The notes under the pieces were generated by a model. That model was not told where the DNA came from and did not search any database. It worked only from the letters and a program-made list of their open reading frames with translations. Both the position numbers and the translations under genes were made by a program. DNA of 61,936 nt, counting the filler, from Sluysia triapertura (Eukaryota): the NCBI GenBank assembly GCA_046118255.1. It is 5 parts of 5 records of this genome, joined end to end, with 100 filler letters (N's around TTAATTAATTAA, not from the genome) between each part and the next. Parts side by side here need not be neighbours in the genome. Positions count along the whole stretch, not along the records: positions 1 to 14,619 come from JBJNIA010253192.1; positions 14,720 to 27,217 come from JBJNIA010103544.1; positions 27,318 to 39,065 come from JBJNIA010174031.1; positions 39,166 to 50,374 come from JBJNIA010187313.1; 1 more part is not named here. One strand, 5' to 3'. Shown in pieces: positions 1 to 61,936 of this stretch (within the stretch, counting starts at the first letter, position 1; each line of letters starts with the position of its first letter).

Positions 1-77
1 GAAATTATTATTATGATTTAAACTGAACAAGATAATAATAGTGAGTTTAATATTTAACAAGTTTTAAAGACGCAACA
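1..77 (+). mobile_element. Terminal fragment of LTR-like family A
   Basis: Ends in AAAGACGCAACA, the same terminus as at 7565-7576 and, reverse-complemented, at 21672. Confidence 0.6.
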
Positions 78-1333
78 TAATCATTAGTAAAGTTATTGAC
101 AATGCGATAATGAATAACGTAGCTGAAATTATTAAATTAACTATTGACGGATGCTTTTTTAAAGTATCTATAATTGGTCCTTTGATTCTTTGTATAGCAA
201 AATGAAGTTGCTTAATAATTTTAGCTTGATGTTGGATGAATATTATTATATGTCTATCTTCTGAAAGTAAATAGTCCTTGCACATTGTTACTGGATACTC
301 TGTATTTGGTAGACCATGTCTATGTAATTCCCATATACTAAAATTAAGTCTTGCGGGGTTGATACATATGTACTGTGCTTTAATAATTCTAGTTACCTTA
401 ATTTGAACTTCTGTATCAAAATTATAAAAATCCAAATACTTCGATTTGTAAATTCTTTGTGATGCGTCCATAATTGTTATCAATGTTAGTAAGGTAAGTA
501 ACATCATGCTTGGTACCTTATTATTAACTCTTATAATCCTATTACAAGTAATTATATAGTAAATAGTGAACATCATATAAATTATGGTGAAGATTAAGAG
601 TGCAACTACAAAAATATTTTGCATTTCCAACCTATTTTCCTTACTTATATCTTTACTTATTTTCTTATTTAATTCGGTAGTAGTATTCGTGACTCTATTC
701 GATGTAGTAGGTAGTATTGTACTTATGGTTTTATTTATATCCTTTTTCTAAAAAATGTCCATGAAATCCATTATTACTGACTTATTATAAAGTGTAAATG
801 CTATTATTGTGGTATATTGAATTGAGTGCTCACATTTAAAAATATCTATTATTGAAGGTTTCTTTATTATCAATGCTTCAAAAAGTATGCAATATATAAT
901 CAGGAATTTCGTTTCTGTTAATATATTCAGCAGTCCAAAATCTATTGAATGTGTTTGTCAGAAAGAGATTTTGTTTAATATTGGTATAGCTTGTTACATT
1001 TATTGAATAATTCGTCATCATAGTTGTCAAGTGAAATAGAAATAGCATAAAAGTTATTATATAAAGATATTTATTATTTGAAATTGCCCTTATGAACATT
1101 ATACTGCTATCACTGTTACTAATACTAGTATTATTATCAGGAGTATTGTTATTACTAGTATTATTATCATTATTATTATTATCTGATCCGATATATGAAG
1201 TTCAAGATACTGTGGTATCCCACCAATCGAGATTTTCCCCATTTGGAGTTTGTGACGGTGGTAATACTGGATTTAATGGAGCAATTTGATAATTTTGTGG
1301 TTGTACCGGCGGTATTGTTCTTGCCATCGGAGG
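64..1333 (-). pseudogene. Env-like or membrane-protein extension of the Gypsy polyprotein
   Basis: Same frame as 1334-1906 through TGA stops: Pro-rich, Asn/Ser-rich and hydrophobic segments (878-1099); after a frameshift a Thr-rich stretch and ORF 64-630 with three hydrophobic segments. Confidence 0.5.
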
Positions 1334-1906
1334 TCAAACTAATTGTGGTAATACTACATGTGTACCTAGAGGTATTTTAAGAAATCCTAATATTCCGTGT
1401 ATTACTATATTTTCTGATTTGCTTAATACATCCATTCCTAATATAATATCGTATGGACATCTTTCCCAAGCTAAAAGTGTTACAAATATATCCACATCTA
1501 AGATTGTTAATTGACATTGTAGTATACCATTAAATAGAATATGTGAACCGTCTACTGCAAATAATCGTATACTCGCTTGTTGTAGCATATTGACTTCTAA
1601 AGCATTTAACACATTATAATTGATAATGGTATTCGAACCTGTATCTATAACTGCTCGTGCCCATCTTTGATTGAATTTAATGCTCTGAAATAGATGGTTT
1701 TGTATATTGAAATAGGAAGTTATAATATTTACCGTACTTATTGGTTTTGTCTCTTCACTCAATGATTTTGATGGATTATCTCTATCATTAATTCTTGGTT
1801 TAACTTTTAGTACACTTTTTGTAATTTTTCTATCCCTTAAATTATATTCATCATTAGGTGCCAATTTACATCGATTTAAATGTACAACAAAAGCTTCTAC
1901 ATTCAT
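1334..1906 (-). pseudogene. Second retropepsin-like aspartic protease, in frame after the integrase tail
   Basis: One ORF holds the integrase tail VVHLNRCK..YNLRDR, then RAVIDTGS, flap-like LFAVDGS and YDIILGMDVL. Confidence 0.85.
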
Positions 1907-2830
1907 ATCATTAGTTTTGAAGAATATCCTGGTTTCGCTATTGGATAGTCTATTAATACTTTATCTTCTATTTTAAAATTATGTTCATTTGCTTTTTGTC
2001 ATAATTATCTTTCAAGTTTCTTGCGTATAACGTATTTGTAAACCAGCGCTTTTCCATGCATCTTGTAAATTTTCTCTCAAAGTAGTAACACATTCTGGAG
2101 TTTCCATATATTTAGATGAAGGTGGTACCCAATCTAAGTCTACTGGCATGTTTGAATGTCTGTCGTACATGAGATAGAATGGTGTGAAATTAGTAGCAGG
2201 ATGTACTGAGATTCTGTACTCAAATAAACATGGTGATATATATAAGTCCCAATCTTTTTGTCTTTCGTTTACGTAGCATATTTACTACTAATCTTTCTAC
2301 TAATCCATCTGTCTGTGGATGGTATGGTGATGCATATATTTTTAAAATATTAAATATATTAGCAACGGATTTTATTACAAGGCTAGTAAATTAGTTCCCT
2401 GATCAGTTAATAATTTTCTTGGAGTTCCGTACCTGTATATTATTTTTTCTACTAATATTTGAGATACTGTTTCAGCTTTTTGATTAGGTATTGGGTGAGC
2501 TTCTGGCCATTTTGTTAAATAATCTGCGAATACTATTATATATTTATTTCCATTAATTGTTTCTGGCAATGGTCCCATTATATCCATTGCGGTGAATTCC
2601 ATTGGAGATAGTGGTATAGGCATTGGTCTTAATGGTAATTTTGTTTTTATCCCAGTATTCTTTCTTCTGCAACATATAGCAAAATTCTTACACCATTTTT
2701 TAATATCTTCTTCCATACTGTCCCAGTAATATTATTTTTAATTCTTGATAATGTTTTTCTTGTTGATAAGTGTCCATCGTGATATTGAATCAATAACGGT
2801 GTTATTACAGATTTCGGTACAATTGTTTTC
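1865..2830 (-). pseudogene. pol: Gypsy pol: integrase (zinc finger, catalytic core, C-terminal module)
   Basis: YHDGHL, WCKNFAIC, AMDIMGPLP, LLTDQG, YHPQTDGLVER, C-terminal VVHLNRCK. Confidence 0.95.
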
Positions 2831-3123
2831 CATTCGTTTTTTGAATCTCTAAAACGTAATATATCATCTGTTATTGATAACTTTTTAGCTTGATCTTCGT
2901 TCAACAGTCCTTTTGCTATAGCTTCAAATACATATGACATTTCTTCATCTTCTCTTTGATGTTTTATTATTTCTTTTGGTTCTTCCGCTTTTCCGAAATT
3001 GACATTATTTGAATAAAATTTATCTCTTTTTTCGTCATGATTTCTTAATTTTATATTCCCCTTTTCATCAGTATTTGTTAATCTTGACATACAATCAGCT
3101 CCATTGTTCATTGATCCTAGTTT

Positions 3124-3465
3124 TTATATTATTTGTAAATCGAATTCTACTAGTTTTGTGAACCGTCTATTTAATCTACTCACTTCGTCTTTTTGGTTGT
3201 ACAAGTGTGTTAATGACTTATGGTCAGTATATAAAAGCACTTTTTGTCCCAATAAATAGTGTCTGAATAACTTGCATGCATAGACAATTGCTAAACATTC
3301 TTTTTCAATTGTTGAATAATTCAATTCAGCTTTATTTATTCTCCTACTTACATATGCTATTACTCCTTCTAAATTTTCTTTATTTTTCTGTCTCAGAATT
3401 GCTCCTATTACAAAACTACTAGCATCTGTTGTTAGGATAAATGGTTTACTCATATCTGGGAACAT
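3124..3465 (-). pseudogene. pol: Gypsy pol: RNase H
   Basis: FILTTDASS...NYSTIEKECLAIV...LYTDHKSL, typical Ty3/Gypsy RNase H motifs. Confidence 0.95.
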
Positions 3466-4238
3466 TAGTTTTGATGCAGTTGTTAATTTTTTCTTTAATT
3501 CAATAAACGCTTTTGTTTGTTCTTCAGTTCATTTGAATATTGCATTCTTTTGTGTTAACATTCTTAAAGGTCTAGCTATTTTCGCAAAATCTTTTACAAA
3601 TCTTCTATAATAGTTGGCTAATCATAGAAAACCTTGAACTTTCTTTACATTATCTGGTGGTGGAAATTTAACAACTTTTTCCATATTTTTAGGATTTCGT
3701 TTTATACCTTTGTGTGAAACTATTATGACCTAAAAATTCAACTTGTTCTTATGCCCATACGCATTTAGTTGGTTTAACTTTCAATCTTGCGACTTCTAAT
3801 CTTTTTAATGTGTTATCAATATCTACTACTTGAGTATCAAAATCCTTAGAAAAAATTATTATATTATCAATATAAACCACAACATTCTTAAAACCGGACA
3901 GTACGAAATTCATACATCTGTGAAATGTTACCGATGCACTCGTTAATCCGAACGGCATTTTTTCACATTCGTACAATTCGTCTCCACATGAAAATGCTGT
4001 TTTATGTTTATCTTTTTCGGGTATTTCAATTTGTCACTAACCACTCTGCAAATCTATTGTTGTGAAATATTTAGCGTTTCCTAATTTATCTAGCATCTCA
4101 TCAATTCTTGGTAACGGCAATACATCTTTTCTTGTAATTTTATTCAATTCTCTAAAGTCAATACAAAATCTCATAGTTCCATATTTTTTCTTAACTAATA
4201 GCACCGGCCTTTTTCATCGTATCTATTTTATCTTTAAT
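3466..4238 (-). pseudogene. pol: Gypsy pol: reverse transcriptase
   Basis: [14 protein letters not shown]...[28 protein letters not shown] (YxDD decayed to YIDN), LANYYRRFVKDFAKIARPL. Confidence 0.95.
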
Positions 4239-4960
4239 TTATTGTTGGTTACTCAATGGAATTCTGTAAGGCTTCTTTCTCATTACTTTATCTTCTATTA
4301 ATGGGATTTCATGTTTTATTATGACGGAATCTCCAATATCATATTTGTTTCTTGTAATTGCCCATGGATATCTATGAATAGCTTTATATAATGTTTCTTT
4401 TTGTTGTTTAGTTAAATTATTATTCTTTATTTGTATTTCTTCGTAATCTTCTTCATCTTCAATATTTCTTTGTAGTTTTATGTTCTTATTTCTTGGTTTA
4501 TCATCTGATACCATTCTTATTTGTGTTTGTAATTTATAATTAACTATTTCTCCTAATTTGGTTCCTGCATATAACCATTTATTTTCATTTGTGTAATTTA
4601 TTATTCTTATTAATTCGTTAATTCTACATATTGAATCAGCAATACCTTTGTTTAATTTCTCTTGATTATTTTTCGAAGCTATAAACATTAGTGGGCTATT
4701 TCTTAAACTATTTGTTTTTCCTGGTATTATGCATTCTGTTCTTTTTAATAAACAACGTGGTTCTTCTAACATAATATCATCATTATCAATTGGTCTATCT
4801 GTATATGTATCCATTAATTTTGCTTTGCCAAAATCTAGTGAGACTCCTTTTAATTGTGATAATACATCCATACCTAATATCATGTCTTCTGGAGATTTTC
4901 TCTTTACCTTACATTTTATTTCAATTTTGTTTTGTCCAATTTCGCATAATATTTTTATTA
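4239..4960 (-). pseudogene. pol: Gypsy pol: C-terminal half of protease 1 and linker to RT
   Basis: EDMILGMDVLSQL retropepsin C-terminal motif; IKHEIPL...KKPYRIP marks the RT start. Confidence 0.85.
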
Positions 4961-6020
4961 ATGGGCATAATAGCTGTAAGCCAACACATTTAAATTTGTG
5001 CTATTTTAATTAATGCATAAAAATCACCTTCATAATATAATGATTGTAAAAATCTTAAATTTAATCCATTAAAAAATATCAAAAGTCACAAAATAGAGAA
5101 AAATATTACCATAAAATTACTAAATAATAAAGTTATAAAATCAGTGTTCATTATCTCTAATTTCAGTGTGATAATAAATGGCAAAAAATTAATAAAATAA
5201 CAATGGTTGACAATAATTTTTAATGAGAATAAAATTAATAAAATATATATTTGTAACATAATAATGAAATCAATATTTATAAATGAATTGAAATAATTTA
5301 AACCGGATAAAGTAATAAAAATATTTAAAATTATACCAACGTATAATATAGACGTATAATACAGAATGATGAAACACTTCTACAATTAGATAGATATCCA
5401 TAAATGTTTCACAAGATTGTATCAAAATAAAATTAAAAACAGGCAATAGGAACTCTATACGAACTGATTTAATTATAAAATAATAGCATATAAAAATATT
5501 CCTTAATAATACTTGAACGTATGTCATATAATTTATCCGTAAATGGAATAGAATAACTATCACATATCTACCAATAAAGTAGATAAATATAATAAAATAA
5601 ATGCAAGTAAATATAAAAATAATATGTCAATTTTGCGTAAATTGAAAAGAAACAATTATAACAAATTCAGTACATCATAATAACAATATTAAATTTTATA
5701 TTGTGGTTGTGTAAATGTTAAAGTAAGTATTTTTATGATTGTATGAAATTTGTTGAATATTGAGTTCCGAATTTTTATGTTATTTATTGATTTTTAATAA
5801 CTGCATTAGGTTGAGTTAAAGTTGTTTATGATAATTATATTTTGGCGTTGATTGCACTATAATTCTAAATGGTAATTTACCGTTATGTAAATGATACGAT
5901 TCATTTAGATAATCCATTAAGGAACTATAATATAATTAGAGCTCACCATGCATACATGGACTCATTTATCATGGACTCATTGCTAAAATGTCAAACATTC
6001 AATTATATCATTTATATACT

Positions 6021-6870
6021 TGTTGGGATTGCCCAGTTAATATATAGAAAATAGGTTAAAATGTAAGAAAATTCAAATATATATAAAGTATCTGAAATAC
6101 GATAATATAAACATAATTATATATTTCTAGAACAATAATAATGAACAGTAAAATGTTTATAATCATTTTAAAACCGAAGAATACCTTGGAGTTTCAAAGA
6201 CCTTTGTAGGGTATTGAGACCCTTACGAAGACTTAAGTAAGGTTTGGAAAGATGTTTTTAAGTAAGAAGATACCTTTGAACTTCCGAACCTTGGGATCAT
6301 TTGAGACCTTCAAGTAACTTTGTAAAAATGTTTAGAACCTTTAAAATCATAGTTAATAATATTAAAGATAAAATTAATACATTAATAATTAAAATAAAAA
6401 AGGAGAAAAAGGAATCAATGTGGTGAAGGTGAAAACATCTAGAGCCTCATGAGTACCTCATAAAGTATAACCATAATAAAACCTTTAAACTTAGAATAAA
6501 ACAAGTTAAAATAAATATATAATTAATTAAAATCTTATTTAACTTAATTAAGATAAATTACGTTTGTGTGAATAACTTTTGAATGAAGAATGCTATGTTC
6601 AAACTGTAACTGTGTATGTATGCGTTTTAAAGTGATCTTCCGATGAAGATAAGGTTGGATAGTTCATGCGAGGAAAGCCTCCGTATTGAGCAAAGTCGAA
6701 TATTAATTAATTTTTAATTAAAAATGCAGAAATTTTCATATTTAGAATGATGAAGAGATGATTTAGGTATGGAGTGACCTTAAATATTATCCATTAAAAA
6801 ATTGAGTATGACGAACTGAAAATTAATTAAACTGTAAACTAAAGGTAAATTCATAATTTTTATGTATGTC

Positions 6871-6912
<42 letters not shown>

Positions 6913-7576
6913 TGTTGTTGTTGTTGTTATTTTAATGTAAGAAGTGCTTCATGAAAAATAGATCGAGTAGAGTAAACGAAAAAAAATAAGAGTTGATTGT
7001 TAATCGAATTGTTATGTTTTGCTTTACTGGTCGTACCATGTAAATGTCAAAGTCGTTTTAGTCGGTTTAATCTTTAAAAGTAGTTTCGATGATATGTGTA
7101 AGAGTAATTCCTGATTGTGAGTTTGAGAATGATTGGACAATACAGAGATATAAAAGCGAATACTTAAAAAATTAACAACACAATCGATCATGGCGTAATG
7201 TAATGATCATATAATATTAAGTTGTTGTTTTTAATTTTTGGGTTGAATAAATATCATTATTAAGATAAGAAAATTGGTGATAAGTTGTACTTGATTTAGT
7301 GAATATTGAAATCATTTGAGGTTTAATTTATGTGAATTAAATTAATGTTGGATTATTCTTATTATTGATTTAAGGGCGTAACATTATTGTACTTGTTAGT
7401 TGAGTTTACAAAGATTTTAATATATAATTAGTATTTGCATTATTCTGTGAACAATGAAAGTTTACTGCAGTTAGAGAATAATCAATAAATAGTAACGATT
7501 AATGAAGATACATTGAAAATTTTGAGTTAATTTAATTATTAAGTTATTGTTAGTAATCTTATATAAAGACGCAACA
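6021..7576 (+). mobile_element. LTR-like family A, apparently full-length (about 1.55 kb)
   Basis: TGTTGGGATTG...GACGCAACA with TGTTG/CAACA inverted ends; flanks TACT/TAAT (possible 4-bp TSD with one mismatch); many diverged copies in the window. Confidence 0.7.
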
Positions 7577-7979
7577 TAATAATAAAATTCTAGTTAAAAT
7601 CGAAGTACATATAGCATGTGGTTTCTGACCAAACACCCTATTTTACGATTTAATAGATCCTATTACAGACAAATTTAAGAATACCATTACTACAATGTAA
7701 CGATTTTACATCATTTAATACCTCTATGAAATCTACAATACCATGTTCAGTTGTAAATGTCATTCAAATAATACTAATACTGATGTAAGACCTAAACCCA
7801 ACTTTTTATCGAAAACGATGAAGTCACCAAAGCGTAATCGCCGTAGGCAGAAATTAAGTGCGACTAAAATTGTTAATCCAATCTTAAAAAGACAAAATTA
7901 TAATATCATCGAAAAATTTATTAATACATTAATAATGAAAATTGTATAATGTTACATAAGCTTACGAAATTAATATTTA

Positions 7980-8668
7980 TTATTTTTATGTAATTTTTAT
8001 TCCTTCTGTTCATTATTTGGAATGACTCAACAAGTTTGTGCCCGAATTATCGACCAAGTAAGAATTTTTTATTCTTCTAAAAATATGTTCTGTATTAAGA
8101 ACCCTACCTTGGTTTATTTTGATGATTCGTCAACAACTTCGAATAAACCTAAAGTATCTACAAGACCATATTTATGTTGCTGTAGCTGGAGAAATTGTAA
8201 GAATAACTCTTACAATTGATGAAGTATACGCCTTTTCTACTACTCTCCAAATTAAAGCGCAGAAATTTCTAACCACTTTGGTACTTCTTTTTATTATACG
8301 AGATATTTGCTCTATATCTTTTTATCCAATTTACACATATGTCTTCCTCATCCATTTTCAACGAAAACAGTTACTCTTGTTAGTCAACTTTTAATTTTTA
8401 TATAAGCCTAACAGAATGTATTTACAGCTACCTCATATAGTAAACCGTATCATTTCGAAACAAACCGTATTTCACGCTATATGATCAAAACTTTCTCATG
8501 AACAAGTATGGCCTTGACAAAAAATATCTCTGGGGGTTCCGGATGAGGATAAGGTAAGACAATACCCCTCATGATACGATATTGGTGGTTGTAAACCATT
8601 CTTTGGTTATTAAAATTTTCAGAATTCATTTTAGTTGGTTGAAAGGTATAACCTACTGTGGTGGGCAT
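7980..8668 (-). pseudogene. Unidentified intronless coding remnant, convergent with ORF 7743-7949
   Basis: Higher GC and codon-like texture; ORF 8477-8668 continues through stops; no motif recognised. Confidence 0.25.
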
Positions 8669-9039
8669 TAAATGATTTATTATTTTTCATGCATTAAATT
8701 TATGAAATATTTTTATTATTTTTTTAAATTATAAACACTTAACTTTGGCTTAAGGTCTTTAACGAAAACAAATGAAATTATTTAGAACAGTTAAATTTAG
8801 AACACAAAATTTTATATTAAACAATAAAGTAACAGAAACAAGGCAACAAAATACCTTTAGAAATAGTTCATAAATAAGGAAATATGTTCTAGTTTGATTG
8901 TTTATGACATAGTATTAATGCATTTTTGTGCAAATCAACATGTAACAATAAAAACGTGTAACCAGTAATTGTAATAGAAGATAATAATTGTTGTAATACA
9001 ATAACTATCACATGACTACTGTGTAAGAGGTCATATATA

Positions 9040-9453
9040 CATTCCGACCACGAAATGGGGCAAAATTTCCCCAATTTTGAGGTTTTCCTCAAAATACGGG
9101 TCTTCAAAAATTAAGTAAAACATGTGGGAAAAATGACTTTTATGATAAAGAAATTACTGTAATTTGTATTAAAAACAAGATAAATCATTACATTTAAAAA
9201 ATGAACTTTCAAGTGGGAGAAATTAGTTGAAATTTTGAAAAATGAAATTAAAATTTTTTTAAACTTTGTTTAAATATTTGATTTATTATATCTATTAATT
9301 AATAAATCAAATCTATTTTATTAATAAATCTATTTTATTTTTCAAACTTTCAACTAATTTTCCCCACTTAAAAGTTCATTTTTAAAAAAAAGCATATTTT
9401 TATGAGGATTACTATTATGGTGACAAAATTTTCCCCAAAACGTGGTCGTACTG
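9040..9453. mobile_element. Tc1/pogo-type MITE, largely palindromic
   Basis: TA|CATTCCGACCACGAAATGGGG ... CCCCAAAACGTGGTCGTACTG|TA; additional internal inverted repeat about 9195-9245 versus 9340-9385. Confidence 0.85.
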
Positions 9454-10913
9454 TACCACATTATGCATAAATATGTTAGTTTTCATCGAATCATAATAAA
9501 TTGCGATAAAATAAATATAAGAAAACAGACTTGCCTTGATAACATCGAAAAATATAGAAGTATTCGCAAAAAATATGGTTAAAATAATTGCTTTAAGTGT
9601 TGGATATTTGATTAAAACTCAATGGAGTTTATAAATTATTTCACCATAATATTTCAATTTATATAAAAATAATAAGATGATTAAGGCCACAATAAAATAA
9701 GTACCAATAAAATACGCAGATGAAAACATAAAATGTTTCATTGTATAATAAACACCACAAAATGTATAAACAAACTCACTAAATTTATCACTTGTATCAA
9801 TTAAATTTTCTAAAATTGGAGATGCCGTTTCATCGTGTGGTAGCCAACATTCATAATCACAAAATAAATCTATTAAAATTTCACAACATCTAAATCACAA
9901 TCATATTTTACACTACCAGATTACATTAACCAACTTTTCAGAAACAATACTCTACATTTACAATAATTCAACAACAAACACATCTGAAACAACCCTTTCG
10001 AACCTTCAATTTATACTACTCTATAACAGTTAATACTCAATATGTGATAATATTTACTCAGTAGTTTATTGGTTTAAATCAAATCACAATCACAACTTCC
10101 AACATACAAATCACAAGTACATTTAATACTATTTCACAACATCAATAAATTTACTCGAAACATATAGAGTACCTACTTCATACCTTCGAATTAACTACAA
10201 CATGTCGAATGCACTACTCATCAACGCATAATCATCATTAACACAGAACATCAACACTAAAAACACCAAACAAAATAATCACACAAAACATAGCATAATA
10301 ACATCATCAATATACAAAGAGTTATATTGTAATTCTCCTCGTAAATTCAATAAATTACTGTCTTCTCAATAAACCTTTATCCATTATAATTCAATACGTA
10401 AGACTTGTTTTCAAATATTAAATTTTCAATCAATTTAGAAGAGCTTATCCTAACACTCTTCATTTCGTTTCTAACTCAAACCAATCATTATATCTTCATA
10501 GGTTAACTCTACTTAACAATCATTTTGTTTATTTCAAAATGCATTTTAACTCATTCCAACATGCTTAAATCCTTCAAGAATTTAATACAAATCTAACACA
10601 GCTCTAAAGAGTTAATTTTATAAAACAAAGCACCAACAATAACTCGAGCATCGTGTACCCTGTCACTTTGCTTCTTCAAGCACATCAGCGATCTTTATTT
10701 CAGTTTGTCTTTTATATGTAAGAAATAAACAGTGAAGAAAGAAAAGTTCACGTTGTTTTGTAAAGAAAGTTTATGCGTTAAATTACATTTTTTGTTTCAT
10801 TAGTAATAATAATAACAATATTATTGTAAATATTATTATTATCAGTTATATAACTAAATCAGTAAATTATTTTATCCAAAGTTTCAATTCCAATTGTCAA
10901 ATCTGGTATCTAT

Positions 10914-11066
10914 CATCATTAGTGTTGACACAATGTATAACAATACTCATGAATGTGTCAACACTGATGATGGCCAGTCATCAGTACTAATAATTTTTAC
11001 ATGTCACCCAATCAGAGCTGATTTTGTCTAATGTTCTCTTTCGGGGCTCTGATTGGATGACCAATC
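10914..11066 (+). promoter_or_regulatory. Cargo-cassette upstream module: 19-bp hairpin plus paired CCAAT motifs
   Basis: Arms 10914-10932 and 10954-10972 (18/19 match); CCAATCAGAGC...GCTCTGATTGG; GATTGGATGACCAATC at 11051-11066. Confidence 0.55.
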
Positions 11067-11149
11067 AACCATGATTAAACAAATCCAATTTTATAATTTT
11101 TAATTAAAAAGTACAAAAGAGGAAAACAACACAAGAAGCAACGGTAACA

Positions 11150-12068
11150 AATTTTCAAAAAGATACTCAAAATTTACGAAACGATAGAATAAAAAACTTG
11201 GAGTATATACTATCGAAAACTCAAATCCGTTTTAAGTGAATTTTTTAAAGCCGATAATGATATATAATCAATCATTGATATATCCAATGATGTTAAACTA
11301 CACATTCACAACTTCCACCAAGAAATCGAATCTGATGAAGCAAATCATATGGGAGAATTAATAAGAATGATTAAAGCCATTGATGATCCTAACCAATTGT
11401 TATATCTTATTAATTTTACTTTAGATCCAGATTTTAGTTAAAGTTTTAATTCAACATTGTATTCTCTTATGATAATTAAAGATGAGTATGTTGTGATTCA
11501 TTCATATAAATCAACATGCGATATCGTCACTGAGTTAGTAACTCAACTAACAGAAAACGAGACTTTGAATTTTGATCCGAATAATCTGGTTGTTTATCAC
11601 ACCAAAATAAAGAATTTAAGCGATTCCAAAAGCTATGATGAAATAGTCGAATCAGCAGACGTAAGAGCTGAATTAACTATGAAATTAAAAGGAGTACAAG
11701 TCGAGATCGACATGCTGAATAAAGTTTTTAGAAATGCAACAAAACTACATATATTTCATATGCAAGCTACAGAAAGTTTAAATAACGCTGAAACTGTTTA
11801 TGTACTAATTAGCCCATCAACAATATACCAATTCATGTATGTTACTCGTAATTCAACTATGTCAAGGAGAATGACGCTCATTTATGAGAGACTATTAGGT
11901 CACGAAGAGGTATTCTTATATCTAACTAACCTTATATCACGAACCTTATACCCACGTGATCGTCAATCAACAGTGAAGTTTATAATTATTTCTAATGCTT
12001 TTAATAAACTAACAAATCTCAAAGGTAAGTGCTCAAATTCAACGAATGATGAAATTATTATGCTATAA
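11150..12068 (+). pseudogene. Intronless ORF of unknown family X, copy 1 (weakly MSV199-like)
   Basis: 203-aa ORF 11457-12068 extends upstream through stops; AATAAA at about 12135; colinear similarity to 42700-43800. Confidence 0.5.
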
Positions 12069-14619
12069 TAATTATGGTTATTATTATTATTATTATTATA
12101 AATATACTAAAAGAACTAAAATATCTTAGTATATTAACAAATATTTAGAACAATTTGAAGTTCTTTTAAATTTAGAGATTATATGTATTACTGTAATAAA
12201 ATAAAGTGATTATTAAAATTGTCAATTTTAATGTTTTAACGTAATAAATGTTGTATAATGCGTTGTTTGAAAGATTTCAATAATAATATTCAATAAAAAT
12301 AAATATTATTCAATAAAACGATAAATATTCCGTGATTAATTAAAAATAAGCAAAAATAAATGAATAAATTATTCGACAATAACTTTCAAATTTCTAGTAT
12401 ATTTTCTTTGTTCTGCAGTTGTATTTTGATTGTTTTTATGGGAAGAATTTTCTTTCCGACATGAAATTTATACATGGATTGTCCTTTCATATTTTATTTA
12501 TATGATATCTAATTAATTTTTTCCCACAGTTTATTATTCATTGACGTTGAAATGGAATGTATTATTAATTATCAAAATTTTCAAACGTGTTTACGTCATT
12601 CCTAAAGAAAATTTCAAATGATTTATATCCGGATTGAAAAGTAAAATGACGATTTGTAACACGATTACTAAACCTTGTTGCTGAAATAATATATGCTTGA
12701 TTATTCAACTGATTATTTTCTAAGACATTGTGATAGTTTGCTGCATTTAAAATGTTGAAGGAATCATGAAATTTTATATAAAATCCGTCCAGTGCATTGA
12801 TTTCAGTGAATATAATAATTTTTGACTTTAGAACATATACAAAAATGTGGCTAAGTCGTCCTTCTTATGAGGCATGTGAATCAGTCGAAATATATAGATA
12901 CATCTGACTATAGAGTGTTTGGCAAATCAAAATTAAATTGATTCATTTGATTCAAAAGTTCAATTTTAGATTAAAATCATTAGCTTCTAAATTAAATATG
13001 ATTTATACATCCTCTATAATAGTGCTATTTCAATTTATTAAATTTCATATTTTTAATAATGTGCTATTTCAATTTATTAAATTTCATATTTTTAAAAATC
13101 TTCTGACTTAATGAATTAGTATAATAAAAGATATCCATATAATTAGTTCCATTTTTGAGTAATTTTGAATTCAACCTTTTATACCTAAAATTATACTTGT
13201 ATTTTACGATTTATAAAATATGTTGCTTTTTAAGGCTTTTTAAATAATATTTAAAATATTTTCAAACGATATTCTGAAAAACATTTCTCTCATAGATTTT
13301 CAAATTTATTTAACTGCTTTATTCAAACTTTAACTGCTTATCAATGATAAATTTTGAGTGTCGTTATTTTTTATTGTTTAAAATATTGTAATTAAAATAA
13401 AATGCAGTATTAAATTATAATAGATTAATAGAAGATTAATTGATGTATTGACTTAAAGAGAGTGACATCGCTTAATTTGTATTTATTGCAAAAATGAGAA
13501 AAACAATATTTTGTTCCAAATTAATAGTTTCCTAATTAAAAATTAAAAATAAAAATAAACCAGATCATTCTTTTTTTCGTCATAATTACCTATTTCATGC
13601 AAAAAATTCTAAATTTTTTAAATATAAGTATTTCTCGTTTATTTGGGTATTAAAAATGTTTTTTATATATTACAACGATTATTTGATCTATTATTAAATT
13701 CAAAATATATTTAATATAATGAAATATTATTTTGATATTTCTTTTAAATCAATATTTGCTTAAATATATCTTTTAGAGAAGAAGCGCATAAAATGCTTAG
13801 TCTGCACTAGACTAAATTTCAAAAATAATTCACTTTTCACAATTGTTATACTTGTTGATATTTTAAAACCTATTACATTCTCAACTTTTGAACGTATTAG
13901 AAACGCAAAATACATTTTTAAATAAAATCAATTTTAATAAATATAATTGACACTATCAAAAGTAAGCATTTTTAAAATGTATTCATTCATCATTATTGAA
14001 CAAGTGATTATTCCATATAGTTCATTTTCAATAATTTATTGGTTATCTTCTGTGTGATTTACAATTTGATCTTGTTCTAAACTCTGAGAATTCACTTTTA
14101 AAATTCTCAAATTTTATTTGATTAAAGGCAGTCTAATTTAGTAATTAATTTGGTAACGTATTTCAGTGTCTTTTGAATATCTGTGTATTTTGAAATCATA
14201 AATATTTCCAGAAATATATTTTTTAAGCCTTTAAAATTTTAATATTTCCAGCGTCTTAAAATTGAATATGACTACTATTGTTGGTGGATAAAATTATTAT
14301 TTTAAAATTGTTAAGGGCTAACACGCCTTATAATAATAATAATTAAAAAAATAATTAATAATTTTAAAAAACTAGGGCGTAACGCCCATTAATACAAAGA
14401 AAAAATTAAAATAAAATAAAATAAAAAAATTATGTTTAAGACTTAGTGTCTATTGTAAAAAAAATTGTGAAAATCATTGAATAGAGTGTGACACACATTA
14501 AGTAAACAATAAATAATTGCAGCAACGACAATAAAAACAATAGAAAAATAAGAGAAAATAATAAAATCTGAACAAACAAAGAATTTCGTATTTTTTGACT
14601 TTTCTGCTAGAATCATATT

Positions 14620-14719
14620 NNNNNNNNNNNNNNNNNNNNNNNNNNNNNNNNNNNNNNNNNNNNTTAATTAATTAANNNNNNNNNNNNNNNNNNNNNNNNN
14701 NNNNNNNNNNNNNNNNNNN
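14620..14719. other. Assembly spacer N44-TTAATTAATTAA-N44
   Basis: Exact 100-bp structure with a six-frame stop linker, seen four times. Confidence 0.97.
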
Positions 14720-15095
14720 GAAAGTGTATTTATTTTAGAAAGTGTATTTATTTTAGAAAGTGTATTTATTTTAGAAAGTGTATTTATTTTAGAAAGTGTA
14801 TTTATTTTAGAAAGAAGTATGATTTTGACCGAGTTCATATAAGAAATCCTTAATATTAAGCAATGCCAAATTTAATTAATTCTTAATTAAATTGTACTTA
14901 GAATTATACTTACTTTTTTTTATACTTAGAATGATGAAAATATAATAAATTGAGTATGAGATGATTGCTATGAATGAACTTAAAATGTTTGTAAAATGTC
15001 TGATAATTAGAACCTTAAACATTTTTATTAGAAAAATGGATGTGACAAATCGAAAATCATTTAAATTAAAAAAGTAATTTATTAATTAATTTAAT
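14720..15095 (+). mobile_element. Family A internal fragment starting with an 18-bp x5 tandem at the contig edge
   Basis: (GAAAGTGTATTTATTTTA)x5, then sequence matching about 6640-6860 and 37370-37660. Confidence 0.65.
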
Positions 15096-15587
15096 GGTGG
15101 AAAATTATTAATAAATTTTTGAAGTTGCGGTGGCCAACTGGTGGCCTGAAATTTAAAAACAATTATTTCAATCACATTTTCACACTCATTATCTTTCTAC
15201 ATTATACCTTTTCAGAACCCATCAAAACCTTTTCTATATTTTACATTCTTTTTAAATTCATTAAAACCATTTTTATACTTCAAAACATTTTAAATTCACA
15301 ATTTTTCAACATCCAAACTTTAGTTTCATTCAAAAACATCCAAGGTAAATTTAAAAATTCATTTTATGAATTTTAAAATTAATTTTTTAAGATTTATTTC
15401 GAAGAATTAAGACATTGAAAAGTAAAGATCGTTTCAAATTATTATTATTATTATTATCAAAATTATGTATCAAGTATATGAATTAAATTCATTCTAGTAC
15501 GTAATTTAAATTATCATATTATAACTATTATTATTATTACTTTTATTTTACTCTTATCATTATTATCAGTATTAACATACAACATTT

Positions 15588-15739
15588 ACGGACACTCATA
15601 CAACGATGACGGACACTCATTGAGATCATTTATTTTGACGTGCATAATTAACTTCACATAAAGCTAAATGGACACCCAATAAGATCTGTTATTTTATCTT
15701 TTTATTCTTATTTTATCTTTTTGATTGGATGTCCAATCA
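15588..15739 (+). promoter_or_regulatory. Cargo-cassette upstream module with paired CCAAT palindromes
   Basis: ACGGACACTCAT twice (15588, 15609), ATGGACACCCAAT (15668), GATTGGATGTCCAATC (15723). Confidence 0.55.
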
Positions 15740-15990
15740 GTTCACAAAAAAACAGAGTTTAAAAATAAAAATTTTAAAATAATATCTACCAGCATTATTG
15801 TAATGATCAATAGCATGTAATAAACAAAATTTTAGAATTAAAAATGGTGCTTAAAAAAGATATACAAAATTAAAATATTAGTATCTTTAAATTTTGTAAA
15901 AGTTCAATTTAAATCAATAGTTATACTAGTTTGTCAAAATTCGGATTCTTTAATTTATACATAGTAATTTAAGAAAAATAAAAGTAAAAG

Positions 15991-16623
15991 ATGAATGAAA
16001 CACTTCAAACGAAATACAATAGTGATATTATACAATCTAGCGTCTCCGAAAATCATAAATATCAGTGTGAAATTTCAGCGAATACCTCATCAGTACTCCA
16101 ATCATCTAATGTATCTAAGCCAATATATGATATTATGGAATCTCCAAGTATATCATCAAAATCCAAAACCTGTTGATCGTGAATCAGCGAAACGTTTAGC
16201 AAAACATTTGTATGATTGTGATGGATTCAGAATAACATATATCAAATCATTTATCCAAAAGGAATGAATTTAATCGGGTTGTTGGAGTTGAATTTTCAAA
16301 TTTACGACTTGACAAAGCACTACGGCAATTTCTGAGCAAATTAACACTAGTTGACAAAACGCAAGAACGAGAACGTATTATGCATCACTTTTCAAAACGT
16401 TATACGATTTGGTGAAGACGGTTGTCACAATTTAGTTTGTGCTCTGATTATCTTAAATACAAATTTACAAGGTCCAATTTATCCAAAATTATCATGCAGG
16501 AATTTTATAAAAGGTTTGAAAGTACTTAATGATGATGAAAGTTTTAAATCCGAAAACCTTCAAGAATTATTTGATTCAATCGAACAAGAACCTATTAAGT
16601 TACCTGTCAATGATGAATATTAA
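15991..16623 (+). pseudogene. Intronless, frameshifted Sec7 domain of EFA6/PSD type (Arf6 GEF)
   Basis: Across frames: SAKRLAKHLYDCDGF, LDKALRQFL...KTQERERIMHHFSKRY, DGCHNLVCALIILNTNLQG...LQELFDSIEQEPI, matching EFA6/PSD Sec7 motifs. Confidence 0.88.
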
Positions 16624-17829
16624 TACCAATAAATTGCATGTTTTCCCGATCGAATAATTTAGTTATCTCTTTTAGCAATCCTAGTTCCGGAGTCACAGAT
16701 GTTAATTCAATCCGCGAATGGCACTATTGTACAGAAGTTTTTTTAACGAAACTCGAGGTCGCAAAACATCATTCATTAATCACACCTTGATAATCTATCA
16801 GGTTGATTCAAGATATTTAACTACACATCAATGTGAACAATAAAATTTAGATCTTTCCACTTCTGATTTAGATTCAAATGTCTTGACATTCAGTAATAAT
16901 TCTACAAGGGCCCGAAGTTCCTCTAAATGCGTATCAAAAAGAGTAATTGATATTGCGAATTATGATTCCATGGAACCAAATGAAAGGTGTGTAATTGATG
17001 GGTAAACAAATTATGTTAATTCAAGTGAAATGATAGAACTTTTTGATGTAATAGATGATAGTTCACAGAAATTAAACGAAGTTAAACATTTAGCAACTAA
17101 CTATCAAACCAGAAACATGACATGTAACAAACGAAGATATTAATTCTGCAGCAAGAGTAACAGAGAAGGTTGACAATTTTTGGCTAGACTATTAATGAAG
17201 CCCAAACAATAATACAATAAAGTAATTTACTCTATTTATCCAGATTTTAACTAATTGTGATATTTTTTACTTCAGGATCACAACAACCAGTACATACAAA
17301 AAGGTGTACGCCTTTTATCCCCTGTATTAGTAAATTAAATCTTAGCATTTTAGTAAATAAATGTTTTCGCATGTTTTTTTAATTCTCTTCAAGTTTTCAA
17401 AATTACGAATATTTTATAAAATAAAATTGGAATTATCAAATAAAAGTATTAATATGATATTTGAGATAACATAAATTTAAATAATAGTAATCCTATGATC
17501 AATCTGAATAATCAATACCTTTAGAAGTTATATTCATGAGCTTTTTGTTATTCTAGAATCACTTTTTGGAAGATAGTTGATTTAATTCTGTTTTACATCA
17601 AGCCTAGTTTTCATTTCGTATATATTAATTAATATTTTGTTTAATTTTCTTATTTTATTTGAATTATTTTATTTGACAGTAGTTTTGTATATTAGATTGA
17701 TAATAGTAATTACATATAATTTTGAAAATTTGATTGGAATTATTTACTTTTATTGTATTTACGTTAAAATAGGTTTGACAGTAATGAGAAAATTTTTAAA
17801 TAATAAATAGATTCGTATTGTAAATAAAG

Positions 17830-18563
17830 AAAAATTCTTTGTGATAAATTTTATTAGATTGTTACTATATTTAGTAACATTTCAAGTTAAGTTAATTTTG
17901 CTATTAAGTTATTCTTATAAATCATTAAACAAAGACGTAACAATATTACGTATATATACATACATGAAGTTGGATGATCCAATTTCAAAAAGGGTACGTA
18001 CGGTAGATAAAAAGATTAAAATACAATAAAATAAAAAGCTAAAAATAAAAAGATAAAATATTAAAAGATAAATCAATAAATTAGAATTTATACTAAATTA
18101 AATTTAACTTATTTATTTATTCCGTTTTGTATATTTTATTTATAAAATACAAAAATGTGACAATGATATTAGTAAGACAAAATAATAAATCTGCCAGAGC
18201 GTTTAATCTAATACTCAAATATTTTAAGTCGATATTACTTTTCAATATACCGGGGACTTCAAAAATTTACAAAGTAATAGAAAATTTGCGTGTATTTTAT
18301 AATGTCAACTTATAAAGTTGAAACTGACCTTATAAATATATAAATTACCAATAGATTCGCTGCAAAAATGAATCAAATGATTTTTCAAAATAGCGATTTT
18401 CATTAAACTGATGCTAGTTTATATACCACTCATCAGCCAATGAAAATCGATGGAACATTCTAGAAGCTTTTCTTTTTTGGAAAATAATTCTTTTTTATGT
18501 GATTTTAAATATTTTTAAGTGTTATTATGATATTTTAAATTATTTTATAGAGTTGCGATGACA
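17830..18563 (-). mobile_element. LTR-like family B copy
   Basis: Minus-strand start TGTCATCGCAAC and core TTCCATCGATTTTCATTGGCTGATG...TATAAACTAGCATCAGTT, shared with 28128, 56543 and 59356. Confidence 0.65.
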
Positions 18564-19301
18564 ACCTAACAATTTGATTAGTTTTGTCAGGTAATAATCA
18601 TGATAACATTGTAAAATAATAATAACGACAAGATTAAAAGTTGAATTTAAATCGATAAAAAAATAGACTAATTATATTAAGAGAAAATTGTAAGATCTCT
18701 TATTGGACGATTGCGCATTACCATAGTTACGAATGCATACGCCACAAAGTTAAGATATTAAACGTTCAGAATTATTATTGATAAAATCCTATAGGTTGTA
18801 ATTCACTCACTATTTTGCGTAGGAGTACAATGATTCATATTTTGTTTAAATTAAAATATATATATTATTCAAATTTTACTTAGTTCAATATACACAATGA
18901 TATTTTTTTAAATGCCAAATCTATTAAATATCTTATGTTAATTAAACATGGAGAATTAGTCAGCATTTTACAATATCCATACAATTACAGTTTATTGCAC
19001 GAAATAATATCTATACGAAATTAGTAATAAAACATTGATTTAATTAAAAGTACACTTATTAATTTATATATTAATAATTTTACGATTCAAATTTAAAAAT
19101 ATTATGAATAATTACTACTTATTTTCTGTAGTAAATAAGCATAACGAAACTTGTTAAATTTTGACAATTTTGTATCGCGTTTATTGAAAACCAATAATTT
19201 TCAAATGTTGGCATTTTAATAATTATAAGATTTGTTTGTGTAGAATTTAATTTTCAATCAGTATTAATTTTGCAATTTTTAAATTAAATTCGTGAAAGTC
19301 T

Positions 19302-19490
19302 ATGATTAAATCAATTTGGATAATTTCAATTACTTTTTCATTATTATTATTGTTATTATTATCAAATCCTTTATTAGGATTAACAATCGAAGAAAAACAA
19401 TTATTACTGGATTTGCATAACTTTTACCGTAACAATTACGTATTGCATAATCATGATAGAGTTAAATTATCTGGTGATTTAACGGTTTTG
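19302..19490 (+). CDS. Exon 1 of a secreted CAP/SCP/TAPS (venom-allergen-like) protein
   Basis: Signal peptide, then LTIEEKQLLLDLHNFYR (CAP N-terminal HNxxR motif); phase-0 donor TTG|GTAAGA at 19490/19491. Downstream exons not found. Confidence 0.85.
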
Positions 19491-21671
19491 GTAAGATTTA
19501 TATATATTACATAGTAAAATAAGAATTTGATATAATATATTTAAATAAACTTATTTAATTTATTAAATTTAATATCATATGATCTATAAAAATGTGGCTT
19601 TTTTGGTATTATAAAATAATTGAAATTTATGTCCAACTAATGGTTCTACTCGAGAAAGGAATAATTTATCGAACTTATTTTTAATATGATAAAAAATTGA
19701 ACAACACTAAAAAACAATAGTTTTTGTAGATTTTGCACGAAAAAATATAAATAAAATTACGATTGTAAATACATAAATAATGAATAAAAATAAATAACGT
19801 TAATATAATGTAAAATGTGAGGTGAAATAAAGTAAATTTAAAGTTGCAAATCATATTACAGATGAACGTATATATTAAACAAATTCGCAGCAATTAGTGA
19901 ATCTTTTACAAAAGGACAGTTGAGAATATTAATGTTATTATCATTATTACTATTATCATTATTATTATTATCATTATCATTTTCAAAATAAAACTCAATT
20001 AATTTAAAATTATTTACAAATAAAATTAAAATAATTATCATTTAGATTGTAATGCTTTGTATCAATTTAAAATGAGATTTAATATAGTTAATATAAATTC
20101 AAAATTTAATAACAAATAGTAACTAATTTAAAATCAAAATGTAAAATCATAAAATCAAAGAGAAATCAGTTCAATAGGTAAGTTAAAATCATGTTAAATT
20201 GAGATTCAATAAAACTATTAAACAATTAAAAATGAGTAACATTATTCTCGATTAGAATTAATTTAAATTAAAGATTGGGCAGAATAGAGAAAGTAATGTT
20301 ATACTAAAATTAAAAGCATTATAATAGAGAAAAATTATATTAAAATACGAATAAATATAATTTATATGTAATTAAAATTTAATAGCATATTTTTGATAAA
20401 GAATGATATTTGTAATTTGCTATTATTATTATCTGTTATTAACTAGCAAAAATTTTACTGTATAAGACAAATTTTTATTGAAACCTACTGTTATTATTAT
20501 TACCATAATGAAATATTATGATTATTATTATTAGTGTTTTTTACTACAAGTTAAAATTAAATTACATTGCATATAAACGGTATAATATAAATAACAACAC
20601 ATAAAAGTATCAAACACACATAGTTGAAGAGAAGAATTGATTTTATAATATTTGGAATAAAAGGTTATTTATCGAAAGAAGACTTTATTGAATTTAAACC
20701 ATTTGATTATCGAACTATACATAACTAAAGGCATAGATTCGGAACAAATTTTTGTATATGTCAAATAACGCAGACGAAAAGTAAGTAACAAGTATTATAA
20801 TCTCTATCTGGAAATAAAATTCATTAAAAAAGTTTTAAATAATTTTAATTCATTTTAATCAATACATTTACATTTTACTGAATGTTTAAGTGAATCCAAT
20901 TTGTATAATATTTGTAATTTTAATATTGTTAATACTATCAAACTAATTGCTTGATTATTACAATCGTTGTAATTAAAGAATTATGATTCATTTTCTTGCG
21001 TGCTTAGTTAAATTTTAGCGAAATTTGAGGATAGTGTCCTAAAAGGAACAATGTTAACTGAATATGAGTTGTAACCCTATCGATAAGGAAATACGATAAT
21101 AACGTCTATTTTAAAATAAACCTACTTGGGTATCATTTAGTAAGTAACATAAGATTTCACTTCGAAATGAATAACTCATTGCAATTCCATTCCAATCTAT
21201 CGGAACGAGTATCATAAATAAGACAATAGAGAGTTCGTAAAATAAGTTAACTGTCAAGAGGCTTCAAGTATTGCTAACGAATAATATTTTTACGTAACTA
21301 AATATGTTAAAACTTATCATCGTAGAAGTGAGAATGTGTATATATTAATAAAGTTAAGATTTAAAACATTTCGTTAAGTTTGCATTGATAAGTTTCATCG
21401 TTTACATTTATCGTAAGTTCATATAAAATACATTACTATATATCGATACAAGAAAGCATATATCCAGATTCATTTTAAGTTTTACTAAGTTTGAATATTA
21501 ATTAAATTATTTTTAAATTTAACATTACTATTATTATTATTATCATTATTACAATTATCATCATAATTATTACAATCACTATTACCATCGTTATTATTAT
21601 CAATATTATTACTATTATCATTGTTTTTACTATTATTTTCATTATCATTATATTATTATTGTTTTTGTTCT

Positions 21672-22845
21672 TGTTGCGTCTTTAAAAGATCTGGATTATA
21701 ATTATTTAATTTAATTTACACTAAATTTAAATTCAGGGCTTAGTAAATCAAAAATATAATTCAAATATTTAATCAAATAAATATATATATCATAGGAAAG
21801 TAACTACTCTTACAGTTGAGAAATCCCACTAACTGATACTTAATATATAAAGTAAATAATAAAACTATAAATTGTCTAGGAAAATACAAATAAATATTAA
21901 ACAATCAGCAATCAACCAAAGATGACAGATTATTATTGTTAGCATACAAAATAATGAATTTAATTTGAATTTTCACAATTTAATTGATTTTTAGTTTTTC
22001 ACACCCAATTTTCTATGGAAAATGTTTAAGCTTTTTATTCTCAAACAAACCACTCTACAAACATTTCAAACTCACTTCTAGATTCTTCTCTTCCGTAGTA
22101 TTCATCTCATATTCAATTCATTGTACTTGCATCATTCCAAGTATAAAAAATTCAACGTTGCATAATTAAGAATTAATTAAAATTTGACTTTGCTTTCCTT
22201 GCATGAACTCGGTCAAACCATACTTTCATCGAAAGGTCCTTTCAAAACAAATACACGCACAATTTAACATAGCATTCCGCATTCAAAAGTTATTCAAAAA
22301 ATGTACTTTGTCTTTATTAAGTTGATTAATATTTTAATTAATTAATCTATTTATAGACTTAATCATATATTATGTTTAAAGGTTTTATTAAGGTTCTAAA
22401 GTTATTCAGTAGTTATAATGCATTCAGGAGGCTCTAGACGTTTTCACATTCACCTCTCTGATTCCATTTTCTACTTCTTTATGCTAATTATTACCGTGCT
22501 AGATTTATCCTTAATACCAATAACAATGATTTTATTTCTCAAATATTTTAAAGATTTTAAATACTTTATAAGATTACTCGAAGGTCTTAGATGTTTATCG
22601 ATGTTTCAAGAATGCTTAAAAGTTAATGAAGTCTCAGATGATTTCAAAGTTCACAAGTTCAAAAGTATCCTAATGCCATTAAAGGTTTTTCAAGTCCATC
22701 TCAAACCTTCATATAAGACATTGGAACTCAAAGGTATTTTCTAGCTGTTAACATCATTATAGATGTTCTCATTCTCATGATTCTCACTTTATAGTTCCAC
22801 GTATTTCTCACTCATCTTCTGATCCACAGTTGGACAATCCCAACA
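21672..22845 (-). mobile_element. LTR-like family A copy, internally deleted or variant
   Basis: Both termini present: TGTTGCGTCTTT at 21672 and TGGACAATCCCAACA ending at 22845; no TSD evident. Confidence 0.7.
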
Positions 22846-24544
22846 AATTATTGTTAAATTTCAAATAAAAACACAAAAGCAAATTTATGTAAAAAAACGA
22901 TAATGGTGGAACTGTGATGTCTTTTAAATAGCTTAAATTAACTGTACTAAATTTAAATTCAAAACTCAGAAAATCAAAATAAGATTTAAGTTAATTATAA
23001 ATTATCAAAATTAATATCAGCTAAATATCCCAAATAAAATGAAGCAATAAAAACCGTTTTTCTCTAATAATATAACTCGAATCTAATGCACGTCTTTCTG
23101 CCCTATGAAGATAGACGAAATTTAATTTTTGGTTTCCAGATAAAATGATTTAATTGTGAAATTAGTAACAATATCAATTGGTCTATATAGTAAACTTTAC
23201 TTGCCTTTATCCCATTAATTTATTATTTATAAACAAAACATATTCAATTCTTTTGACTTAACCAAATCGATACTCATTTGTCACACCAAAGTAAATTAAA
23301 ATTGACAAATTATTTCATATTCCTAATCTTCTCAATATGATTGATATAATTAACGAATCTTTTTTTAGCAAAATAAATGTATTCAAGATCATTCCTCACA
23401 AGGATTCATTCAAAATATATTTTCAGTCCATAAGATTTTTCTATGATGCGTTATTCATTTTTGACACTTAAAATTACTTAAAATAATAAATCTAATAATT
23501 ATAGTAGATGTAAATAGCGAAAGAAAACTTATTTTATCGATATATTGAATCGCCATTAAGTTTGATAAGCATATGTCAAATAAGAATTTAATCACTGAAT
23601 TTAATTTAATTAATTTTTATTTAATTAAGATTTTTAATAATAATGATAATATTATTATTATTATTCGTTAACTTAAGTCGAAGAATTCAGATACCTCTTA
23701 ATAAAATGTTAAAATTTTTCCAAAAACATCACTTTAATGTGAAGCAATTTTATAAAACATATTTTAATTAACAAATGTACTTTTATAAGTTTTATAACGT
23801 ATTTTAAGGTTTTAGAGCTTTTTTAATATGTTATCTAAAAATTTCATGCATAAACTACAATTATAATGTTAAAGTTGAGATTGTATGACGACCATGTTTA
23901 TATAAAGTTACTGATATTTGACTATAACCTCTGTGTGACATTGTGTTTGTATAAGTATATTTATATAGTGTTGATATTGTGTGGCATCGATTATACGAGA
24001 TAAATGAAGTGCAATATAACTGTTTGAGTAATGTTAAATTCCTAGGTCGATGGATTGACGATAATAGATGTTTGTGATTGAAATATGTATGGATATATAT
24101 TGTATTATGCGATGTAGATTCATGTTCGTAAGATTCAGTGTATGTTATTAATAAAACTGTAATTAATTATGTATCTTAAGATAAAGATACTCAAAGTAGG
24201 TGTGAAAGAACTAGAATTTATAACTGAAGTGTTTCGAAGTATTTTGATGATATGATCATGTTGAGAATGGTGGTTACAAAGAATCTGGAAGAAACTAGTG
24301 ATATGTTGATAAAATATCAAAAATTACTCATACAATTTTTATATCTACCTTTGACGGTATTGTATGAATTTGACAGCCTAAATTTAATGCCATTAAAATA
24401 ATGTTTATAAAAAGGTTTAATCATAAAAATTTTACTTTTATTGTGATTAAACATCTAAACAATTATGATACGATAAAATTTCATTTACAATTACTTTATT
24501 TAACATTACAAAGCGTCTTTTATCTTCAAATTTACGTGCGTGAA

Positions 24545-25300
24545 TTACGTTAACAAATAAAGATACAAATTAAAATATTTATAAAAACATAGATAAAAAT
24601 AAGAATGAGAATTGATATAGTCTTCGTATTCTAATTTCATCATTTCGAAATTTACATAGTTTGAGAAAAATTTGTGACGTTGATTATTTATTTCTTTAGT
24701 ATTTTTTCCGTTCATTTGATGTCCTGATTGATCCCTCTTGCTGATTTCATCAATGTAGGTAGAATCGACAAATTTACTAAAATGTTTCTCTGCGATATTT
24801 TTAGTACATTCGGTTTTATCTATAATCATTTCAAATTAGCGTGGTTGCCATTTCTTTCGCATCATATCATTATATAAAACGGAGGTTTCTAATTTACACT
24901 TCATATTATCTAAAAATTTTCTTTTAATATTCATACTAAGTGCTTGATTTTCTCTAAATTGGATTAATCAACGATAATAACATGACCAATATAGTGATTT
25001 TAAAACTAATAGCATTTAATGAAGGTAATCGCGATCTGAGATAGAGGCCAAGAAAATTATGTAGAACGTATTCACTATTAGCGGCGAATATTAGTAACTC
25101 ATTTAGATCTATTTGTGCCCAACGACTAAACTCAACAACACTGCGCTTATTAGGATGTATATTAAAATCATATCGAATTCAAGTAGTGTTTGTATAACAT
25201 TCTCATTTAGTTCATTAATAATTGCAATAAAAATATCTTCATGTTTATTAAAACTTTTCTTTTATACTTTTACTTTAATTAATGAGCCTTGCTTTGTTTA
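24545..25300 (-). pseudogene. Intronless coding remnant, possibly family X / MSV199-like
   Basis: RSVVEFSRWAQIDL, IKRKFLDNMK, QRHKFFSNYVNFEMMKLEYEDY; interrupted by stops; CCAAT motifs upstream at about 25340-25420. Confidence 0.35.
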
Positions 25301-26526
25301 GTTTTCTATTTTCTTTTTATTTGAGTTTATTTTTAGTTTTAGCCAATTATAGGCTTTATGTAAGTATTAATTTTTATTGATTAATTTATTTTTAGATAAC
25401 TATCATTATATTTTAACCAATTAGAAGTACATCATCATAGCTGAAAAAGATGTATTGTAATTGACTTGGCAGCCATTGTTATGTTTTATTTAGTGTATAA
25501 CTAAGACCTGGAGGCCATATTAGATTATTATTATTATTAAATAGTTATTATTATTATATTATCACTAAAATAGATTGGTTATACATGAATATCCTTTTAT
25601 ATGAGCTTTCAATAATTCTTTTCTAATTCATTAACGGATTTTACACATTTTTTCTCAATTTCTTTTTGAGTATTTTCAGCCTTAATTTAGAGTTAGGTTT
25701 CGAATCAGAATTTTTAGTTGTGATATCTTGAATGAGAGAGACGGGCACACATTTGAGCCAATAAGCGTGAGTATAACTAACACGGGTGGAAATTTAAATG
25801 CTTGTGTATTTTGTTTAATGTTTTGTGTAACTGTATGTGTGCCATTTTTCTTGAACAACTTTTATCCGATATTATCTTTATTGCAATTATTATTATTATT
25901 ATTGTTATTATCACTAATTATATTATTAACAATTATTATAAATTTTATAATTTTTAGTAATTTTATTTATTTCTATGATTTTTTTTCATTTTAAATTATT
26001 AATTCCATTAATAATTTTTATTATTAATTTAATTTTCATTTTTGAATTAATTTTTATTTTTAATTTAATTTTTGTTTCAGACCAGACACATGATTTCATT
26101 TGTAGGTCGCTTTGATTCAACAACATAATCCGAATAGGTTTTAACTAAATATTTGAATATATATATCCTTAATTTTAAGAACCCTAACAGAATATGAAAC
26201 TTTGCTAACTTTGAATTTGAAAAATAGTAAAACTATTACTTCAGGTACGTGTTCTGTTACATAAATTGTTTAAGAAATGTCCTAAATTTTTTTCTCTTGC
26301 ACAATAATACGAAAGCACTTTTCAAAAAAACGAGGAAAGCATTGATATAAATATAATGAAAATAAAATCTTAGCTCATCATGTGTAGAGCCATACCTTGG
26401 CATCGCCATAATTTTATGTTTATAGATTAAAGTATAATGATTCTTTAAATTAAAATTTTAATCAAAGTATTACAAATTTTTGCCCTCAAAAAATATTGCA
26501 AAAATACTAATATTATATTTCTTTAA

Positions 26527-26782
26527 CCGTTTGAGTGCGGGAGAATTTTCTTATGCAAATGCTAAAAGTCCAGGATGAAATACTTAGTATTTTGGCGGGG
26601 AAACAATGAAAATGGCTATAATTAACACTAATTGTTATGTAATTTTGATCAAAAAAATTTTTATTTTCACTTATTACAAAAATGTTTTGCTGCACAAATT
26701 TCATGAACTCCTTTTTTACCAACAGCAACATCTTCGCATTATCGATACAAAACAAGAAACGCGCTGCGCTGGACTCAAACAG
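26527..26782. mobile_element. piggyBac-type MITE
   Basis: TTAA|CCGTTTGAGTGCGG ... CTGGACTCAAACAG|TTAA (11/14 TIR match, TTAA TSD). Confidence 0.75.
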
Positions 26783-27151
26783 TTAAATAAACTGTTCATA
26801 AAATGCAAATTTAGATAAAGTTTTAAAATAATGTTTTTATTGATTTATTGTCATTATACAAATTTAATATCAATTTTCAAAACTTTTAGAATTTAGCAGA
26901 AAACTATGTAGTAATAAAACATTTAATTTTATAAAAGTACAGTTGTTTTCAATATTTTTAAATCATAAAATACACATATTGCTTTTTATACATCATCTAT
27001 AATTTCTAATGAAGTTTGAAAGTATATCTAAATTTTTCACTAGATTGAACTATTATTTACTTAATGATATAATTAAGCAACATTTTTGTGGTAGTGACTT
27101 AATTAATTTTAAATGTTTTATCCGTCACGGCTGAGTCTTTAAAATAATTAT

Positions 27152-27153
27152 AC

Positions 27154-27217
<64 letters not shown>
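27152..27217. repeat. (AAT)n microsatellite at contig end
   Basis: Perfect AAT run abutting the gap; similar runs at 6871, 29322, 53470, 54392 and 60830. Confidence 0.95.
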
Positions 27218-27317
27218 NNNNNNNNNNNNNNNNNNNNNNNNNNNNNNNNNNNNNNNNNNNNTTAATTAATTAANNNNNNNNNNNNNNNNNNNNNNNNNNN
27301 NNNNNNNNNNNNNNNNN
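27218..27317. other. Assembly spacer N44-TTAATTAATTAA-N44
   Basis: Same 100-bp structure. Confidence 0.97.
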
Positions 27318-28127
27318 TATATAACATTCATTCTAAAAGCGCACACAATTTAAAAATTTTGTTTAAAAGTCATATACTTCAACAATTTGAAACTCTGCTT
27401 CAAAGATTTAAATACTCCAACAATTCGAAATTCTTTTTAAAAGTTCTATATATTCCACAAATTGGAAATTCTATTTAGAAGTTTTATCTGCTTATACAAT
27501 TCGGAAATTATCCTTGCTTAGAATTTTCTTGCTTTCGTTAGTTTAATATTACTTTTTAATAGAAGTTTGCAAAATATAACTTAATTTATTTTTAAATAAA
27601 TTTTATTGACAACCCTTTTTAATAGGAGTGGTAACGTTTCATTAAAATATTAATTTTTTGGATTATAAAATAATCTTATTAAATCCTGTATTTGCATATA
27701 TATAAAGTATTTATCGAATTGTATTAGATATTGTAATTTTTATAATATATTTTTGAAACATTATTCTAGAAAGACTTATTCCTCTAAAATAAGGCCACCG
27801 ATTTTACTCGGTTGTAAAATCAATTTAAACATTATCCGAACAAGATTAATAAGGTTACCATTTTTGAAAAACGTAGTAAAGTAGTACTCAAAATAAAATT
27901 TGTGATTTAAATTAAATTTTAGAGAAATATCACATAAAATATCAAAAATTTAGCATATAAAGAAGTTTTCTGAAAATGTACATTTACTCTTTTGCTCCTC
28001 CAAATAAGTTCTTCTAAAATTACTACTTACAACTTAGCTCTTAGATGAATAAGACTTAGATTGTAAGGAACTCACAGCATAAGCAAAATAAACAATTTGA
28101 GCTTTAGTCTTAGCACTTTTGTTAGAT

Positions 28128-28964
28128 TGTCACCGCAACCTTTAAAATTATGTAAAACATCATTAAAAAATTTTTAAATTCATTTTAAAAATATTTAAAG
28201 CTTCTAAATAACTAAAAAATATTATTTTCCAAAAAAAATAAAAATTCCAAAAATGAAAATAAGCTTCTAAAAATAGATTAAAAACTTCTAGAATGATCTA
28301 GAACATTCCATCGATTTCTATTGGCTGATGACTATGTATAAACTAGCATCAGTTCAATTTTCAATAATACTTTTCAATTCATTTTAATCACAAGTTATAA
28401 TTCGCCATTTTGATACAAAGAAAATTATTTAGTTTTACAATACCCATCGACGTGGTTTATTTGTCGGTGACGAACAATTTCCGGAATTTGTTTTAGATAT
28501 TTTGAATTAGTATTTCATAAGCTTTATTTTTATAAGGAAGTTTCAAACTAAAAAATTTGAAACATAAAATCCAGGTAAATTCAATTAAGGCTCTATCAAA
28601 ACCCCGATCTAATGAGGGGAACGTTTTTATAACAGTAAAATTAAAGATCCACAGGATTTTGATTATAAATTTATCGACATTATTATAACTGAGTTTCATA
28701 ATTCTTTTCTACTCCATTAAATAATTAATTTAATTGAGACATATTCTTTAGTTTACTTATATTAATTATATACTTGCATAGATTGATAATTAAATAATTA
28801 AAGAAACCCTCCAATTTAATTAATAGATTAAGTTCTTTAGCATTAGAATTAACTTGTGTTAGTTAAAGAGACGTCATCTTTATGGCATAAGACGTTTACT
28901 GTGACCGGACTCTACTCAGTTTTATTTTGTCGTGGGGTAATAAGAAAAACTGCAGCATTTTACA
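28128..28964 (+). mobile_element. LTR-like family B, apparently full-length (about 0.84 kb)
   Basis: TGTCACCGCAAC...TTTTACA, internal ATTGG and TATAAA; flanks AGAT/ATAT; right end uncertain by about 10 bp. Confidence 0.6.
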
Positions 28965-28984
28965 ATATTACGTGGCTAAAGAAG

Positions 28985-29067
28985 ATCATTACAATCATTT
29001 TGAGTTCATCATTACAATCATTTTGAGTTCATCATTACAATCATTTTGAGTTCATCATTACAATCAT
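28985..29067. repeat. 23-bp tandem repeat, about 3.5 copies
   Basis: ATCATTACAATCATTTTGAGTTC repeated perfectly. Confidence 0.9.
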
Positions 29068-29321
29068 CATTGCACCTGGTATGGGGTAAGCTTTCTTAAT
29101 TCCCGTTCTTCTTATGTCTTCAATAATAACTCAAGTTTACAATTCCTATTTTCAATTTGAAATTCAAATACTTTAAATATTTTAAAAATAATAATTTAAT
29201 AATATATTTATTAAATGAAATTAATCAAGAATTTATAAATAAGTATTTTTCAAAAAAATCCAGATAAACGAAAAAATCAATTTACAGGCACCTTAATAAA
29301 AATCTCCCCAAAAATTTATTC

Positions 29322-29379
<58 letters not shown>

Positions 29380-29719
29380 GAATAATAACAAAATAAGAAT
29401 AATAAAAAATTTATCATAATCATAGTTTTCATTTCAATACTCTGCTTAATATTATTATATTTAGTGTTTTACTCTTTAGTTGTTTGTTAATTAGGATACA
29501 AAAGGTTAATAGTTTATTGATTTGATTGAACAACATTAATTTATAAAAAATTAATTAAATTTATAAACTTTTAGGACACTTATCTTTATCAAAGTGGACT
29601 TAAAGTCCTTGATAATATAAATCGAACAAAAAAACCCAAAAAGTCCTATGTATTATAAGAAATGGCAAAATAACAATAATAAGACGAAAATAATAGATAA
29701 AATAACAAACAATGTTCAT

Positions 29720-30640
29720 TTGATAATATGAGACCACGGCCAACATGGAAAATCAAACTTCGGCAATCAGCGATGTCTCTAGCAACACAGCATATAGGTT
29801 CCGATGTATTCTCTGTGCGATTCTCTGTGTCATGAACACCCTTCGATAATATTTAACGCATCTATACAAAAGCTCAAAAATTTAAACGACTCTAAATAAA
29901 ACTTAATCATATCGTGTCCTTTAACTGGCATCATTAACCGTCCAAAAATTTGTTTCGTTTTCTTTCTAAACTTCACAACCATATACTCTTTTAGTCTTTA
30001 ATTCACGTGAATCTAAATTTAAAATATCAACTAGTATTAGTGTTTCACTTTTTTACAGGCAGTACTGCTATCGACATAGGACTCTTATTAAAATTATTTA
30101 ATTTAGTGTCGGACGTTTTGTTACACATTTTGCAACGAACTTTACACATTTTATTCTATAACTCTTTGTCTGAAACTTTTGAAGAAACACGGAAATTCAG
30201 TAAGTAAATACACTTTGAGAACGTTCATTATAATATTTTAAATTATCGTAATGTTTTAAATTATCTTGCAAATTAAGAAACTTGCTGCATTTAACTTGAT
30301 TATTTAACGTACAACAAATATAATCAACAGTTTTGCAAAACACTCCTCAATCTGGTTGAGAACAATTTTCAAATTTACTGATATCTCTAAAAATATTTTG
30401 AATTCGTCTTGAATCCTTCACGGATTCAATTTTGAGAAAAGTTTAGTCTCTAAAAAAATCTTCGCTGAGAAATGTTTCATCTCTATCGACGTTATTTCTG
30501 AGAAATGTCTCATCTCTAACAACATCGTAATATATTCTAAATTTATTTAAAACTTGCATATGGAAACTCATAATATTTGAAATTAAAGTCTCAATAGCTT
30601 TCATGTGAAAATACACCATCTGAGTAGTAATATAAATATT
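29720..30640 (-). pseudogene. Possible decayed IAP-like (BIR plus RING) coding remnant
   Basis: LKYYNERSQSVF..VSDKEL..KVRCKMCNKT..KSPM..ACKKV, and downstream PICCV..FPC, read across frameshifts. Confidence 0.3.
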
Positions 30641-31429
30641 TGTTTATTTTTAGAAAATTCAAAAATATCATAATAAAGTATAAGAAAATATATAGTAAAA
30701 TAATGTATAATTATAAAATTAAATTGTATAATTTTTTAATATTAAAAATTAAAATTAAAAATAAATTATAAGAAAAATAATATAAGAAAAATAATTAAAA
30801 TAACATATAGTTATAAAAATAACACTAACTATATTAATTAATATAATTTTTTTAATTAATGTATAATTTTTAATTAAAATATATTTTTTATTTTCCATTA
30901 ATATATAATTTTTAATTAAAAAACAATTTTTAGTGAAAATATAATTTTAAACAAAAAGATAATCTATACTAAAAACATTCATTTCTTACGTAGAATATGG
31001 AGTCCTGACTGTTCAATACTGGAAATTGTGCTATAATTGTTGGTGCATGAGTAAAAATAAAAAAATATAACTGATAATGGTGATTAAGAGGACTCATACA
31101 ACAAAAAGCATAATATTAACATATTTGGTCATTACAATTTGATCTAATTGATTTGATTTTATTATAAGATTTTGTGATTTGAAGATTTATAATTCATGAT
31201 TTGAATTGAGTACAATGAATTAATAATGTCTGACGTTCATTTGGTATAATATAATTACTGATAAATTTAACAGTTAATAACTTAAATATATTTTAGTGTA
31301 AGATTTTTTTATTGCGTGCGTTGAAGTAGTGATAGGTAGAAAATATTTTATATGTAGGTTATGTACGGCTTGAATTATGACTTGTACGAATTTATGTATG
31401 AGAACGACGATGAATTTATAGTGCATGGT

Positions 31430-32749
31430 TGAAACACTGCACTTTACAATACGATTATGTTTTAATTTTTTTAAATATCTTCCAGTCACTCTCAAACTCA
31501 CAATCAGGAATTATTCTTACACAAATTAAAACCTCTTTCAAAGATTAACCCGACTAAAACTATGACATTTACATAGTATGACCTGTCAAGCAAAACATAA
31601 AATTTCGATTAACAATCAACTCTTATTTTTTCTTCTACTCTACTCGATCTATCTTTTCATGAACTACTTCTTACATTAAAATAACAATTATTATTATTAT
31701 TATTATTGTTATTATTATTATTGACATACTTAAAAATGATGAATGTAACTTTTGTTTTACAGTTTAATTAATTTTAAATTCCTCATACTTAAGTTTGTAA
31801 TGGAAAATGTTTAAGGTTCTCATACCCAAACAAACCATTTCGCAAACATCATTTCAACATTATTTTCGGATTCTCCTATTTAATAACAATCACTAAATGC
31901 CCAATTCATCATCTTTTCATCATTCTAAATATAAACATTTCAGTATTTTTTAATTAAAAATTTATTAAAATTCGACTTTGTTCAATATGGAGGCTTTTCT
32001 TATCTTATCGAAAGATCTCTTTAAAACACAAAATGCACAATTACAATTCCAACATAGCATTCCTCATTCAAAAGTTATTCACAAAAACGCACTTTTTCTT
32101 AATTAAGTTAATTAAGATTTTAATTAATTAATTATTTATTTTAACTTAATTTTTTTTAACTTATTCTAAGTTTAAAGGTTTTATTATGGTTATAAAGTTT
32201 TTAAATAATTTTCATGTTTTTATCTTCACCACTGTGATTGATTTTTCTACTTTTTTATTTTAATTATTAATGTATCAAGTTTATCCATGATTTTAATCCT
32301 TGAAAATTTTAAAGGTTTCAAAGATACTCGAAGGTCTCAAAAGTTTATTAAGGCCTCGAAAGTCTCAAAAGTTTATTAAGGTCTCGAAAGTCTCAAAAGT
32401 TTATTAAGGTCTCGAAAGTCTCAAAAGTTTATTAAGGTCTCGAAAGTCTTCAACGTTTCAAAAAGATCAAAAAGGTCTCAAATATTCCTCACACTTCAAT
32501 ATATCTTTCCAAGCCTTACTTAAATCTTCGTAAGGGTCTCAAAACCGTATAAGAGTCTTTGGAGCTCCAAGGTGTTCTTCGTTTTATAAAATGATTTTAA
32601 ACATTTTATTGTTCACTATTCTTGTACTAGGAATATTTAATCATGTTTATATTATCATATTTAAGATATTTCCAATCACTTTTACATATATATTTAAATT
32701 CTCTTACCTTTTAATCCATTTTCTACACACTAACTGGACAATCCTAACA
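31430..32749 (-). mobile_element. LTR-like family A copy
   Basis: Reverse complement closely follows 6021-7190; ends CTGGACAATCCTAACA. Confidence 0.85.
32332..32448. repeat. 28-bp tandem repeat, about 4 copies, inside a family A copy
   Basis: AAGGTCTCGAAAGTCTCAAAAGTTTATT units. Confidence 0.9.
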
Positions 32750-32764
32750 ATTCGTCAAAGCATG

Positions 32765-33305
32765 CTTTTCCTAAATTAAGTTAATTAAGATTTTAATTAA
32801 TTAATCAATTTCTAGACTTAATCGTACTTTATGCTTAAATGTTGGATTAAAGTTTTAAAATTGTTGAATTCTTCGTAAGGCCCTCAGGGGCTCTAGACTG
32901 TTCCGTCTTAACCACTCAATCACTTTGTCTTTCTTTATGTTAATTATTAATACATCAAATTTAACTTTAATATTAGTTACAATGATTTTATCAATTGAAT
33001 ATTCTTAAGATCTCAATACCTCATGAGATCACTAATGAAGATTTCAAAAATCCTCAAATATTTATTAGATCTTAAATGGCCTGAGGGTCCGCAAGTTCAA
33101 AGGTACTTTAATGCTTCGAAATGTTTTCCAAAGCTTCTTAAATGATCTCAAAATCTTACAAAGGCCTTTAGAATTTCAAAGTATTCTTTATTTGTCAACA
33201 CGACTATATTTGTTTTCATCCTCACCATTCTTAATCGAACAAATTTTTATTGTTTTATCCATCGTTTTATATCATTTCTCATCCAGAACGTGGGTAATCC
33301 CAACA
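32765..33305 (-). mobile_element. Family A partial copy
   Basis: Ends GGGTAATCCCAACA; carries the TTAAGTTAATTAAGATTTTAATTAA core. Confidence 0.75.
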
Positions 33306-33309
33306 AAGA

Positions 33310-34000
33310 GTTAATAGAAGATAATAAACAAAACATAATAAAACATAATGAAGATCAAAATACCTAAAATCATTTTAGGCATCACATAATACCTTAGAGA
33401 TTTTGAAGACTTTTGAATTGTTGTGAGATATTTGAAAGAAAGTGAGACTACCTTAAAAGTTTTTTGAAGTATTAAGGTACTCTTTAATTTGTAGAATTTG
33501 ATATCATTTAAGAATTGGCGAACTTTAAAGAATTGATAAGAGTTTAAAACCATCTTGTAACCTTGTGAAATAAAATTGTTGTTAGTGATAAAAAGACAAA
33601 TTTGATAACATAATAATTACCATAGGTGGACAGGAAAAGCAGTCGATGTGATTAAAGTAAAAAGATTTAAAACCACTGATACCTTATGAAGCACAAAATC
33701 ATTTTCGAACAATGAAAATACTGTTAAGCATAAAATAGGATAAATTCTAAATATAGATTAATTAATTAAAATCTTACTAAACTTAATTAAGAAAAGGTAT
33801 GATACTTCAAATAACGTTTGAATGCGGAATGCTACGATAAGTCGTAACTATATAAGTTTTTTAAGTCATTTCGATAAAAATGTATTGTAACTGAGTCCGT
33901 GAAAGAAAAAATTAATATTGAGAAAAGGCATATTTTAATTAATTCTCAAACGTAAACTATTAATTTTTTAAATTTAGAATGTTGAAATGATTCTTATGAA
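33310..34000 (+). mobile_element. Family A partial copy, head-to-head with the previous one
   Basis: Matches about 6130-6760, including AATTAAAATCTTACTAAACTTAATTAAG and GAATGCGGAATGCTA. Confidence 0.7.
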
Positions 34001-35064
34001 AGAGGATAATTTACACTAGAATCAATCGATATAATTATTTAGTTTTATTTTGGTTACTTTAATTTGATATTTTTTGGACATTACAGTTTTGGCTGTGTTA
34101 CCATTCGTTAATTGCGCAATCTTATGCTATTAGTGCTCTAAAAAGTTAATTGTTATTTATGTTGGGTTTAAGCAATGGTGGAGCACTTATTAATACTATT
34201 ATTTGTAGAATAAAAACAAAAAGTATTTTTGAAAGAATAAAGTAAAATATCATGATAAGCTGTGTTTGTTAATTGTATATATTTATAAAAACTTTGAAAT
34301 TAGCAAAGCGAAAGACAGATATGAAGGGGGAACCCTTGAAAGGTTTTACTCTTTTATTTAATTTATTAAGTACTCTTTTACATTTATTAATTAATTTAAA
34401 TAAAAATTGTTTTGCTTAATAATTTTGTGAAAAATATCTATGTACGAGAAAATAACATGAAATAAAGTATAAGAAATAAAGTATAAGATGTTGCGAAACA
34501 CGCAGAAGCAGATAAATTAAAATTAATTAAGTTCCTTTAATGTAAAGTTAAATTTGTGTAAATGCGTTGAGTTCTTCATACTTTTATTTTTAAATATCAA
34601 ATTATAATTCAATAACTAAACAAATTTTCTAAAATATTACTTATTGTACAATAAAATTCTTTTATAATAATACATCTATTTTATATAAATAAAACTAATT
34701 ATTCTTTTAATAACAAATGTCTTTTATTATCAACTTCAAAGTTATAAATCTCTAAATATTAAAAATCACAACACTAAAAAATAACAAATAAAAAAGCAAA
34801 TTACTAACCATTTTTTCAGATCCTCATAATACTTATTTTAGTCCGTTGCTGAAGAATAAGCCTCAGTTTCATTGTTTTCCGCAAATGAACTGAGGCAGCG
34901 TCCATAAAGCTAAAAAGTGTTCAGTTTCTTCTTTGTTTTTCCTTGATTTTATGTTCTAATTTTTCTGCAAGAAATGACTGCTTATATAACAGCTTAACAA
35001 TCATTTGAGAGATTGGAAACTGGACAAGACGGAAATTAAACTATTCATTTTTTAGTCGAATTTT

Positions 35065-35730
35065 AATGATTAAATTCCAACAGTAATTTCCTCCAGTACC
35101 CAATTTCATTATCTTTTTAATTATATAAAGATAATGGGATTCGTGATAAACAAACCTCTTATCTTTTCAACATCATTAAATTATATAGCTATTATTATAT
35201 AGCTATTCTATCAATGTGCTATTTATTATCTTAAATTAAGGATAATATTAATGAAATAATAAATTTATTTTTCATAGAAATCAAGTTCAACAAATATTTG
35301 AACTGATATCTTCACGGGTATCAATTTGATATATACTTTACTTATACTTAAACAACAAAACTTTATCTTAATTCCTCAATGATTTCTATTTTATTCTGTT
35401 ATCTATTATCTATTATATATATCAAATTAATTCTTATTAAGGTATCAGTTGAGACACATTTTTGAAGTAGATGCGTAACGTGCGTTTAATGTATGACATA
35501 TTGCATTAAAAATTTTCATTGAAACTAAATTTGTTGTTTAATTAATTTTATGTTTTTATAAGTTAATGTATTATTTGAATAGTACACGTTATTGTGATAA
35601 TGATGTTAAATCTTGATTTTGATTTTGTTATGTTAATAAGATAAGGGGATTGTTTGTCACAACTGCTGAGAGATGATAAATTGGAAGTCGACGGAAATTA
35701 TCGTCAAAATTTAATTGTTGAATTTGGTCG
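35065..35730. repeat. Two diverged head-to-head copies of a third TG-initiated repeat
   Basis: TGTTGAAAAGATAAGAGGTTTGTTTATCAC (minus, from 35172) versus TGTTAATAAGATAAGGGGATTGTTTGTCAC (plus, from 35631). Confidence 0.55.
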
Positions 35731-36719
35731 ACTGTTAATCGATTCAAATGAGAAAGCAATTATGCAAAGTAATTACTTATTTACCTCGCATTTCTAATCT
35801 CCTCAGAAATTATCCTTCGCATTTTTATCAAATGTGCAGAATAAATAAGCAACTAAATGTCAGTAGATGTAAAATGTTGTAAAATTGTATCTGAAGTTTC
35901 ATATTTAGTAATTCGACTAAGCCCTAAAGTGATATTTTTTCGTATTATTATTAGTTCTTTATTATTATTAGTTTGACCGCGTTCTTATTATATATTTCGT
36001 TTATTGTGTCACCTCTGTATTTTGAATATTTTATTTGTTAACTGATTGTATAAATACATTGATTTATAATTGATAATAATCATTATTTCTGTGATTTAAG
36101 AATAGTTTTTAATTTACATTTGTTTTATTGAAAATATGTCGATTTAATTATTGAGTTATTGTTGTTAATTTCAAATAAACATTTCTTGGTTTTTCTACTT
36201 ATTTGGGATATTTAATTTTTACTCTTGATAATTGATATTTATTGAGTTAATATATGTTTATTGCAATAATTGTTAAATTATGATATAGATAATATATGTG
36301 AAGTAAATATTGTATTGATTTTCTGAGTTTAATAGATGCGACAGAGTGGAAAAACTCAATATTGATTGGATAATGACATAAAGTACAAAAAGGAGTAGTT
36401 ATAAAACTTCTCTCGTAGTACACACTCACACAAAAACAAAGATTTTCAGCAGAAGAAGATCCATGAATATTGCTTTATTTAATTTTATATTATTTCTTTC
36501 CAAACATTGATAAATTTAGGGTTATATTTCGTCTAAAATCACTGAGCTGCTTGCTATGCGTTCTTCTGATATAACTCATAGATCGTTACTATTTTTGTTG
36601 TGTCATCTCTGGCCTATTTATTTATGTAATTTTATGTTAATAGTGCTCTATAAAGTTGCTTGTTAACGTTTGTTTGATTTGTAATTTAATATTTAATGGT
36701 TGTTGCATTTATTTGGTAC

Positions 36720-37965
36720 TGTTGGTATTACCTAACTGTTGAATAGAATATGGGTAAAGAAGATCTGAAAATGATAGATGTAAGAAGAATTAATACAAAA
36801 TGATGCGCATAAAAGTTGAAACATTATTGGAACAAAAAATGATAAAAATGAAAACCTATATGAACACTTTGAATACCTTGAATTCCAAAGGTTTTATGGG
36901 TTGTTGGGACCTTTGAGGAGGCTTGAAATGGTTCGAAAAACGTTTTGGAGCATAAAATCTGAGACTTTTTTGAAACTTATTCAACCTTTGAGAATCTTTG
37001 ATATTTCGATAAGCATTTGAGACCTTTTAGTAATCTTTTAAAGTTTTTGAAATTTTTAATATATTTGAAAAATAGAATTATTGTTACAAATATTTAGAAT
37101 AAACTTGAAACATTAATAAATAACATAAAGAAGTAGAAAAAGGAATCAGATTGATGAAGACAGAAGCATTTGGAAACTTCTTATTGCCTTATAAAAACCT
37201 TAATAAAACCTATAAATATAAAGTAGCGCTAAGTTCAAAAATAGAATAATTAAGCAAAATCTTAATTAACTTAAGAAAAAAATATGTTTTTATGAATTAT
37301 GTTTGAATTCGACTTGCTGTATTAAAGTTTTAAGGTTTTAATATATGTTTTTGTTTTAAAAATATTTTTCAATGAAGATATGGTTTGACCGAGTTCGTGC
37401 AAGAAATGCCTTAATATTGAGATAAGTTAAATTTTATTTAATTCTCAATTATGGAATGTTAAATTTTTAAAATTTAAAATAATGACAGGATAATGATTGG
37501 AATGCGAGATGATTCCTATGAAACAGGAGAATCCAAATCTGAGTTTAAAATAGAACAATCTGTTTGAAAATAAGAACTTTAAACAATTTCATTTAAAAAA
37601 TTTGGTGTGAAAAAATGAAAATCAGTTTGATTATAAAAACTAAAATTAAATTCATTATTTTTATCTATGTTAACAGTACTGGTGATTATTATTTTAATGT
37701 GGGAAGTAATTTAAATAAAAAACGATCTAATGGAGAAAAAGAAAATTATAGTTGATCATTAATCAAATTTTTGAGTTCTCTACCTAATAAAGTCTAACTG
37801 ACATATCATGTAGTTTTCAAAGCTGTTATTATCGGTTTAATTATTAAAGAAAATTCTGATAATATGTATAAGAGCATGCTTGATTGGAAAACTCAAGAAG
37901 GATTGGATAATGAGAAAATGTAAAAGGAAATAGTTAAAAACATTACAATACAATTTATATGTTGG
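36720..37965 (+). mobile_element. LTR-like family A copy
   Basis: Starts TGTTGGTATTACC; colinear with 6021-7190. Confidence 0.8.
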
Positions 37966-38126
37966 AGTTGTCTAAAGATAAACATGTTGTAAAGACATTG
38001 CAGTTTGCAGATAAAGGGATCAATATTTTCTAAAGTTTTACAAAAATATATAAATATATTTATTAAACAATTTAATTAAAATTTTTTGAAAATCATATTT
38101 TATCAGTAACTCTTGAATGTGTTTGT

Positions 38127-38280
38127 ATTGCGTCTTTGAAATTATTACTAACAATAAATCAATATCAGTTTAATTTACTTAAATAGAATCTCAATAAATT
38201 CAATACTCACTAGATCAAGTATAAATTATCACAAATTTTCTTATTTTAATGATATTTATTCAACCTAAAAATTACGTTCT
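38127..38280 (-). mobile_element. Family A terminal fragment, inverted
   Basis: Reverse complement matches parts of 7235-7320 and 7530-7576. Confidence 0.65.
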
Positions 38281-39065
38281 TCAATTCAAATTAATAACAA
38301 TAACTCAATAATATAATAATTACAAAATCAAATACAAGAAAGTTATACGTTTCTGCTTTAACAATAATACATGTGAATTAAACAAAAAATGACTAAATTT
38401 CAAAATCAACAATAATATTTATGACAATATTAAGACTACAATAATCTATCCAAAAAAATCAGAGGTGATGCAACAAAAATTAAATTATCAATATCTAAAA
38501 AAATCAGAATAATAATATTTAAATATTTTAGGATAATTTTATTTTTACTTAATAACAGTTGATATCATAAAACAATTTGGGCAGGAATCCTCCCAAAAAT
38601 TAATTTATCAATATTTATTCTCAATTATTTCATTACCATTTTTTATCATTTCATTATCATTATTCTTTATTGTTTTCATATCATTATTTTCTATTGTATT
38701 ATATTCAATTTAAGTTAATATATTATTTTATGAATAAGTATTATTATAACTGTTGTGTTTGCTCAACCGTGTATCATAAGATGAGTGAGAAACGTATAGA
38801 ACTGTAAAATGAAGAAAGAACTGATACATAGCGATGGATTGTGTTGGGATTAGTGAAGGATAAGGGTTGATATAAGGGTCAAAACTTAGGACAACAGAAT
38901 AACTTGAACGTTATTAAATAACTAAGATAAGGTAAAAGTAGGATAAGATTATAAAATACTTAAATCAAGATAAATTAATGAAAAATATGAAGAAATAACC
39001 CTTTACAAGGTTTTATCTGTTAAAATATTAAAGTACATTTGTTAATTAATTTAATTATAATTTGT

Positions 39066-39165
39066 NNNNNNNNNNNNNNNNNNNNNNNNNNNNNNNNNNN
39101 NNNNNNNNNTTAATTAATTAANNNNNNNNNNNNNNNNNNNNNNNNNNNNNNNNNNNNNNNNNNNN
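39066..39165. other. Assembly spacer N44-TTAATTAATTAA-N44
   Basis: Same structure; separate 150-N gaps occur at 39393-39542 and 46344-46493. Confidence 0.97.
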
Positions 39166-39599
39166 GTTATGAAGTTGTATTAAACAATTTTGTTGTCGGT
39201 ATCATAAAACATTTGATAATATGATAATTTATAAAATAGGATAATTTAGTAAAATTGTTATATACATCATTTAAATTGGATAAGTTACTTTACGTACATT
39301 TAAATTAAATTAAATTAAATTTTGAATAAATAATTGAATAAATTTTTAATAATAAAATTTAAATTAATAACAAAATATTTAAATATTAAAAGNNNNNNNN
39401 NNNNNNNNNNNNNNNNNNNNNNNNNNNNNNNNNNNNNNNNNNNNNNNNNNNNNNNNNNNNNNNNNNNNNNNNNNNNNNNNNNNNNNNNNNNNNNNNNNNN
39501 NNNNNNNNNNNNNNNNNNNNNNNNNNNNNNNNNNNNNNNNNNACTTAATTATTTTTTTATTAAAATAAAAAGCAAAAATAATTGATAATTATTAAAAGC

Positions 39600-40491
39600 T
39601 TAATCGATATTCTTGTTAAATAAAATTCCACCAAAGCAAGCTGTCAAACCAATTGTTAAAACCTTTAGAAAAATCAAAATAGTTAAAAAGAAATTTAAAG
39701 GTTATAAAAATGAAGACTCTAAATAGCTATCATTAAAGTTGTTTCATATAATAAAGGACTGCCATTCCTAAAAATATTATTCTAAGAACAATTAGTTAAA
39801 TATAGAAAAGTTTCTGATATGACAATTGAAAACGATTTGATAAAATTGTCGTACAATCAATTAATGAATGTTTTGAGATAGTTAAATTTATGGTATTTAA
39901 ATTTATGGAAATAAAAATCAAGAATTTCTTGACTGTTATTAGATTCTTTTTGTGTTATATTTGTTATAAAATTGAATTTTCTGTTATATCGTTTTTCTTT
40001 ATATTTGTTTTGATTTAATCACTGAAATAAAATTAGAATCATGCCTTATGCCAGCTTTAAATTCAATTAAATTTTGTTTAATTATTTATCAGAATTAAAT
40101 TAAAGTAAATGCGATATAGAAAATCTTAGTAAAGGTACTGAAGGTGATTTTGAATTGCTTTTTAAAGTATTATACATTAAAGGGAATGTAACTGATAATA
40201 AATAATGTTGAACCATTCAGATGTATAGTTAATGTTTTAGTTGATAAGTTTCCAAAAGAACTTTTACAAAATATTGTTAACAAAATTCCAGAAATTTACT
40301 CCAGTTTAAACATAGTATATAGTGTCATTGATACTTTTAATTTGTTAAAATCTCAGAATTATAAACATGTACATGGTAATAGTAATATTCGACATTATTT
40401 TTTAACCCAGTGGGAAGGCGTATCACAAAATACTCGTTCCTCATACCCACCAAGATCTCGAATAGATCGAAACATTCAGCGAGTAATCTAA
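39600..40491 (+). pseudogene. Intronless coding remnant, possibly family X
   Basis: LIKLSYNQLMNVL and KIPEIYSSLNIVYSVIDTFNLL resemble IKAIDDPNQLLYL and MTLIYERLLGHEEVFLYLTNL of copy 1. Confidence 0.3.
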
Positions 40492-41839
40492 ATTATGTCT
40501 GTTACTTGAAATCTTAGACGCACTTAAAGATACAACTTTTAGTAACAACGAACTTCATTGTTTTAAGAAAAACCGGTACCGTACACGACGTCCCCTTTAT
40601 AAGATAAAAACGAAATACTTAAATCTTTTATCGAAAATTTACTTATAATAAGGTTTCGCTTATGATGAACCCAATTCATAATACATCAACATTTAGAACC
40701 GTTTCAAATCCTATATTTTTCACACTAAAACTCAATATCATAAATTAAGTCCTATTAGGATTTCAAAAAAATTTTCAATGCGGTTACGTAACCATAATCA
40801 ATAGGTTACTCAAGTTCGTATTATCAAATCACAGTTATTTTTGTGCTTAACTTATGGAATCCCGTAGTCGTGCATATTGTGCGATCACTAATATTGTGTA
40901 GATTGAACTAATTTCAATGTCACGAAATCGTAAAGTGCATAGTTTCGTAATCTTAAGCTTAAGCAATTAAATAATTATTATGGAATCAATAAATTGAACT
41001 ACCCGTTTGTAAATAAAAATTGAGCTAGTGTGCATTAATGATTGAATTTTATGGATTTTAAAATTTTACAATTGACTAGCCTTCTGAAGGTCTAGTTAAC
41101 GGGTCAGGAGTTTAAATCGTTTATTATAAAATAATTAAATAATCACCTATAAGTTTTATTAAATAACTTAATTATAACAATGTAGAACGTATAAAAAACT
41201 TAATACTTACAAATCTTAATATAATAAAAATATACGAATTTAATCAGGTGTGGTTTCTTAGGACTTTGGATTTTAAACTGAAATTGACCTAGCTTTAGGG
41301 TCTAGGATACACAATAGTTATTTTAAGTAATATTTTACAATTATCCTATTATAAAGTGAGCAATTTTTTAATTTAATAATAAAATAATCTTAAACATGGA
41401 CTAATTTTTCAGCAATATTGAAAATTGCAAAATCCGATTGTCGAAGATCAAAATTTTTTAATAATGGCGTCCAAATTTCATTATTTATTTATAGTGAAAT
41501 TTAGGTAGTCATATTGGTTGTTTTTCTTTCTCGAATTAGTTCGATGAAAAGATTAATTAATTAGTTAGATTAAATAAAATTAAATTAAAAGAAATATCAT
41601 TAAATTACTTATTTATTAAGTTTACATTACTTTATTTAATTAAAAATTTTGTTTTATTTAAAAATTTCTATTTAATTAATTTTGATTTAAACCATTTTTC
41701 TTATTTATTTAAATATTTTTATTAAATTAATTTTACACATTAAATTATTTTATTTAAATTTTTTTATTAATTTTATTCAGACAATTTGTAGGAACAAATT
41801 TTAATATAATACAAATTTACAAATTTTAGATACTTATAT

Positions 41840-42505
41840 TAATTTATGCTTCGCTCATATGTACGGCAAAATAAGTACTCAGAAGCGCTTAAAATAAATC
41901 ATTCAGTGTAATATTTCTGAAACAGAAAGAACGATGCCTTTTTTTAAAGATTTCGTATTCCAGTAATTTGACATTCTCTTGTAGTTGCTTGTTTATTTTT
42001 GAAACATAAACGGAATATAACCTGTAACCTAGCTTATTATCACTGTGGATTCTTTATTTATTATTATGTCTCAATGAAATATTCATCTTGGTTTCCAATT
42101 TTTATTATTTCTAAGAGATAATCAGGACTTCCGTAATGTAAGCATTTGTAAATTATTGTCATGATTTTGAATTCAATTCTTGCTTTTATTGGCAACCTAT
42201 GTAATTCCTTAAGATAAGGTGTTACATGAGATCTTCTTCCCACTTAGAGAATTAGTCTTGCTGCTTGATTAATTATTAATTGTAATTCACTTTTCTATAT
42301 GAATCTTTGTACAGTATTCCATTGTTAAAATCTCTGTTGTTAGTTATCAATGAATAAACAATTAGTTTGGCTGCTTTATTAATAAATTTTCGAATATTTG
42401 ATATTTTATTTAATTGATATTTACACTTTTTAGCAATACAATTAATATTTTCTTCCATGTTCATTTTTGAATCCATATAACAACCTATACATGTACTAAA
42501 AATCG
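41840..42505 (-). mobile_element. 5'-truncated L2/Crack-type LINE (post-RT ORF2 tail and 3' UTR)
   Basis: CIGCYMDSKMNM..YQLNKISNIRKFI..AAKLIVYSLI, QAARLI..RSHVTPYLKELHRLPIKARIEFKI..YKCLH; 3' AAGCGCTTCTGAG motif. Confidence 0.85.
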
Positions 42506-42699
42506 TTAATTTTATATGATTTACAATTAAGTTGCTTGTAAGAGTCTCTCTTAATAATAAATAAAAATAACGATACTCTGTTCGTGTAACATAAATATTT
42601 AAAATTACTTTAAATCTATACTTGTTAAACTGACTAGAAGATGCAATATTGTTCGTGGTCTTAGTGTGAATTTTATTGGTTTGTAGATTATGGCTAAGT

Positions 42700-43800
42700 G
42701 CGTTATTTTGTACTGACATGAGCAAATCATTCAAACGTCCCAAGTGTTCATTACTGAATTGATTTTTAAGCCATGATAATTTGATTCTAAGATACTATGA
42801 AAATAACAGCAACGTACGCCAAATTTAAGACATGCCGGATTCGTATAGCTGAGATGGACACTGTGCCGAAATTTTATAGATATCAGAAATTACACTTGGA
42901 TTAGAAATAAGTGATTTAGATTGATTGATCTTGTGGTTGATCAGATTGGATATCATACTTTGTTTACTTTTGACTTCATTATAGTTAACCATATTCATTT
43001 GAGATCGTATATATATTACAATTAAACCTTCAAAAATAAATGATGGAAAACTAAGGTCCATATTTTTACTATTATAATTAGCAGTGAATTCACTTATGTT
43101 GGCTTTATTAAAATTTTGATATAAATTTACTTGATTGGTAATATTGACGATAAAATTAGGATCTCTTCGATTCAAGGAGAGTAAAATAACTTCTGAAGCA
43201 GTATTATTTCTTAATGTACTGATCTTGTTGACTAAACAAGTATAAGATATATCTGAAAGATATTGTATTGATCCTTTATACAAATTATCCAGATTTATTT
43301 TGTATAACATCAACAAACGAATGTTAATAATGCGTGGAATGCATAATTTGAACACGTTCTAGATCAGATGTATCGTATAAAAATATTATTGAGTTTTCAC
43401 CATAATTAAACTCTTCATGAAATGAATTAACTATCTTTTCGGAGTGTTGACAAAATTTGGAAAAGAAATTACCAAAGAATCTCTTACTATTATTGAAATC
43501 GTTCTTTGCTTTTATTAAAAGTCCATTGAGTACATGATTATTAATTAATTTTAAGACAATAATGAAATTATTAGTTTGTGATTCCTTTTCATCATCAAAA
43601 TATTTCGCTTTGATTCTGATGAAATCTCTTTCTCTTATAATATACATATTTCTTCCATTCACTGAAAACATATTATACTTATGAAACAAATGTGTAAAAA
43701 TTTTTTGGTATTCGTAAATTTTTAGTACTTTTTTTAAATCTGATTTTTATTAGATTCTATTTTTAGATTTTTACCTGTCTCGAAAAGTAATTTTTAATTC
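42700..43800 (-). pseudogene. Intronless ORF of unknown family X, copy 2 (frameshifted)
   Basis: ORFs 43324-43689 and 42825-43355 align in order with 11150-12068: VQIMHS/VVIHS, IQYLSDISY/IKNLSDSKSY, LISNPSVI/LISPSTI. Confidence 0.5.
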
Positions 43801-43876
43801 TAGCCAATAAAATTATGTTAAATTGTGCACAGTTTTTATTATTTTCTATTATTCGTAACAGAATAGAATCGACTGT

Positions 43877-44098
43877 GATTGGGCGTCCAATACTAGTAAT
43901 TAAAAATAAGATACAAAAATAGTAATTATTGGACGTCCAATCAAAGTAAAATAGAAGTTGACCAAAGTGATAGATTGTTGTGTTAGTAGTTGCGTTACTA
44001 GTTGCAAAATTTGATTAACGCGCTAAGCATCTGTCATCAGTCGACAGTTAACACGATATGCTGAGTTAATTTTAATTAAACTGTCGACTGGTGACAGA
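43877..44098 (-). promoter_or_regulatory. Cargo-cassette upstream module: 20-bp hairpin plus paired CCAAT palindromes
   Basis: Arms 44030-44049 and 44079-44098 (19/20 match); ATTGGACGTCCAATC at 43928 and GATTGGGCGTCCAAT at 43877. Confidence 0.55.
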
Positions 44099-45895
44099 CT
44101 ATTGAAATAAAATACAACAAGCAAATTAATGCCAGCAACAATAATGATAATAAAAATGGTTAAAATAATGATGATAAGTGTAATAAATTGAATAAATAAA
44201 ATAATAATAATACATAAACTTTATTCTTTGAAAATAAAATTCTTTTCCCTTACAAATAAATAAATAAAATTACATAAATATTAATTTCTTTGGATAAAAT
44301 TAATCTTCTTTTCATAGAACATATACAATTAATTTAAATAAAATTTTATTTGAATCCGAATGTTCAGAATGGTTTTAAAGTGTGAGTTTAATGTTTTGCA
44401 AAGATGTTAAAGAAATTACATATTGATTATAATGTTTTAAAGTGATTTTGAAATGTGAATTTAATGTTTTTCACTGATTTTAATGATGAAGTGTTGAAGG
44501 ATTGTGAACTTGAAATGTTTTGAATTAATTTTGAAATGTATATATGATAATTTAAGATGCTGAGTATGATTTTAATATTGTGAAATTGTGAATTTAAAGT
44601 GTTTTAAAGTATCGAAAATTTTAAAGAATTCTAAAGAAGTGAATTATGAAATATTATGAAGTGTGATTTATTTTATTCGTAATGTTTAATTAAAGTTTTA
44701 AGATTAATTAAGTTTTAAGTTTAATTAAAATTTAAAGTTTAAAAAATCAATCATCTGTATTTCACAACGTGTTTCCAACAAGACAATTTGCTTGACAATT
44801 TAATATTTTTTTGAAATTAAAGTTTTGTCATAAAATTTGTAGCATATAAAAAATCCGAATTATTAATTTTGTCACTTTTATTTATTTTTTATTACGTTTT
44901 GTAAGTAGTTTCATTGTAAAATGAACTTTTGAGATAATCTTAGTTTTAACTCTTACATTTTTAGTTTTATTTTGTGCAATAGTTTTTATAATTTTATATT
45001 TAATAAATTTCATTTTTACTGTTTTTTTTTCGATGTAGTATGTGATAATTTCGGTTTTTCTATCATAAGTAAAAATGTTCGACATTGTCCACAATTTGAA
45101 TGTTTCTTCATTCCTAAGCTTAACAGAACGTGAAAGCCCAACAGACCTCTCTTAGTTTATCTAAAGCTGAACCTATTTCAATAAATTTATTGTAAACAAT
45201 TCTTATTGCTTATAATTTTCGTTGTAATTTTCGTGACATTTTTATTAACGGTTTAACAACGATAACATGTTCAAAATATTCCGCTTAATGAAAACTTGCA
45301 TTAATTAAATAAAATAAAGCTTTAATAGGGATGTTATAATTTTGATGAGATATTTGAAAATTCGTTATGTCATATTGTATTATATAGTACTCGTTTTATA
45401 TCATATTATATTACATTATATATTATATTATATTACATTATATATTACATAAATATATAGTATAAAATATAATATATTTTCAAAATCTTACAAGTGAAGA
45501 GTTTTATAATGATACAGTGATAAATTTTATATTTATATAACCCAAGCCGTGACTATTTTAAGACAATTATTGTTGAGTTTTCAAAATTAAGTAATTTCGT
45601 GCACATGTAAAAAAATTCTGTTTCATCAAATAGTAACTAATTGTTATTTTTAAACTTGCCATTGAACAATATTCATTTGAAACATGTGGCAATCACTCAA
45701 TGTTTATTATATTTATATAAATCTTCAAACTTAGGTACATTGAAGATATTAAGTATTTATCATAACATAATGTACACTGATGTTTCATTATGTTCAATTT
45801 ATAGATTTTAGAACGGGTTCTCATAAAAAGAAAGTCAGTATTTTGATTTTAAACAAACTTATTTTAATAAATTTTAATATTGTTTTGCAAATCAG

Positions 45896-45928
45896 GATAT
45901 CAAATGACACTCCCAATACGTGAAGCAG
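45896..45928 (+). CDS. Probable 33-nt internal exon of the zinc-finger gene
   Basis: CAG| ... G|GTTAAG; phase 1 to phase 1 reading YQMTLPIREA joins in frame to 46642. Confidence 0.45.
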
Positions 45929-46641
45929 GTTAAGATGTTTTACTATTTATATATAAATTTTGCGTAATATTACAATAAATAAGTTATTAAAGATCTAAAT
46001 ATTTAGATTGATATTTTGAAGTTCACTTTTCAATTGATTTTTTGTGAGAATTTTCTGTAAGCCATGCATGCAGTTAATATTTTCATATAAGTCTTTCATG
46101 AATTTAATCTTTTTTCTTGAATTTATTCACTCCTTAATTCTAAATATAGATTTAATGTATTTTCTTTCAGTAAGACAAAAAATATTTTTAGTGTTCAATG
46201 ATATGTTAGAATTGTAAAGGATTTGAGGAATATTGTCATTATTATTGTTATTACCATTGTTAGATGCGATTTTGTATGTATGTTTGCTTTTAAAAAGGTT
46301 GAAATCGGCCTCGTTAGATTAATGTTTATGTCGTTTAAATATAATAGAGTCTGAGCCTAAACTNNNNNNNNNNNNNNNNNNNNNNNNNNNNNNNNNNNNN
46401 NNNNNNNNNNNNNNNNNNNNNNNNNNNNNNNNNNNNNNNNNNNNNNNNNNNNNNNNNNNNNNNNNNNNNNNNNNNNNNNNNNNNNNNNNNNNNTCTTACT
46501 GTTAAGATTACTTAGTCAAGTAATATTAATTATTATGTATTACTCAAATTAGATAAAGCACTTTTCGATTTTGTCATAGTCTAAACTATTAAAACAATTT
46601 TCAAAATATGAATTTTTTTGATTATTTAATAATAATTTTAG

Positions 46642-46892
46642 ATAAACAAGCACAAAAAGAATTTGATTTTAAAACCAGTTCGTACTTAAATCAATCATCT
46701 AATATCACTTCAGTTGAAGCTAGTTCTGTTTCTGGAGTTTTTTTAAATAAAACATTATCATGCCATCTATATCAGTGCCCACAAATTGGTTGTGAAAATC
46801 AATATAGACAAGCTTCTCATGTGCAAAGTCACGTCTCTTCCATGCATCCAGACCTGATCACAACTTATGGAGTTAATTTTTTGTCTTACTAA
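46642..46892 (+). CDS. Terminal exon encoding one C2H2 zinc finger
   Basis: TTTTAG| phase-1 acceptor; YQCPQIGCENQYRQASHVQSHVSSMH (C-x4-C-x12-H-x4-H); stop, then AATAAA downstream. Confidence 0.75.
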
Positions 46893-47435
46893 ACTAATCT
46901 GGATCATATTTAATTACTCTGAAAAGGATAAAACTTAAACATAATTTGTATATTTTTTAATGACGATACTTTAATAATAAAATATTATGTGCTTAAAAGT
47001 AAAAATGCAATAAAATATTTCTAAAAAAATTCAATCGACTTAAACTTAGTATTTAACGTTAAAATATCAAAATTGAAAAAAATTCACCGATTCAGGTTTC
47101 AGTGATAAGTATGAATCCTTGTTAAAACTATGTTTTTCTATTCTTCATTATATGATTAATTTTGCCTTGATAACTGCTTTTAAACAATTCTTGTTACTTG
47201 TTGAAAATAATTCACTGTCTATACTACTTCAATCGTATAACTACTAACTATCTTTACTGTGTCTTGACTATTTTCTTTATGGTTCACTACGACTTTCCAT
47301 TGCCAGGTTAATAAATTAACAAGTCCTAATAATTCAAGCACAAAAACTGGTTATTCAAAATTTATCTTTTGATATTAACTTTGACACCGGGGTTATATTT
47401 ATTAGACTAATTGTTACTTTCAATTATTGTGAAAT

Positions 47436-47785
47436 TGTTGAGATTGTCCATTTGTGGAGTGGGAAGAATTAATACAAAGTGACGAACAGAGTATAATAAA
47501 ACATATTTGGAGTGAGAATAATGATCATATTGAGTATTGAAAAATACATTGGAATTATAAAGACCATTAAGAGGTGTTGAGAAGGGTTTGGAAAAACGTT
47601 TTGAAGAAGTAAAGTACCTTTGAAATAGTGAATCTTGAAATCATTTGAAACCTTATTAACCTGTTAGAATCTTTGAGACATTGATAAGCATTTGAAATTT
47701 TTAAAATATTTGAGAAATAAAATCATGGTTAATAATATTAAAGATAAATTTGATACATTAATAATTGACACGAAGAATCAGAATG
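47436..47785 (+). mobile_element. Family A 5' fragment
   Basis: Starts TGTTGAGATTGTCCA; colinear with 6021-6400. Confidence 0.7.
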
Positions 47786-48647
47786 ACTTATAAGTACCAA
47801 CAACTTTAATCTTTAATTATTTTATTGATTTATTTTTAAAATAAAATTTAATTTTTGTACATTGTTTAGTTGTTTTTATTGTTATTTTTATAATTACAAT
47901 TTTAAAACCATTTAAGAATTGATTTTTCGGAGGCTCCATGACCATATTTTTAGAATAAAATTTAAGTTAATCTTAAGGAACCATTATGCCCAATTTATTT
48001 TATTATTGAGATTTAAACTTATTTTCAGAAGATATCATCATTACCTTCTAATTCTATACCTTGTAAATTGTGTTAGGAGAGCAACCCTTTTGAGGTAATA
48101 AATTAATTAATTTCTAGCTGGTAGATAACTATAGGAAAGTTTTACGACCAGTTTTATTTTTACTTCTTGGGTGAACTTCATTGTTGGAAAAGAATTCCAT
48201 ATATTTAATTTTAATTGTTATTAATATTTTTAGAATGTTTTATTTTGTAGCACATTATTAGTTAATCATTTTTATTTAGTCTTTATTATTTTATTGTGGA
48301 ATAAGGAAGATAGTTCTTTTTAAGCGATGAAGATTTTCATATTTATTGAATATAATAATAATCTCCCAATAAGATTATAGTGTTTTCTGAATAAGGGTTG
48401 TTAAGTATTAATTGTTATTTTAATTTAATATTACAATATTTATTGATAGGTACATATATATTATAATTATAAATACCTAGAAAAGTAAAGTTTCTAATTT
48501 AGTACATTTACTTCATCAACATGCACAAATTTATCTAAATTTGAAAATTCTTTCTTTATTCGTTGCACCGGCGAATATATATGTATAATATGTATGCATA
48601 ATATAAATATGTATATATTTAATTTGGTTTCATTTTTATTACATTTA

Positions 48648-49264
48648 CAGTGGGATGCGAAATTTTTGCACCCTAAAATAACTAAAAAACTTAACTAAAT
48701 ATTATCGCACCCTATGTAAAAATTTAAAATAAAATCAGAACTCTAGTGTAAAATAAGTTAAAATCAACACAAAAGCTTAAATTATTGATTCTATTATTCT
48801 CTTTCTACATTTTTTAATATATTAATAACACCTTTGAATTAAATTTTGTTTTAATAATTATCGCACCTTTAAAACTTACCGCACATTTTTTGAAATTTTA
48901 GGAAATATACGGTAAGTTGCTTATTAGTTGGCTTGTTAATTTGCTTATTAATTAAAATTTTAGCGCACTCATGGAAGAATCTGGAAAGAAACTTACAATG
49001 AAAGAAAAGAAAGAAGTAGCAGAAAAAATAAAAAATCCAAGGTGGGGATATAAAAGAATATCCAGGGAATTTAATATTACTGTTTCGCAAGCGAGAACAA
49101 TTAAGATAAATTTACATTACGTTATAGGAAATAAAGAATTTTCAGGTAATAATATTCGAGTTAGGACAAATGCTAAATATGGATTTTTATTAGAAAAAGT
49201 AAAAAATTTAAGGAATAATGGATTTCCAATATCAAAAAATATTTATTTAAATTTTATGTTTTAA
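48648..49264 (+). mobile_element. pogo/Tigger-like DNA transposon 5' end with CENP-B/psq-type HTH ORF (48971-49264)
   Basis: TA|CAGTGGGATGCGAAA terminus, repeated TATCGCACC, KKLTMKEKKEV..ISREFNITVSQARTI..RNNGFPIS. Confidence 0.75.
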
Positions 49265-50374
49265 AAATTTTAATTTTAATAATTTTTTAAATATTTATTT
49301 ATATTTATATATTTATTGTAAAAAATATAAGTATAATAATTTGATATTATTTAATTATTATTTATTTTACTAAAAATACTAAAAATAAAAAACTATTAAC
49401 GATTCTAAAAATACCTTTACATACATAACGATTAATTAATTCTTCAAAATGTTAATAAATTTTAAATCTTTTATCAATTTCGTAAATATTAATAGTTGTT
49501 TCGAATAAGTTAATTCTTCTAAATATTAGTGAATTATTCCAAACAATCTTCTTTAATTAGATCTTTCAAATACAACCGTCTCAAATATTAATGTTTTTAA
49601 AATAATTTTCGTTCATGGAGCTAAAATCAATAAATTTTAGCTGTTTAACATTATTTATAGTAATTTATAAATAGAATAATAAATTTACTATTTAAAACAA
49701 TATATTTTTTAAATTTAATAATTTCTAGTATATTAATAATTTAATATTTTTTATAAATATTTTTAACACATATATTATTAAAAATATTTTTAATAAATAT
49801 ATTATTTTAAATTTAATAATTTTTAATAATTTAACATCAATAATATTTAAAAATAAAAATTCAAAATATAACACATTAATAAATGCATTAATACATACGT
49901 TACAATAATAAACTTAATGTTTTAAAACTTGTAGTAACTTAAACTTATAATACATCCAAATGAAGGATAATTTCCTTGACTTTTATAATATATATAAATT
50001 ATTCATTGTTAAGAAAGGAGTGTATGCGTTGAATAAATCAAAAAATAAAGAAATAAAAATAAAAAAGTTATTTGAAAATTTAATTTTAATTTAATAATTA
50101 TATATAAACACCAATTTGTTATAATCAATTTAGTTTAGTAAATGTAAAAAATCGGTACATTCTGCCATAATTTAAGCAATTTAATTTGTATAATCAGTAA
50201 ATTACCAAATGTTATTACATATAAGTAAAAAATTTTGTAATCAACTATAAATCATGTTTTATAATAATTATAAATAAAAAATGCATTATAAACATGTAAA
50301 GAATTAATATATAAATTATTTGAATTTAATAAAGAATAGAATTTAATAAAGAATTATAACAAAATAATATATTA

Positions 50375-50474
50375 NNNNNNNNNNNNNNNNNNNNNNNNNN
50401 NNNNNNNNNNNNNNNNNNTTAATTAATTAANNNNNNNNNNNNNNNNNNNNNNNNNNNNNNNNNNNNNNNNNNNN
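50375..50474. other. Assembly spacer N44-TTAATTAATTAA-N44
   Basis: Same structure, followed by an (ATAA)n microsatellite at 50475-50548. Confidence 0.97.
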
Positions 50475-50475
50475 A

Positions 50476-50551
<76 letters not shown>

Positions 50552-50559
50552 GTAACTAA

Positions 50560-51250
50560 CGATCTAAATTCTGCATATTTTAACATATGTGTCATAAAGT
50601 TAGTAAGCATCTTACAAAGTTCTTGCAGCAAAATATGAGAAACTAAACTCGAACGGTCTTGTATTTCTAATATATTTTTAGATATGTAACTAAGACTACA
50701 GTAAAACTTGATACTGTTATAATAAACATCGATTATTCTGTTCGTCTTTCGATTTAATCATCAATTCTTCAACTTGCATTACTAAATGCATCATACGACC
50801 ATGATGTTCGCTGGAAAAAAATGTATCCTGCTCAAGCCATTGATAATAACTAAACTAATTTTAAGAGATTCAAATTTATTCCGCAATTCGCGTTTTAATA
50901 GTTATTTTCTTTGATAGGTTTAAGAAAAAAGATTCACAAAATTAGAACTGAACAATCTAAATGACATTTCTAATTTAATAACGATTTTGTTAAATGAATC
51001 TTGAGCAAAATTATCTAAATATCAGGTTTCAAAGGTTTCGCTTTAAGAAAAACTTCTAAGATATTTTTAGTCGATTTCGACGTTTTCTGTTAAAACGTGA
51101 AACTTTAAAATACATAATTTTTCGGGTAAGTTTCATAAAACGGTCCTAAAAACATTCTTCTTATTCCATTTGAGTTTCGTTAGTACATTTAGGAAGATTA
51201 AATCTAGTAAGGTTTGTATAAAAACCTAATTTGACAATAGCTGATCGTTT
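50560..51250 (-). pseudogene. Intronless coding remnant, possibly family X
   Basis: RMMHLVMQVEELMIKSKDEQNNRCLL*QYQVLL with many stops; degenerate ATTGGATGGCCTAA upstream at about 51354. Confidence 0.25.
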
Positions 51251-53467
51251 ATTTCGAACAATATCGGTAAGCATTAATTAAGCATTCTCTATTAGTAATG
51301 AAATGAACTCGGCCTAATATGAGTTAAGATAAATTGGCCTATAATGTGTCATCATTGGATGGCCTAAATGATACTGTTCTACTTTTTCTAAGTTTGAACA
51401 ATTATGATGCAAAAGGGGTTCGCCTGTGTAATTAGGTTTATCTTTCGAAAAGGATGTTTCCACAGGAATAGTCAGTTCTACGAAAAAAACGTAACTCTTA
51501 ATGTGTAATAATTAATAAGGGTCTTTTATTGAATTATTTCTTATCAATCTTGTCTTTTATTATCTTTTAAAATTTTATTCTACGTTATTCTCCGTTGGGT
51601 ATTTTAGAATCAATTTAAAGAGAATTTAATTTACTCTACTAAACCTTCTAATTTATGTTAATTTCTTGATTTCGAATAAATCTTTCTTTTTAGCTAAGAT
51701 TGACACAAAAGACGTAATAATTTTTTTATTAATCAAATACCAAAAATTCTTTAGACAAAATATAAAATAATAATATAAAAATTAGCAAAAATAAATTTTA
51801 GTTCGGATTTTGATCCAGACGAATGCTTGGATTTGTTAATAAATGTTATTTTATTAAGATTTTGATGCAGAAATTATTAGTGCTTAGACTTACATAAAAC
51901 TAGCTTACTTATTATTCATCACAATTTGTTTAATTAGAATAATAGTAGCGTCTTAATGGGTTTCGGATAGATATCTCCACAAAAGGCAACGTCCTGATAA
52001 ACTCCAGATATATATTGCAGAATGTGTAAGCAGGAATTCTTTGAAACTGCGTGAAGTTTATTCAGAATATTGATTGTAAAAATCGACTATGTAACTTCCA
52101 AAATAGTGTGTGGAATTTCCAGAATCTAATCTTCACGATAAAGTTTTGTTTTTTAGCACATTAAAAATTGATCTAAGCGTTCTTATCCTATTTATATGAA
52201 AGTTGAATAGACTATTTACATAAATTATTTGCATAAAATAACAATATAAAATAATGTTTCGATTACTAATGTTTTTACATATTAATAATTTTTATACATT
52301 ATTAATATTTATACAATTCATTTGTGATATTTGTAATTTTTTAATTTTAAATTTACTTTCTAATTTTACAATATAAATTATTTTTTATAATTGCTATCAA
52401 TTTATTTATTAATTTATTTATCAATTTATTTATTAATTTATTTATCAATTTATTTATTAATTACATAAACAATTTGCACGTAAAAACATTTACAATTTCT
52501 ACAATACAAAATTAAACGATTTAATTAAAGCTTTCACAAATGTTTCTGTTGTATCATCAAAATTTTTCAGTGCAACAAAATTTAATTCAACTTCTAATGA
52601 ACCTCTTCTTTAAACATATTAAATGCATCCATCAATCTTTTTCGTAACAAAAATATTCCCTTAAATTTAAAACAATAATTTTTATTTTAATTTTATTCTT
52701 AAATTCTTCAAATGTAAATTTAAATGTATTAAGTGCATGGATGTAATGTAGTATGTAGTATGTAGTATGTAATGTAATTTCTTGTTGTTGCTTACAATGA
52801 TACTAATGGTGAATAGTAAAATTGCATGAAATGTAGTGTGTCTGAGATGAGGGATAGCATGATTTAATGCGCACCACAACCTTTAACGAGTAACGCTCTG
52901 TATTAAGTGGTTTAGTAAGATTTATACCAAAGAATCGATTATCTAAAAACATGTAGTTACAATATGAGTTTGTCGAATTAAGGCTGTAATTTGAAATAAT
53001 TTAAACTGGAGATTTGTTTTATGATTCTTGGGCTAATTGAGTGATGTGGAATTAACAGAATTGTGTACTATGAATTGAGCAACAGATTTATTAAAAATTC
53101 GCAAATGTTCTGCCAATGTTAATTCGTATTAATTTTGTTTTAATGGAAAATTTCGGTAAATCCAAATTATAAGCCAGATAATTCTTTAGTAGATATAGAA
53201 CTTGAAAAGAATTTTTACATTTATAGACCATTTTTATTATGTAATATTTCTAGTATTGATATACATATCACTGTGCATACTTGGATATATTATATAATGA
53301 ATTGTCCCTACTGTACAATACGTTTTTACCAAATTTTAGTTTATCTAATTTAGTTTATCTAATGGATTTGGCTATAATACGATTTAATATAATTTATTAT
53401 ATTAAATTTTTATGTAACCACATAATCTTCTATAATGGGGAATTGTTCACAGTTCCATTATTTTTTC

Positions 53468-53513
<46 letters not shown>

Positions 53514-54387
53514 TTATATTTAAATAATCTTTAATATTTTACTAAATATATAGACATTTAAAACAAAATCAATTGCAAATTAGTAAATAATTTAATTACT
53601 AATTATTTTAAAATGTTTAGTTTACAATCAATTAAAAATAATTAAATCGGTTCCAGCAAATGTATAGCCAATTCAAATAAAAAACTACAGCAAATTAGAG
53701 ATAACAAAAGAAATAATACAAATATTAATATTTTATTTGTTTGAAAAATGTTAAATTATTTATTAAATTATTATAAGTCGGAAAGTATTATATTATTATT
53801 ATTATTATTAACTTTTCTAAAACTATAAAAATAAAGAACTTTTTGTTATAAAGAATTCATACATTAATCATGTTATTTCATACAAAACTGTGGTAAAAAG
53901 TACTTCAATCGAAATGAAACTGTTGACATTCACTGTTACTTCATTTCAATTAAATATTCAGTTTAACCTTTTATTTACTATTATTTTTATTGTCTCTTTC
54001 TATTACAATTATTCAATTTATATAATGATTAATTTATAAAATAAATAAAATAACTATATTAAATTATAATTATATAATTTTAATTAAATTGATCTTAATT
54101 TATGAATGTATTTGCTTTAATGTAACAAAAAAATAGCTTGCAACGAAAAATATATTTACTGACAAATAAATCCATCTTTTCTCTTCGTCATTACAATGTA
54201 CAAAATAGATAACACGCACACAAAGTTTCATAAATGTTAGTACACAAACTCACATAAATCTAACTACATTATTTATTGATTATTTGCTTATTTTTATTTA
54301 AAATGTCAATGTGAAATTAAATTAATAATATTATGTTAAAAATACATCAAAAAACCAGTTAATTAAATTTGAAAGATAAACAAACAT

Positions 54388-54440
<53 letters not shown>

Positions 54441-54449
54441 TTTTTTAAG

Positions 54450-54612
54450 GGTATGGTTTATTTACAAGATGGTATTGGTTACCATGGAAATCTGAAAAGT
54501 TCAAATTGTTTAGTCGATTCAAGGTTTGTGTTGAAAATAACAGATTTTGGATTACCAGCATTTCGGAAAATTAATTTCGATGTACCTCGAAACGATTTTC
54601 AGTTTTATAAAA
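54450..54612 (+). CDS. Receptor guanylate cyclase (NPR-like) kinase-homology-domain exon
   Basis: AAG|[35 protein letters not shown]...FYK|GTAAAT; HGNLKSSNC is the KHD signature lacking the catalytic Asp. Confidence 0.95.
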
Positions 54613-56542
54613 GTAAATCTTATTTTTATTTCAAAATTAATGTTTAAGTATAAGTATTAGTTTAAAAAAGGTATTAGTTTACTGTTCAGAACATTGAAAG
54701 TTATAAAGCCCTCATAAAGTCTGGCAACACAGTTTAATTCTAATACAATTTTATAATACTTTATCTATTAAAAATAATACTTTTATAATACTTCGGTCAC
54801 AAAAATTAAATTACGCTGTTATGTGTATTTTGTTGGTCTACTATAGAACATTTTTTTAAGGAACCTATATACCATATTATAGAAATAATTTCCATTTAAT
54901 ACTTTCGTAGTTTAATTAAGTAAAACTGTGAAATCAAAATTAAAAATTGCTAAAATAATAATTGTTTTCGTCACACAATAGATATAAATTATAAATTTGT
55001 AAAATTAATATTTTAAACAATAATTACTAAATAGCTTATTAACTTAATATATTACAATTGAACTATTTATAAGTCTGTATATTAATTAAAGGTTTATGTT
55101 TGTTTTAATATTTTAAAATTAAATTCTTTTATATAAATTCTTTTACATTGCTTTATATATGAACGTATTGTGACAGTAGCTGTAGTTTAACTGATATTTA
55201 ATTTGATGTCAAACAAATATCACTATACGATTTAATCTTCACATAATTGCGTAATAAATTAATTGTTTTTCGATGTAACCAATAGAATTTCGGTAAAACA
55301 TTTGCTGTCAACTTAATTAACTGACATATATAAATGAATTATATTTTTATGTACAATGGACAAATGATTTAGTTATATTTTCTAATAAAGCTAAGCCCAT
55401 AAAATAGTTTATTTCTTAACAATGGGATGAAGTTTTGTATATTTTCAAATAAAAAGTAACTCAATAAAATACTCAAAACTTTTGTAGTAAATTAGAAATT
55501 ATACAAAAGAAAAAAATTGTTTCTTAAACTTACTTGAAAATGATGAAACTAGGTTGTTATCGCAACTCTCTTAAATCATTAAATTTTTTAACACTTATTT
55601 TCGAAAAAAGAAAATACTACTTACTAAAAAAGAAATAAAAAATTTTAGAATTTTCGATCAATTTTCATTGGTTGATATCAATCTAATTTTGGACAAAATA
55701 TTTGTATTTAACTTACTTAAAAACAATGACAATAGGTCGTTTTAGTCTAATTTGACAAGTATCTTTACAATTAACTTAAACTAACATAAAGACAGAACAT
55801 GTTAAAACAGTTGTCCAATATTAATATTCTTGTCACTTTCTTGCAATTAAATTACACTGCAAGTCGCGCTAAAATTTTTTCGCGTTCGAGAATTTCTGTT
55901 AAACAATAATCAAAATTAAGCATCTTTAAAATCTGATTTGTACAATCTATTTGATTGTAATAGTGTTTTTGAAACAAAGTCTTCCAAATAAATACTATAA
56001 ATAATTTTTGACGAACAATTATGTTAAAAAATGTGCTAAATATTTGTACAAAAACTATATTATCTTTAATTTCCTTTTTTGTGTTAAATTAATTGTGTAT
56101 GAAGCTGATGTAAAGCATCACGCAATAGTTACAAATAATATATTTAGTAGGTGTGAAAGACAAGAATTATTATTGATTATTATTATGCTATCAAAGTTAT
56201 TATTATTACATCTATTTATTATTTATTATCAATTACTATATTAATTATAATATAGTAATAACTATATTATTAATAAAAATTAAATATTATTAATTATTAA
56301 TTATTGTTTATTGCAGTAATAAAAGAATGTCATTACTTTATGAAACTTAAACTTATTTGTTTCAAATTATGCGTAGTATTTAAAGATTATTAATATTAAT
56401 AACTTTTACTTGCTTTAAAACTATTTGTAAATCTCAATCAAAATAATATATTCTATCAAAAATTAATAATTCTTACTCATTCTAAAATTATTAGCAGACT
56501 TTAGTTAAATCAAACCTTTATTCTTAACTTTTAAAATTATTA

Positions 56543-57362
56543 ATCACAACCATCTAAAATCAAATAAGACTTATTTATAAGTCTTTTGAAACATTTAAAT
56601 TCACTTTAAAAATGTTTATTTTCCAACAAAGGAAAATAAAATTTCTAAAAAAGAAAACTCGCTTCCATCGATTCCCATTGGCTGATAGCTAGTATATAAA
56701 TTAGTATCAATTTAATGAGAATTTCCATTTTGAAAATTTTTAGTACTGTCCACAATATTAAAAAATTATTAATCTCGATTTTCATTCAATTCTAGTCGCC
56801 ATTGTGTGAATTTTACCTTATTGATTTATGGGACATTTAAAATTTTATTTAATTCTGGTGATATATTGGTTTAGAAGCTGTGTATGTTTCATGTTCTCCA
56901 TAAGTTATTTTATTAAGGTAGGTACTAATAGTAAAATCCATTCAAATATTTTTATTTAATATTTATAAAGCTTCCCGATATAGTGATGGTTAAAATCCAC
57001 GAAATACCTTTGGTGCGTTTAATTTTAATACTTTATTACTACTTTGTCTCTACTCTACTCTGTCCTTATTTAATAATCCAATATCGTTAATTTATTATTA
57101 AAAATGTGTTTTAATATAAATTGTGAATTTATTAGTTTTTAGTTTAGATTTTAATAAACACATTAAGTAAGCATTAAGCAAAGACTCTCAATAGTTTGTC
57201 TAATCATCAAATTGATTAGTTAAATCCAAATTTTAAGATTAAAGTTAAAGCATTTTTTGACAATTATTAACTTATCAAGTTACAGGAACACTGAAATTCG
57301 TTTGCTGTAACCGAATTCTGCTCAGAAATATTTTTCCGCAGGTTAAGTGTTAGAAATTCAGA
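56543..57362 (+). mobile_element. LTR-like family B copy in the guanylate cyclase intron
   Basis: TTCCATCGATTCCCATTGGCTGAT..TATATAAA core and GTTTGCTGTAACCGAATTCTGCTCA end block; another start fragment at 55555. Confidence 0.65.
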
Positions 57363-58834
57363 CTTCTTTAATACTTTGCTCAATAAATTCAATATAAGCT
57401 GTCTCTATCTGAAAAATCGTAGTTCTTACTCGTATCTGATGTAAGAGATGGAAGTTGAATTAGAAGTCAAAGTCTCATAAAATGATAATGTTTTGAGAGT
57501 TAAATCTTTAAATAATTTAACTCTAATGTAATACTAAAATAATTCAGTATTGCAAAATATTTTTAACTCAGTACATTGTACTTATTTTGAAACAATGTGG
57601 TCCAAATGATTTTCAAATTCCAATAAAATTGTTATTAAATAATTCATCCATATCTTCAAGCAATAATTCGTCCAGTATTATAATTGTCAATTAGAGTTAT
57701 TTTCTCTCCGCGTGTTTTGCTATGAAAAATACCTTCTTATATAGTGCATTTCATGGATACTGTACTTTAGCCAAAAAAATTCATTTATTTTCTATAAAAT
57801 AATTCTTCAAGATCAATTTCTTATGATTGTTTCTGTATTACAATATAATCCTTTAGTTTTACTATGTATACGTTTACGTTTCTCATGTCATTGTTAATTT
57901 CTTTTCGTGATATACTTTTGGTTATTGATAATTTCTATAATATAATTCCATTCTACATTCTACGATATACATATACCTTTAAAATGATCGAACGAATGCC
58001 AAACGGTTTGTATTAAATGATACAAAATTTTGTTCTTTATTGGATTGATAAAATTAATTCATTAAAACAAAAATTTTTAAAATATTTATTTTGCTTAAAG
58101 ATATTTATTAATTTTAAATTAATTTTTTATTTAAATTAATTTTTAATTTTTAATTTTTTAATTTTTATTTTTTGTAAATTGCATAATAATAATATTAAAA
58201 TTTTTGTAAAAATATAATAATAATAAAATAATTTGTAAAAATATAATAATAAAATAATAAATAAAATACAAACAAAACATAATGTTAAAAATGTTAATTA
58301 AATGTTAAATCTAACAGTATATGTATGGGTGAACTTTTATATTGCACTTTTAAATCAGTGAATGTATCATACATCTATAACTAGTTTTATTTTACAAGTA
58401 CATCTTTTATATTTTGACATTATTTTGTATTTAGTCATTTATTAAAATTAGGTACAAACTAACTGTACCATATACATAGCATCTAAACGTATCAAGGTTT
58501 GATAAATAAACAAAGTTTAATGTAAATTTATTTGTTTACACACAAAATTAAATGTCATTATAAAATGGTAAATTATAAGTACAATTTAAAGTACAATTCG
58601 TTTAGTGCTACAACATTCAATTGCAAATCCTTCAAAAGAAATCACCAAATTATAAGTAGGATTTATAGAATCAATAAATGCTGTAAAAATTTAAGCTTTG
58701 ATTATGTTTTTTTTCAAATGTTTTATTAGTACTCATTTCTATGGAGTTTCTCAATTGATAACTTATTTAAATAAGCAATGAGAATTATTAAAATTTAAAA
58801 ATTTTCGGATAAATTCATTTTAATAAAGTAGAAA

Positions 58835-59055
58835 AATTATTTAAATTAAATTATTAAATTATTATTTAAATTATTAAATTAATTATTATTTAAATTACTT
58901 AAATTATTAAATTAATTATTATTTAAATTATTAAATTAATTATTATTAAATTGATTGTTATTTAAATTATTAATTTAATTATTTAAATTAAATTATTATT
59001 TAAATTACTTAAATTATTAAATTAATTATTATTTAAATTATTAAATTATTATTAG
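58835..59055. repeat. A/T minisatellite (TTAAATTA variants)
   Basis: About 220 bp of TTAAATTATT/AATTATT units. Confidence 0.85.
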
Positions 59056-59113
59056 GTTTTAAATTATTTAACTTTCTTTAATGTTTCCCTTATAAATTAC
59101 AAATTATAATTAG

Positions 59114-59315
59114 ATAAATTGTGGACTGCACCAGAATTACTACGTGACCCTAACCTTCTGCCTGCAGCACTCGCCAAAGCCGATGTGTACAGCTTCGCCA
59201 TTGTTTGCCAAGAAATTATATATCGATCTGGTGTGTTTTATATATCAGAAGTTGATATAATTAATCCAGATGTGGTAGTTAATCGAGTACGTGATGGACA
59301 ACAACCATATTTCAG
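59114..59315 (+). CDS. Receptor guanylate cyclase KHD exon (next exon)
   Basis: TAG|AT phase-1 acceptor matches the previous donor; KLWTAPELLR..KADVYSFAIVCQEIIYRSGVF..QPYFR; the donor AG|GTTATT is less certain. Confidence 0.93.
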
Positions 59316-59355
59316 GTTATTTAATTAAATAAATTGTAAAATAAAATGTATATTT

Positions 59356-59937
59356 TGTTACAACCCTCTAAACTCATCAAAAATTAATAATAAATATCAT
59401 TTAAAATTGTTAATTTTCTAAAAAAAAAGAAATCGAAAATTTTATAACTTTCGAGAAAATTCCATCAATTCCTATTGGCCAATAACTAGTATCTAATTAC
59501 AGTCACAATTTTTGTAAATTTTTCTATTAAATCTGTATGCAATTTTTTGTAATTTTAGAATTGATCACAATGATGATTTTTTAAGAGTAAAATCTTAAAA
59601 TCCAGATAAACTAAATTTTGTAACTCATTTTAAATCCCGATGTAGTGAAGGAAAAATAAATTTTTAAAATATTTGTTAAAAAGGCTTTAATTTTAAAATA
59701 TTAATTTGTTATTCTTGCTAAACTTTAGATCTTGCTATTGTTGTTTATTAATAAAATTTCATTTTAATTACGTTTTGTTGATTAATTCAAGATATATTTA
59801 CTAAATTAATTTGATAGGAGTTAAGACCCTCTAATTAAATATATTAATAAATGTAAAGACAAATTAGTTGTTTACTGTAATCGAATCCTGCTCAAATTTT
59901 ACTTTGCTGCAGGTTAAGAGTTAAGAAAACCACAGGA
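59356..59937 (+). mobile_element. LTR-like family B copy
   Basis: TGTTACAACCC start, TTCCATCAATTCCTATTGGCC core, GTTTACTGTAATCGAATCCTGCTCA end block. Confidence 0.6.
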
Positions 59938-60824
59938 ATGCATTAAATTATAAATTTTCAAAATAATTTCGTAAATATATTTTAGACGAAAACTAATAAC
60001 TAAAAGTAATGAACGAATCATATTTTAGAAATTCACACCAATTTTGAATTCTTTTACTACATGTTTCGTAAAAAAGCAATCCCTTTACTACAAAATATTA
60101 TCTCGAACAAAACCTTATTTTCGAGAAGTCATTTGAAAAATAAAGTATAATGATGAATACGTAAGAATATATTCGTGGCCTGTTTCGAAAAATATATTAA
60201 ATATTGATGTAATATCTTTTCAGATATTGATTTCATTTTCTATCCCATTAGATTAGAAACTACCAATTTTATAAGTAGTATTTTAATGACATCTTTTACA
60301 ATTAAAAATTATTCGTGTTCTGACTTTTTCGATCAAATAAATCTTTGATTAATCTACGTTTTTGCTTAAATTTTCTTAATGTGACAATTACATTAATCAA
60401 ATAATTGTACAATAGAATTTGATGATAAAAATTCTGTCCTGTTTATAACTTGTACACAAAAAAGATTAAAACAATGTGTATGCACAAAGTAAATATTCGT
60501 GACATTTTCAAATATTTTCTAGAATTTGAGTGGTTAATGATGTACTTTTCAACATTAATTTATTACAAATAAAGTATTTATAATTATTTTAAAAGACTAA
60601 TAGTTACAAATTTATTTATTTATTATATACAAAATATATTATATATTTACCGAACAAAATCAAACTGTACAGGTTTTGTAATTTTCATTTGTTCTATAAA
60701 AACTCGAAAAATTAAATTAAAAAATACAATTTTATAAACTTAAGAAACAAAGCATTTTATTATGTCACCATGTGATTGGATTAATATGCTGTTATTATTA
60801 TTATTATTAATATTATTATTATTA

Positions 60825-60878
<54 letters not shown>

Positions 60879-61174
60879 GTAAAAACAAACTTGGATTTTG
60901 ACGATTCAAGATGATTCAAAGTTTATGAATATAAACTTTGATATTTACTTAACATTTAATTGATTTTTAAAAAAATGTTTCTAATTTATTTTGAACAAAT
61001 TTTATTCGGACTATATTTATTATTATGTGTAAGTGATATTTAATTGTTATATTTTTAATTATTTGTTAATTTTAATCTATTTTATTATTATTTGTTAAAT
61101 TATTTAATTATTATTTGTTTTATTAAATTTAACAAGGTCAAGCCTAAATTAATATAAATGTTGTAGATCTTGGG

Positions 61175-61445
61175 TTTACATTTGACAAAATTTTCAACCA
61201 CGATTGAACTAGTATTATTGGCTTAATTTTGTTCCAAGATTTAGTAGCTCCATATATTGCATCCAACATTGTCATTTTTTTACCCTAAATTCATTAAATC
61301 GTCATTCTCACTGCAAAAGCTTCTAAGGAGTTCATTGCGATAGTGACGTTTCATTAAAGAGATAATTATGCATTTTCTAAATATTATCCACGGATAATCC
61401 GCTCAAGGATAGTCGTGAGTTTACTTAATATTACAACTTTAAAAT
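61175..61445 (-). pseudogene. pogo/Tigger DDE transposase C-terminal remnant
   Basis: MKRHYRNELL...MTMLDAIYE..KSWNKIKP..LVQSWLKIL across a frameshift. Confidence 0.7.
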
Positions 61446-61845
61446 CAGTACCTCTTTTGAAGTAGTGAAAATTTTCTACTAATAATTATATAATCTTAAA
61501 ACAATTTACAACTAAATCTGCATTCAAGGATGCTGACAAAATCATCGGAACAGCTACTGATGAAAAGAAATAGGAAGTATTCTCTCATTTTCGTAAAACA
61601 ATCACAAATCAAATATATTTTGGTCTTTGTTCTTGCTAATATGGAAAAAATGCAAAGGTGAACTGTTCATTCTTCAAGTTCTTGAGCAATGAAATATGGT
61701 TTCCTTCTTCAAAGTGTTTAGATTTTGTGAATTTCGGTGTATTGTTGAAATCTGAGTTATGTCTAAAAGAGGTGTAGATTTAAAAATAATATTAATGAAG
61801 TCATAGCGTGAAATTCTGTTTCTTTTTAATTTTATTGTTCTAGAC

Positions 61846-61936
61846 CAGCCATGTCCAACTGCGGCCCGATTGCGATTTTTGTGCGGCCCGATAACAAAAA
61901 AAGGAAATCACACAAATTAATATTTAAATTTTAATA
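61846..61936 (+). mobile_element. hAT (Charlie-type) element terminus
   Basis: 8-bp target TTCTAGAC (NTCTAGAN preference), then CAGCCATGTCCAAC and two GCGGCCCG subterminal motifs. Confidence 0.75.

Follow-up and report, generated by a model that had tools for sequence, protein, structure and literature searches.

Two putative membrane-protein cassettes in tandem after the integrase of a decayed Ty3/gypsy element from Sluysia triapertura, a relative of GAG-ENV(gB)-POL retrotransposons

GAG-ENV-POL retrotransposons with a gB-type envelope were described in nematodes, bryozoans and flatworms (PMC13524379, Chary & Hayashi, eLife, in the part of the study available). These errantiviruses, especially 'Platyhelminthes C1a' of Schmidtea mediterranea, have a Ty3/gypsy pol, as does the element presented here, and a gB-type env placed before pol, and the spans listed for them, 14.5–18 kb (which appear to include 3-kb extensions), fit the ORFs of ~2,800–4,000 amino acids discussed below. 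The main text of that paper, as available, mentions neither extra proteases nor a post-integrase membrane protein (the words 'fibronectin', 'immunoglobulin' and 'exonuclease' occur 0 times and 'protease' once). The planarian gypsy element Burro/GYPSM1 has the same layout, i.e., a huge ORF with an in-frame env between gag and pol that gives matches to mononegavirus fusion proteins, and it is present in thousands of copies (PMC6431247, available part). Burro also carries, in the PR-RT interval, a dUTPase-like domain, to which our element shows a weak, non-significant likeness, and, in common with the 23 relatives of our element introduced below, ankyrin, RING and ubiquitin/SUMO-like domains as well as accessory ORFs. 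Its ORF1 is of 4,873–5,140 amino acids and includes MATH, BIR, BCL2 and Smc domains in an element of >30 kb, while the relatives reach 4,057 amino acids; no second protease or FN3 membrane tail is named in the portion of that report at hand (PMC6431247), and the comparison with Burro is one of descriptions. An earlier note on this DNA took the env of errantiviruses to be a separate ORF; as a general rule this is too narrow, since the Burro env, as described, lies in frame between gag and pol (PMC6431247). None of the MATH, BIR, BCL2 or Smc domains was listed among the 23 relatives.

In the Drosophila-type errantiviruses (gypsy, ZAM, Idefix) the Ty3/gypsy pol is likewise followed by a membrane glycoprotein, and their env is spliced. 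This env is, according to the available part of PMC13524379, a separate ORF coding for an F-type fusogen, whereas here a short protein that is no fusogen continues pol in frame. Atlas virus and other belpaoviruses encode a single Gag-Pol-Env polyprotein of ~2,800 amino acids with glycoproteins after pol, which resembles our layout, but Atlas virus is a BEL/Pao element with phlebovirus-like Gn-Gc, while ours is gypsy-type and lacks an ectodomain of Gc size (10.64898/2026.03.22.711591, available part). The rotifer elements Vesta and Juno carry, downstream of pol, ORFs for DEDDy exonucleases and short transmembrane (TM) proteins, as the relatives do (PMC5408684, available part); these are separate ORF3s, with no gB and no extra protease in the text at hand, and a different lineage is assumed. 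Within the open literature searched, outside which most subscription papers fall, no description of a post-integrase cassette composed of a protease and an FN3 membrane protein was found in print.

The window, by which we mean the whole stretch of DNA analysed (61,936 nucleotides, fillers included, from S. triapertura), contains at one edge a Ty3/gypsy pol that runs on the minus strand from ~5000 downward and, by six-frame translation and Pfam, comprises a PR1 remnant, RT, RNase H, integrase, a second protease (PR2) and a tail; all features of the element given below lie on the minus strand. The C-terminal remnant of PR1 (4851–4955) corresponds to positions 61–95 of the protease HMM (E 0.002). 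It is followed, in the PR-RT interval, by a weakly dUTPase-like region (4506–4880), for which a profile built with four relatives gave dUTPases as the top three PDB matches, at the non-significant E of 0.16–0.26; no Pfam match to dUTPase was obtained between PR and RT in the window. Reverse transcriptase (3725–4252; Pfam RVT_1, E 6e-14; tblastn) is interrupted by stops and frameshifts, RNase H occupies 3142–3456 (Pfam RT_RNaseH, E 8.5e-37), and the broken integrase (1868–2820; Pfam Integrase_H2C2 and rve), with H2C2, core and C-terminal part, ends in the clade motif VHxNRC. PR2 (1418–1690) is a second aspartic protease in frame after the integrase, with intact DTG (Pfam gag-asp_proteas, E 3.5e-5; clade protease HMM, 60.6 bits, E 6e-18). 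The PR-RT-RH-IN order and the gypsy-type domains, found by Pfam, tblastn and HMM, are those of a Ty3/gypsy (Metaviridae) pol. A belpaovirus of the Atlas/Cer7 kind was also considered and rejected, given the gypsy-type Pfam set, the tree and the lack of a Gc match. No gag, env or 5′ LTR of the element is located within the window, no matching terminal repeats (paired LTRs) were found for this copy, truncated at ~5000 and at the window edge, and neither tblastn nor HMM detected a gB remnant in the window (best E of the gB HMM, 1.4). The element from ~5000 to the window edge is a decayed, dead, 5′-truncated Ty3/gypsy copy.

Other copies were compared through one public run, X1 (contigs, 24% of words, possibly the source sample), with 36,190 records on positions 1–7500. 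Summed depth in X1, which is not a copy number, was 8,825–123,898 over the bins of the tail and 48,702–334,642 over pol, as against 292–1,016 over 5001–6000, and it fell from 76,843 to 1,016 at 5000/5001, where the copy is cut inside PR1. The tail therefore belongs to a repeated element, of which the present copy is cut at ~5000. Two of the stops in the tail are specific to this copy and not common to the others: among the best 40 of 933 difference rows, the stop at 1334–1336 has another letter in 22,343 of 22,358 depth and that at 748–750 in 11,215 of 11,225 (run X1). Stops conserved after PR2, which the earlier note had named as grounds against its own reading, were thus not seen at these two positions.

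Overall GC is ~22%, and recognisable host genes were not found in the 62 kb. A second very high-copy repeat family, with depth up to 637,876 and without a long ORF, occupies 6020–7370, and copies of it, 65–81% identical, lie at 14.8–15.1, 21.9–22.6, 31.5–34.0, 37.0–38.3 and 47.5–47.8 kb. A MITE-like inverted repeat (9193–9387) has 94-nt arms, 76% complementary, and a 7-nt loop. The lone 208-codon ORF at 11442–12068 (plus strand) has no Pfam match, and three neighbouring ORFs of 140–177 amino acids at 42276–43746 (minus strand) have no significant one; the last of them presumably resembles a LINE reverse transcriptase at its C-terminal end. Between 14620 and 50474 there are two longer gaps and four pairs of 44-N gaps, the members of a pair being separated by 12 bases. 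Rfam gave no match in the window.

Beyond PR2 the same frame continues in translation through the TGA codons at 1334–1336, 1202–1204 and 878–880, yielding a Pro/Gln-rich linker flanked by two of them (1205–1333), an Asn/Ser/Asp tract, a hydrophobic stretch and seven sequons, five of which fall inside the tract. A second frame is open from ~957, is interrupted by TAG at 748–750 and then enters a 227-codon ORF (67–747), which encodes three hydrophobic segments and a stalk rich in Thr/Ser (10 of 27 residues). Both the run through the TGA codons and the frameshift, stalk and three further segments had been reported in the earlier note and are seen in the translation; the TAG was not mentioned there. 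Since both frames are open over ~881–957, the third TGA (878–880) may sit beyond the frameshift. Read in this way, the tail starts with H1 (1016–1069; KD17 1.86, KD19 1.56), a weak candidate for the first signal, followed by ectodomain 1 (751–1015), where the frameshift (within ~881–957) and the stop at 748–750 fall, the stalk with two sequons (658–738), the TM anchor H2 (559–615; KD19 2.55) and a short basic loop (517–558). Then come H3, a candidate internal second signal (466–516; KD12 2.48, KD19 1.63), ectodomain 2 of ~105 amino acids with two Cys and one sequon (136–459), the second TM anchor H4 (73–135; KD19 2.70) and a stop at 64–66, past which no further stop occurs between 63 and the window edge. 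The window thus contains, after PR2, two signal-ectodomain-TM-like units in tandem, the first of them with the Thr/Ser stalk before its anchor, where signals and TM segments are called by hydropathy (KD) only. The Asn/Ser/Asp tract (1102–1187), with 12 Asn in 25 residues versus at most 8 in 21 relatives carrying the integrase end motif, is an AAT-like low-complexity repeat whose translation in another frame is hydrophobic and rich in Ile (KD19 3.93). Either H1 or this Ile-rich stretch may thus be the first signal, and one decayed copy cannot decide between them.

One may ask whether such a tail is coding at all, as hydrophobic segments are cheap in DNA of 74% AT: other, non-coding frames contain 0.96 of them per 227 residues, a rate that, together with the simple-repeat nature of the Asn tract and the absence of database matches of the tail, would suit AT-rich DNA that does not code and owes its hydrophobicity and sequons to base composition. 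Of the four segments, H2 and H4 are strong, the second-best segment being equalled in 2 of 2,000 shuffles, with the caveat that two segments at ≥1.8 arose in 380 of 2,000, and H1 and H3 are weak (signal-like at best). Hydrophobicity alone is weak evidence of coding in such DNA. The composition reading is nevertheless very improbable and largely refuted, since the 227-codon ORF is matched by none of 9,362 stop-to-stop runs in 7501–61936 (≥227 amino acids) and by none of 1,000 dinucleotide shuffles (longest ORF 129 amino acids), the two-part tail frame has 13 stops versus 29 and 61 in the other frames, stops are copy-specific and 21 of 23 relatives have coding sequence in this slot. Only for H1 and its sequons may base composition remain the explanation. 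The tail is a real, coding, multi-copy feature.

The relatives were collected by a search with integrase-PR2 (88 matches), among metagenome loci (best 80 of 474) and among long proteins (51 matches), which led to 23 sequences. The motif VHxNRC at the integrase end was present in the window and only in 6 of the 88 matches of the first search. In an IQ-TREE analysis of 34 rows, the pol of the window (X at breaks) belonged to a 20-row clade with UFBoot/SH-aLRT of 100/99; the partial sequences L001, L018 and P0006 and the near-identical copy P0101 of L002 were left out, and L004, whose pol is that of P0007, was counted once. The same group was recovered in a 99-row tree, made with FastTree only (SH-like support 96–99). 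The sister branch of the window has support of only 82/90, and the relatives are only ~53% identical to the window in pol. As 15 of the 19 other clade rows of the tree have gB before pol, and the remaining four begin at or just before pol, the pol of the window groups with gB-bearing elements, which makes the element a probable member of the GAG-ENV-POL gB errantiviruses. The gB of the relatives shares motifs and spacing with six S. mediterranea Env rows of the available part of PMC13524379, as judged by eye only, and with that likeness the clade is likely linked to flatworms. One member, P0004, nested in this animal-type retroelement clade, was deposited as a bacterial MAG (Turicibacter sp.) and is probably host DNA binned into it. 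Further long gypsy polyproteins with PF24664 (P0036, P0117 and P0126, the last also with dUTPase PF00692) fall outside the clade.

The relatives are intact single-ORF elements with ORFs of about 2,693–4,057 amino acids, and their shared layout supports the idea of the earlier note that one giant ORF joins a membrane glycoprotein in frame to pol. The order is Gag, signal, gB, TM, protease(s), RT, RNase H, integrase, optional protease(s) or ankyrins, signal, short ectodomain, Thr/Ser stalk, TM and cytosolic tail. In 15 of 23 relatives, i.e., in all 15 that reach upstream, the reading frame includes a fusogen of the gB type between gag and pol (PF24664, lowest E 1e-101); the other eight begin at or just before pol. 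Twelve of the 23 have extra aspartic protease(s) after the integrase, and ankyrins occur in four, three of which (L002, P0101, P0105) combine them with an extra protease after the integrase. The signal-ectodomain-stalk-TM cassette follows the integrase in 19 of 23 (the signal of L003 by eye); P0004 and P0009 have the signal without a clear TM, and P0006 and P0100 end after the extra protease without a cassette. Two cassettes in tandem after the integrase were found in none of the 23. L003 carries an additional signal-FN3-like-TM cassette in the gB-RT interval (L003:4230–5520, amino acids ~1410–1840 of ORF 2–10279), with two proteases before it and one after, which suggests that the cassette can move or duplicate inside the polyprotein. 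In P0005, P0006, P0003, L002 and P0105 up to four aspartic protease domains are present per polyprotein. Some have a degenerate catalytic motif, and between some of them lie ankyrin repeats or C2H2-like zinc fingers (by eye).

Does the tail, then, represent the envelope itself, as the earlier note had proposed? It has no fusogen match, and among the relatives all 15 that reach upstream have gB between gag and pol, while none of 23 has it after the integrase, which speaks against that proposal. Searches with the tail gave no match by phmmer over 1.84 billion proteins, in the ESM Atlas or among viral contigs, nor did PR2 plus tail in a protein search restricted to 654–2000 amino acids; Pfam returned a sub-threshold Orf78 match on H2 only (E 0.018) and, for fusogen families, nothing at E up to 1. 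Pairwise comparison with the ectodomains of the relatives revealed no significant similarity (best z 2.0), and a single-sequence AlphaFold model of ORF 67–747 was all helix with pLDDT 52 and thus uninformative. The gB ectodomains of the relatives have 535–546 amino acids and 14 Cys, in comparison with ~105–190 amino acids and two Cys in each ectodomain of the window. A class III gB-type fusogen (PF24664) was accordingly rejected for the tail, which is too small, Cys-poor and without a family match, as was a separate F-type env ORF of the Drosophila type, given a tail in frame with pol and without a Pfam fusogen match; the F-type match P0070 is outside the clade. Fusogen identity of the tail is excluded by size and family.

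The fusogen could, in turn, lie beyond position 1 of the window, the tail being only the start of an envelope, as in BEL elements of the Atlas/Cer7 type with Gn-Gc after pol. The element may continue outside the window (in run X1, 1–250 has a depth of 123,898 and 51 records overrun the ends of 1–7500), the frame stays open to the edge and the signal-TM-signal-TM pattern recalls viral glycoprotein precursors. Such an arrangement is unlikely for a gypsy-type pol nested among elements with an upstream fusogen and none downstream in 23, and the five loci that extend past the tail carry there separate cytosolic ORFs (exonuclease, RING) rather than glycoproteins. These ORFs, separate from the polyprotein (L002:7268–10371, L003:10617–12104, L004:5011–6525, L018:3723–5873 and L001:3839–4297), are mostly related to each other (blastp E 1e-4 to 1e-34), and two match the DEDD exonuclease family PF00929. 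L002 has two of them in tandem and a ubiquitin-like ORF, and L018:2055–3389 encodes a RING protein. Still less probable is that the tail is a small fusogen, FAST-like or novel, that replaced a gB lost in this lineage. Vesta elements of rotifers have short TM ORFs for which a fusogen role was proposed (PMC5408684, available part), for Drosophila elements such a role was shown (PMC11952523, available part), and the tandem cassette is unlike any relative, but gB is kept in every relative that reaches upstream, the ectodomains of the relatives, FN3- or Ig-like, are adhesion folds rather than fusion folds, and there is no fusogen family match. The suggestion that the element is possibly infectious draws on the gB of the relatives, a protein missing from the truncated copy of the window.

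What the relatives carry in the post-integrase slot is mostly a module of ~90 amino acids with a Cys pair, present in one to three copies in 15 of 23. In leave-one-out tests with the module profile, 10 of 12 held-out modules scored above all 200 shuffles (the other two, 6/200 and 17/200), and the profile found modules in seven further proteins, with up to 34 bits. AlphaFold on the nine-row module alignment returned a seven-stranded sandwich (pLDDT 85), for which the top PDB matches in Foldseek were all fibronectin type III (E 4e-4 to 3e-3, TM ~0.5–0.65), as were the top matches in the ESM Atlas (score 0.91); Pfam fn3 was reached in one of nine modules only, at E 0.089. The module is thus predicted to fold as fibronectin type III. 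Other fillers of the slot are an Ig domain (P0009) and a small Cys-rich domain (P0007, P0106). Ectodomain identity in three close pairs was 57%, 41% and 40%, versus 94%, 88% and 90% in RT and 94%, 94% and 64% in gB; taken over more domains, it was 57% where RT, IN and gB have 94–98%, 41% where they have 88–95%, and 23–26% where RT has 72–88%. By these comparisons the post-integrase ectodomain diverges far faster than gB or pol, which explains why the tail of the window has no direct matches.

For the tail itself, FN3 homology is only hinted at (P about 0.005–0.06). Positions 1058–1150 weakly resemble strands one to three of the module (first 31 profile positions), with 11.3 bits where none of 78 control segments exceeded 7.5; hhalign gave P 0.0054 and a probability of 6.7%. 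Against the whole module, the window scored 1.0 and −0.8 bits (as high in 9/150 and 7/150 shuffles), below five held-out true modules (3.8–25.3); the −0.8 bits are those of ectodomain 2, in an unbroken alignment at 417–169, for which hhalign was negative. With the two frames joined by X at the frameshift, the profile gave 4.2 bits (2/100 shuffles), no gain over a single frame, and a frameshift-aware alignment gave 3.8 bits at a penalty of −6, versus at most 1.4 in 78 controls and with 0 of 60 triplet shuffles as high, while at −3 three of the 78 controls were higher, so that no claim is based on it.

Taken together, the region is best explained, with a probability of roughly 0.7, as the C-terminal accessory part of the long polyprotein of a GAG-ENV(gB)-POL Ty3/gypsy element, present here as a dead, 5′-truncated copy. 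Most likely the tail occupies, with two tandem cassettes, the place where a flatworm/Burro-like errantivirus has its accessory type-I membrane protein, and we infer the gB of the family of the window from relatives ~53% identical to it in pol. In such a scheme a single polyprotein would cross the ER membrane wherever a signal/TM pair occurs; internal signals would bring gB as well as the tail ectodomains into the lumen, and signal peptidase would free their N-termini. The extra aspartic proteases, at the cytosolic edge of the membrane cassettes, would cut Pol from its anchors. The tail would then give small type-I glycoprotein(s) made 1:1 with gB, in the window two of them, H1-E1-H2 and, after the short basic loop, H3-E2-H4.

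Class III fusogens often rely on partner proteins, and the tail protein may attach the particle or donor cell to the target cell, with gB performing fusion. This role of attachment or adhesion partner, favoured by the fast divergence of the ectodomain, which fits host-surface binding, is rated at a little short of even odds. A less probable role within the same architecture would be that of a host-manipulating surface protein, i.e., an immune decoy, a factor of receptor interference that blocks superinfection or a modulator of adhesion or signalling. Very fast divergence and a swappable ectodomain (FN3, Ig, Cys-rich) would suit it, as would the ankyrin, RING, ubiquitin-like and DEDD exonuclease cargo of the clade, comparable to that described in the available part of the Burro report (PMC6431247); the fixed in-frame position, the predicted 1:1 stoichiometry with gB and the stalk-plus-anchor in 19 of 23 relatives fit a particle-surface protein equally well or better. 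Returning to the attachment role, we propose, tentatively and with some doubt, that this lineage of gB retrotransposons carries a two-component entry apparatus in one polyprotein, composed of a class III fusogen before pol and a hypervariable FN3/Ig attachment protein after the integrase, each freed by its own duplicated protease, with the cassette doubled in the family of the window. Herpes- and paramyxoviruses, where fusogen and receptor binding are split, would offer a parallel, and a description of a gB plus a post-integrase attachment protein was not found for Metaviridae.

The copy in the window is itself dead and adds little beyond the unusual tandem cassette. For annotation it is a warning that a TM-rich ORF after the integrase is not necessarily env. 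How env-bearing retrotransposons choose their target cells is an open question outside Drosophila, and fusogens of the gB type usually get their specificity from partners. The fast-evolving FN3/Ig-like surface protein, co-translated with gB, would be a named candidate for target specificity; its clade probably has a link to flatworms, which harbour such elements in abundance.

Follow-up and report, generated by a model that had tools for sequence, protein, structure and literature searches.

The window, that is the whole stretch of 61,936 nucleotides from Sluysia triapertura analysed here, contains a Gypsy element copy that is dead and truncated at its 5' end, and that carries a second retropepsin (PR2) after the integrase. 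On the minus strand, positions 1337-1960 form one stop-free frame of 208 aa in which the ORF scan joins the end of the integrase to a retropepsin; the chance of this open frame at the local composition is about 4e-9. The original prediction of an integrase-end motif and a complete retropepsin in one ORF was confirmed with all of its motifs, although only the last ~20 integrase residues are included and the GPY/F part lies just upstream in another frame. The integrase C-terminal motif (1835..1888), in frame with PR2, consists of VVHLNRCK (1888-1865) and YNLR (1846-1835), and the same frame encodes the catalytic VIDTGS (1651-1634, with the DTG core at 1645-1637), the flap AVDGS (1558-1544) and the strand IILGMDVL (1447-1424). 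Pfam matched no chromodomain in the window or in the clade proteins; the post-integrase slot is occupied by the retropepsin.

PR2 (1376..1699, minus strand, delimited by Pfam, profile, model and motifs) is a complete retropepsin with an intact DTG. VIDTGS together with IILGMD represents the retropepsin signature (clan AA, A2-type), in which D and G are invariant. Residues 94-180 of the ORF were assigned to the retropepsins by Pfam, where gag-asp_proteas matched with E 3.5e-5, below its cut-off, and RVP_2 at its cut-off. The AlphaFold model of PR2 reached a pLDDT of 91 with 25 retropepsins as input alignment, and as this alignment contained other retropepsins the model fold leans on them. The closest fold is the retroviral-protease-like domain of Ddi1 (TM 0.78, E 2.8e-6), and the proteases of XMRV, EIAV and HIV also fit the model with an rmsd of 2-3 Å. 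A PDB search from the single PR2 sequence gave chance-level matches only.

The remainder of the copy lies on the same strand and shows the pol order PR-RT-RH-IN of Metaviridae by Pfam and tblastn. A second ILGMDVL, noted initially at the pre-RT site, is indeed found there (4880-4860), but the protease to which it belongs, PR1, is represented by its C-terminal half only (4827..5000; PR profile match 4955-4827). D[TS]G is absent from every minus frame of 4881-5600, and the catalytic half is missing because the window copy is cut off near 5000. PR1 is followed by a dUTPase-like spacer that is collinear with the spacer of the relatives described below (4440..4826), by the reverse transcriptase with stops and a frameshift (3725..4207; Pfam RVT_1 E 6e-14; 56-61% identity to the relatives), by RNase H (3127..3528; Pfam RT_RNaseH E 8.5e-37) and by the integrase with H2C2 zinc finger, core and GPY/F part in several broken frames (1918..2820; Pfam Integrase_H2C2 and rve, tblastn with the relatives). 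Many stops and at least three frameshifts are spread over reverse transcriptase, RNase H and integrase, and the window copy is therefore dead. No host gene was identified by Pfam in the window.

Behind PR2 the ORF ends in a stop codon (1334-1336), followed by a proline-rich linker (1204..1336 including the stop). The N-terminal part of a first cargo (751..1201, placed by repeat-level depth) is N-rich and comprises a hydrophobic stretch, signal-like by eye at ~1069-1028, and a broken region; it has no Pfam match. A 227-aa ORF follows (64..747, placed by hydropathy and depth), and the element continues beyond window position 1. This ORF encodes a T/S-rich stalk and a TM at 615-559 in the hydropathy scan, a signal-like stretch by eye at ~507-463, an ectodomain of ~110 aa and a TM at 135-79. 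The window cargo apparently repeats, twice, the signal/ectodomain/TM layout of the relatives' cargo, and profile and Atlas searches revealed no clear homology between the two. For the 227-aa ORF no significant match was obtained in Pfam, Atlas or the profile of the relatives' FN3 ectodomain, and one weak match (E 0.014) linked it to the ectodomain of the relative P0018.

Copies in the same organism were read from one public sequencing run, possibly the source of the window, which informs on copies and not on a second organism; none of the public runs listed was an RNA run with the window stretch. From this run 31,659 contigs aligned to window positions 1-7000, mostly with 80-95% identity. Their summed depth, which is no copy number, ranged from 8.6e3 to 2.9e5 in bins over 1-4914 (~8.8e4 on PR2, 1.1e4-1.3e5 over the 227-aa ORF) and from 300 to 380 on the flank 5149-5616, a drop from 1e5 to about 350 past ~5150, and the repeat signal stops near 5000-5050. 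The integrase, PR2 and the downstream ORFs act as one abundant repeat in these data, in which no listed contig spans the whole integrase/PR2 junction. At the stop codon 1334-1336 another 52 contigs, carrying nearly all of the local depth, differ from the window, and the stop hence looks private to the window copy.

Elsewhere in the window three further regions were recorded. Positions 6020-6900 hold a non-coding interspersed repeat that is separate from the Gypsy element, with a summed depth of up to 6e5 and copies at ~22130-22534, 31693-33188 and 37014-37485. Three adjacent ORFs at 42276-43746 (minus strand) have no significant Pfam match and, judged by eye, presumably resemble a decayed non-LTR retrotransposon. 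A stop-free frame of 208 codons at 11442-12068 (plus strand) likewise has no Pfam match.

Relatives of the element were collected by a search of 1.84 billion representatives (16 matches), by two word searches (6 of 1079 and 5 of 375 candidates) and by a metagenome scan (80 loci). From the 16 matches, P0005, P0008, P0011 and P0013 as well as the nested contrast P0016 were used for architecture; P0012 was discarded as a repeat-protein false match, and the remaining ones were generic or fragmentary proteases. Neither the viral contigs searched nor a word search among longer proteins, run with the window ORF as query (0 of 1605 candidates), yielded a relative. In the integrase tree, nine relatives and the window form a 100/100 clade against 31 other Gypsy rows, and a tenth relative, P0023, was placed with this clade by 58% identity. 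P0011 and the metagenome locus L001 are one element and not independent. P0005, P0008, P0013 and P0018-P0023 were analysed as protein sequences. The integrase-end motif was found in 8/8 clade proteins scanned.

A post-integrase protease is present in six of the ten relatives (P0005, P0011/L001, P0013, P0018, P0019 and P0020), where it lies 51-61 residues past the NRC motif of the integrase end, compared with 77 in the window. The window is collinear with all six through the integrase-PR2 junction in one tblastn segment. Integrase end and PR2 share one ORF in these relatives, and the junction is not private to the window but a trait of the lineage. All of these proteases (6/6) and that of the window retain an intact D[TS]G and C-terminal GxD/N strand, at a mutual identity of the post-integrase proteases of 20-33%; the catalytic motifs being kept at such divergence points to selection on catalysis. 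On the other hand, PR2 is absent from P0008, P0021, P0022 and P0023 and is thus dispensable. Because the profile used for protease detection derives from these very domains, its misses carry information but its matches do not. P0008 and P0021 have the C-terminal membrane cargo of the PR2 carriers, yet lack PR2.

It is very improbable that PR2 arose in the window copy alone, through nesting of or recombination with a second element or as an artefact of assembly. The window copy is old and broken, as nesting would allow, and true nested cases exist in the sample, namely P0016, with gag and PR repeated after the integrase, and L026, with a later PR followed by RT. However, the junction recurs in six relatives within one ORF that leaves no room for gag, and in none of the six (0/6) does RT follow the post-integrase protease, contrary to what a nested unit would give. 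Repeat-level contig cover is continuous over integrase, PR2 and cargo, no N gap is nearby (0 within window positions 1-8000), and the single open frame of L001 largely refutes nesting. Among the 80 metagenome loci only L001 carries a protease right after the integrase; the later proteases of L023, L026 and L040 belong to other gag-pol units. P0016 itself is a pseudoscorpion protein outside the clade, in which gag and a protease occur again behind the integrase in one predicted ORF.

The relatives show where PR2 sits in a complete polyprotein. The single frame of L001 stays open over at least 2368 aa and encodes, in this order, PR1, RT, RH, IN, PR2, a dead protease, ankyrins, a signal-like stretch, an ectodomain and the C-terminal TM. 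P0013 (2855 aa) and P0020 (3036 aa) carry, in frame upstream of pol, a Monjiviricetes-type fusion glycoprotein, i.e., a gB-type envelope (PF24664, E 1e-84 and 2e-86, respectively), with an extra protease right behind the envelope TM. P0018 has one protease behind the integrase and another behind the ankyrins, and P0008 has two before RT and none behind the integrase. Intact proteases number three in both P0013 and P0020; two proteases per element had been predicted, and the extra one exists, but the count per relative rises to three. The composite order of the relatives reads [cargo]-signal-envelope-TM-PR-zinc fingers-PR-dUTPase-like-RT-RH-IN-PR, and behind the post-integrase protease (dead PR, ankyrin, PR)-signal-FN3-like-TM.

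Ankyrin repeats (Ank_2) were matched in P0011 (E 6e-11) and P0018 (E 5e-12), weakly in P0023, and not in the window piece. In the model of the L001 spacer between PR and RT, all 33 listed PDB matches are dUTPases (best E 1.9e-3, probability 1.00); Pfam alone gave no match on the PR-RT spacer, and the L001 and window spacers align with 20% identity. The C-terminal ectodomain of the relatives looks FN3-like (Atlas lead 0.86, with repeats in the comparison). In P0008, P0011, P0013, P0018, P0019 and P0021, a signal-like stretch and a C-terminal anchor enclose Cys-bearing FN3-like modules, which make up a second surface protein beside the envelope and occur with or without PR2. The expectation of envelope-like proteins downstream of PR2 was therefore not upheld: the envelope lies in frame upstream of pol in P0013 and P0020, and the downstream part consists of ankyrins and an FN3-like membrane protein.

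Behind its polyprotein L001 contains two separate ORFs (7268-8743 and 9043-10374) with a common exonuclease-like domain; blastp aligns the two with E 5e-13, and Pfam RNase_T matches the second with E 1.5e-11. They recall the ORF3 that encodes a DEDD exonuclease in LTR elements of bdelloids, as described in excerpts of PMC5408684. A third ORF (10906-11517) ends in a weak ubiquitin/SUMO-like domain, and tandem doublets of 89 bp and 62 bp lie in the spacers ahead of the last two ORFs.

The original prediction regarded PR2 as a duplicated protease. PR2 is no recent copy of its own PR1, as the DNA likeness between the PR1 remnant and PR2 lies within shuffle range (score reached by 30/300 shuffles), and within one element PR1 and PR2 are 19-28% identical. 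In a 21-row protease tree, ten extra proteases of the relatives, from sites behind envelope, integrase and ankyrin and ahead of PR1, group apart from the pre-RT proteases (93/96 branch). The post-integrase proteases as one clade, a group set by the initial question, were rejected (p-AU 0.025). Neither of the two free trees (21-row and 41-row) places the window PR2 in the accessory group, but a tree that forces it inside was not rejected (p-AU 0.455), the group having been named after the 41-row tree. The protease trees are poorly resolved. We read the extra proteases as an old accessory paralog that was probably re-duplicated and shuffled; the window PR2 may be a long-branch member of this group or a separate gain.

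Several of these observations would also suit a tolerated by-product, in which a protease module with its own upstream cleavage site duplicates easily within a modular polyprotein, does no harm because it is excised, and undergoes random loss or decay. Presence is patchy (6/10 relatives), the post-integrase proteases do not form one clade, and the protease end branches amount to ~1 change per site compared with 0.07-0.44 for the integrase. In addition, protease-like domains without D[TS]G follow directly behind PR2 (L001 4164-4430; P0011 954-1042; P0018 1198-1286), and the dead copies in P0011 and P0018 show that protease modules duplicate and decay in this lineage. We nevertheless consider a by-product rather unlikely, since 7/7 first post-integrase domains preserve both D[TS]G and the GxD/N strand at 20-33% identity and the position of PR2 is constant within ~25 residues. 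The dead domains of P0011 and P0018 are sisters (99/98), which indicates that the domain was retained after losing catalysis; it possibly serves as an intrinsic inhibitor or as one of the halves in a single-chain dimer.

To describe how PR2 could be set free, a motif, [VI][AGNSC]x[MILV], was defined on the segments ahead of the proteases, where it lies 26-39 residues ahead of the catalytic aspartate in 12/15 proteases, including 7/7 post-integrase ones. Because of this definition the held-out RNase H/integrase junctions are the real test, and there the motif was found at 7/9 junctions against a background of 0.20 per window (p ~3e-4), the misses being the window and L001. In the window the motif places a predicted retropepsin cleavage site at the integrase/PR2 border (1721..1741, minus strand). 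A cleavage-like motif at this border suggests that PR2 is likely a released enzyme and no appendage of the integrase; unlike a chromodomain, it would be cut free. The motif site is also found at the integrase end in three of the four PR2-less relatives, so PR1 alone can make that cut.

Taken from sequence and domain order, the reading that we favour by a modest degree is that PR2 is an accessory protease, cut free, that assists in processing the cargo region of one very long polyprotein. Hydropathy in the relatives shows an envelope TM ahead of pol and a signal-like stretch plus C-terminal TM behind it. Host signal peptidase would free the lumenal parts, and pol and cargo would stay cytosolic and anchored to the membrane at both ends. 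Retropepsin sites would mark the module borders, including that between integrase and PR2, and extra proteases at such borders would raise the local protease dose or pair within one chain. Cargo and enzymes could then be released without waiting for capsid assembly to dimerise the single PR1, and for a membrane-tied polyprotein with host-directed cargo such early, local cutting could be useful. The proposed release of cargo from a long polyprotein thus keeps its basis insofar as the PR2 of relatives shares one ORF with downstream cargo, but is weakened by PR2 being dispensable. Early processing has a precedent that speaks for the model and also shows a cost: two tethered protease copies in HIV Gag-Pol lead to early processing and block particle formation, according to excerpts of PMC8537868, and by analogy this would have to be explained by the processing model.

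PR2 could itself be cargo, a released retropepsin directed at host proteins like the domesticated Ddi1/ASPRV1, beside ankyrin, ubiquitin-like and anti-apoptotic modules. It sits in the cargo region between cleavage-like sites, the extra proteases diverge fast, and effects of Burro cargo on its host, namely of B-IAP in stem cells, are reported in work cited by the available part of PMC13465017. Cellular Ddi1/ASPRV1 are the top fold and profile matches of PR2, with a profile that included many pre-RT proteases; these two are, however, top matches for Gypsy-type proteases generally, and the recurrence of extra proteases at membrane and module borders is a better fit to processing. We therefore regard a host-directed PR2 as improbable.

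Slightly less probable still is a timing regulator, in which extra and dead domains, instead of cutting sites of their own, pair with PR1 and determine the start of processing, by activating PR1 in cis or by damping it as dead partners. Retropepsins are obligate dimers and tethering shifts timing in HIV (both in excerpts of PMC8537868), and the dead copies stand directly behind PR2 in P0011 and P0018. Yet PR1 and PR2 are 19-28% identical, so that mixed dimers may not form, and the window has no dead copy.

The accessory-protease reading can be extended to a two-class system, which we put forward as a doubtful, speculative variant. The canonical pre-RT protease would serve particle maturation, and an ancient accessory class would free host-modulating cargo early by pairing in-chain, without particle assembly, with dead copies as brakes. 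This class would have been reused behind the envelope anchor, the integrase and the ankyrins. A two-class system of this kind is not known from other LTR retroelements.

The window element works like, and most likely is, a Burro-type element, a comparison based on domain layout and envelope motifs. The literature on Burro/GYPSM1 reportedly comprises Jurka 2007 and Grohme 2018. Burro/GYPSM1 elements are giant Gypsy LTR retrotransposons of planarians, with one ORF of ~4,900 aa, an envelope in frame between gag and PR, a dUTPase-like domain between PR and RT, ankyrins, Ub/SUMO-like, BIR and BCL2 domains (excerpts of PMC6431247). The relatives share with Burro the huge polyprotein with cargo in frame (L001, P0013, P0020), which is broken in the window, and the in-frame envelope upstream of PR (P0013, P0020), a region absent from the window. 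The dUTPase-like spacer between PR and RT (L001 model, weak with E 1.9e-3; window collinear), the ankyrin repeats (P0011, P0018, weak in P0023), and the high copy number with decaying copies in an AT-rich genome fit as well. The GC content of the window (~17-30%) agrees with the >70% A/T reported for S. mediterranea.

Other Burro features were weak or not recovered. Ub/SUMO-like matches were weak in the last ORF of L001 (ubiquitin E 0.013, PF11976 E 0.024), and the N-terminal Ub/SUMO-like candidate of P0020 gave no match. BIR, BCL2 and MATH had no Pfam match in the pieces of window, relatives and metagenome loci examined, and gag had none in window pieces or clade proteins, all of which are 5'-incomplete or without DNA context. 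No long direct repeat (LTR) was found in L001, which is open at both ends. Burro elements measure 25-30 kb with long LTRs. The window copy breaks off at ~5000 on one side and extends past position 1 on the other. The available text of PMC6431247 names one protease and no C-terminal FN3-like surface protein, in contrast to the relatives, which carry two to three intact retropepsins plus dead copies as well as an FN3-like protein.

Schmidtea mediterranea also harbours GAG-ENV-POL 'errantiviruses' 1-6 with an HSV/gB-type envelope before pol and spans of 14.5-18 kb (PMC13524379, as far as its text was available). An envelope before pol is common to these elements and P0013/P0020, and the window lacks the envelope region. 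In the available part of the PMC13524379 envelope table, the motifs YQESD and TGES of P0013/P0020 occur in three rows each, all from Schmidtea, and DGTC in two Schmidtea rows and one wasp row; pol motifs are absent from the supplements. Extra proteases are undescribed there for Schmidtea elements, the word 'protease' being used a single time in the main text and in none of the seven supplements, as far as available. Troyka was dropped as identity, excerpts of PMC12440569 holding no fitting feature.

Canonical Metaviridae (Ty3/Gypsy) have one protease and an envelope downstream of the integrase (PMC7879559). The elements described here keep the same PR-RT-RH-IN order but differ by the extra proteases, by the upstream envelope of the relatives and by in-frame cargo behind the integrase. 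Nematode NERV elements, the subject of Sacco 2022, are said to have gag-env-pro-pol in one ORF and would thus resemble the relatives in the envelope ahead of pol; we know of no report of a post-integrase protease in them. Several proteases in one polyprotein are known from positive-strand RNA viruses, e.g., PLpro and Mpro of coronaviruses (excerpts of PMC8537868). The likeness is one of working only, in that some of the processing of a very long polyprotein falls to accessory proteases; the coronavirus enzymes are unrelated cysteine proteases, whereas retropepsins need two halves per active site.

In the literature searched, comprising text without figures, with the original Burro papers outside the search, no description was found of an LTR element with several retropepsins or with one behind the integrase. 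Extra proteases are unmentioned in PMC7879559 and in the available parts of PMC6431247, PMC13524379, PMC8532177, PMC11410931, PMC13238120, PMC13465017, PMC5408684, PMC6338049, PMC10561763 and PMC12440569. That figures or supplements of Grohme 2018, Lee 2026 and Sacco 2022 show several proteases is a serious possibility, if somewhat short of an even chance. The family is already known, and its extra proteases are apparently undescribed, although they may have appeared in print.

The timing of maturation in retroviruses and LTR retroelements is commonly ascribed to one protease, which becomes active only on dimerising in the particle. A successful high-copy lineage in which each polyprotein has two to three intact retropepsins would demonstrate a different way of operating this maturation switch. 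The extra proteases are at the same time a possible route by which Burro cargo is released from the giant polyprotein; work cited in excerpts of PMC13465017 reports that this cargo supports planarian stem cells.

Follow-up and report, generated by a model that had tools for sequence, protein, structure and literature searches.

The window, the whole stretch of DNA analysed here, spans 61,936 nt including filler and joins five records of the Sluysia triapertura assembly GCA_046118255.1, an AT-rich animal genome. At three loci within it (A and B on the plus strand, C on the minus strand) a C/A-skewed leader is followed by a hairpin or direct repeat, a pair of CCAAT boxes, and a coding stretch in the same orientation. 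The exact palindrome ATTGG-N4-CCAAT occurs four times (11052, 15724, 43878 and 43928) against an expectation of 0.02, only at these loci, and none of 100 shuffles of the window reached that number; same-strand CCAAT pairs 35–70 bp apart are likewise confined, window-wide, to 11008/11061 (53 bp), 15676/15733 (57 bp) and 43887/43937 (50 bp). An earlier note on this DNA had described two ATTGG-N4-CCAAT motifs per locus. The 50–57 bp spacing between CCAAT boxes holds, but two full palindromes are found only in C; B has one and a copy with a single mismatch, and A has one and a bare CCAAT half site. Binding of these boxes by NF-Y is predicted.

The leaders have C–G skews of 0.62 (A), 0.83 (B) and 0.68 (C), all above the 99th percentile of 300-bp windows (0.55) and in agreement with the earlier description, and all three units have a 5' TG (A, TGTGG at 9836; B, TGCGG at 15126; C, TGTTGG at a candidate start, 44780). 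The leader of B is homologous to that of C (69% over 101–128 bp, E 2e-12 to 4e-12; score 63 against a 99th percentile of 40); in the same comparison the leader of A gave no clear alignment to either. The hairpin or direct repeat that had been proposed was also present, in the form of hairpins in A and C and a 21-bp tandem repeat in B. The CTGATGA in the hairpins might suggest a hammerhead ribozyme, a reading that was rejected, there being no GAAA partner and no Rfam match; neither Rfam nor ARAGORN returned any matches. Further downstream, a shared block lies 92–150 bp past the second CCAAT at all three loci, in a pattern that was derived from these loci and has one shorter chance match elsewhere; judging from sequence, it is likely to lie close to the point where transcription or the reading frame begins.

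All three motif pairs stand before a co-oriented coding stretch, an arrangement reached by random placement in 2 of 200,000 trials (with targets picked from these same loci), and all four stop-free frames of at least 120 aa outside the gypsy element are at A or C. The shared architecture stands as regards the twin CCAAT boxes, the skew and the co-oriented coding stretches, but B and C are damaged in the copies that the window holds.

Cargo genes of the three units

Unit A (9836–12388, plus strand) begins with TG and a C/A skew, and its 3' end, which reads CA at 12388, is only a candidate: depth in run X1 drops to 26 past 12477, and a search for a target duplication found none. Depth here is the sum of run X1 contigs over A and B only, which is not a copy number and is inflated in some bins by AAT tracts. 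The leader (9836–10360) is very high-copy, with depths of 15,672–24,941 in X1 and 11–26 in X2 (bins 9870–10343). It is followed by an AAT tract (~10804–10850), the hairpin (10914–10972; z −5.19, 0/200 shuffles), the CCAAT pair (11008–11065; half site at 11008, palindrome at 11052–11065), and the match to the shared block (11153–11174). Cargo A (11268–12068) is an orphan, made up of an open 199-aa ORF (11469–12068; 0/2000 shuffles open) and a same-frame stretch of 57 codons upstream, behind one stop. Its X1 depth is 226–397, and X2 holds pieces at 86% and 95% identity. Pfam, PHROGs and NCBIfam gave no match to it, none of 153 candidates from a homologue search scored, the ESM Atlas held no usable match (recognition 2693), and a single-sequence fold reached a pLDDT of 38.5.

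Unit C (42825–44780, minus strand) is counted from a candidate TG through its cargo; a search for the 3' end did not find one, and duplication candidates there were at chance level. An 8–10-bp repeat that would close C at 41786 was rejected, as it sits in an apparent LINE 3' tail. The leader (44300–44780) has an internal duplication of ~84 bp, and is followed by the hairpin (44030–44098; z −4.25, 0/200 shuffles), the two exact palindromes at a spacing of 50 bp (43878–43941), and the match to the shared block (43717–43737). Cargo C (42825–43746) consists of two overlapping frames of 140 and 177 codons that are likely to be one frameshifted orphan gene. A homologue search among longer proteins with the first frame gave 47 candidates, none of which scored, and the second had no usable match in the ESM Atlas (recognition 1238); a lone weak NCBIfam match to ZorA (19.6 bits against a cut-off of 500) was taken as noise. 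The cargoes of A and C had been assigned to one family, which the comparisons do not support: no kinship is detectable between them (blastp E ~1; 77, 906 and 239 of 1000 shuffles reached the observed scores).

Cargo B (15991–16623, plus strand) is an intronless Sec7 (Arf-GEF) domain, PF01369, broken into several frames in the window copy. Profile positions 54–112 match at 16236–16412 (E 2.5e-10) and 122–183 at 16351–16620 (E 4.9e-9), with 36.5 and 40.7 bits against a cut-off of 22; a lysine is aligned to the catalytic glutamate in this copy. The reading frame ends after Sec7, and no PH domain was matched in four frames downstream. The domain had been identified as the Sec7 of EFA6. The Sec7 assignment is secure by its profile scores, and the likeness to EFA6 is putative, the searches having returned Sec7 only and the best PDB matches of the piece being cytohesins. 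None of 13 candidates from a homologue search among longer proteins scored, and a bacterial RalF origin was rejected (15–24 bits against a cut-off of 400). The Sec7 is contiguous; by comparison, one host gene in the window, for a guanylyl cyclase, contains an intron of 4.5 kb. The depth over Sec7 (733–1,010 at 16124–16591) exceeds that of its own promoter region (123–155), which fits coding constraint. An intronless ORF had been described within about 100–250 bp of each motif pair; Sec7 is indeed intronless, but the intact ORF of A begins 408 bp past the motif and the frames of B and C are shifted.

Insertion of unit B into a family-D repeat

Unit B (15126–17523, plus strand) is a discrete insertion of 2398 bp that starts TG and ends TA, and its flanks are the two halves of one LTR-like repeat of family D on the minus strand: the left half at 14803–15125 (scores of 63–121 to other D copies) and the right half at 17524–17942, with a D-type terminus at 17942. 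A candidate 5-bp target-site duplication, GAAGT on the left, lies at the expected junction (15121–15125 and 17524–17528), with a chance of ~0.05 within the 60-bp search zone. Run X1 also contains two contigs that skip B, with joints 15108->17550 and 15126->17556, whose sides are short (23–25 letters) and whose intervening letters are unread. Inside the unit, the leader (15126–15400; X1 depth 4,953–9,752) is followed by the 21-bp direct repeat (15576–15620), which takes the place of a hairpin (none in B; fold z 0.45), then by the motif pair (15667–15737; the one-mismatch palindrome at 15667–15680 and the exact one at 15724–15737), the match to the shared block (15851–15871), and, near the 3' end, two AATAAA at 17420–17444, predicted polyA signals that are weak evidence in AT-rich DNA. 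A longer unit reaching 17964 with a 6–8-bp repeat was rejected, as 17524–17942 aligns to family D and is therefore flank; a CTAG at 17553 falls within that flank.

Family D flanks gypsy pol fragments (1–5000) and lies on the same strand as those. Its own start likewise shows TG, a C/A skew and an AAT tract, so that a leader with such skew is no special mark of the cassette; the starts of A, B and C compared with D starts exceeded the 99th percentile in only 1 of 15 pairs.

The insertion of B consisted of the 2.4-kb unit alone, not of a cassette within a larger element. This bears on whether the loci could come, as cassettes of early genes, from an endogenous large DNA virus or a Maverick; intronless orphan ORFs behind a common promoter would be the familiar look of such elements. 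We consider such an origin highly improbable: besides the stand-alone insertion, no PolB, integrase, capsid or other viral hallmark gene was found in the window (47 frames against Pfam, 8 against PHROGs), and locus scans with cargo A confirmed 0/5 candidate stretches in viral contigs, and 0/72 in metagenomes. The leader-start motif had no metagenome matches, and the palindrome motif had two viral matches, both without blastn likeness to the window.

The ends of A and B, when compared for direct or inverted terminal repeats, gave scores of 21–24 against background medians of 22–25; the inverted scores were 24 for A and 22 for B (medians 22 and 25), so that terminal inverted repeats are absent from both. 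The 3' ends of the two are weakly alike, at scores reached by 15–362 of 500 background comparisons. An alternative is that promoter and cargo are carried by a non-autonomous DNA transposon of the Pack type, or by an unclassified element whose ends are asymmetric. Such an origin seems unlikely, though a discrete 2.4-kb insertion with a candidate 5-bp duplication would suit it, and so would two weak X1 joints from the AAT tract of B to its 3' tail (15540->17410 and 15549->17434; side 20, one contig each), as internal deletions would give. Pack-TIR and Pack-MULE elements (PMC8277862) are likewise non-autonomous, 1–3 kb in length and carriers of host sequence, but A and B lack terminal inverted repeats, and no transposase is linked to the units.

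Helitrons start with TC, end in a hairpin followed by CTRR, and insert without duplicating their target (PMC4224331). With a Helitron-type origin, leader and hairpin would be a common 5' part with an old terminator, and the cargo would have been gained when an end was bypassed, or by retroposition downstream of a captured promoter. The way Helitrons grow would be consistent with a common 5' part, variable 3' parts, a microsatellite and a hairpin, most copies part from A just past the hairpin, and bat Helitrons such as HelibatN424 joined captured promoters to retrogenes and amplified the pair (PMC4224331). However, the units start TG rather than TC, and B has no hairpin, an end that, as placed by flank alignment, does not read CTRR, and a candidate duplication; Helitron ends were not seen here, and we regard this origin as quite unlikely. 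Nor does a LINE-made processed pseudogene or a SINE describe the units, as no polyA or simple-repeat tail precedes the candidate duplication at B, and depth is greatest in the 5' leader.

Copy depth of leaders and cargoes

In run X1 the leaders reach depths of 5,000–25,000, the cargoes 180–1,000, and unique flanks ~8–50; the unique contigs against which the steps were read stand at 8–22. The leader must accordingly be repeated in very large numbers, and the tested cargoes, A and B, are each repeated too; the 10- to 100-fold excess of leader and hairpin over cargoes means that, at ≥80% identity, most leader copies have neither of these two cargoes attached. In A the step falls at the promoter, from 25,647 at 10977 to 1,633 at 11044 and 331 at 11093. 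The same excess would be expected if the motif belonged to a short independent repeat that merely adjoins ORFs, but all three motif pairs precede co-oriented coding stretches (with the caveat on target choice given above), the cargoes are themselves repeated, and B was inserted with its leader as one piece, which makes this very unlikely indeed. What had been proposed as a modular mobile cassette is supported by the bounds of B and by a leader far deeper than its repeated cargoes, but B is not inside a larger element, and a virus or Maverick is not indicated.

The step in A can also be read as the end of an LTR that holds leader and promoter only (0.7–1.3 kb), in which case the cargo would be an internal retrocopy within a non-autonomous element, and these copies would have lost or lack its 3' LTR. 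A TGG in B, 20–30 bp past an AATAAA near 15846, would suit this, and LTR-mediated retroposition is already published (PMC5131818). We think it rather unlikely, since B sits between the two halves of its target and its 3' end shows no further copy of the leader, and A and C lack a TGG at the matching place. A primer-binding site at the leader start was rejected, as B has no TGG there, and so was a cargo antisense to a minus-strand LTR, as the expected place has no polypurine tract.

Proposed solo LTRs as expression cassettes

Our leading interpretation, to which we give somewhat less than an even chance, is that A, B and C are decayed copies of an abundant repeat family, namely solo giant LTRs (~2.4–2.6 kb) of a Ty3/gypsy- or BEL-type retrotransposon, each enclosing a gene with the promoter ahead of it and the polyA signal behind. 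The lack of direct or inverted terminal repeats in A and B fits one LTR better than a TIR or two-LTR element. No primer-binding site, polypurine tract, second LTR, gag or pol in the window is tied to the three units, and the absence of the first two beside A and B is expected of solo copies. Membership in the LTR retrotransposons is unproven and a candidate assignment: the TG starts fit, but B ends in TA rather than CA, and a candidate duplication is present at one locus of three (B). Each subfamily would have an intronless gene of its own, preceded by a predicted twin-CCAAT promoter, with NF-Y on its boxes, and followed by a predicted polyA signal. The whole unit would be one LTR, and a full element at another place in the genome would supply the reverse transcriptase and integrase that copied it. 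Cargo would enter by template switching onto spliced mRNA, as in LTR-mediated retroposition, and might be kept coding while the element replicated; recombination between LTRs would then leave a solo LTR that is a complete promoter–ORF–polyA cassette. Active swapping of cargo may also have occurred.

A likeness exists to the U3 ORFs sag of MMTV and nef of lentiviruses, which travel in the LTR and survive in solo copies. These differ in that each virus has one fixed accessory gene, with no interchangeable cargo and no captured host Arf-GEF.

Metazoan LTR-mediated retrocopies lie between LTR remnants on both sides and, like the host-gene piece here, are intronless truncated pieces of host genes that lack a polyA tail, are tied to retrotransposons and are amplified to several sites (PMC5131818). 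In contrast to what that text describes, promoter, ORF and 3' tail here seem to lie within one bounded unit, and one leader family has several unrelated cargoes. LTRs longer than 3 kb with many solo copies are known (PMC3485330), and variable accessory ORFs, 2–6-kb LTRs and many solo LTRs are shared with bdelloid Juno and Vesta (PMC5408684), Retrosat2/RIRE8 with its ORF0 (PMC3485330), and planarian Burro and plant Ogre (PMC6431247). In the portions of these sources available, however, the extra ORFs lie in the internal coding region or polyprotein and none is described inside an LTR, and the available text on rotifer elements does not mention Sec7 (PMC5408684).

It is possible, if doubtful, that the loci represent a giant-LTR superfamily or a mobile element of no described class, with a terminal repeat that forms a full expression cassette with exchangeable payload. 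One leader family would then have given many subfamilies with different captured or orphan genes, including a Sec7-only Arf-GEF selected to steer host membrane traffic to the benefit of the element, and the solo copies would amount to hundreds to thousands of promoter–gene units. If the units are only standard LTRs with captured internal sequence, they are a good example of a published mechanism. Retrocopies usually land promoterless; if the proposal is true, a repeat that unites promoter, ORF slot and polyA signal, and has acquired three or more unrelated payloads, would offer orphan genes and new multigene families a direct way to arise. From its payloads one could also read which host pathways the element profits from manipulating, among which the Arf-GEF would point to membrane traffic.

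Shared layout of the three units

The three loci examined here carry a genuine mobile unit, present in repeated copies, that joins a promoter to a gene and has at least three payloads unrelated to one another. Units A (9836..12388, plus strand), B (15126..17523, plus strand) and C (42825..44780, minus strand) present their elements in an identical order: a TG start, a leader, an AAT tract, a hairpin or direct repeat, a CCAAT pair, a short common block and an open reading frame. The shared architecture described in an earlier note is borne out, as are its C/A-skewed leaders (C–G skew 0.62–0.83 across the three) and its hairpin or direct repeat at each locus. Strong hairpins occur at A (z −5.2) and C (z −4.3), the only long-stem ones with GC-containing arms in the hairpin scan, and B carries a 21-bp direct repeat in the same position.

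The exact palindrome ATTGG-N4-CCAAT is present four times in the window, where chance predicts 0.02 (none of 100 shuffles reaches four), and seven times against 2.1 expected when one mismatch is allowed. Same-strand CCAAT pairs 35–70 bp apart are found at these three loci only, spaced by 53 bp in A, 57 bp in B and 50 bp in C. The note had assigned two palindromic motifs to every locus, which is correct for C but not for A and B; each of these has one full palindrome, accompanied by a one-mismatch version in B and a bare CCAAT in A. Downstream of the second CCAAT a block of ∼21 bp recurs, at 92 bp in A, 118 bp in B and 150 bp in C. The leaders of B and C are homologous (69 per cent over 101–128 bp, E 2e-12 to 4e-12), and similarity between those of A and C is marginal (score 38, where the 99th percentile is 32). 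On the minus strand, at 23870–24376 and 24548–25261, another C/A-skewed tract, the fourth (skew 0.47, TG start, lacking a CCAAT pair), immediately follows a decayed intronless coding-like stretch lacking a Pfam hit.

Cargo genes

Outside a decayed gypsy element, the window contains four stop-free frames of at least 120 codons, all of them at A or C. Three points placed at random all preceded coding starts of this kind in 2 of 200,000 trials, which upholds the claim that the motif pair lies beside coding starts more often than by chance; the targets were drawn from A, B and C themselves, so the test shows non-chance adjacency and nothing more. That motifs and reading frames merely happen to be neighbors is very improbable.

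The cargo of A is an open 199-residue frame (open in 0 of 2000 shuffles) with no relative in Pfam, PHROGs, NCBIfam, a homologue search, the ESM Atlas, or viral-contig and metagenome scans; that the units derive from an endogenous DNA virus seems a very remote prospect. The cargo of C, two overlapping frames, is likewise an orphan in Pfam, PHROGs, the homologue search and the ESM Atlas. The proposal that these two cargoes form one family is unsupported, with no detectable kinship between them (77, 906 and 239 of 1000 shuffles reach the observed scores) and a short block as their sole common sequence. Just behind cargo C, a fragment at 41750–42500 (minus strand, no Pfam hit) resembles the 3′ portion of a LINE of the CR1/L2 type.

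Cargo B is indeed an intronless Sec7 domain, as had been read from the sequence, with the note's assignment to EFA6 being tentative: profile positions 54–112 and 122–183 adjoin directly in the DNA. Host genes here carry long introns, to judge from a Pfam kinase match in two consecutive exons (54440–54615 and 59110–59315, plus strand) separated by ∼4.5 kb, which resemble the kinase-homology domain of an animal receptor guanylyl cyclase. The window copy of the Sec7 gene is frameshifted and, in the alignment, has lysine at the position of the catalytic glutamate. A glutamate-to-lysine substitution is the customary laboratory inactive form of Sec7-type enzymes, and the term E242K is found in some papers; the lysine in the window copy may reflect simple decay. 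No PH domain was matched downstream in Pfam. Further short coding-like frames 3′ of the Sec7 domain (16620–17200, plus strand; X1 depth 220–430; no Pfam match) are possibly a second cargo or the remainder of a captured mRNA.

Copy depth, unit ends and family D

Evidence for copies comes from contigs of two public runs, X1 and X2, aligned to the window. X1 includes contigs that differ from it by 0–3 letters at depth 8–22, so its organism is the same or very close, and X1 may be the source sample; the X2 organism label differs. Summed contig depth is used as a ratio only and is not a copy number; the profiles cover A and B, with inflated bins containing AAT tracts excluded in B. X1 depth in A is 15,672–24,941 over the leader, 25,647 on the 3′ side of the hairpin, 1,633 just ahead of the palindrome, 226–397 over the cargo and 26 past 12477. 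In B it is 4,953–9,752 over the leader, 123–155 at the CCAAT pair, 733–1,010 over Sec7 and 218–430 in the remainder. These ratios make the leader one to two orders of magnitude commoner than either cargo, and both cargoes repeated at no less than 10 times unique depth. X2 contigs cover the A leader, and at least two pieces match cargo A, at 86 and 95 per cent identity among the matches listed. At an 80 per cent cut-off the Sec7 core is deeper than B's own promoter, an excess that would fit coding constraint among diverged subfamilies.

Abutting unit A is a repeat of intermediate depth (8657–9835, plus strand; X1 455–1,323) that itself begins with TGTGGTGG; this repeat could represent either an end related to that of A or an internal part of the element to which A belongs. 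At 9045–9452 lies a MITE-like fold-back element bounded by terminal inverted repeats, which X1 contigs skip by joining 9037 to 9454.

Unit B is a 2398-bp insertion within a copy of family D, an LTR-like repeat. Both flanks (14803–15125 and 17524–17942) match family D in a common orientation, and the right-hand flank finishes in a D-type terminus; two X1 contigs bridge them, from 15108 to 17550 (depth 87) and 15126 to 17556 (depth 36), with matching sides of 23–25 letters; and GAAGT on both sides (chance ∼0.05) is a candidate 5-bp target duplication. The insertion starts TG and ends TA, with AATAAA 85–105 bp upstream of its end, and a search for terminal repeats found none. A Pack-type or unclassified DNA element carrying a captured gene is an improbable source of such a unit. 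A candidate end of A (12377–12388, ending CA) weakly resembles that of B under a motif derived from both, with no target duplication found at A's candidate ends; the 3′ end of C is obscured by the LINE-like fragment.

Family D itself is ∼1.2–1.4 kb with TGTT...AACA ends and many nested and inverted copies (6020–7383, 14803–17942, 21672–22845, 31475–33990, 36971–38856 and 47541–47783), and its X1 depth reaches ∼35,000–40,000 at 14837–15070. It flanks gypsy fragments at 1–5000 on the gypsy strand. Bases 1–77 outscore 2000 of 2000 background stretches against two D starts but match the upstream D starts poorly (531 and 69 of 2000 background stretches). The gypsy-matching strand of two D copies checked has no AATAAA, which is odd for an LTR. 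Because a TG start, C/A skew and an AAT tract are found at the beginning of family D too, this layout is likely a general LTR trait in the Sluysia triapertura genome; no clear homology links family D to A, B or C (of 15 start pairs, one exceeds the 99th percentile). The 13-mer ACAGTTTAATTAA, in each case shortly 3′ of an AAT tract, is common to the C hairpin (44084, minus) and two D copies (6835, minus; 31759, plus), possibly a trace of common ancestry or chance.

The decayed Ty3/gypsy element (1–7576, minus strand) has Pfam matches to aspartyl protease, integrase and RNase H; behind the integrase comes another frame that looks like a protease, and no gag was seen. A 227-codon frame in it, labeled envelope-like here, has no Pfam or PHROGs hit, and its stop overlaps a family-D start at 77; two more starts of the D type, at 7383 and 7576, are situated upstream. 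Elsewhere, Tigger/pogo-like transposase fragments (weak DDE_1 match) and a frame resembling a C2H2 zinc finger occupy 48956–49261 (plus), 61147–61402 (minus) and 46593–46889 (plus). The DNA is AT-rich (mostly 19–31 per cent GC per kb) and the assembly a draft with gaps, whose joins across repeats may be wrong; 14620–14719, 27218–27317, 39066–39165 and 50375–50474 each hold a fixed 12-base linker flanked by two 44-N runs.

Proposed gene capture by the unit

A lone unit that opens with TG, is flanked by a candidate 5-bp duplication and lacks terminal repeats is best read, at slightly under even confidence, as a solo LTR. Beyond the bounded insertion of B, we infer the steps that follow. The LTR itself would house the gene, with the predicted CCAAT promoter on one side and the predicted polyA signal on the other, and template switching to a spliced mRNA would have brought the gene in; it would be copied along with the LTR in every cycle, and recombination of the two LTRs would leave a complete cassette behind. 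Cargo exchange between units is suggested by the three loci. Whether a gene-in-LTR superfamily will hold is doubtful.

LTR-mediated retrocopies are found across animals, in the available text of PMC5131818, and an LTR with an internal retrocopy would be a fairly unlikely alternative for these units. Rotifer, plant and planarian elements with extra reading frames and long LTRs are described in the portions available of PMC5408684, PMC3485330 and PMC6431247. Bat Helitrons have joined captured promoters to retrogenes, according to the part of PMC4224331 consulted, and a Helitron origin of the units is a little less likely still than the preceding alternatives of retrocopy and Pack-type element. 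In the accessible text of PMC3286476, 'embedded in the LTR' refers to tandem repeats, and the phrase 'ORF in the LTR' did not occur among the best-matching papers of our literature search. In the main texts of mostly open literature, no report was found of exchangeable genes within an invertebrate LTR or of a transposon-borne Sec7; a Repbase-type description may exist. The units are a form of transposon gene capture.

Follow-up and report, generated by a model that had tools for sequence, protein, structure and literature searches.

Decayed, intronless EFA6-type Sec7 copy with many siblings behind a recurring CCAAT-palindrome leader in the genome of Sluysia triapertura

Amplification of host retrocopies by mobile elements is already known from bat Helitrons, LTR-mediated retroposition and the cargo of planarian Burro elements. 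The retrogenes amplified by bat Helitrons are, in the available sections of PMC4224331, processed copies beside a promoter-like region, present in tens of copies and mostly decayed, and the Sec7 locus described here resembles them in these respects; in contrast to them, it shows at its putative borders no 5' TC, no 3' hairpin-CTRR between A and T, no poly(A) and no clear TSD. With LTR-mediated retroposition, as presented in the accessible part of PMC5131818, it shares the element-carried and element-transcribed type of internal mRNA segment that lacks poly(A) and 3' end, and with the planarian Burro Gypsy elements (PMC6431247, in part) the occurrence of host-like domains on flatworm elements. 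It differs from both in that no flanking LTR pair or gag/pol is found on the Sec7 scaffold, and no Sec7 is among the Burro cargo named in the available text of PMC6431247 (BIR, BCL2, MATH, ankyrin and others). Helentrons and HINE/DINE-1 elements, as far as the accessible sections of PMC4067079 describe them, are similar in T-runs close to the two putative ends, a short left-end palindrome, microsatellite and degenerate repeats in the interior, and occasional decayed gene fragments, whereas neither a matching right subterminal inverted repeat nor a clear 3' stem-loop is present here.

With respect to the cargo itself, the closest described relatives are flatworm EFA6 proteins (Schistosoma mansoni XP_018653328, Clonorchis GAA52022, Cichlidogyrus KAL3318908), whose Sec7 domains are 43-48% identical to the copy described here, which has the same EFA6-specific N-terminal and TQERER motifs and a tree position among flatworms. 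In contrast to these proteins, the copy is broken, intronless and present in many copies, carries a Lys at the glutamic finger, and has neither an intact PH domain nor an intact C-terminus. A eukaryote-wide survey, which states its own search bias, reports in its available sections no EFA6 without a PH domain (PMC6727740), and a literature search at the level of listed titles returned none on element-borne Sec7 or EFA6.

The window, that is the whole stretch of DNA analysed (61,936 nucleotides; assembly GCA_046118255.1), has a base composition of 76-77% A+T and consists of five scaffolds of ~12 kb joined by artificial N44-TTAATTAATTAA-N44 linkers with stops in all six frames (14620-14719, 27218-27317, 39066-39165 and 50375-50474); the Sec7 locus is situated on the scaffold at 14720-27217 (Table 1). 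The reading we favour, with a probability of roughly 0.55, is that a processed EFA6 fragment was amplified as cargo of an unclassified non-autonomous mobile unit and that the copy in the window died afterwards. In a flatworm-like animal, an EFA6/PSD mRNA would have been reverse-transcribed after splicing, and its 5' portion, from upstream of Sec7 into the split PH domain, would have been placed behind a reusable G-poor and CCAAT leader, whose adjacency to EFA6 is observed and whose role as a promoter is putative. The resulting unit of ~2.4 kb would then have been copied many times, presumably by transposition, the siblings themselves being observed; and the window copy, which seems to lie within a high-copy repeat, has since decayed neutrally by frameshifts, stops and the exchange of Glu to Lys.

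Table 1. Features of the Sec7 locus and of the two other loci behind the leader (positions in the window)
Feature	Position	Strand	Basis or remark
Second locus, other scaffold: palindrome (11008-11066), then intronless ORF	11008..12065	+	score 117.9
Left flank, fragment of very high-copy dispersed repeat of ~1.1-1.7 kb	14720..15080	+	summed depth >20,000
Putative mobile unit, borders weakly supported	15109..17549	+	contig joint 15108/17550
G-poor leader tract, homologous to 44666-44388 (-)	15150..15410	+	alignment score
Paired CCAAT palindromes, first degenerate, in inverted repeat of ~65 bp	15667..15738	+	254 nt before ATG
ATG and 61-codon low-complexity N-terminal stretch	15991..16176	+	premature stop after first frameshift (~16148)
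EFA6/PSD-type Sec7 remains, intronless, with deletions	16148..16614	+	Pfam, frames, identity
Lys codon (AAA) at glutamic-finger position	16356..16358	+	alignment with ARNO
Probable remnant of first PH strand (weak)	16720..16775	+	frameshift-tolerant profile alignment
Low-complexity frame with stops, common to siblings	16800..17140	+	7-13 contigs at 16855-17003
Candidate 54-nt GT-AG intron, branch-point-like motif	17222..17275	+	inspection only
Third locus, on another scaffold: G-poor leader followed by two palindromes (43941-43878) and broken ORF from 43658	42528..44666	-	z -6.9

Judged by its sequence, the Sec7 copy belongs to the EFA6/PSD type, as the first-pass annotation had proposed. Two pieces without stops give matches to Pfam PF01369 (E 2.5e-10 and 4.9e-09), and an unindexed protein search with the C-terminal 73 aa of the domain yielded 108 matches, the best named of which are EFA6/PSD proteins of Schistosoma, Clonorchis, Paragonimus and molluscs. 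Computed on a read-through translation with X placed at the breaks, identity is 46-48% with trematode EFA6 and 35% with a cytohesin. In a tree of 73 rows (81 of 117 matches being full-length; duplicates and the cytohesin left out), the Sec7 remains are found on a long branch within flatworm EFA6, with a support of 0.93 for the grouping with Macrostomum and neodermatans and of 0.90 for that with neodermatans; this placement comes from the tree without the cytohesin, since in an earlier tree that included it as outgroup the remains adjoined the cytohesin. No triclad-labelled EFA6 was present among 30 proteins examined by name, a word-index protein search with the C-terminal piece gave no match (16 candidates), and no relatives of the piece were found in viral contigs.

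Sibling copies were detected by aligning the contigs of one public sequencing run to the window at 80% likeness. At position 16354, 24 contigs carry a letter different from that of the window, making up 963 of a depth of 985, and the single-copy contigs of the Sec7 scaffold have a depth of 8.5-19.5. Among the sites listed, 13-14 contigs differ at 16430, 16475 and 16956, 6-7 at 16020, 16093, 16421, 16775-16855, 17001 and 17003 (where the stop of the window is no stop in 7 contigs), and 3 at 16751; at position 15192 in the leader, 28 contigs differ. Of the 16 coding-region sites listed, 15 were tested with one sibling letter at a time, and 16409, situated in the deletion zone, was left out. The sibling letters restore several residues conserved in EFA6 (the G preceding the finger, the A and T of DACHT and, past the LNT motif, S and Q), and as stray alignments would not yield conserved residues, the siblings stand nearer to the parent, and it is the window copy that has decayed. 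Two of the 15 differences are synonymous, among listed sites for which the manner of choice is not stated. On average, the bins of the leader and of the 3' part reach a depth of 286-346, which falls inside the range of the other bins (30-356), and depth is no measure of copy number here. The per-site rows alone are persuasive for many copies, with at least a dozen sibling loci as a fair floor.

The module of paired CCAAT palindromes noticed earlier upstream of the Sec7 remains recurs at two other loci of the window. ATTGG-N4-CCAAT is found four times (at 11052, 15724, 43878 and 43928) versus 0.02 expected, and in 0 of 100 shuffles. At all three loci the palindrome is part of an inverted repeat of ~65 bp (z -2.2 at the Sec7 locus, -3.2 at the second and -6.9 at the third), and on all three scaffolds the module is located 220-285 nt 5' of the ATG, in the same orientation, in front of an intronless and partly broken ORF. 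Alignment of the module between the Sec7 locus and that at 11349 scores 117.9 (shuffle maximum 62.6), the best non-self match of 446 tiles, and between the loci at 11349 and 43658 it scores 93 (shuffle maximum 78); with a score of 69 (shuffle maximum 81), the alignment between the Sec7 locus and that at 43658 is not significant. These two are, however, linked by the G-poor tract (102.8 versus a 95th percentile of 51), and G-poor 250-nt tiles of this kind occur at only these two places in the window. The paired module is promoter-like in appearance and might bind NF-Y. A search of metagenome contigs for its pattern gave 0 matches, and Rfam gave none in the window. No second leader copy was found downstream in 72 scaffold tiles, the best scores of 58 and 73 being within background, and a candidate second copy at ~21050-21210 (-) was rejected since its score of 73 is below that of a chance tile (81). 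Also rejected were a hammerhead ribozyme, as the CTGATGA motifs are situated in simple hairpins without the GAAA core (by eye), and a protein encoded leftward across the G-poor tract, for which tblastx similarity was only stop-ridden. A candidate 47-nt GT-AG intron is visible by inspection within the G-poor leader (15345-15391, +). The TGATTGG..CCAATCA palindromes resemble what we take to be features of Cryptons. The available part of PMC3212892 lends no support to this likeness.

The ORFs behind the two other copies of the leader are different. The one at 11349-12065 (+) comprises ~240 codons with one internal stop, and the one at 43658-42528 (-) is interrupted by a LINE-like RT tail, joined at ~42520 (by eye). 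Word-index protein searches gave no match for the ORF at 11442 (84 candidates) or that at 43659 (43 candidates), nothing usable for either was found in Pfam, PHROGs and ESM Atlas, and the single-sequence fold of the former has a pLDDT of 40, with no match by Foldseek or in viral contigs. Because the window is composed of five joined scaffolds, the three leader loci are unlinked, and one leader in front of different intronless, broken ORFs on unlinked scaffolds would suit a non-autonomous carrier whose cargo can be exchanged. The proposal of a host domain recruited as element cargo is supported in part, by the many siblings and the shared upstream module, and is not supported with respect to functional recruitment, the copy being frameshifted and having a Lys finger. 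A candidate GT-AG intron is located just 5' of the third-locus ATG, and a decayed Gypsy-type pol with protease, RT, RNase H and integrase (by eye) is found at 1334-5000 (-) on the same scaffold as the locus at 11349.

The borders of the unit were sought in its flanks. The repeat fragment on the left matches four other copies in the window up to 15067-15077 and is cut off at ~15070-15110, and in one contig, with a short side of 25 nt, position 15108 is joined to 17550. On the right, an indel at 17467 is present in 6 contigs, the first contig of single-copy depth begins at 17416, and colinear matches to the right part of the repeat at 17672-18027 in three copies are borderline (48-69 versus shuffle maxima of 45-61). 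Since the repeat stops on the left and seems to resume on the right, an insertion of ~2.4 kb inside the high-copy repeat is weakly suggested. Against a mobile unit stands that its borders hang on this one contig and on borderline alignments, that no element ends and no 3' trailer common to the three leader loci were found, and that it contains a candidate intron. The joint shows neither TG..CA nor CTRR, the left border has no TG, and the regions 15060-15800 and 17000-18450 have no 11-mer (with at least 3 G/C) in common, direct or inverted. TTATT is present at both putative borders, a motif that is common in DNA of 77% AT, and the T5 runs at 15116-15120 and 17542-17546 together with the palindrome at 15123-15139 (by eye) give no more than a hint of an end like that of Helentrons. 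As the tests of terminal structure fail, the unit is not filed under Helitron, LTR or Burro elements. The dispersed repeat itself is non-coding, with copies of 65-80% identity at 6020-7184, 14720-15080, 21929-22845, 31481-33188, 33563-33991, 36971-37954 and 47540-47783 and a summed depth of up to 670,000 versus ~12 for single copy; a second, short family of very high copy number is found at 18382-18568, 28231-28358, 55550-55676 and 56589-56736.

These observations bear directly on the alternative of a retrocopy or retrogene behind a common promoter-type repeat that was multiplied by tandem or segmental duplication, as a host gene family undergoing birth and death without any mobile unit. Many copies without recognisable element termini and without a 3' end common to the three loci would suit such a family, and multiple CCAAT boxes 220-285 nt 5' of an ATG resemble ordinary promoters. 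However, at the left border a high-copy repeat is interrupted, its right part seems to continue past 17550-17670, and the single-copy depth from 17416 onwards implies that the repeated unit is short, so that we consider this explanation unlikely.

The amplified cargo would have passed through RNA if its introns were lost by splicing. The absence of introns noted in the first pass was borne out for the Sec7 part, which is contiguous at both the K-N and the E-D junction; the E-D junction adjoins a 20-nt deletion, and the K-N junction is clean. In animal EFA6 loci from metagenomes, which are redundant and some of which may be transcripts, the D-x-x-HT motif is present in 42 of 46, and at the E-D junction 31 of these 42 show a YAG acceptor, 7 are contiguous and 4 show neither; the K-N junction is bounded by an intron in 9 of 14 loci and contiguous in 5 (by eye). 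A cestode gene model is broken at both junctions. Because two introns common in animal EFA6 are absent here, an RNA intermediate appears likely, depending on the introns of the host EFA6 gene; against it stand the 7 of 42 animal loci without the E-D intron. These and the contiguous loci at K-N would equally agree with capture at the DNA level, of the Helitron or Pack type, of a host EFA6 gene already without Sec7 introns, as would the candidate intron inside the unit and the lack of poly(A). As the cestode model and most of the sampled animal loci keep breaks at both junctions, capture without an RNA intermediate seems rather improbable.

How far the processed copy extended can be judged from its 3' part. 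The first-pass annotation had recognised no PH domain after Sec7, and an intact one was indeed not found there by frameshift-tolerant profile alignment, although a weak remnant of its first strand is discernible. The alignment always lands at 16715-16775, 58 codons past the end of Sec7; elsewhere, two molluscs have a spacing of 68-70 aa between Sec7 and PH, and schistosomes one of ~210. The score of this strand was matched by 18 of 500, 46 of 300 and 21 of 300 shuffles with broader or other profiles, and by 3 of 500 with a profile of seven flatworm PH sequences, which was picked after two broader profiles had come out weak and for which the site is the fourth-best in the window. The latter half of PH was not detected (114 of 200 and 36 of 40 shuffles score as well). 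In flatworms, a long insert of low complexity divides the PH domain, and the stop-containing low-complexity frame that follows may be what remains of such an insert. Based on the first-strand trace, the copy probably, if on weak support, extended into PH instead of representing Sec7 cleanly excised, contrary to the Sec7-only capture proposed initially. Further downstream, tblastn with 123 homologues gave no match at E<1 to the C-terminal coiled-coil region in 16600-17600, and there is no A-run of at least 8 in 16601-18400. A single ordinary processed pseudogene made by a LINE would explain intron loss and heavy decay, and is very improbable: as many as 24 sibling contigs at one site contradict it unless they stem from other organisms in the run, and it leaves the missing poly(A), the missing 3' end (second half of PH and C-terminus) and the upstream module common to two other loci unaccounted for. 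On this point the earlier judgement, that the copy is no lone processed pseudogene, stands.

The EFA6 copy at this locus is a pseudogene and not a working domain. The interval 15991-16623, previously taken as a reading frame, runs from ATG to TAA in one frame with 7 internal stops, the first at 16174, and the Sec7 sequence is split over three frames (16148-16235, 16239-16403 and 16414-16614). Small deletions, as had been noted, are present: read from frames and gaps they measure ~2, 2, 18, 20 and 3 nt, those of ~2, 2 and 20 nt changing the frame and the others removing six residues and one residue. Assembly error was rejected as their origin, since deletions of 2-20 nt are not homopolymer slips. 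The catalytic glutamate had been assigned to TQERER; this was a misplacement, because in the alignment of the window (LTLVDKTQERER) with ARNO (FRLPGEAQKIDR) the glutamic-finger position is occupied by the Lys of DKTQERER, and the E residues of TQERER are not catalytic. Glu is present at the finger in 92 of the 93 homologues that bear the motif (among 128 proteins). Lys at this position is also seen in two PDB chains among the matches, which we presume to be engineered inactive mutants. According to the available text of PMC6724607, charge reversal at the glutamic finger inactivates Sec7, and EFA6 mutants of this residue serve as dominant negatives, Glu to Lys being the substitution used in the laboratory (PMC4621509, accessible part). 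A functional Sec7-only regulator of Arf6 encoded at this locus, for which an ATG behind a promoter-like module and recognisable Sec7 motifs could be cited, is hardly credible in view of the stop at 16174, the three frameshifts and the Lys finger.

If amplification as cargo is correct, the siblings deserve attention beyond the decayed window copy. A trafficking GEF as cargo and the presence of the leader on 3 of 5 random scaffolds of ~12 kb suggest that a gene-capturing carrier of unclassified type is abundant in a flatworm-like genome, and the paired palindrome provides a simple handle for a genome-wide count of such cargo. More speculative, and in our view doubtful, is an undescribed cassette-like family of flatworm elements in which a fixed leader of G-poor tract and paired CCAAT palindromes would serve stem or germ cells as a promoter bound by NF-Y and the cargo would vary, with intact EFA6 members expressing a Sec7 domain with disrupted PH; should the exchange of Glu to Lys be family-wide, these members would represent natural dominant-negative decoys of Arf6.

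Other sequences of the window include an inverted repeat at 9193-9387 with arms of ~95 bp and a 7-nt spacer, which is MITE- or foldback-like, and a CENP-B-like HTH fragment at 48956-49264 (+; Pfam E 0.059), possibly a remnant of a pogo/Tigger element. In addition, an exon with kinase homology is located at 54444-54600 (+; Pfam PK_Tyr_Ser-Thr, E 3.7e-07), probably of the receptor guanylyl cyclase type.
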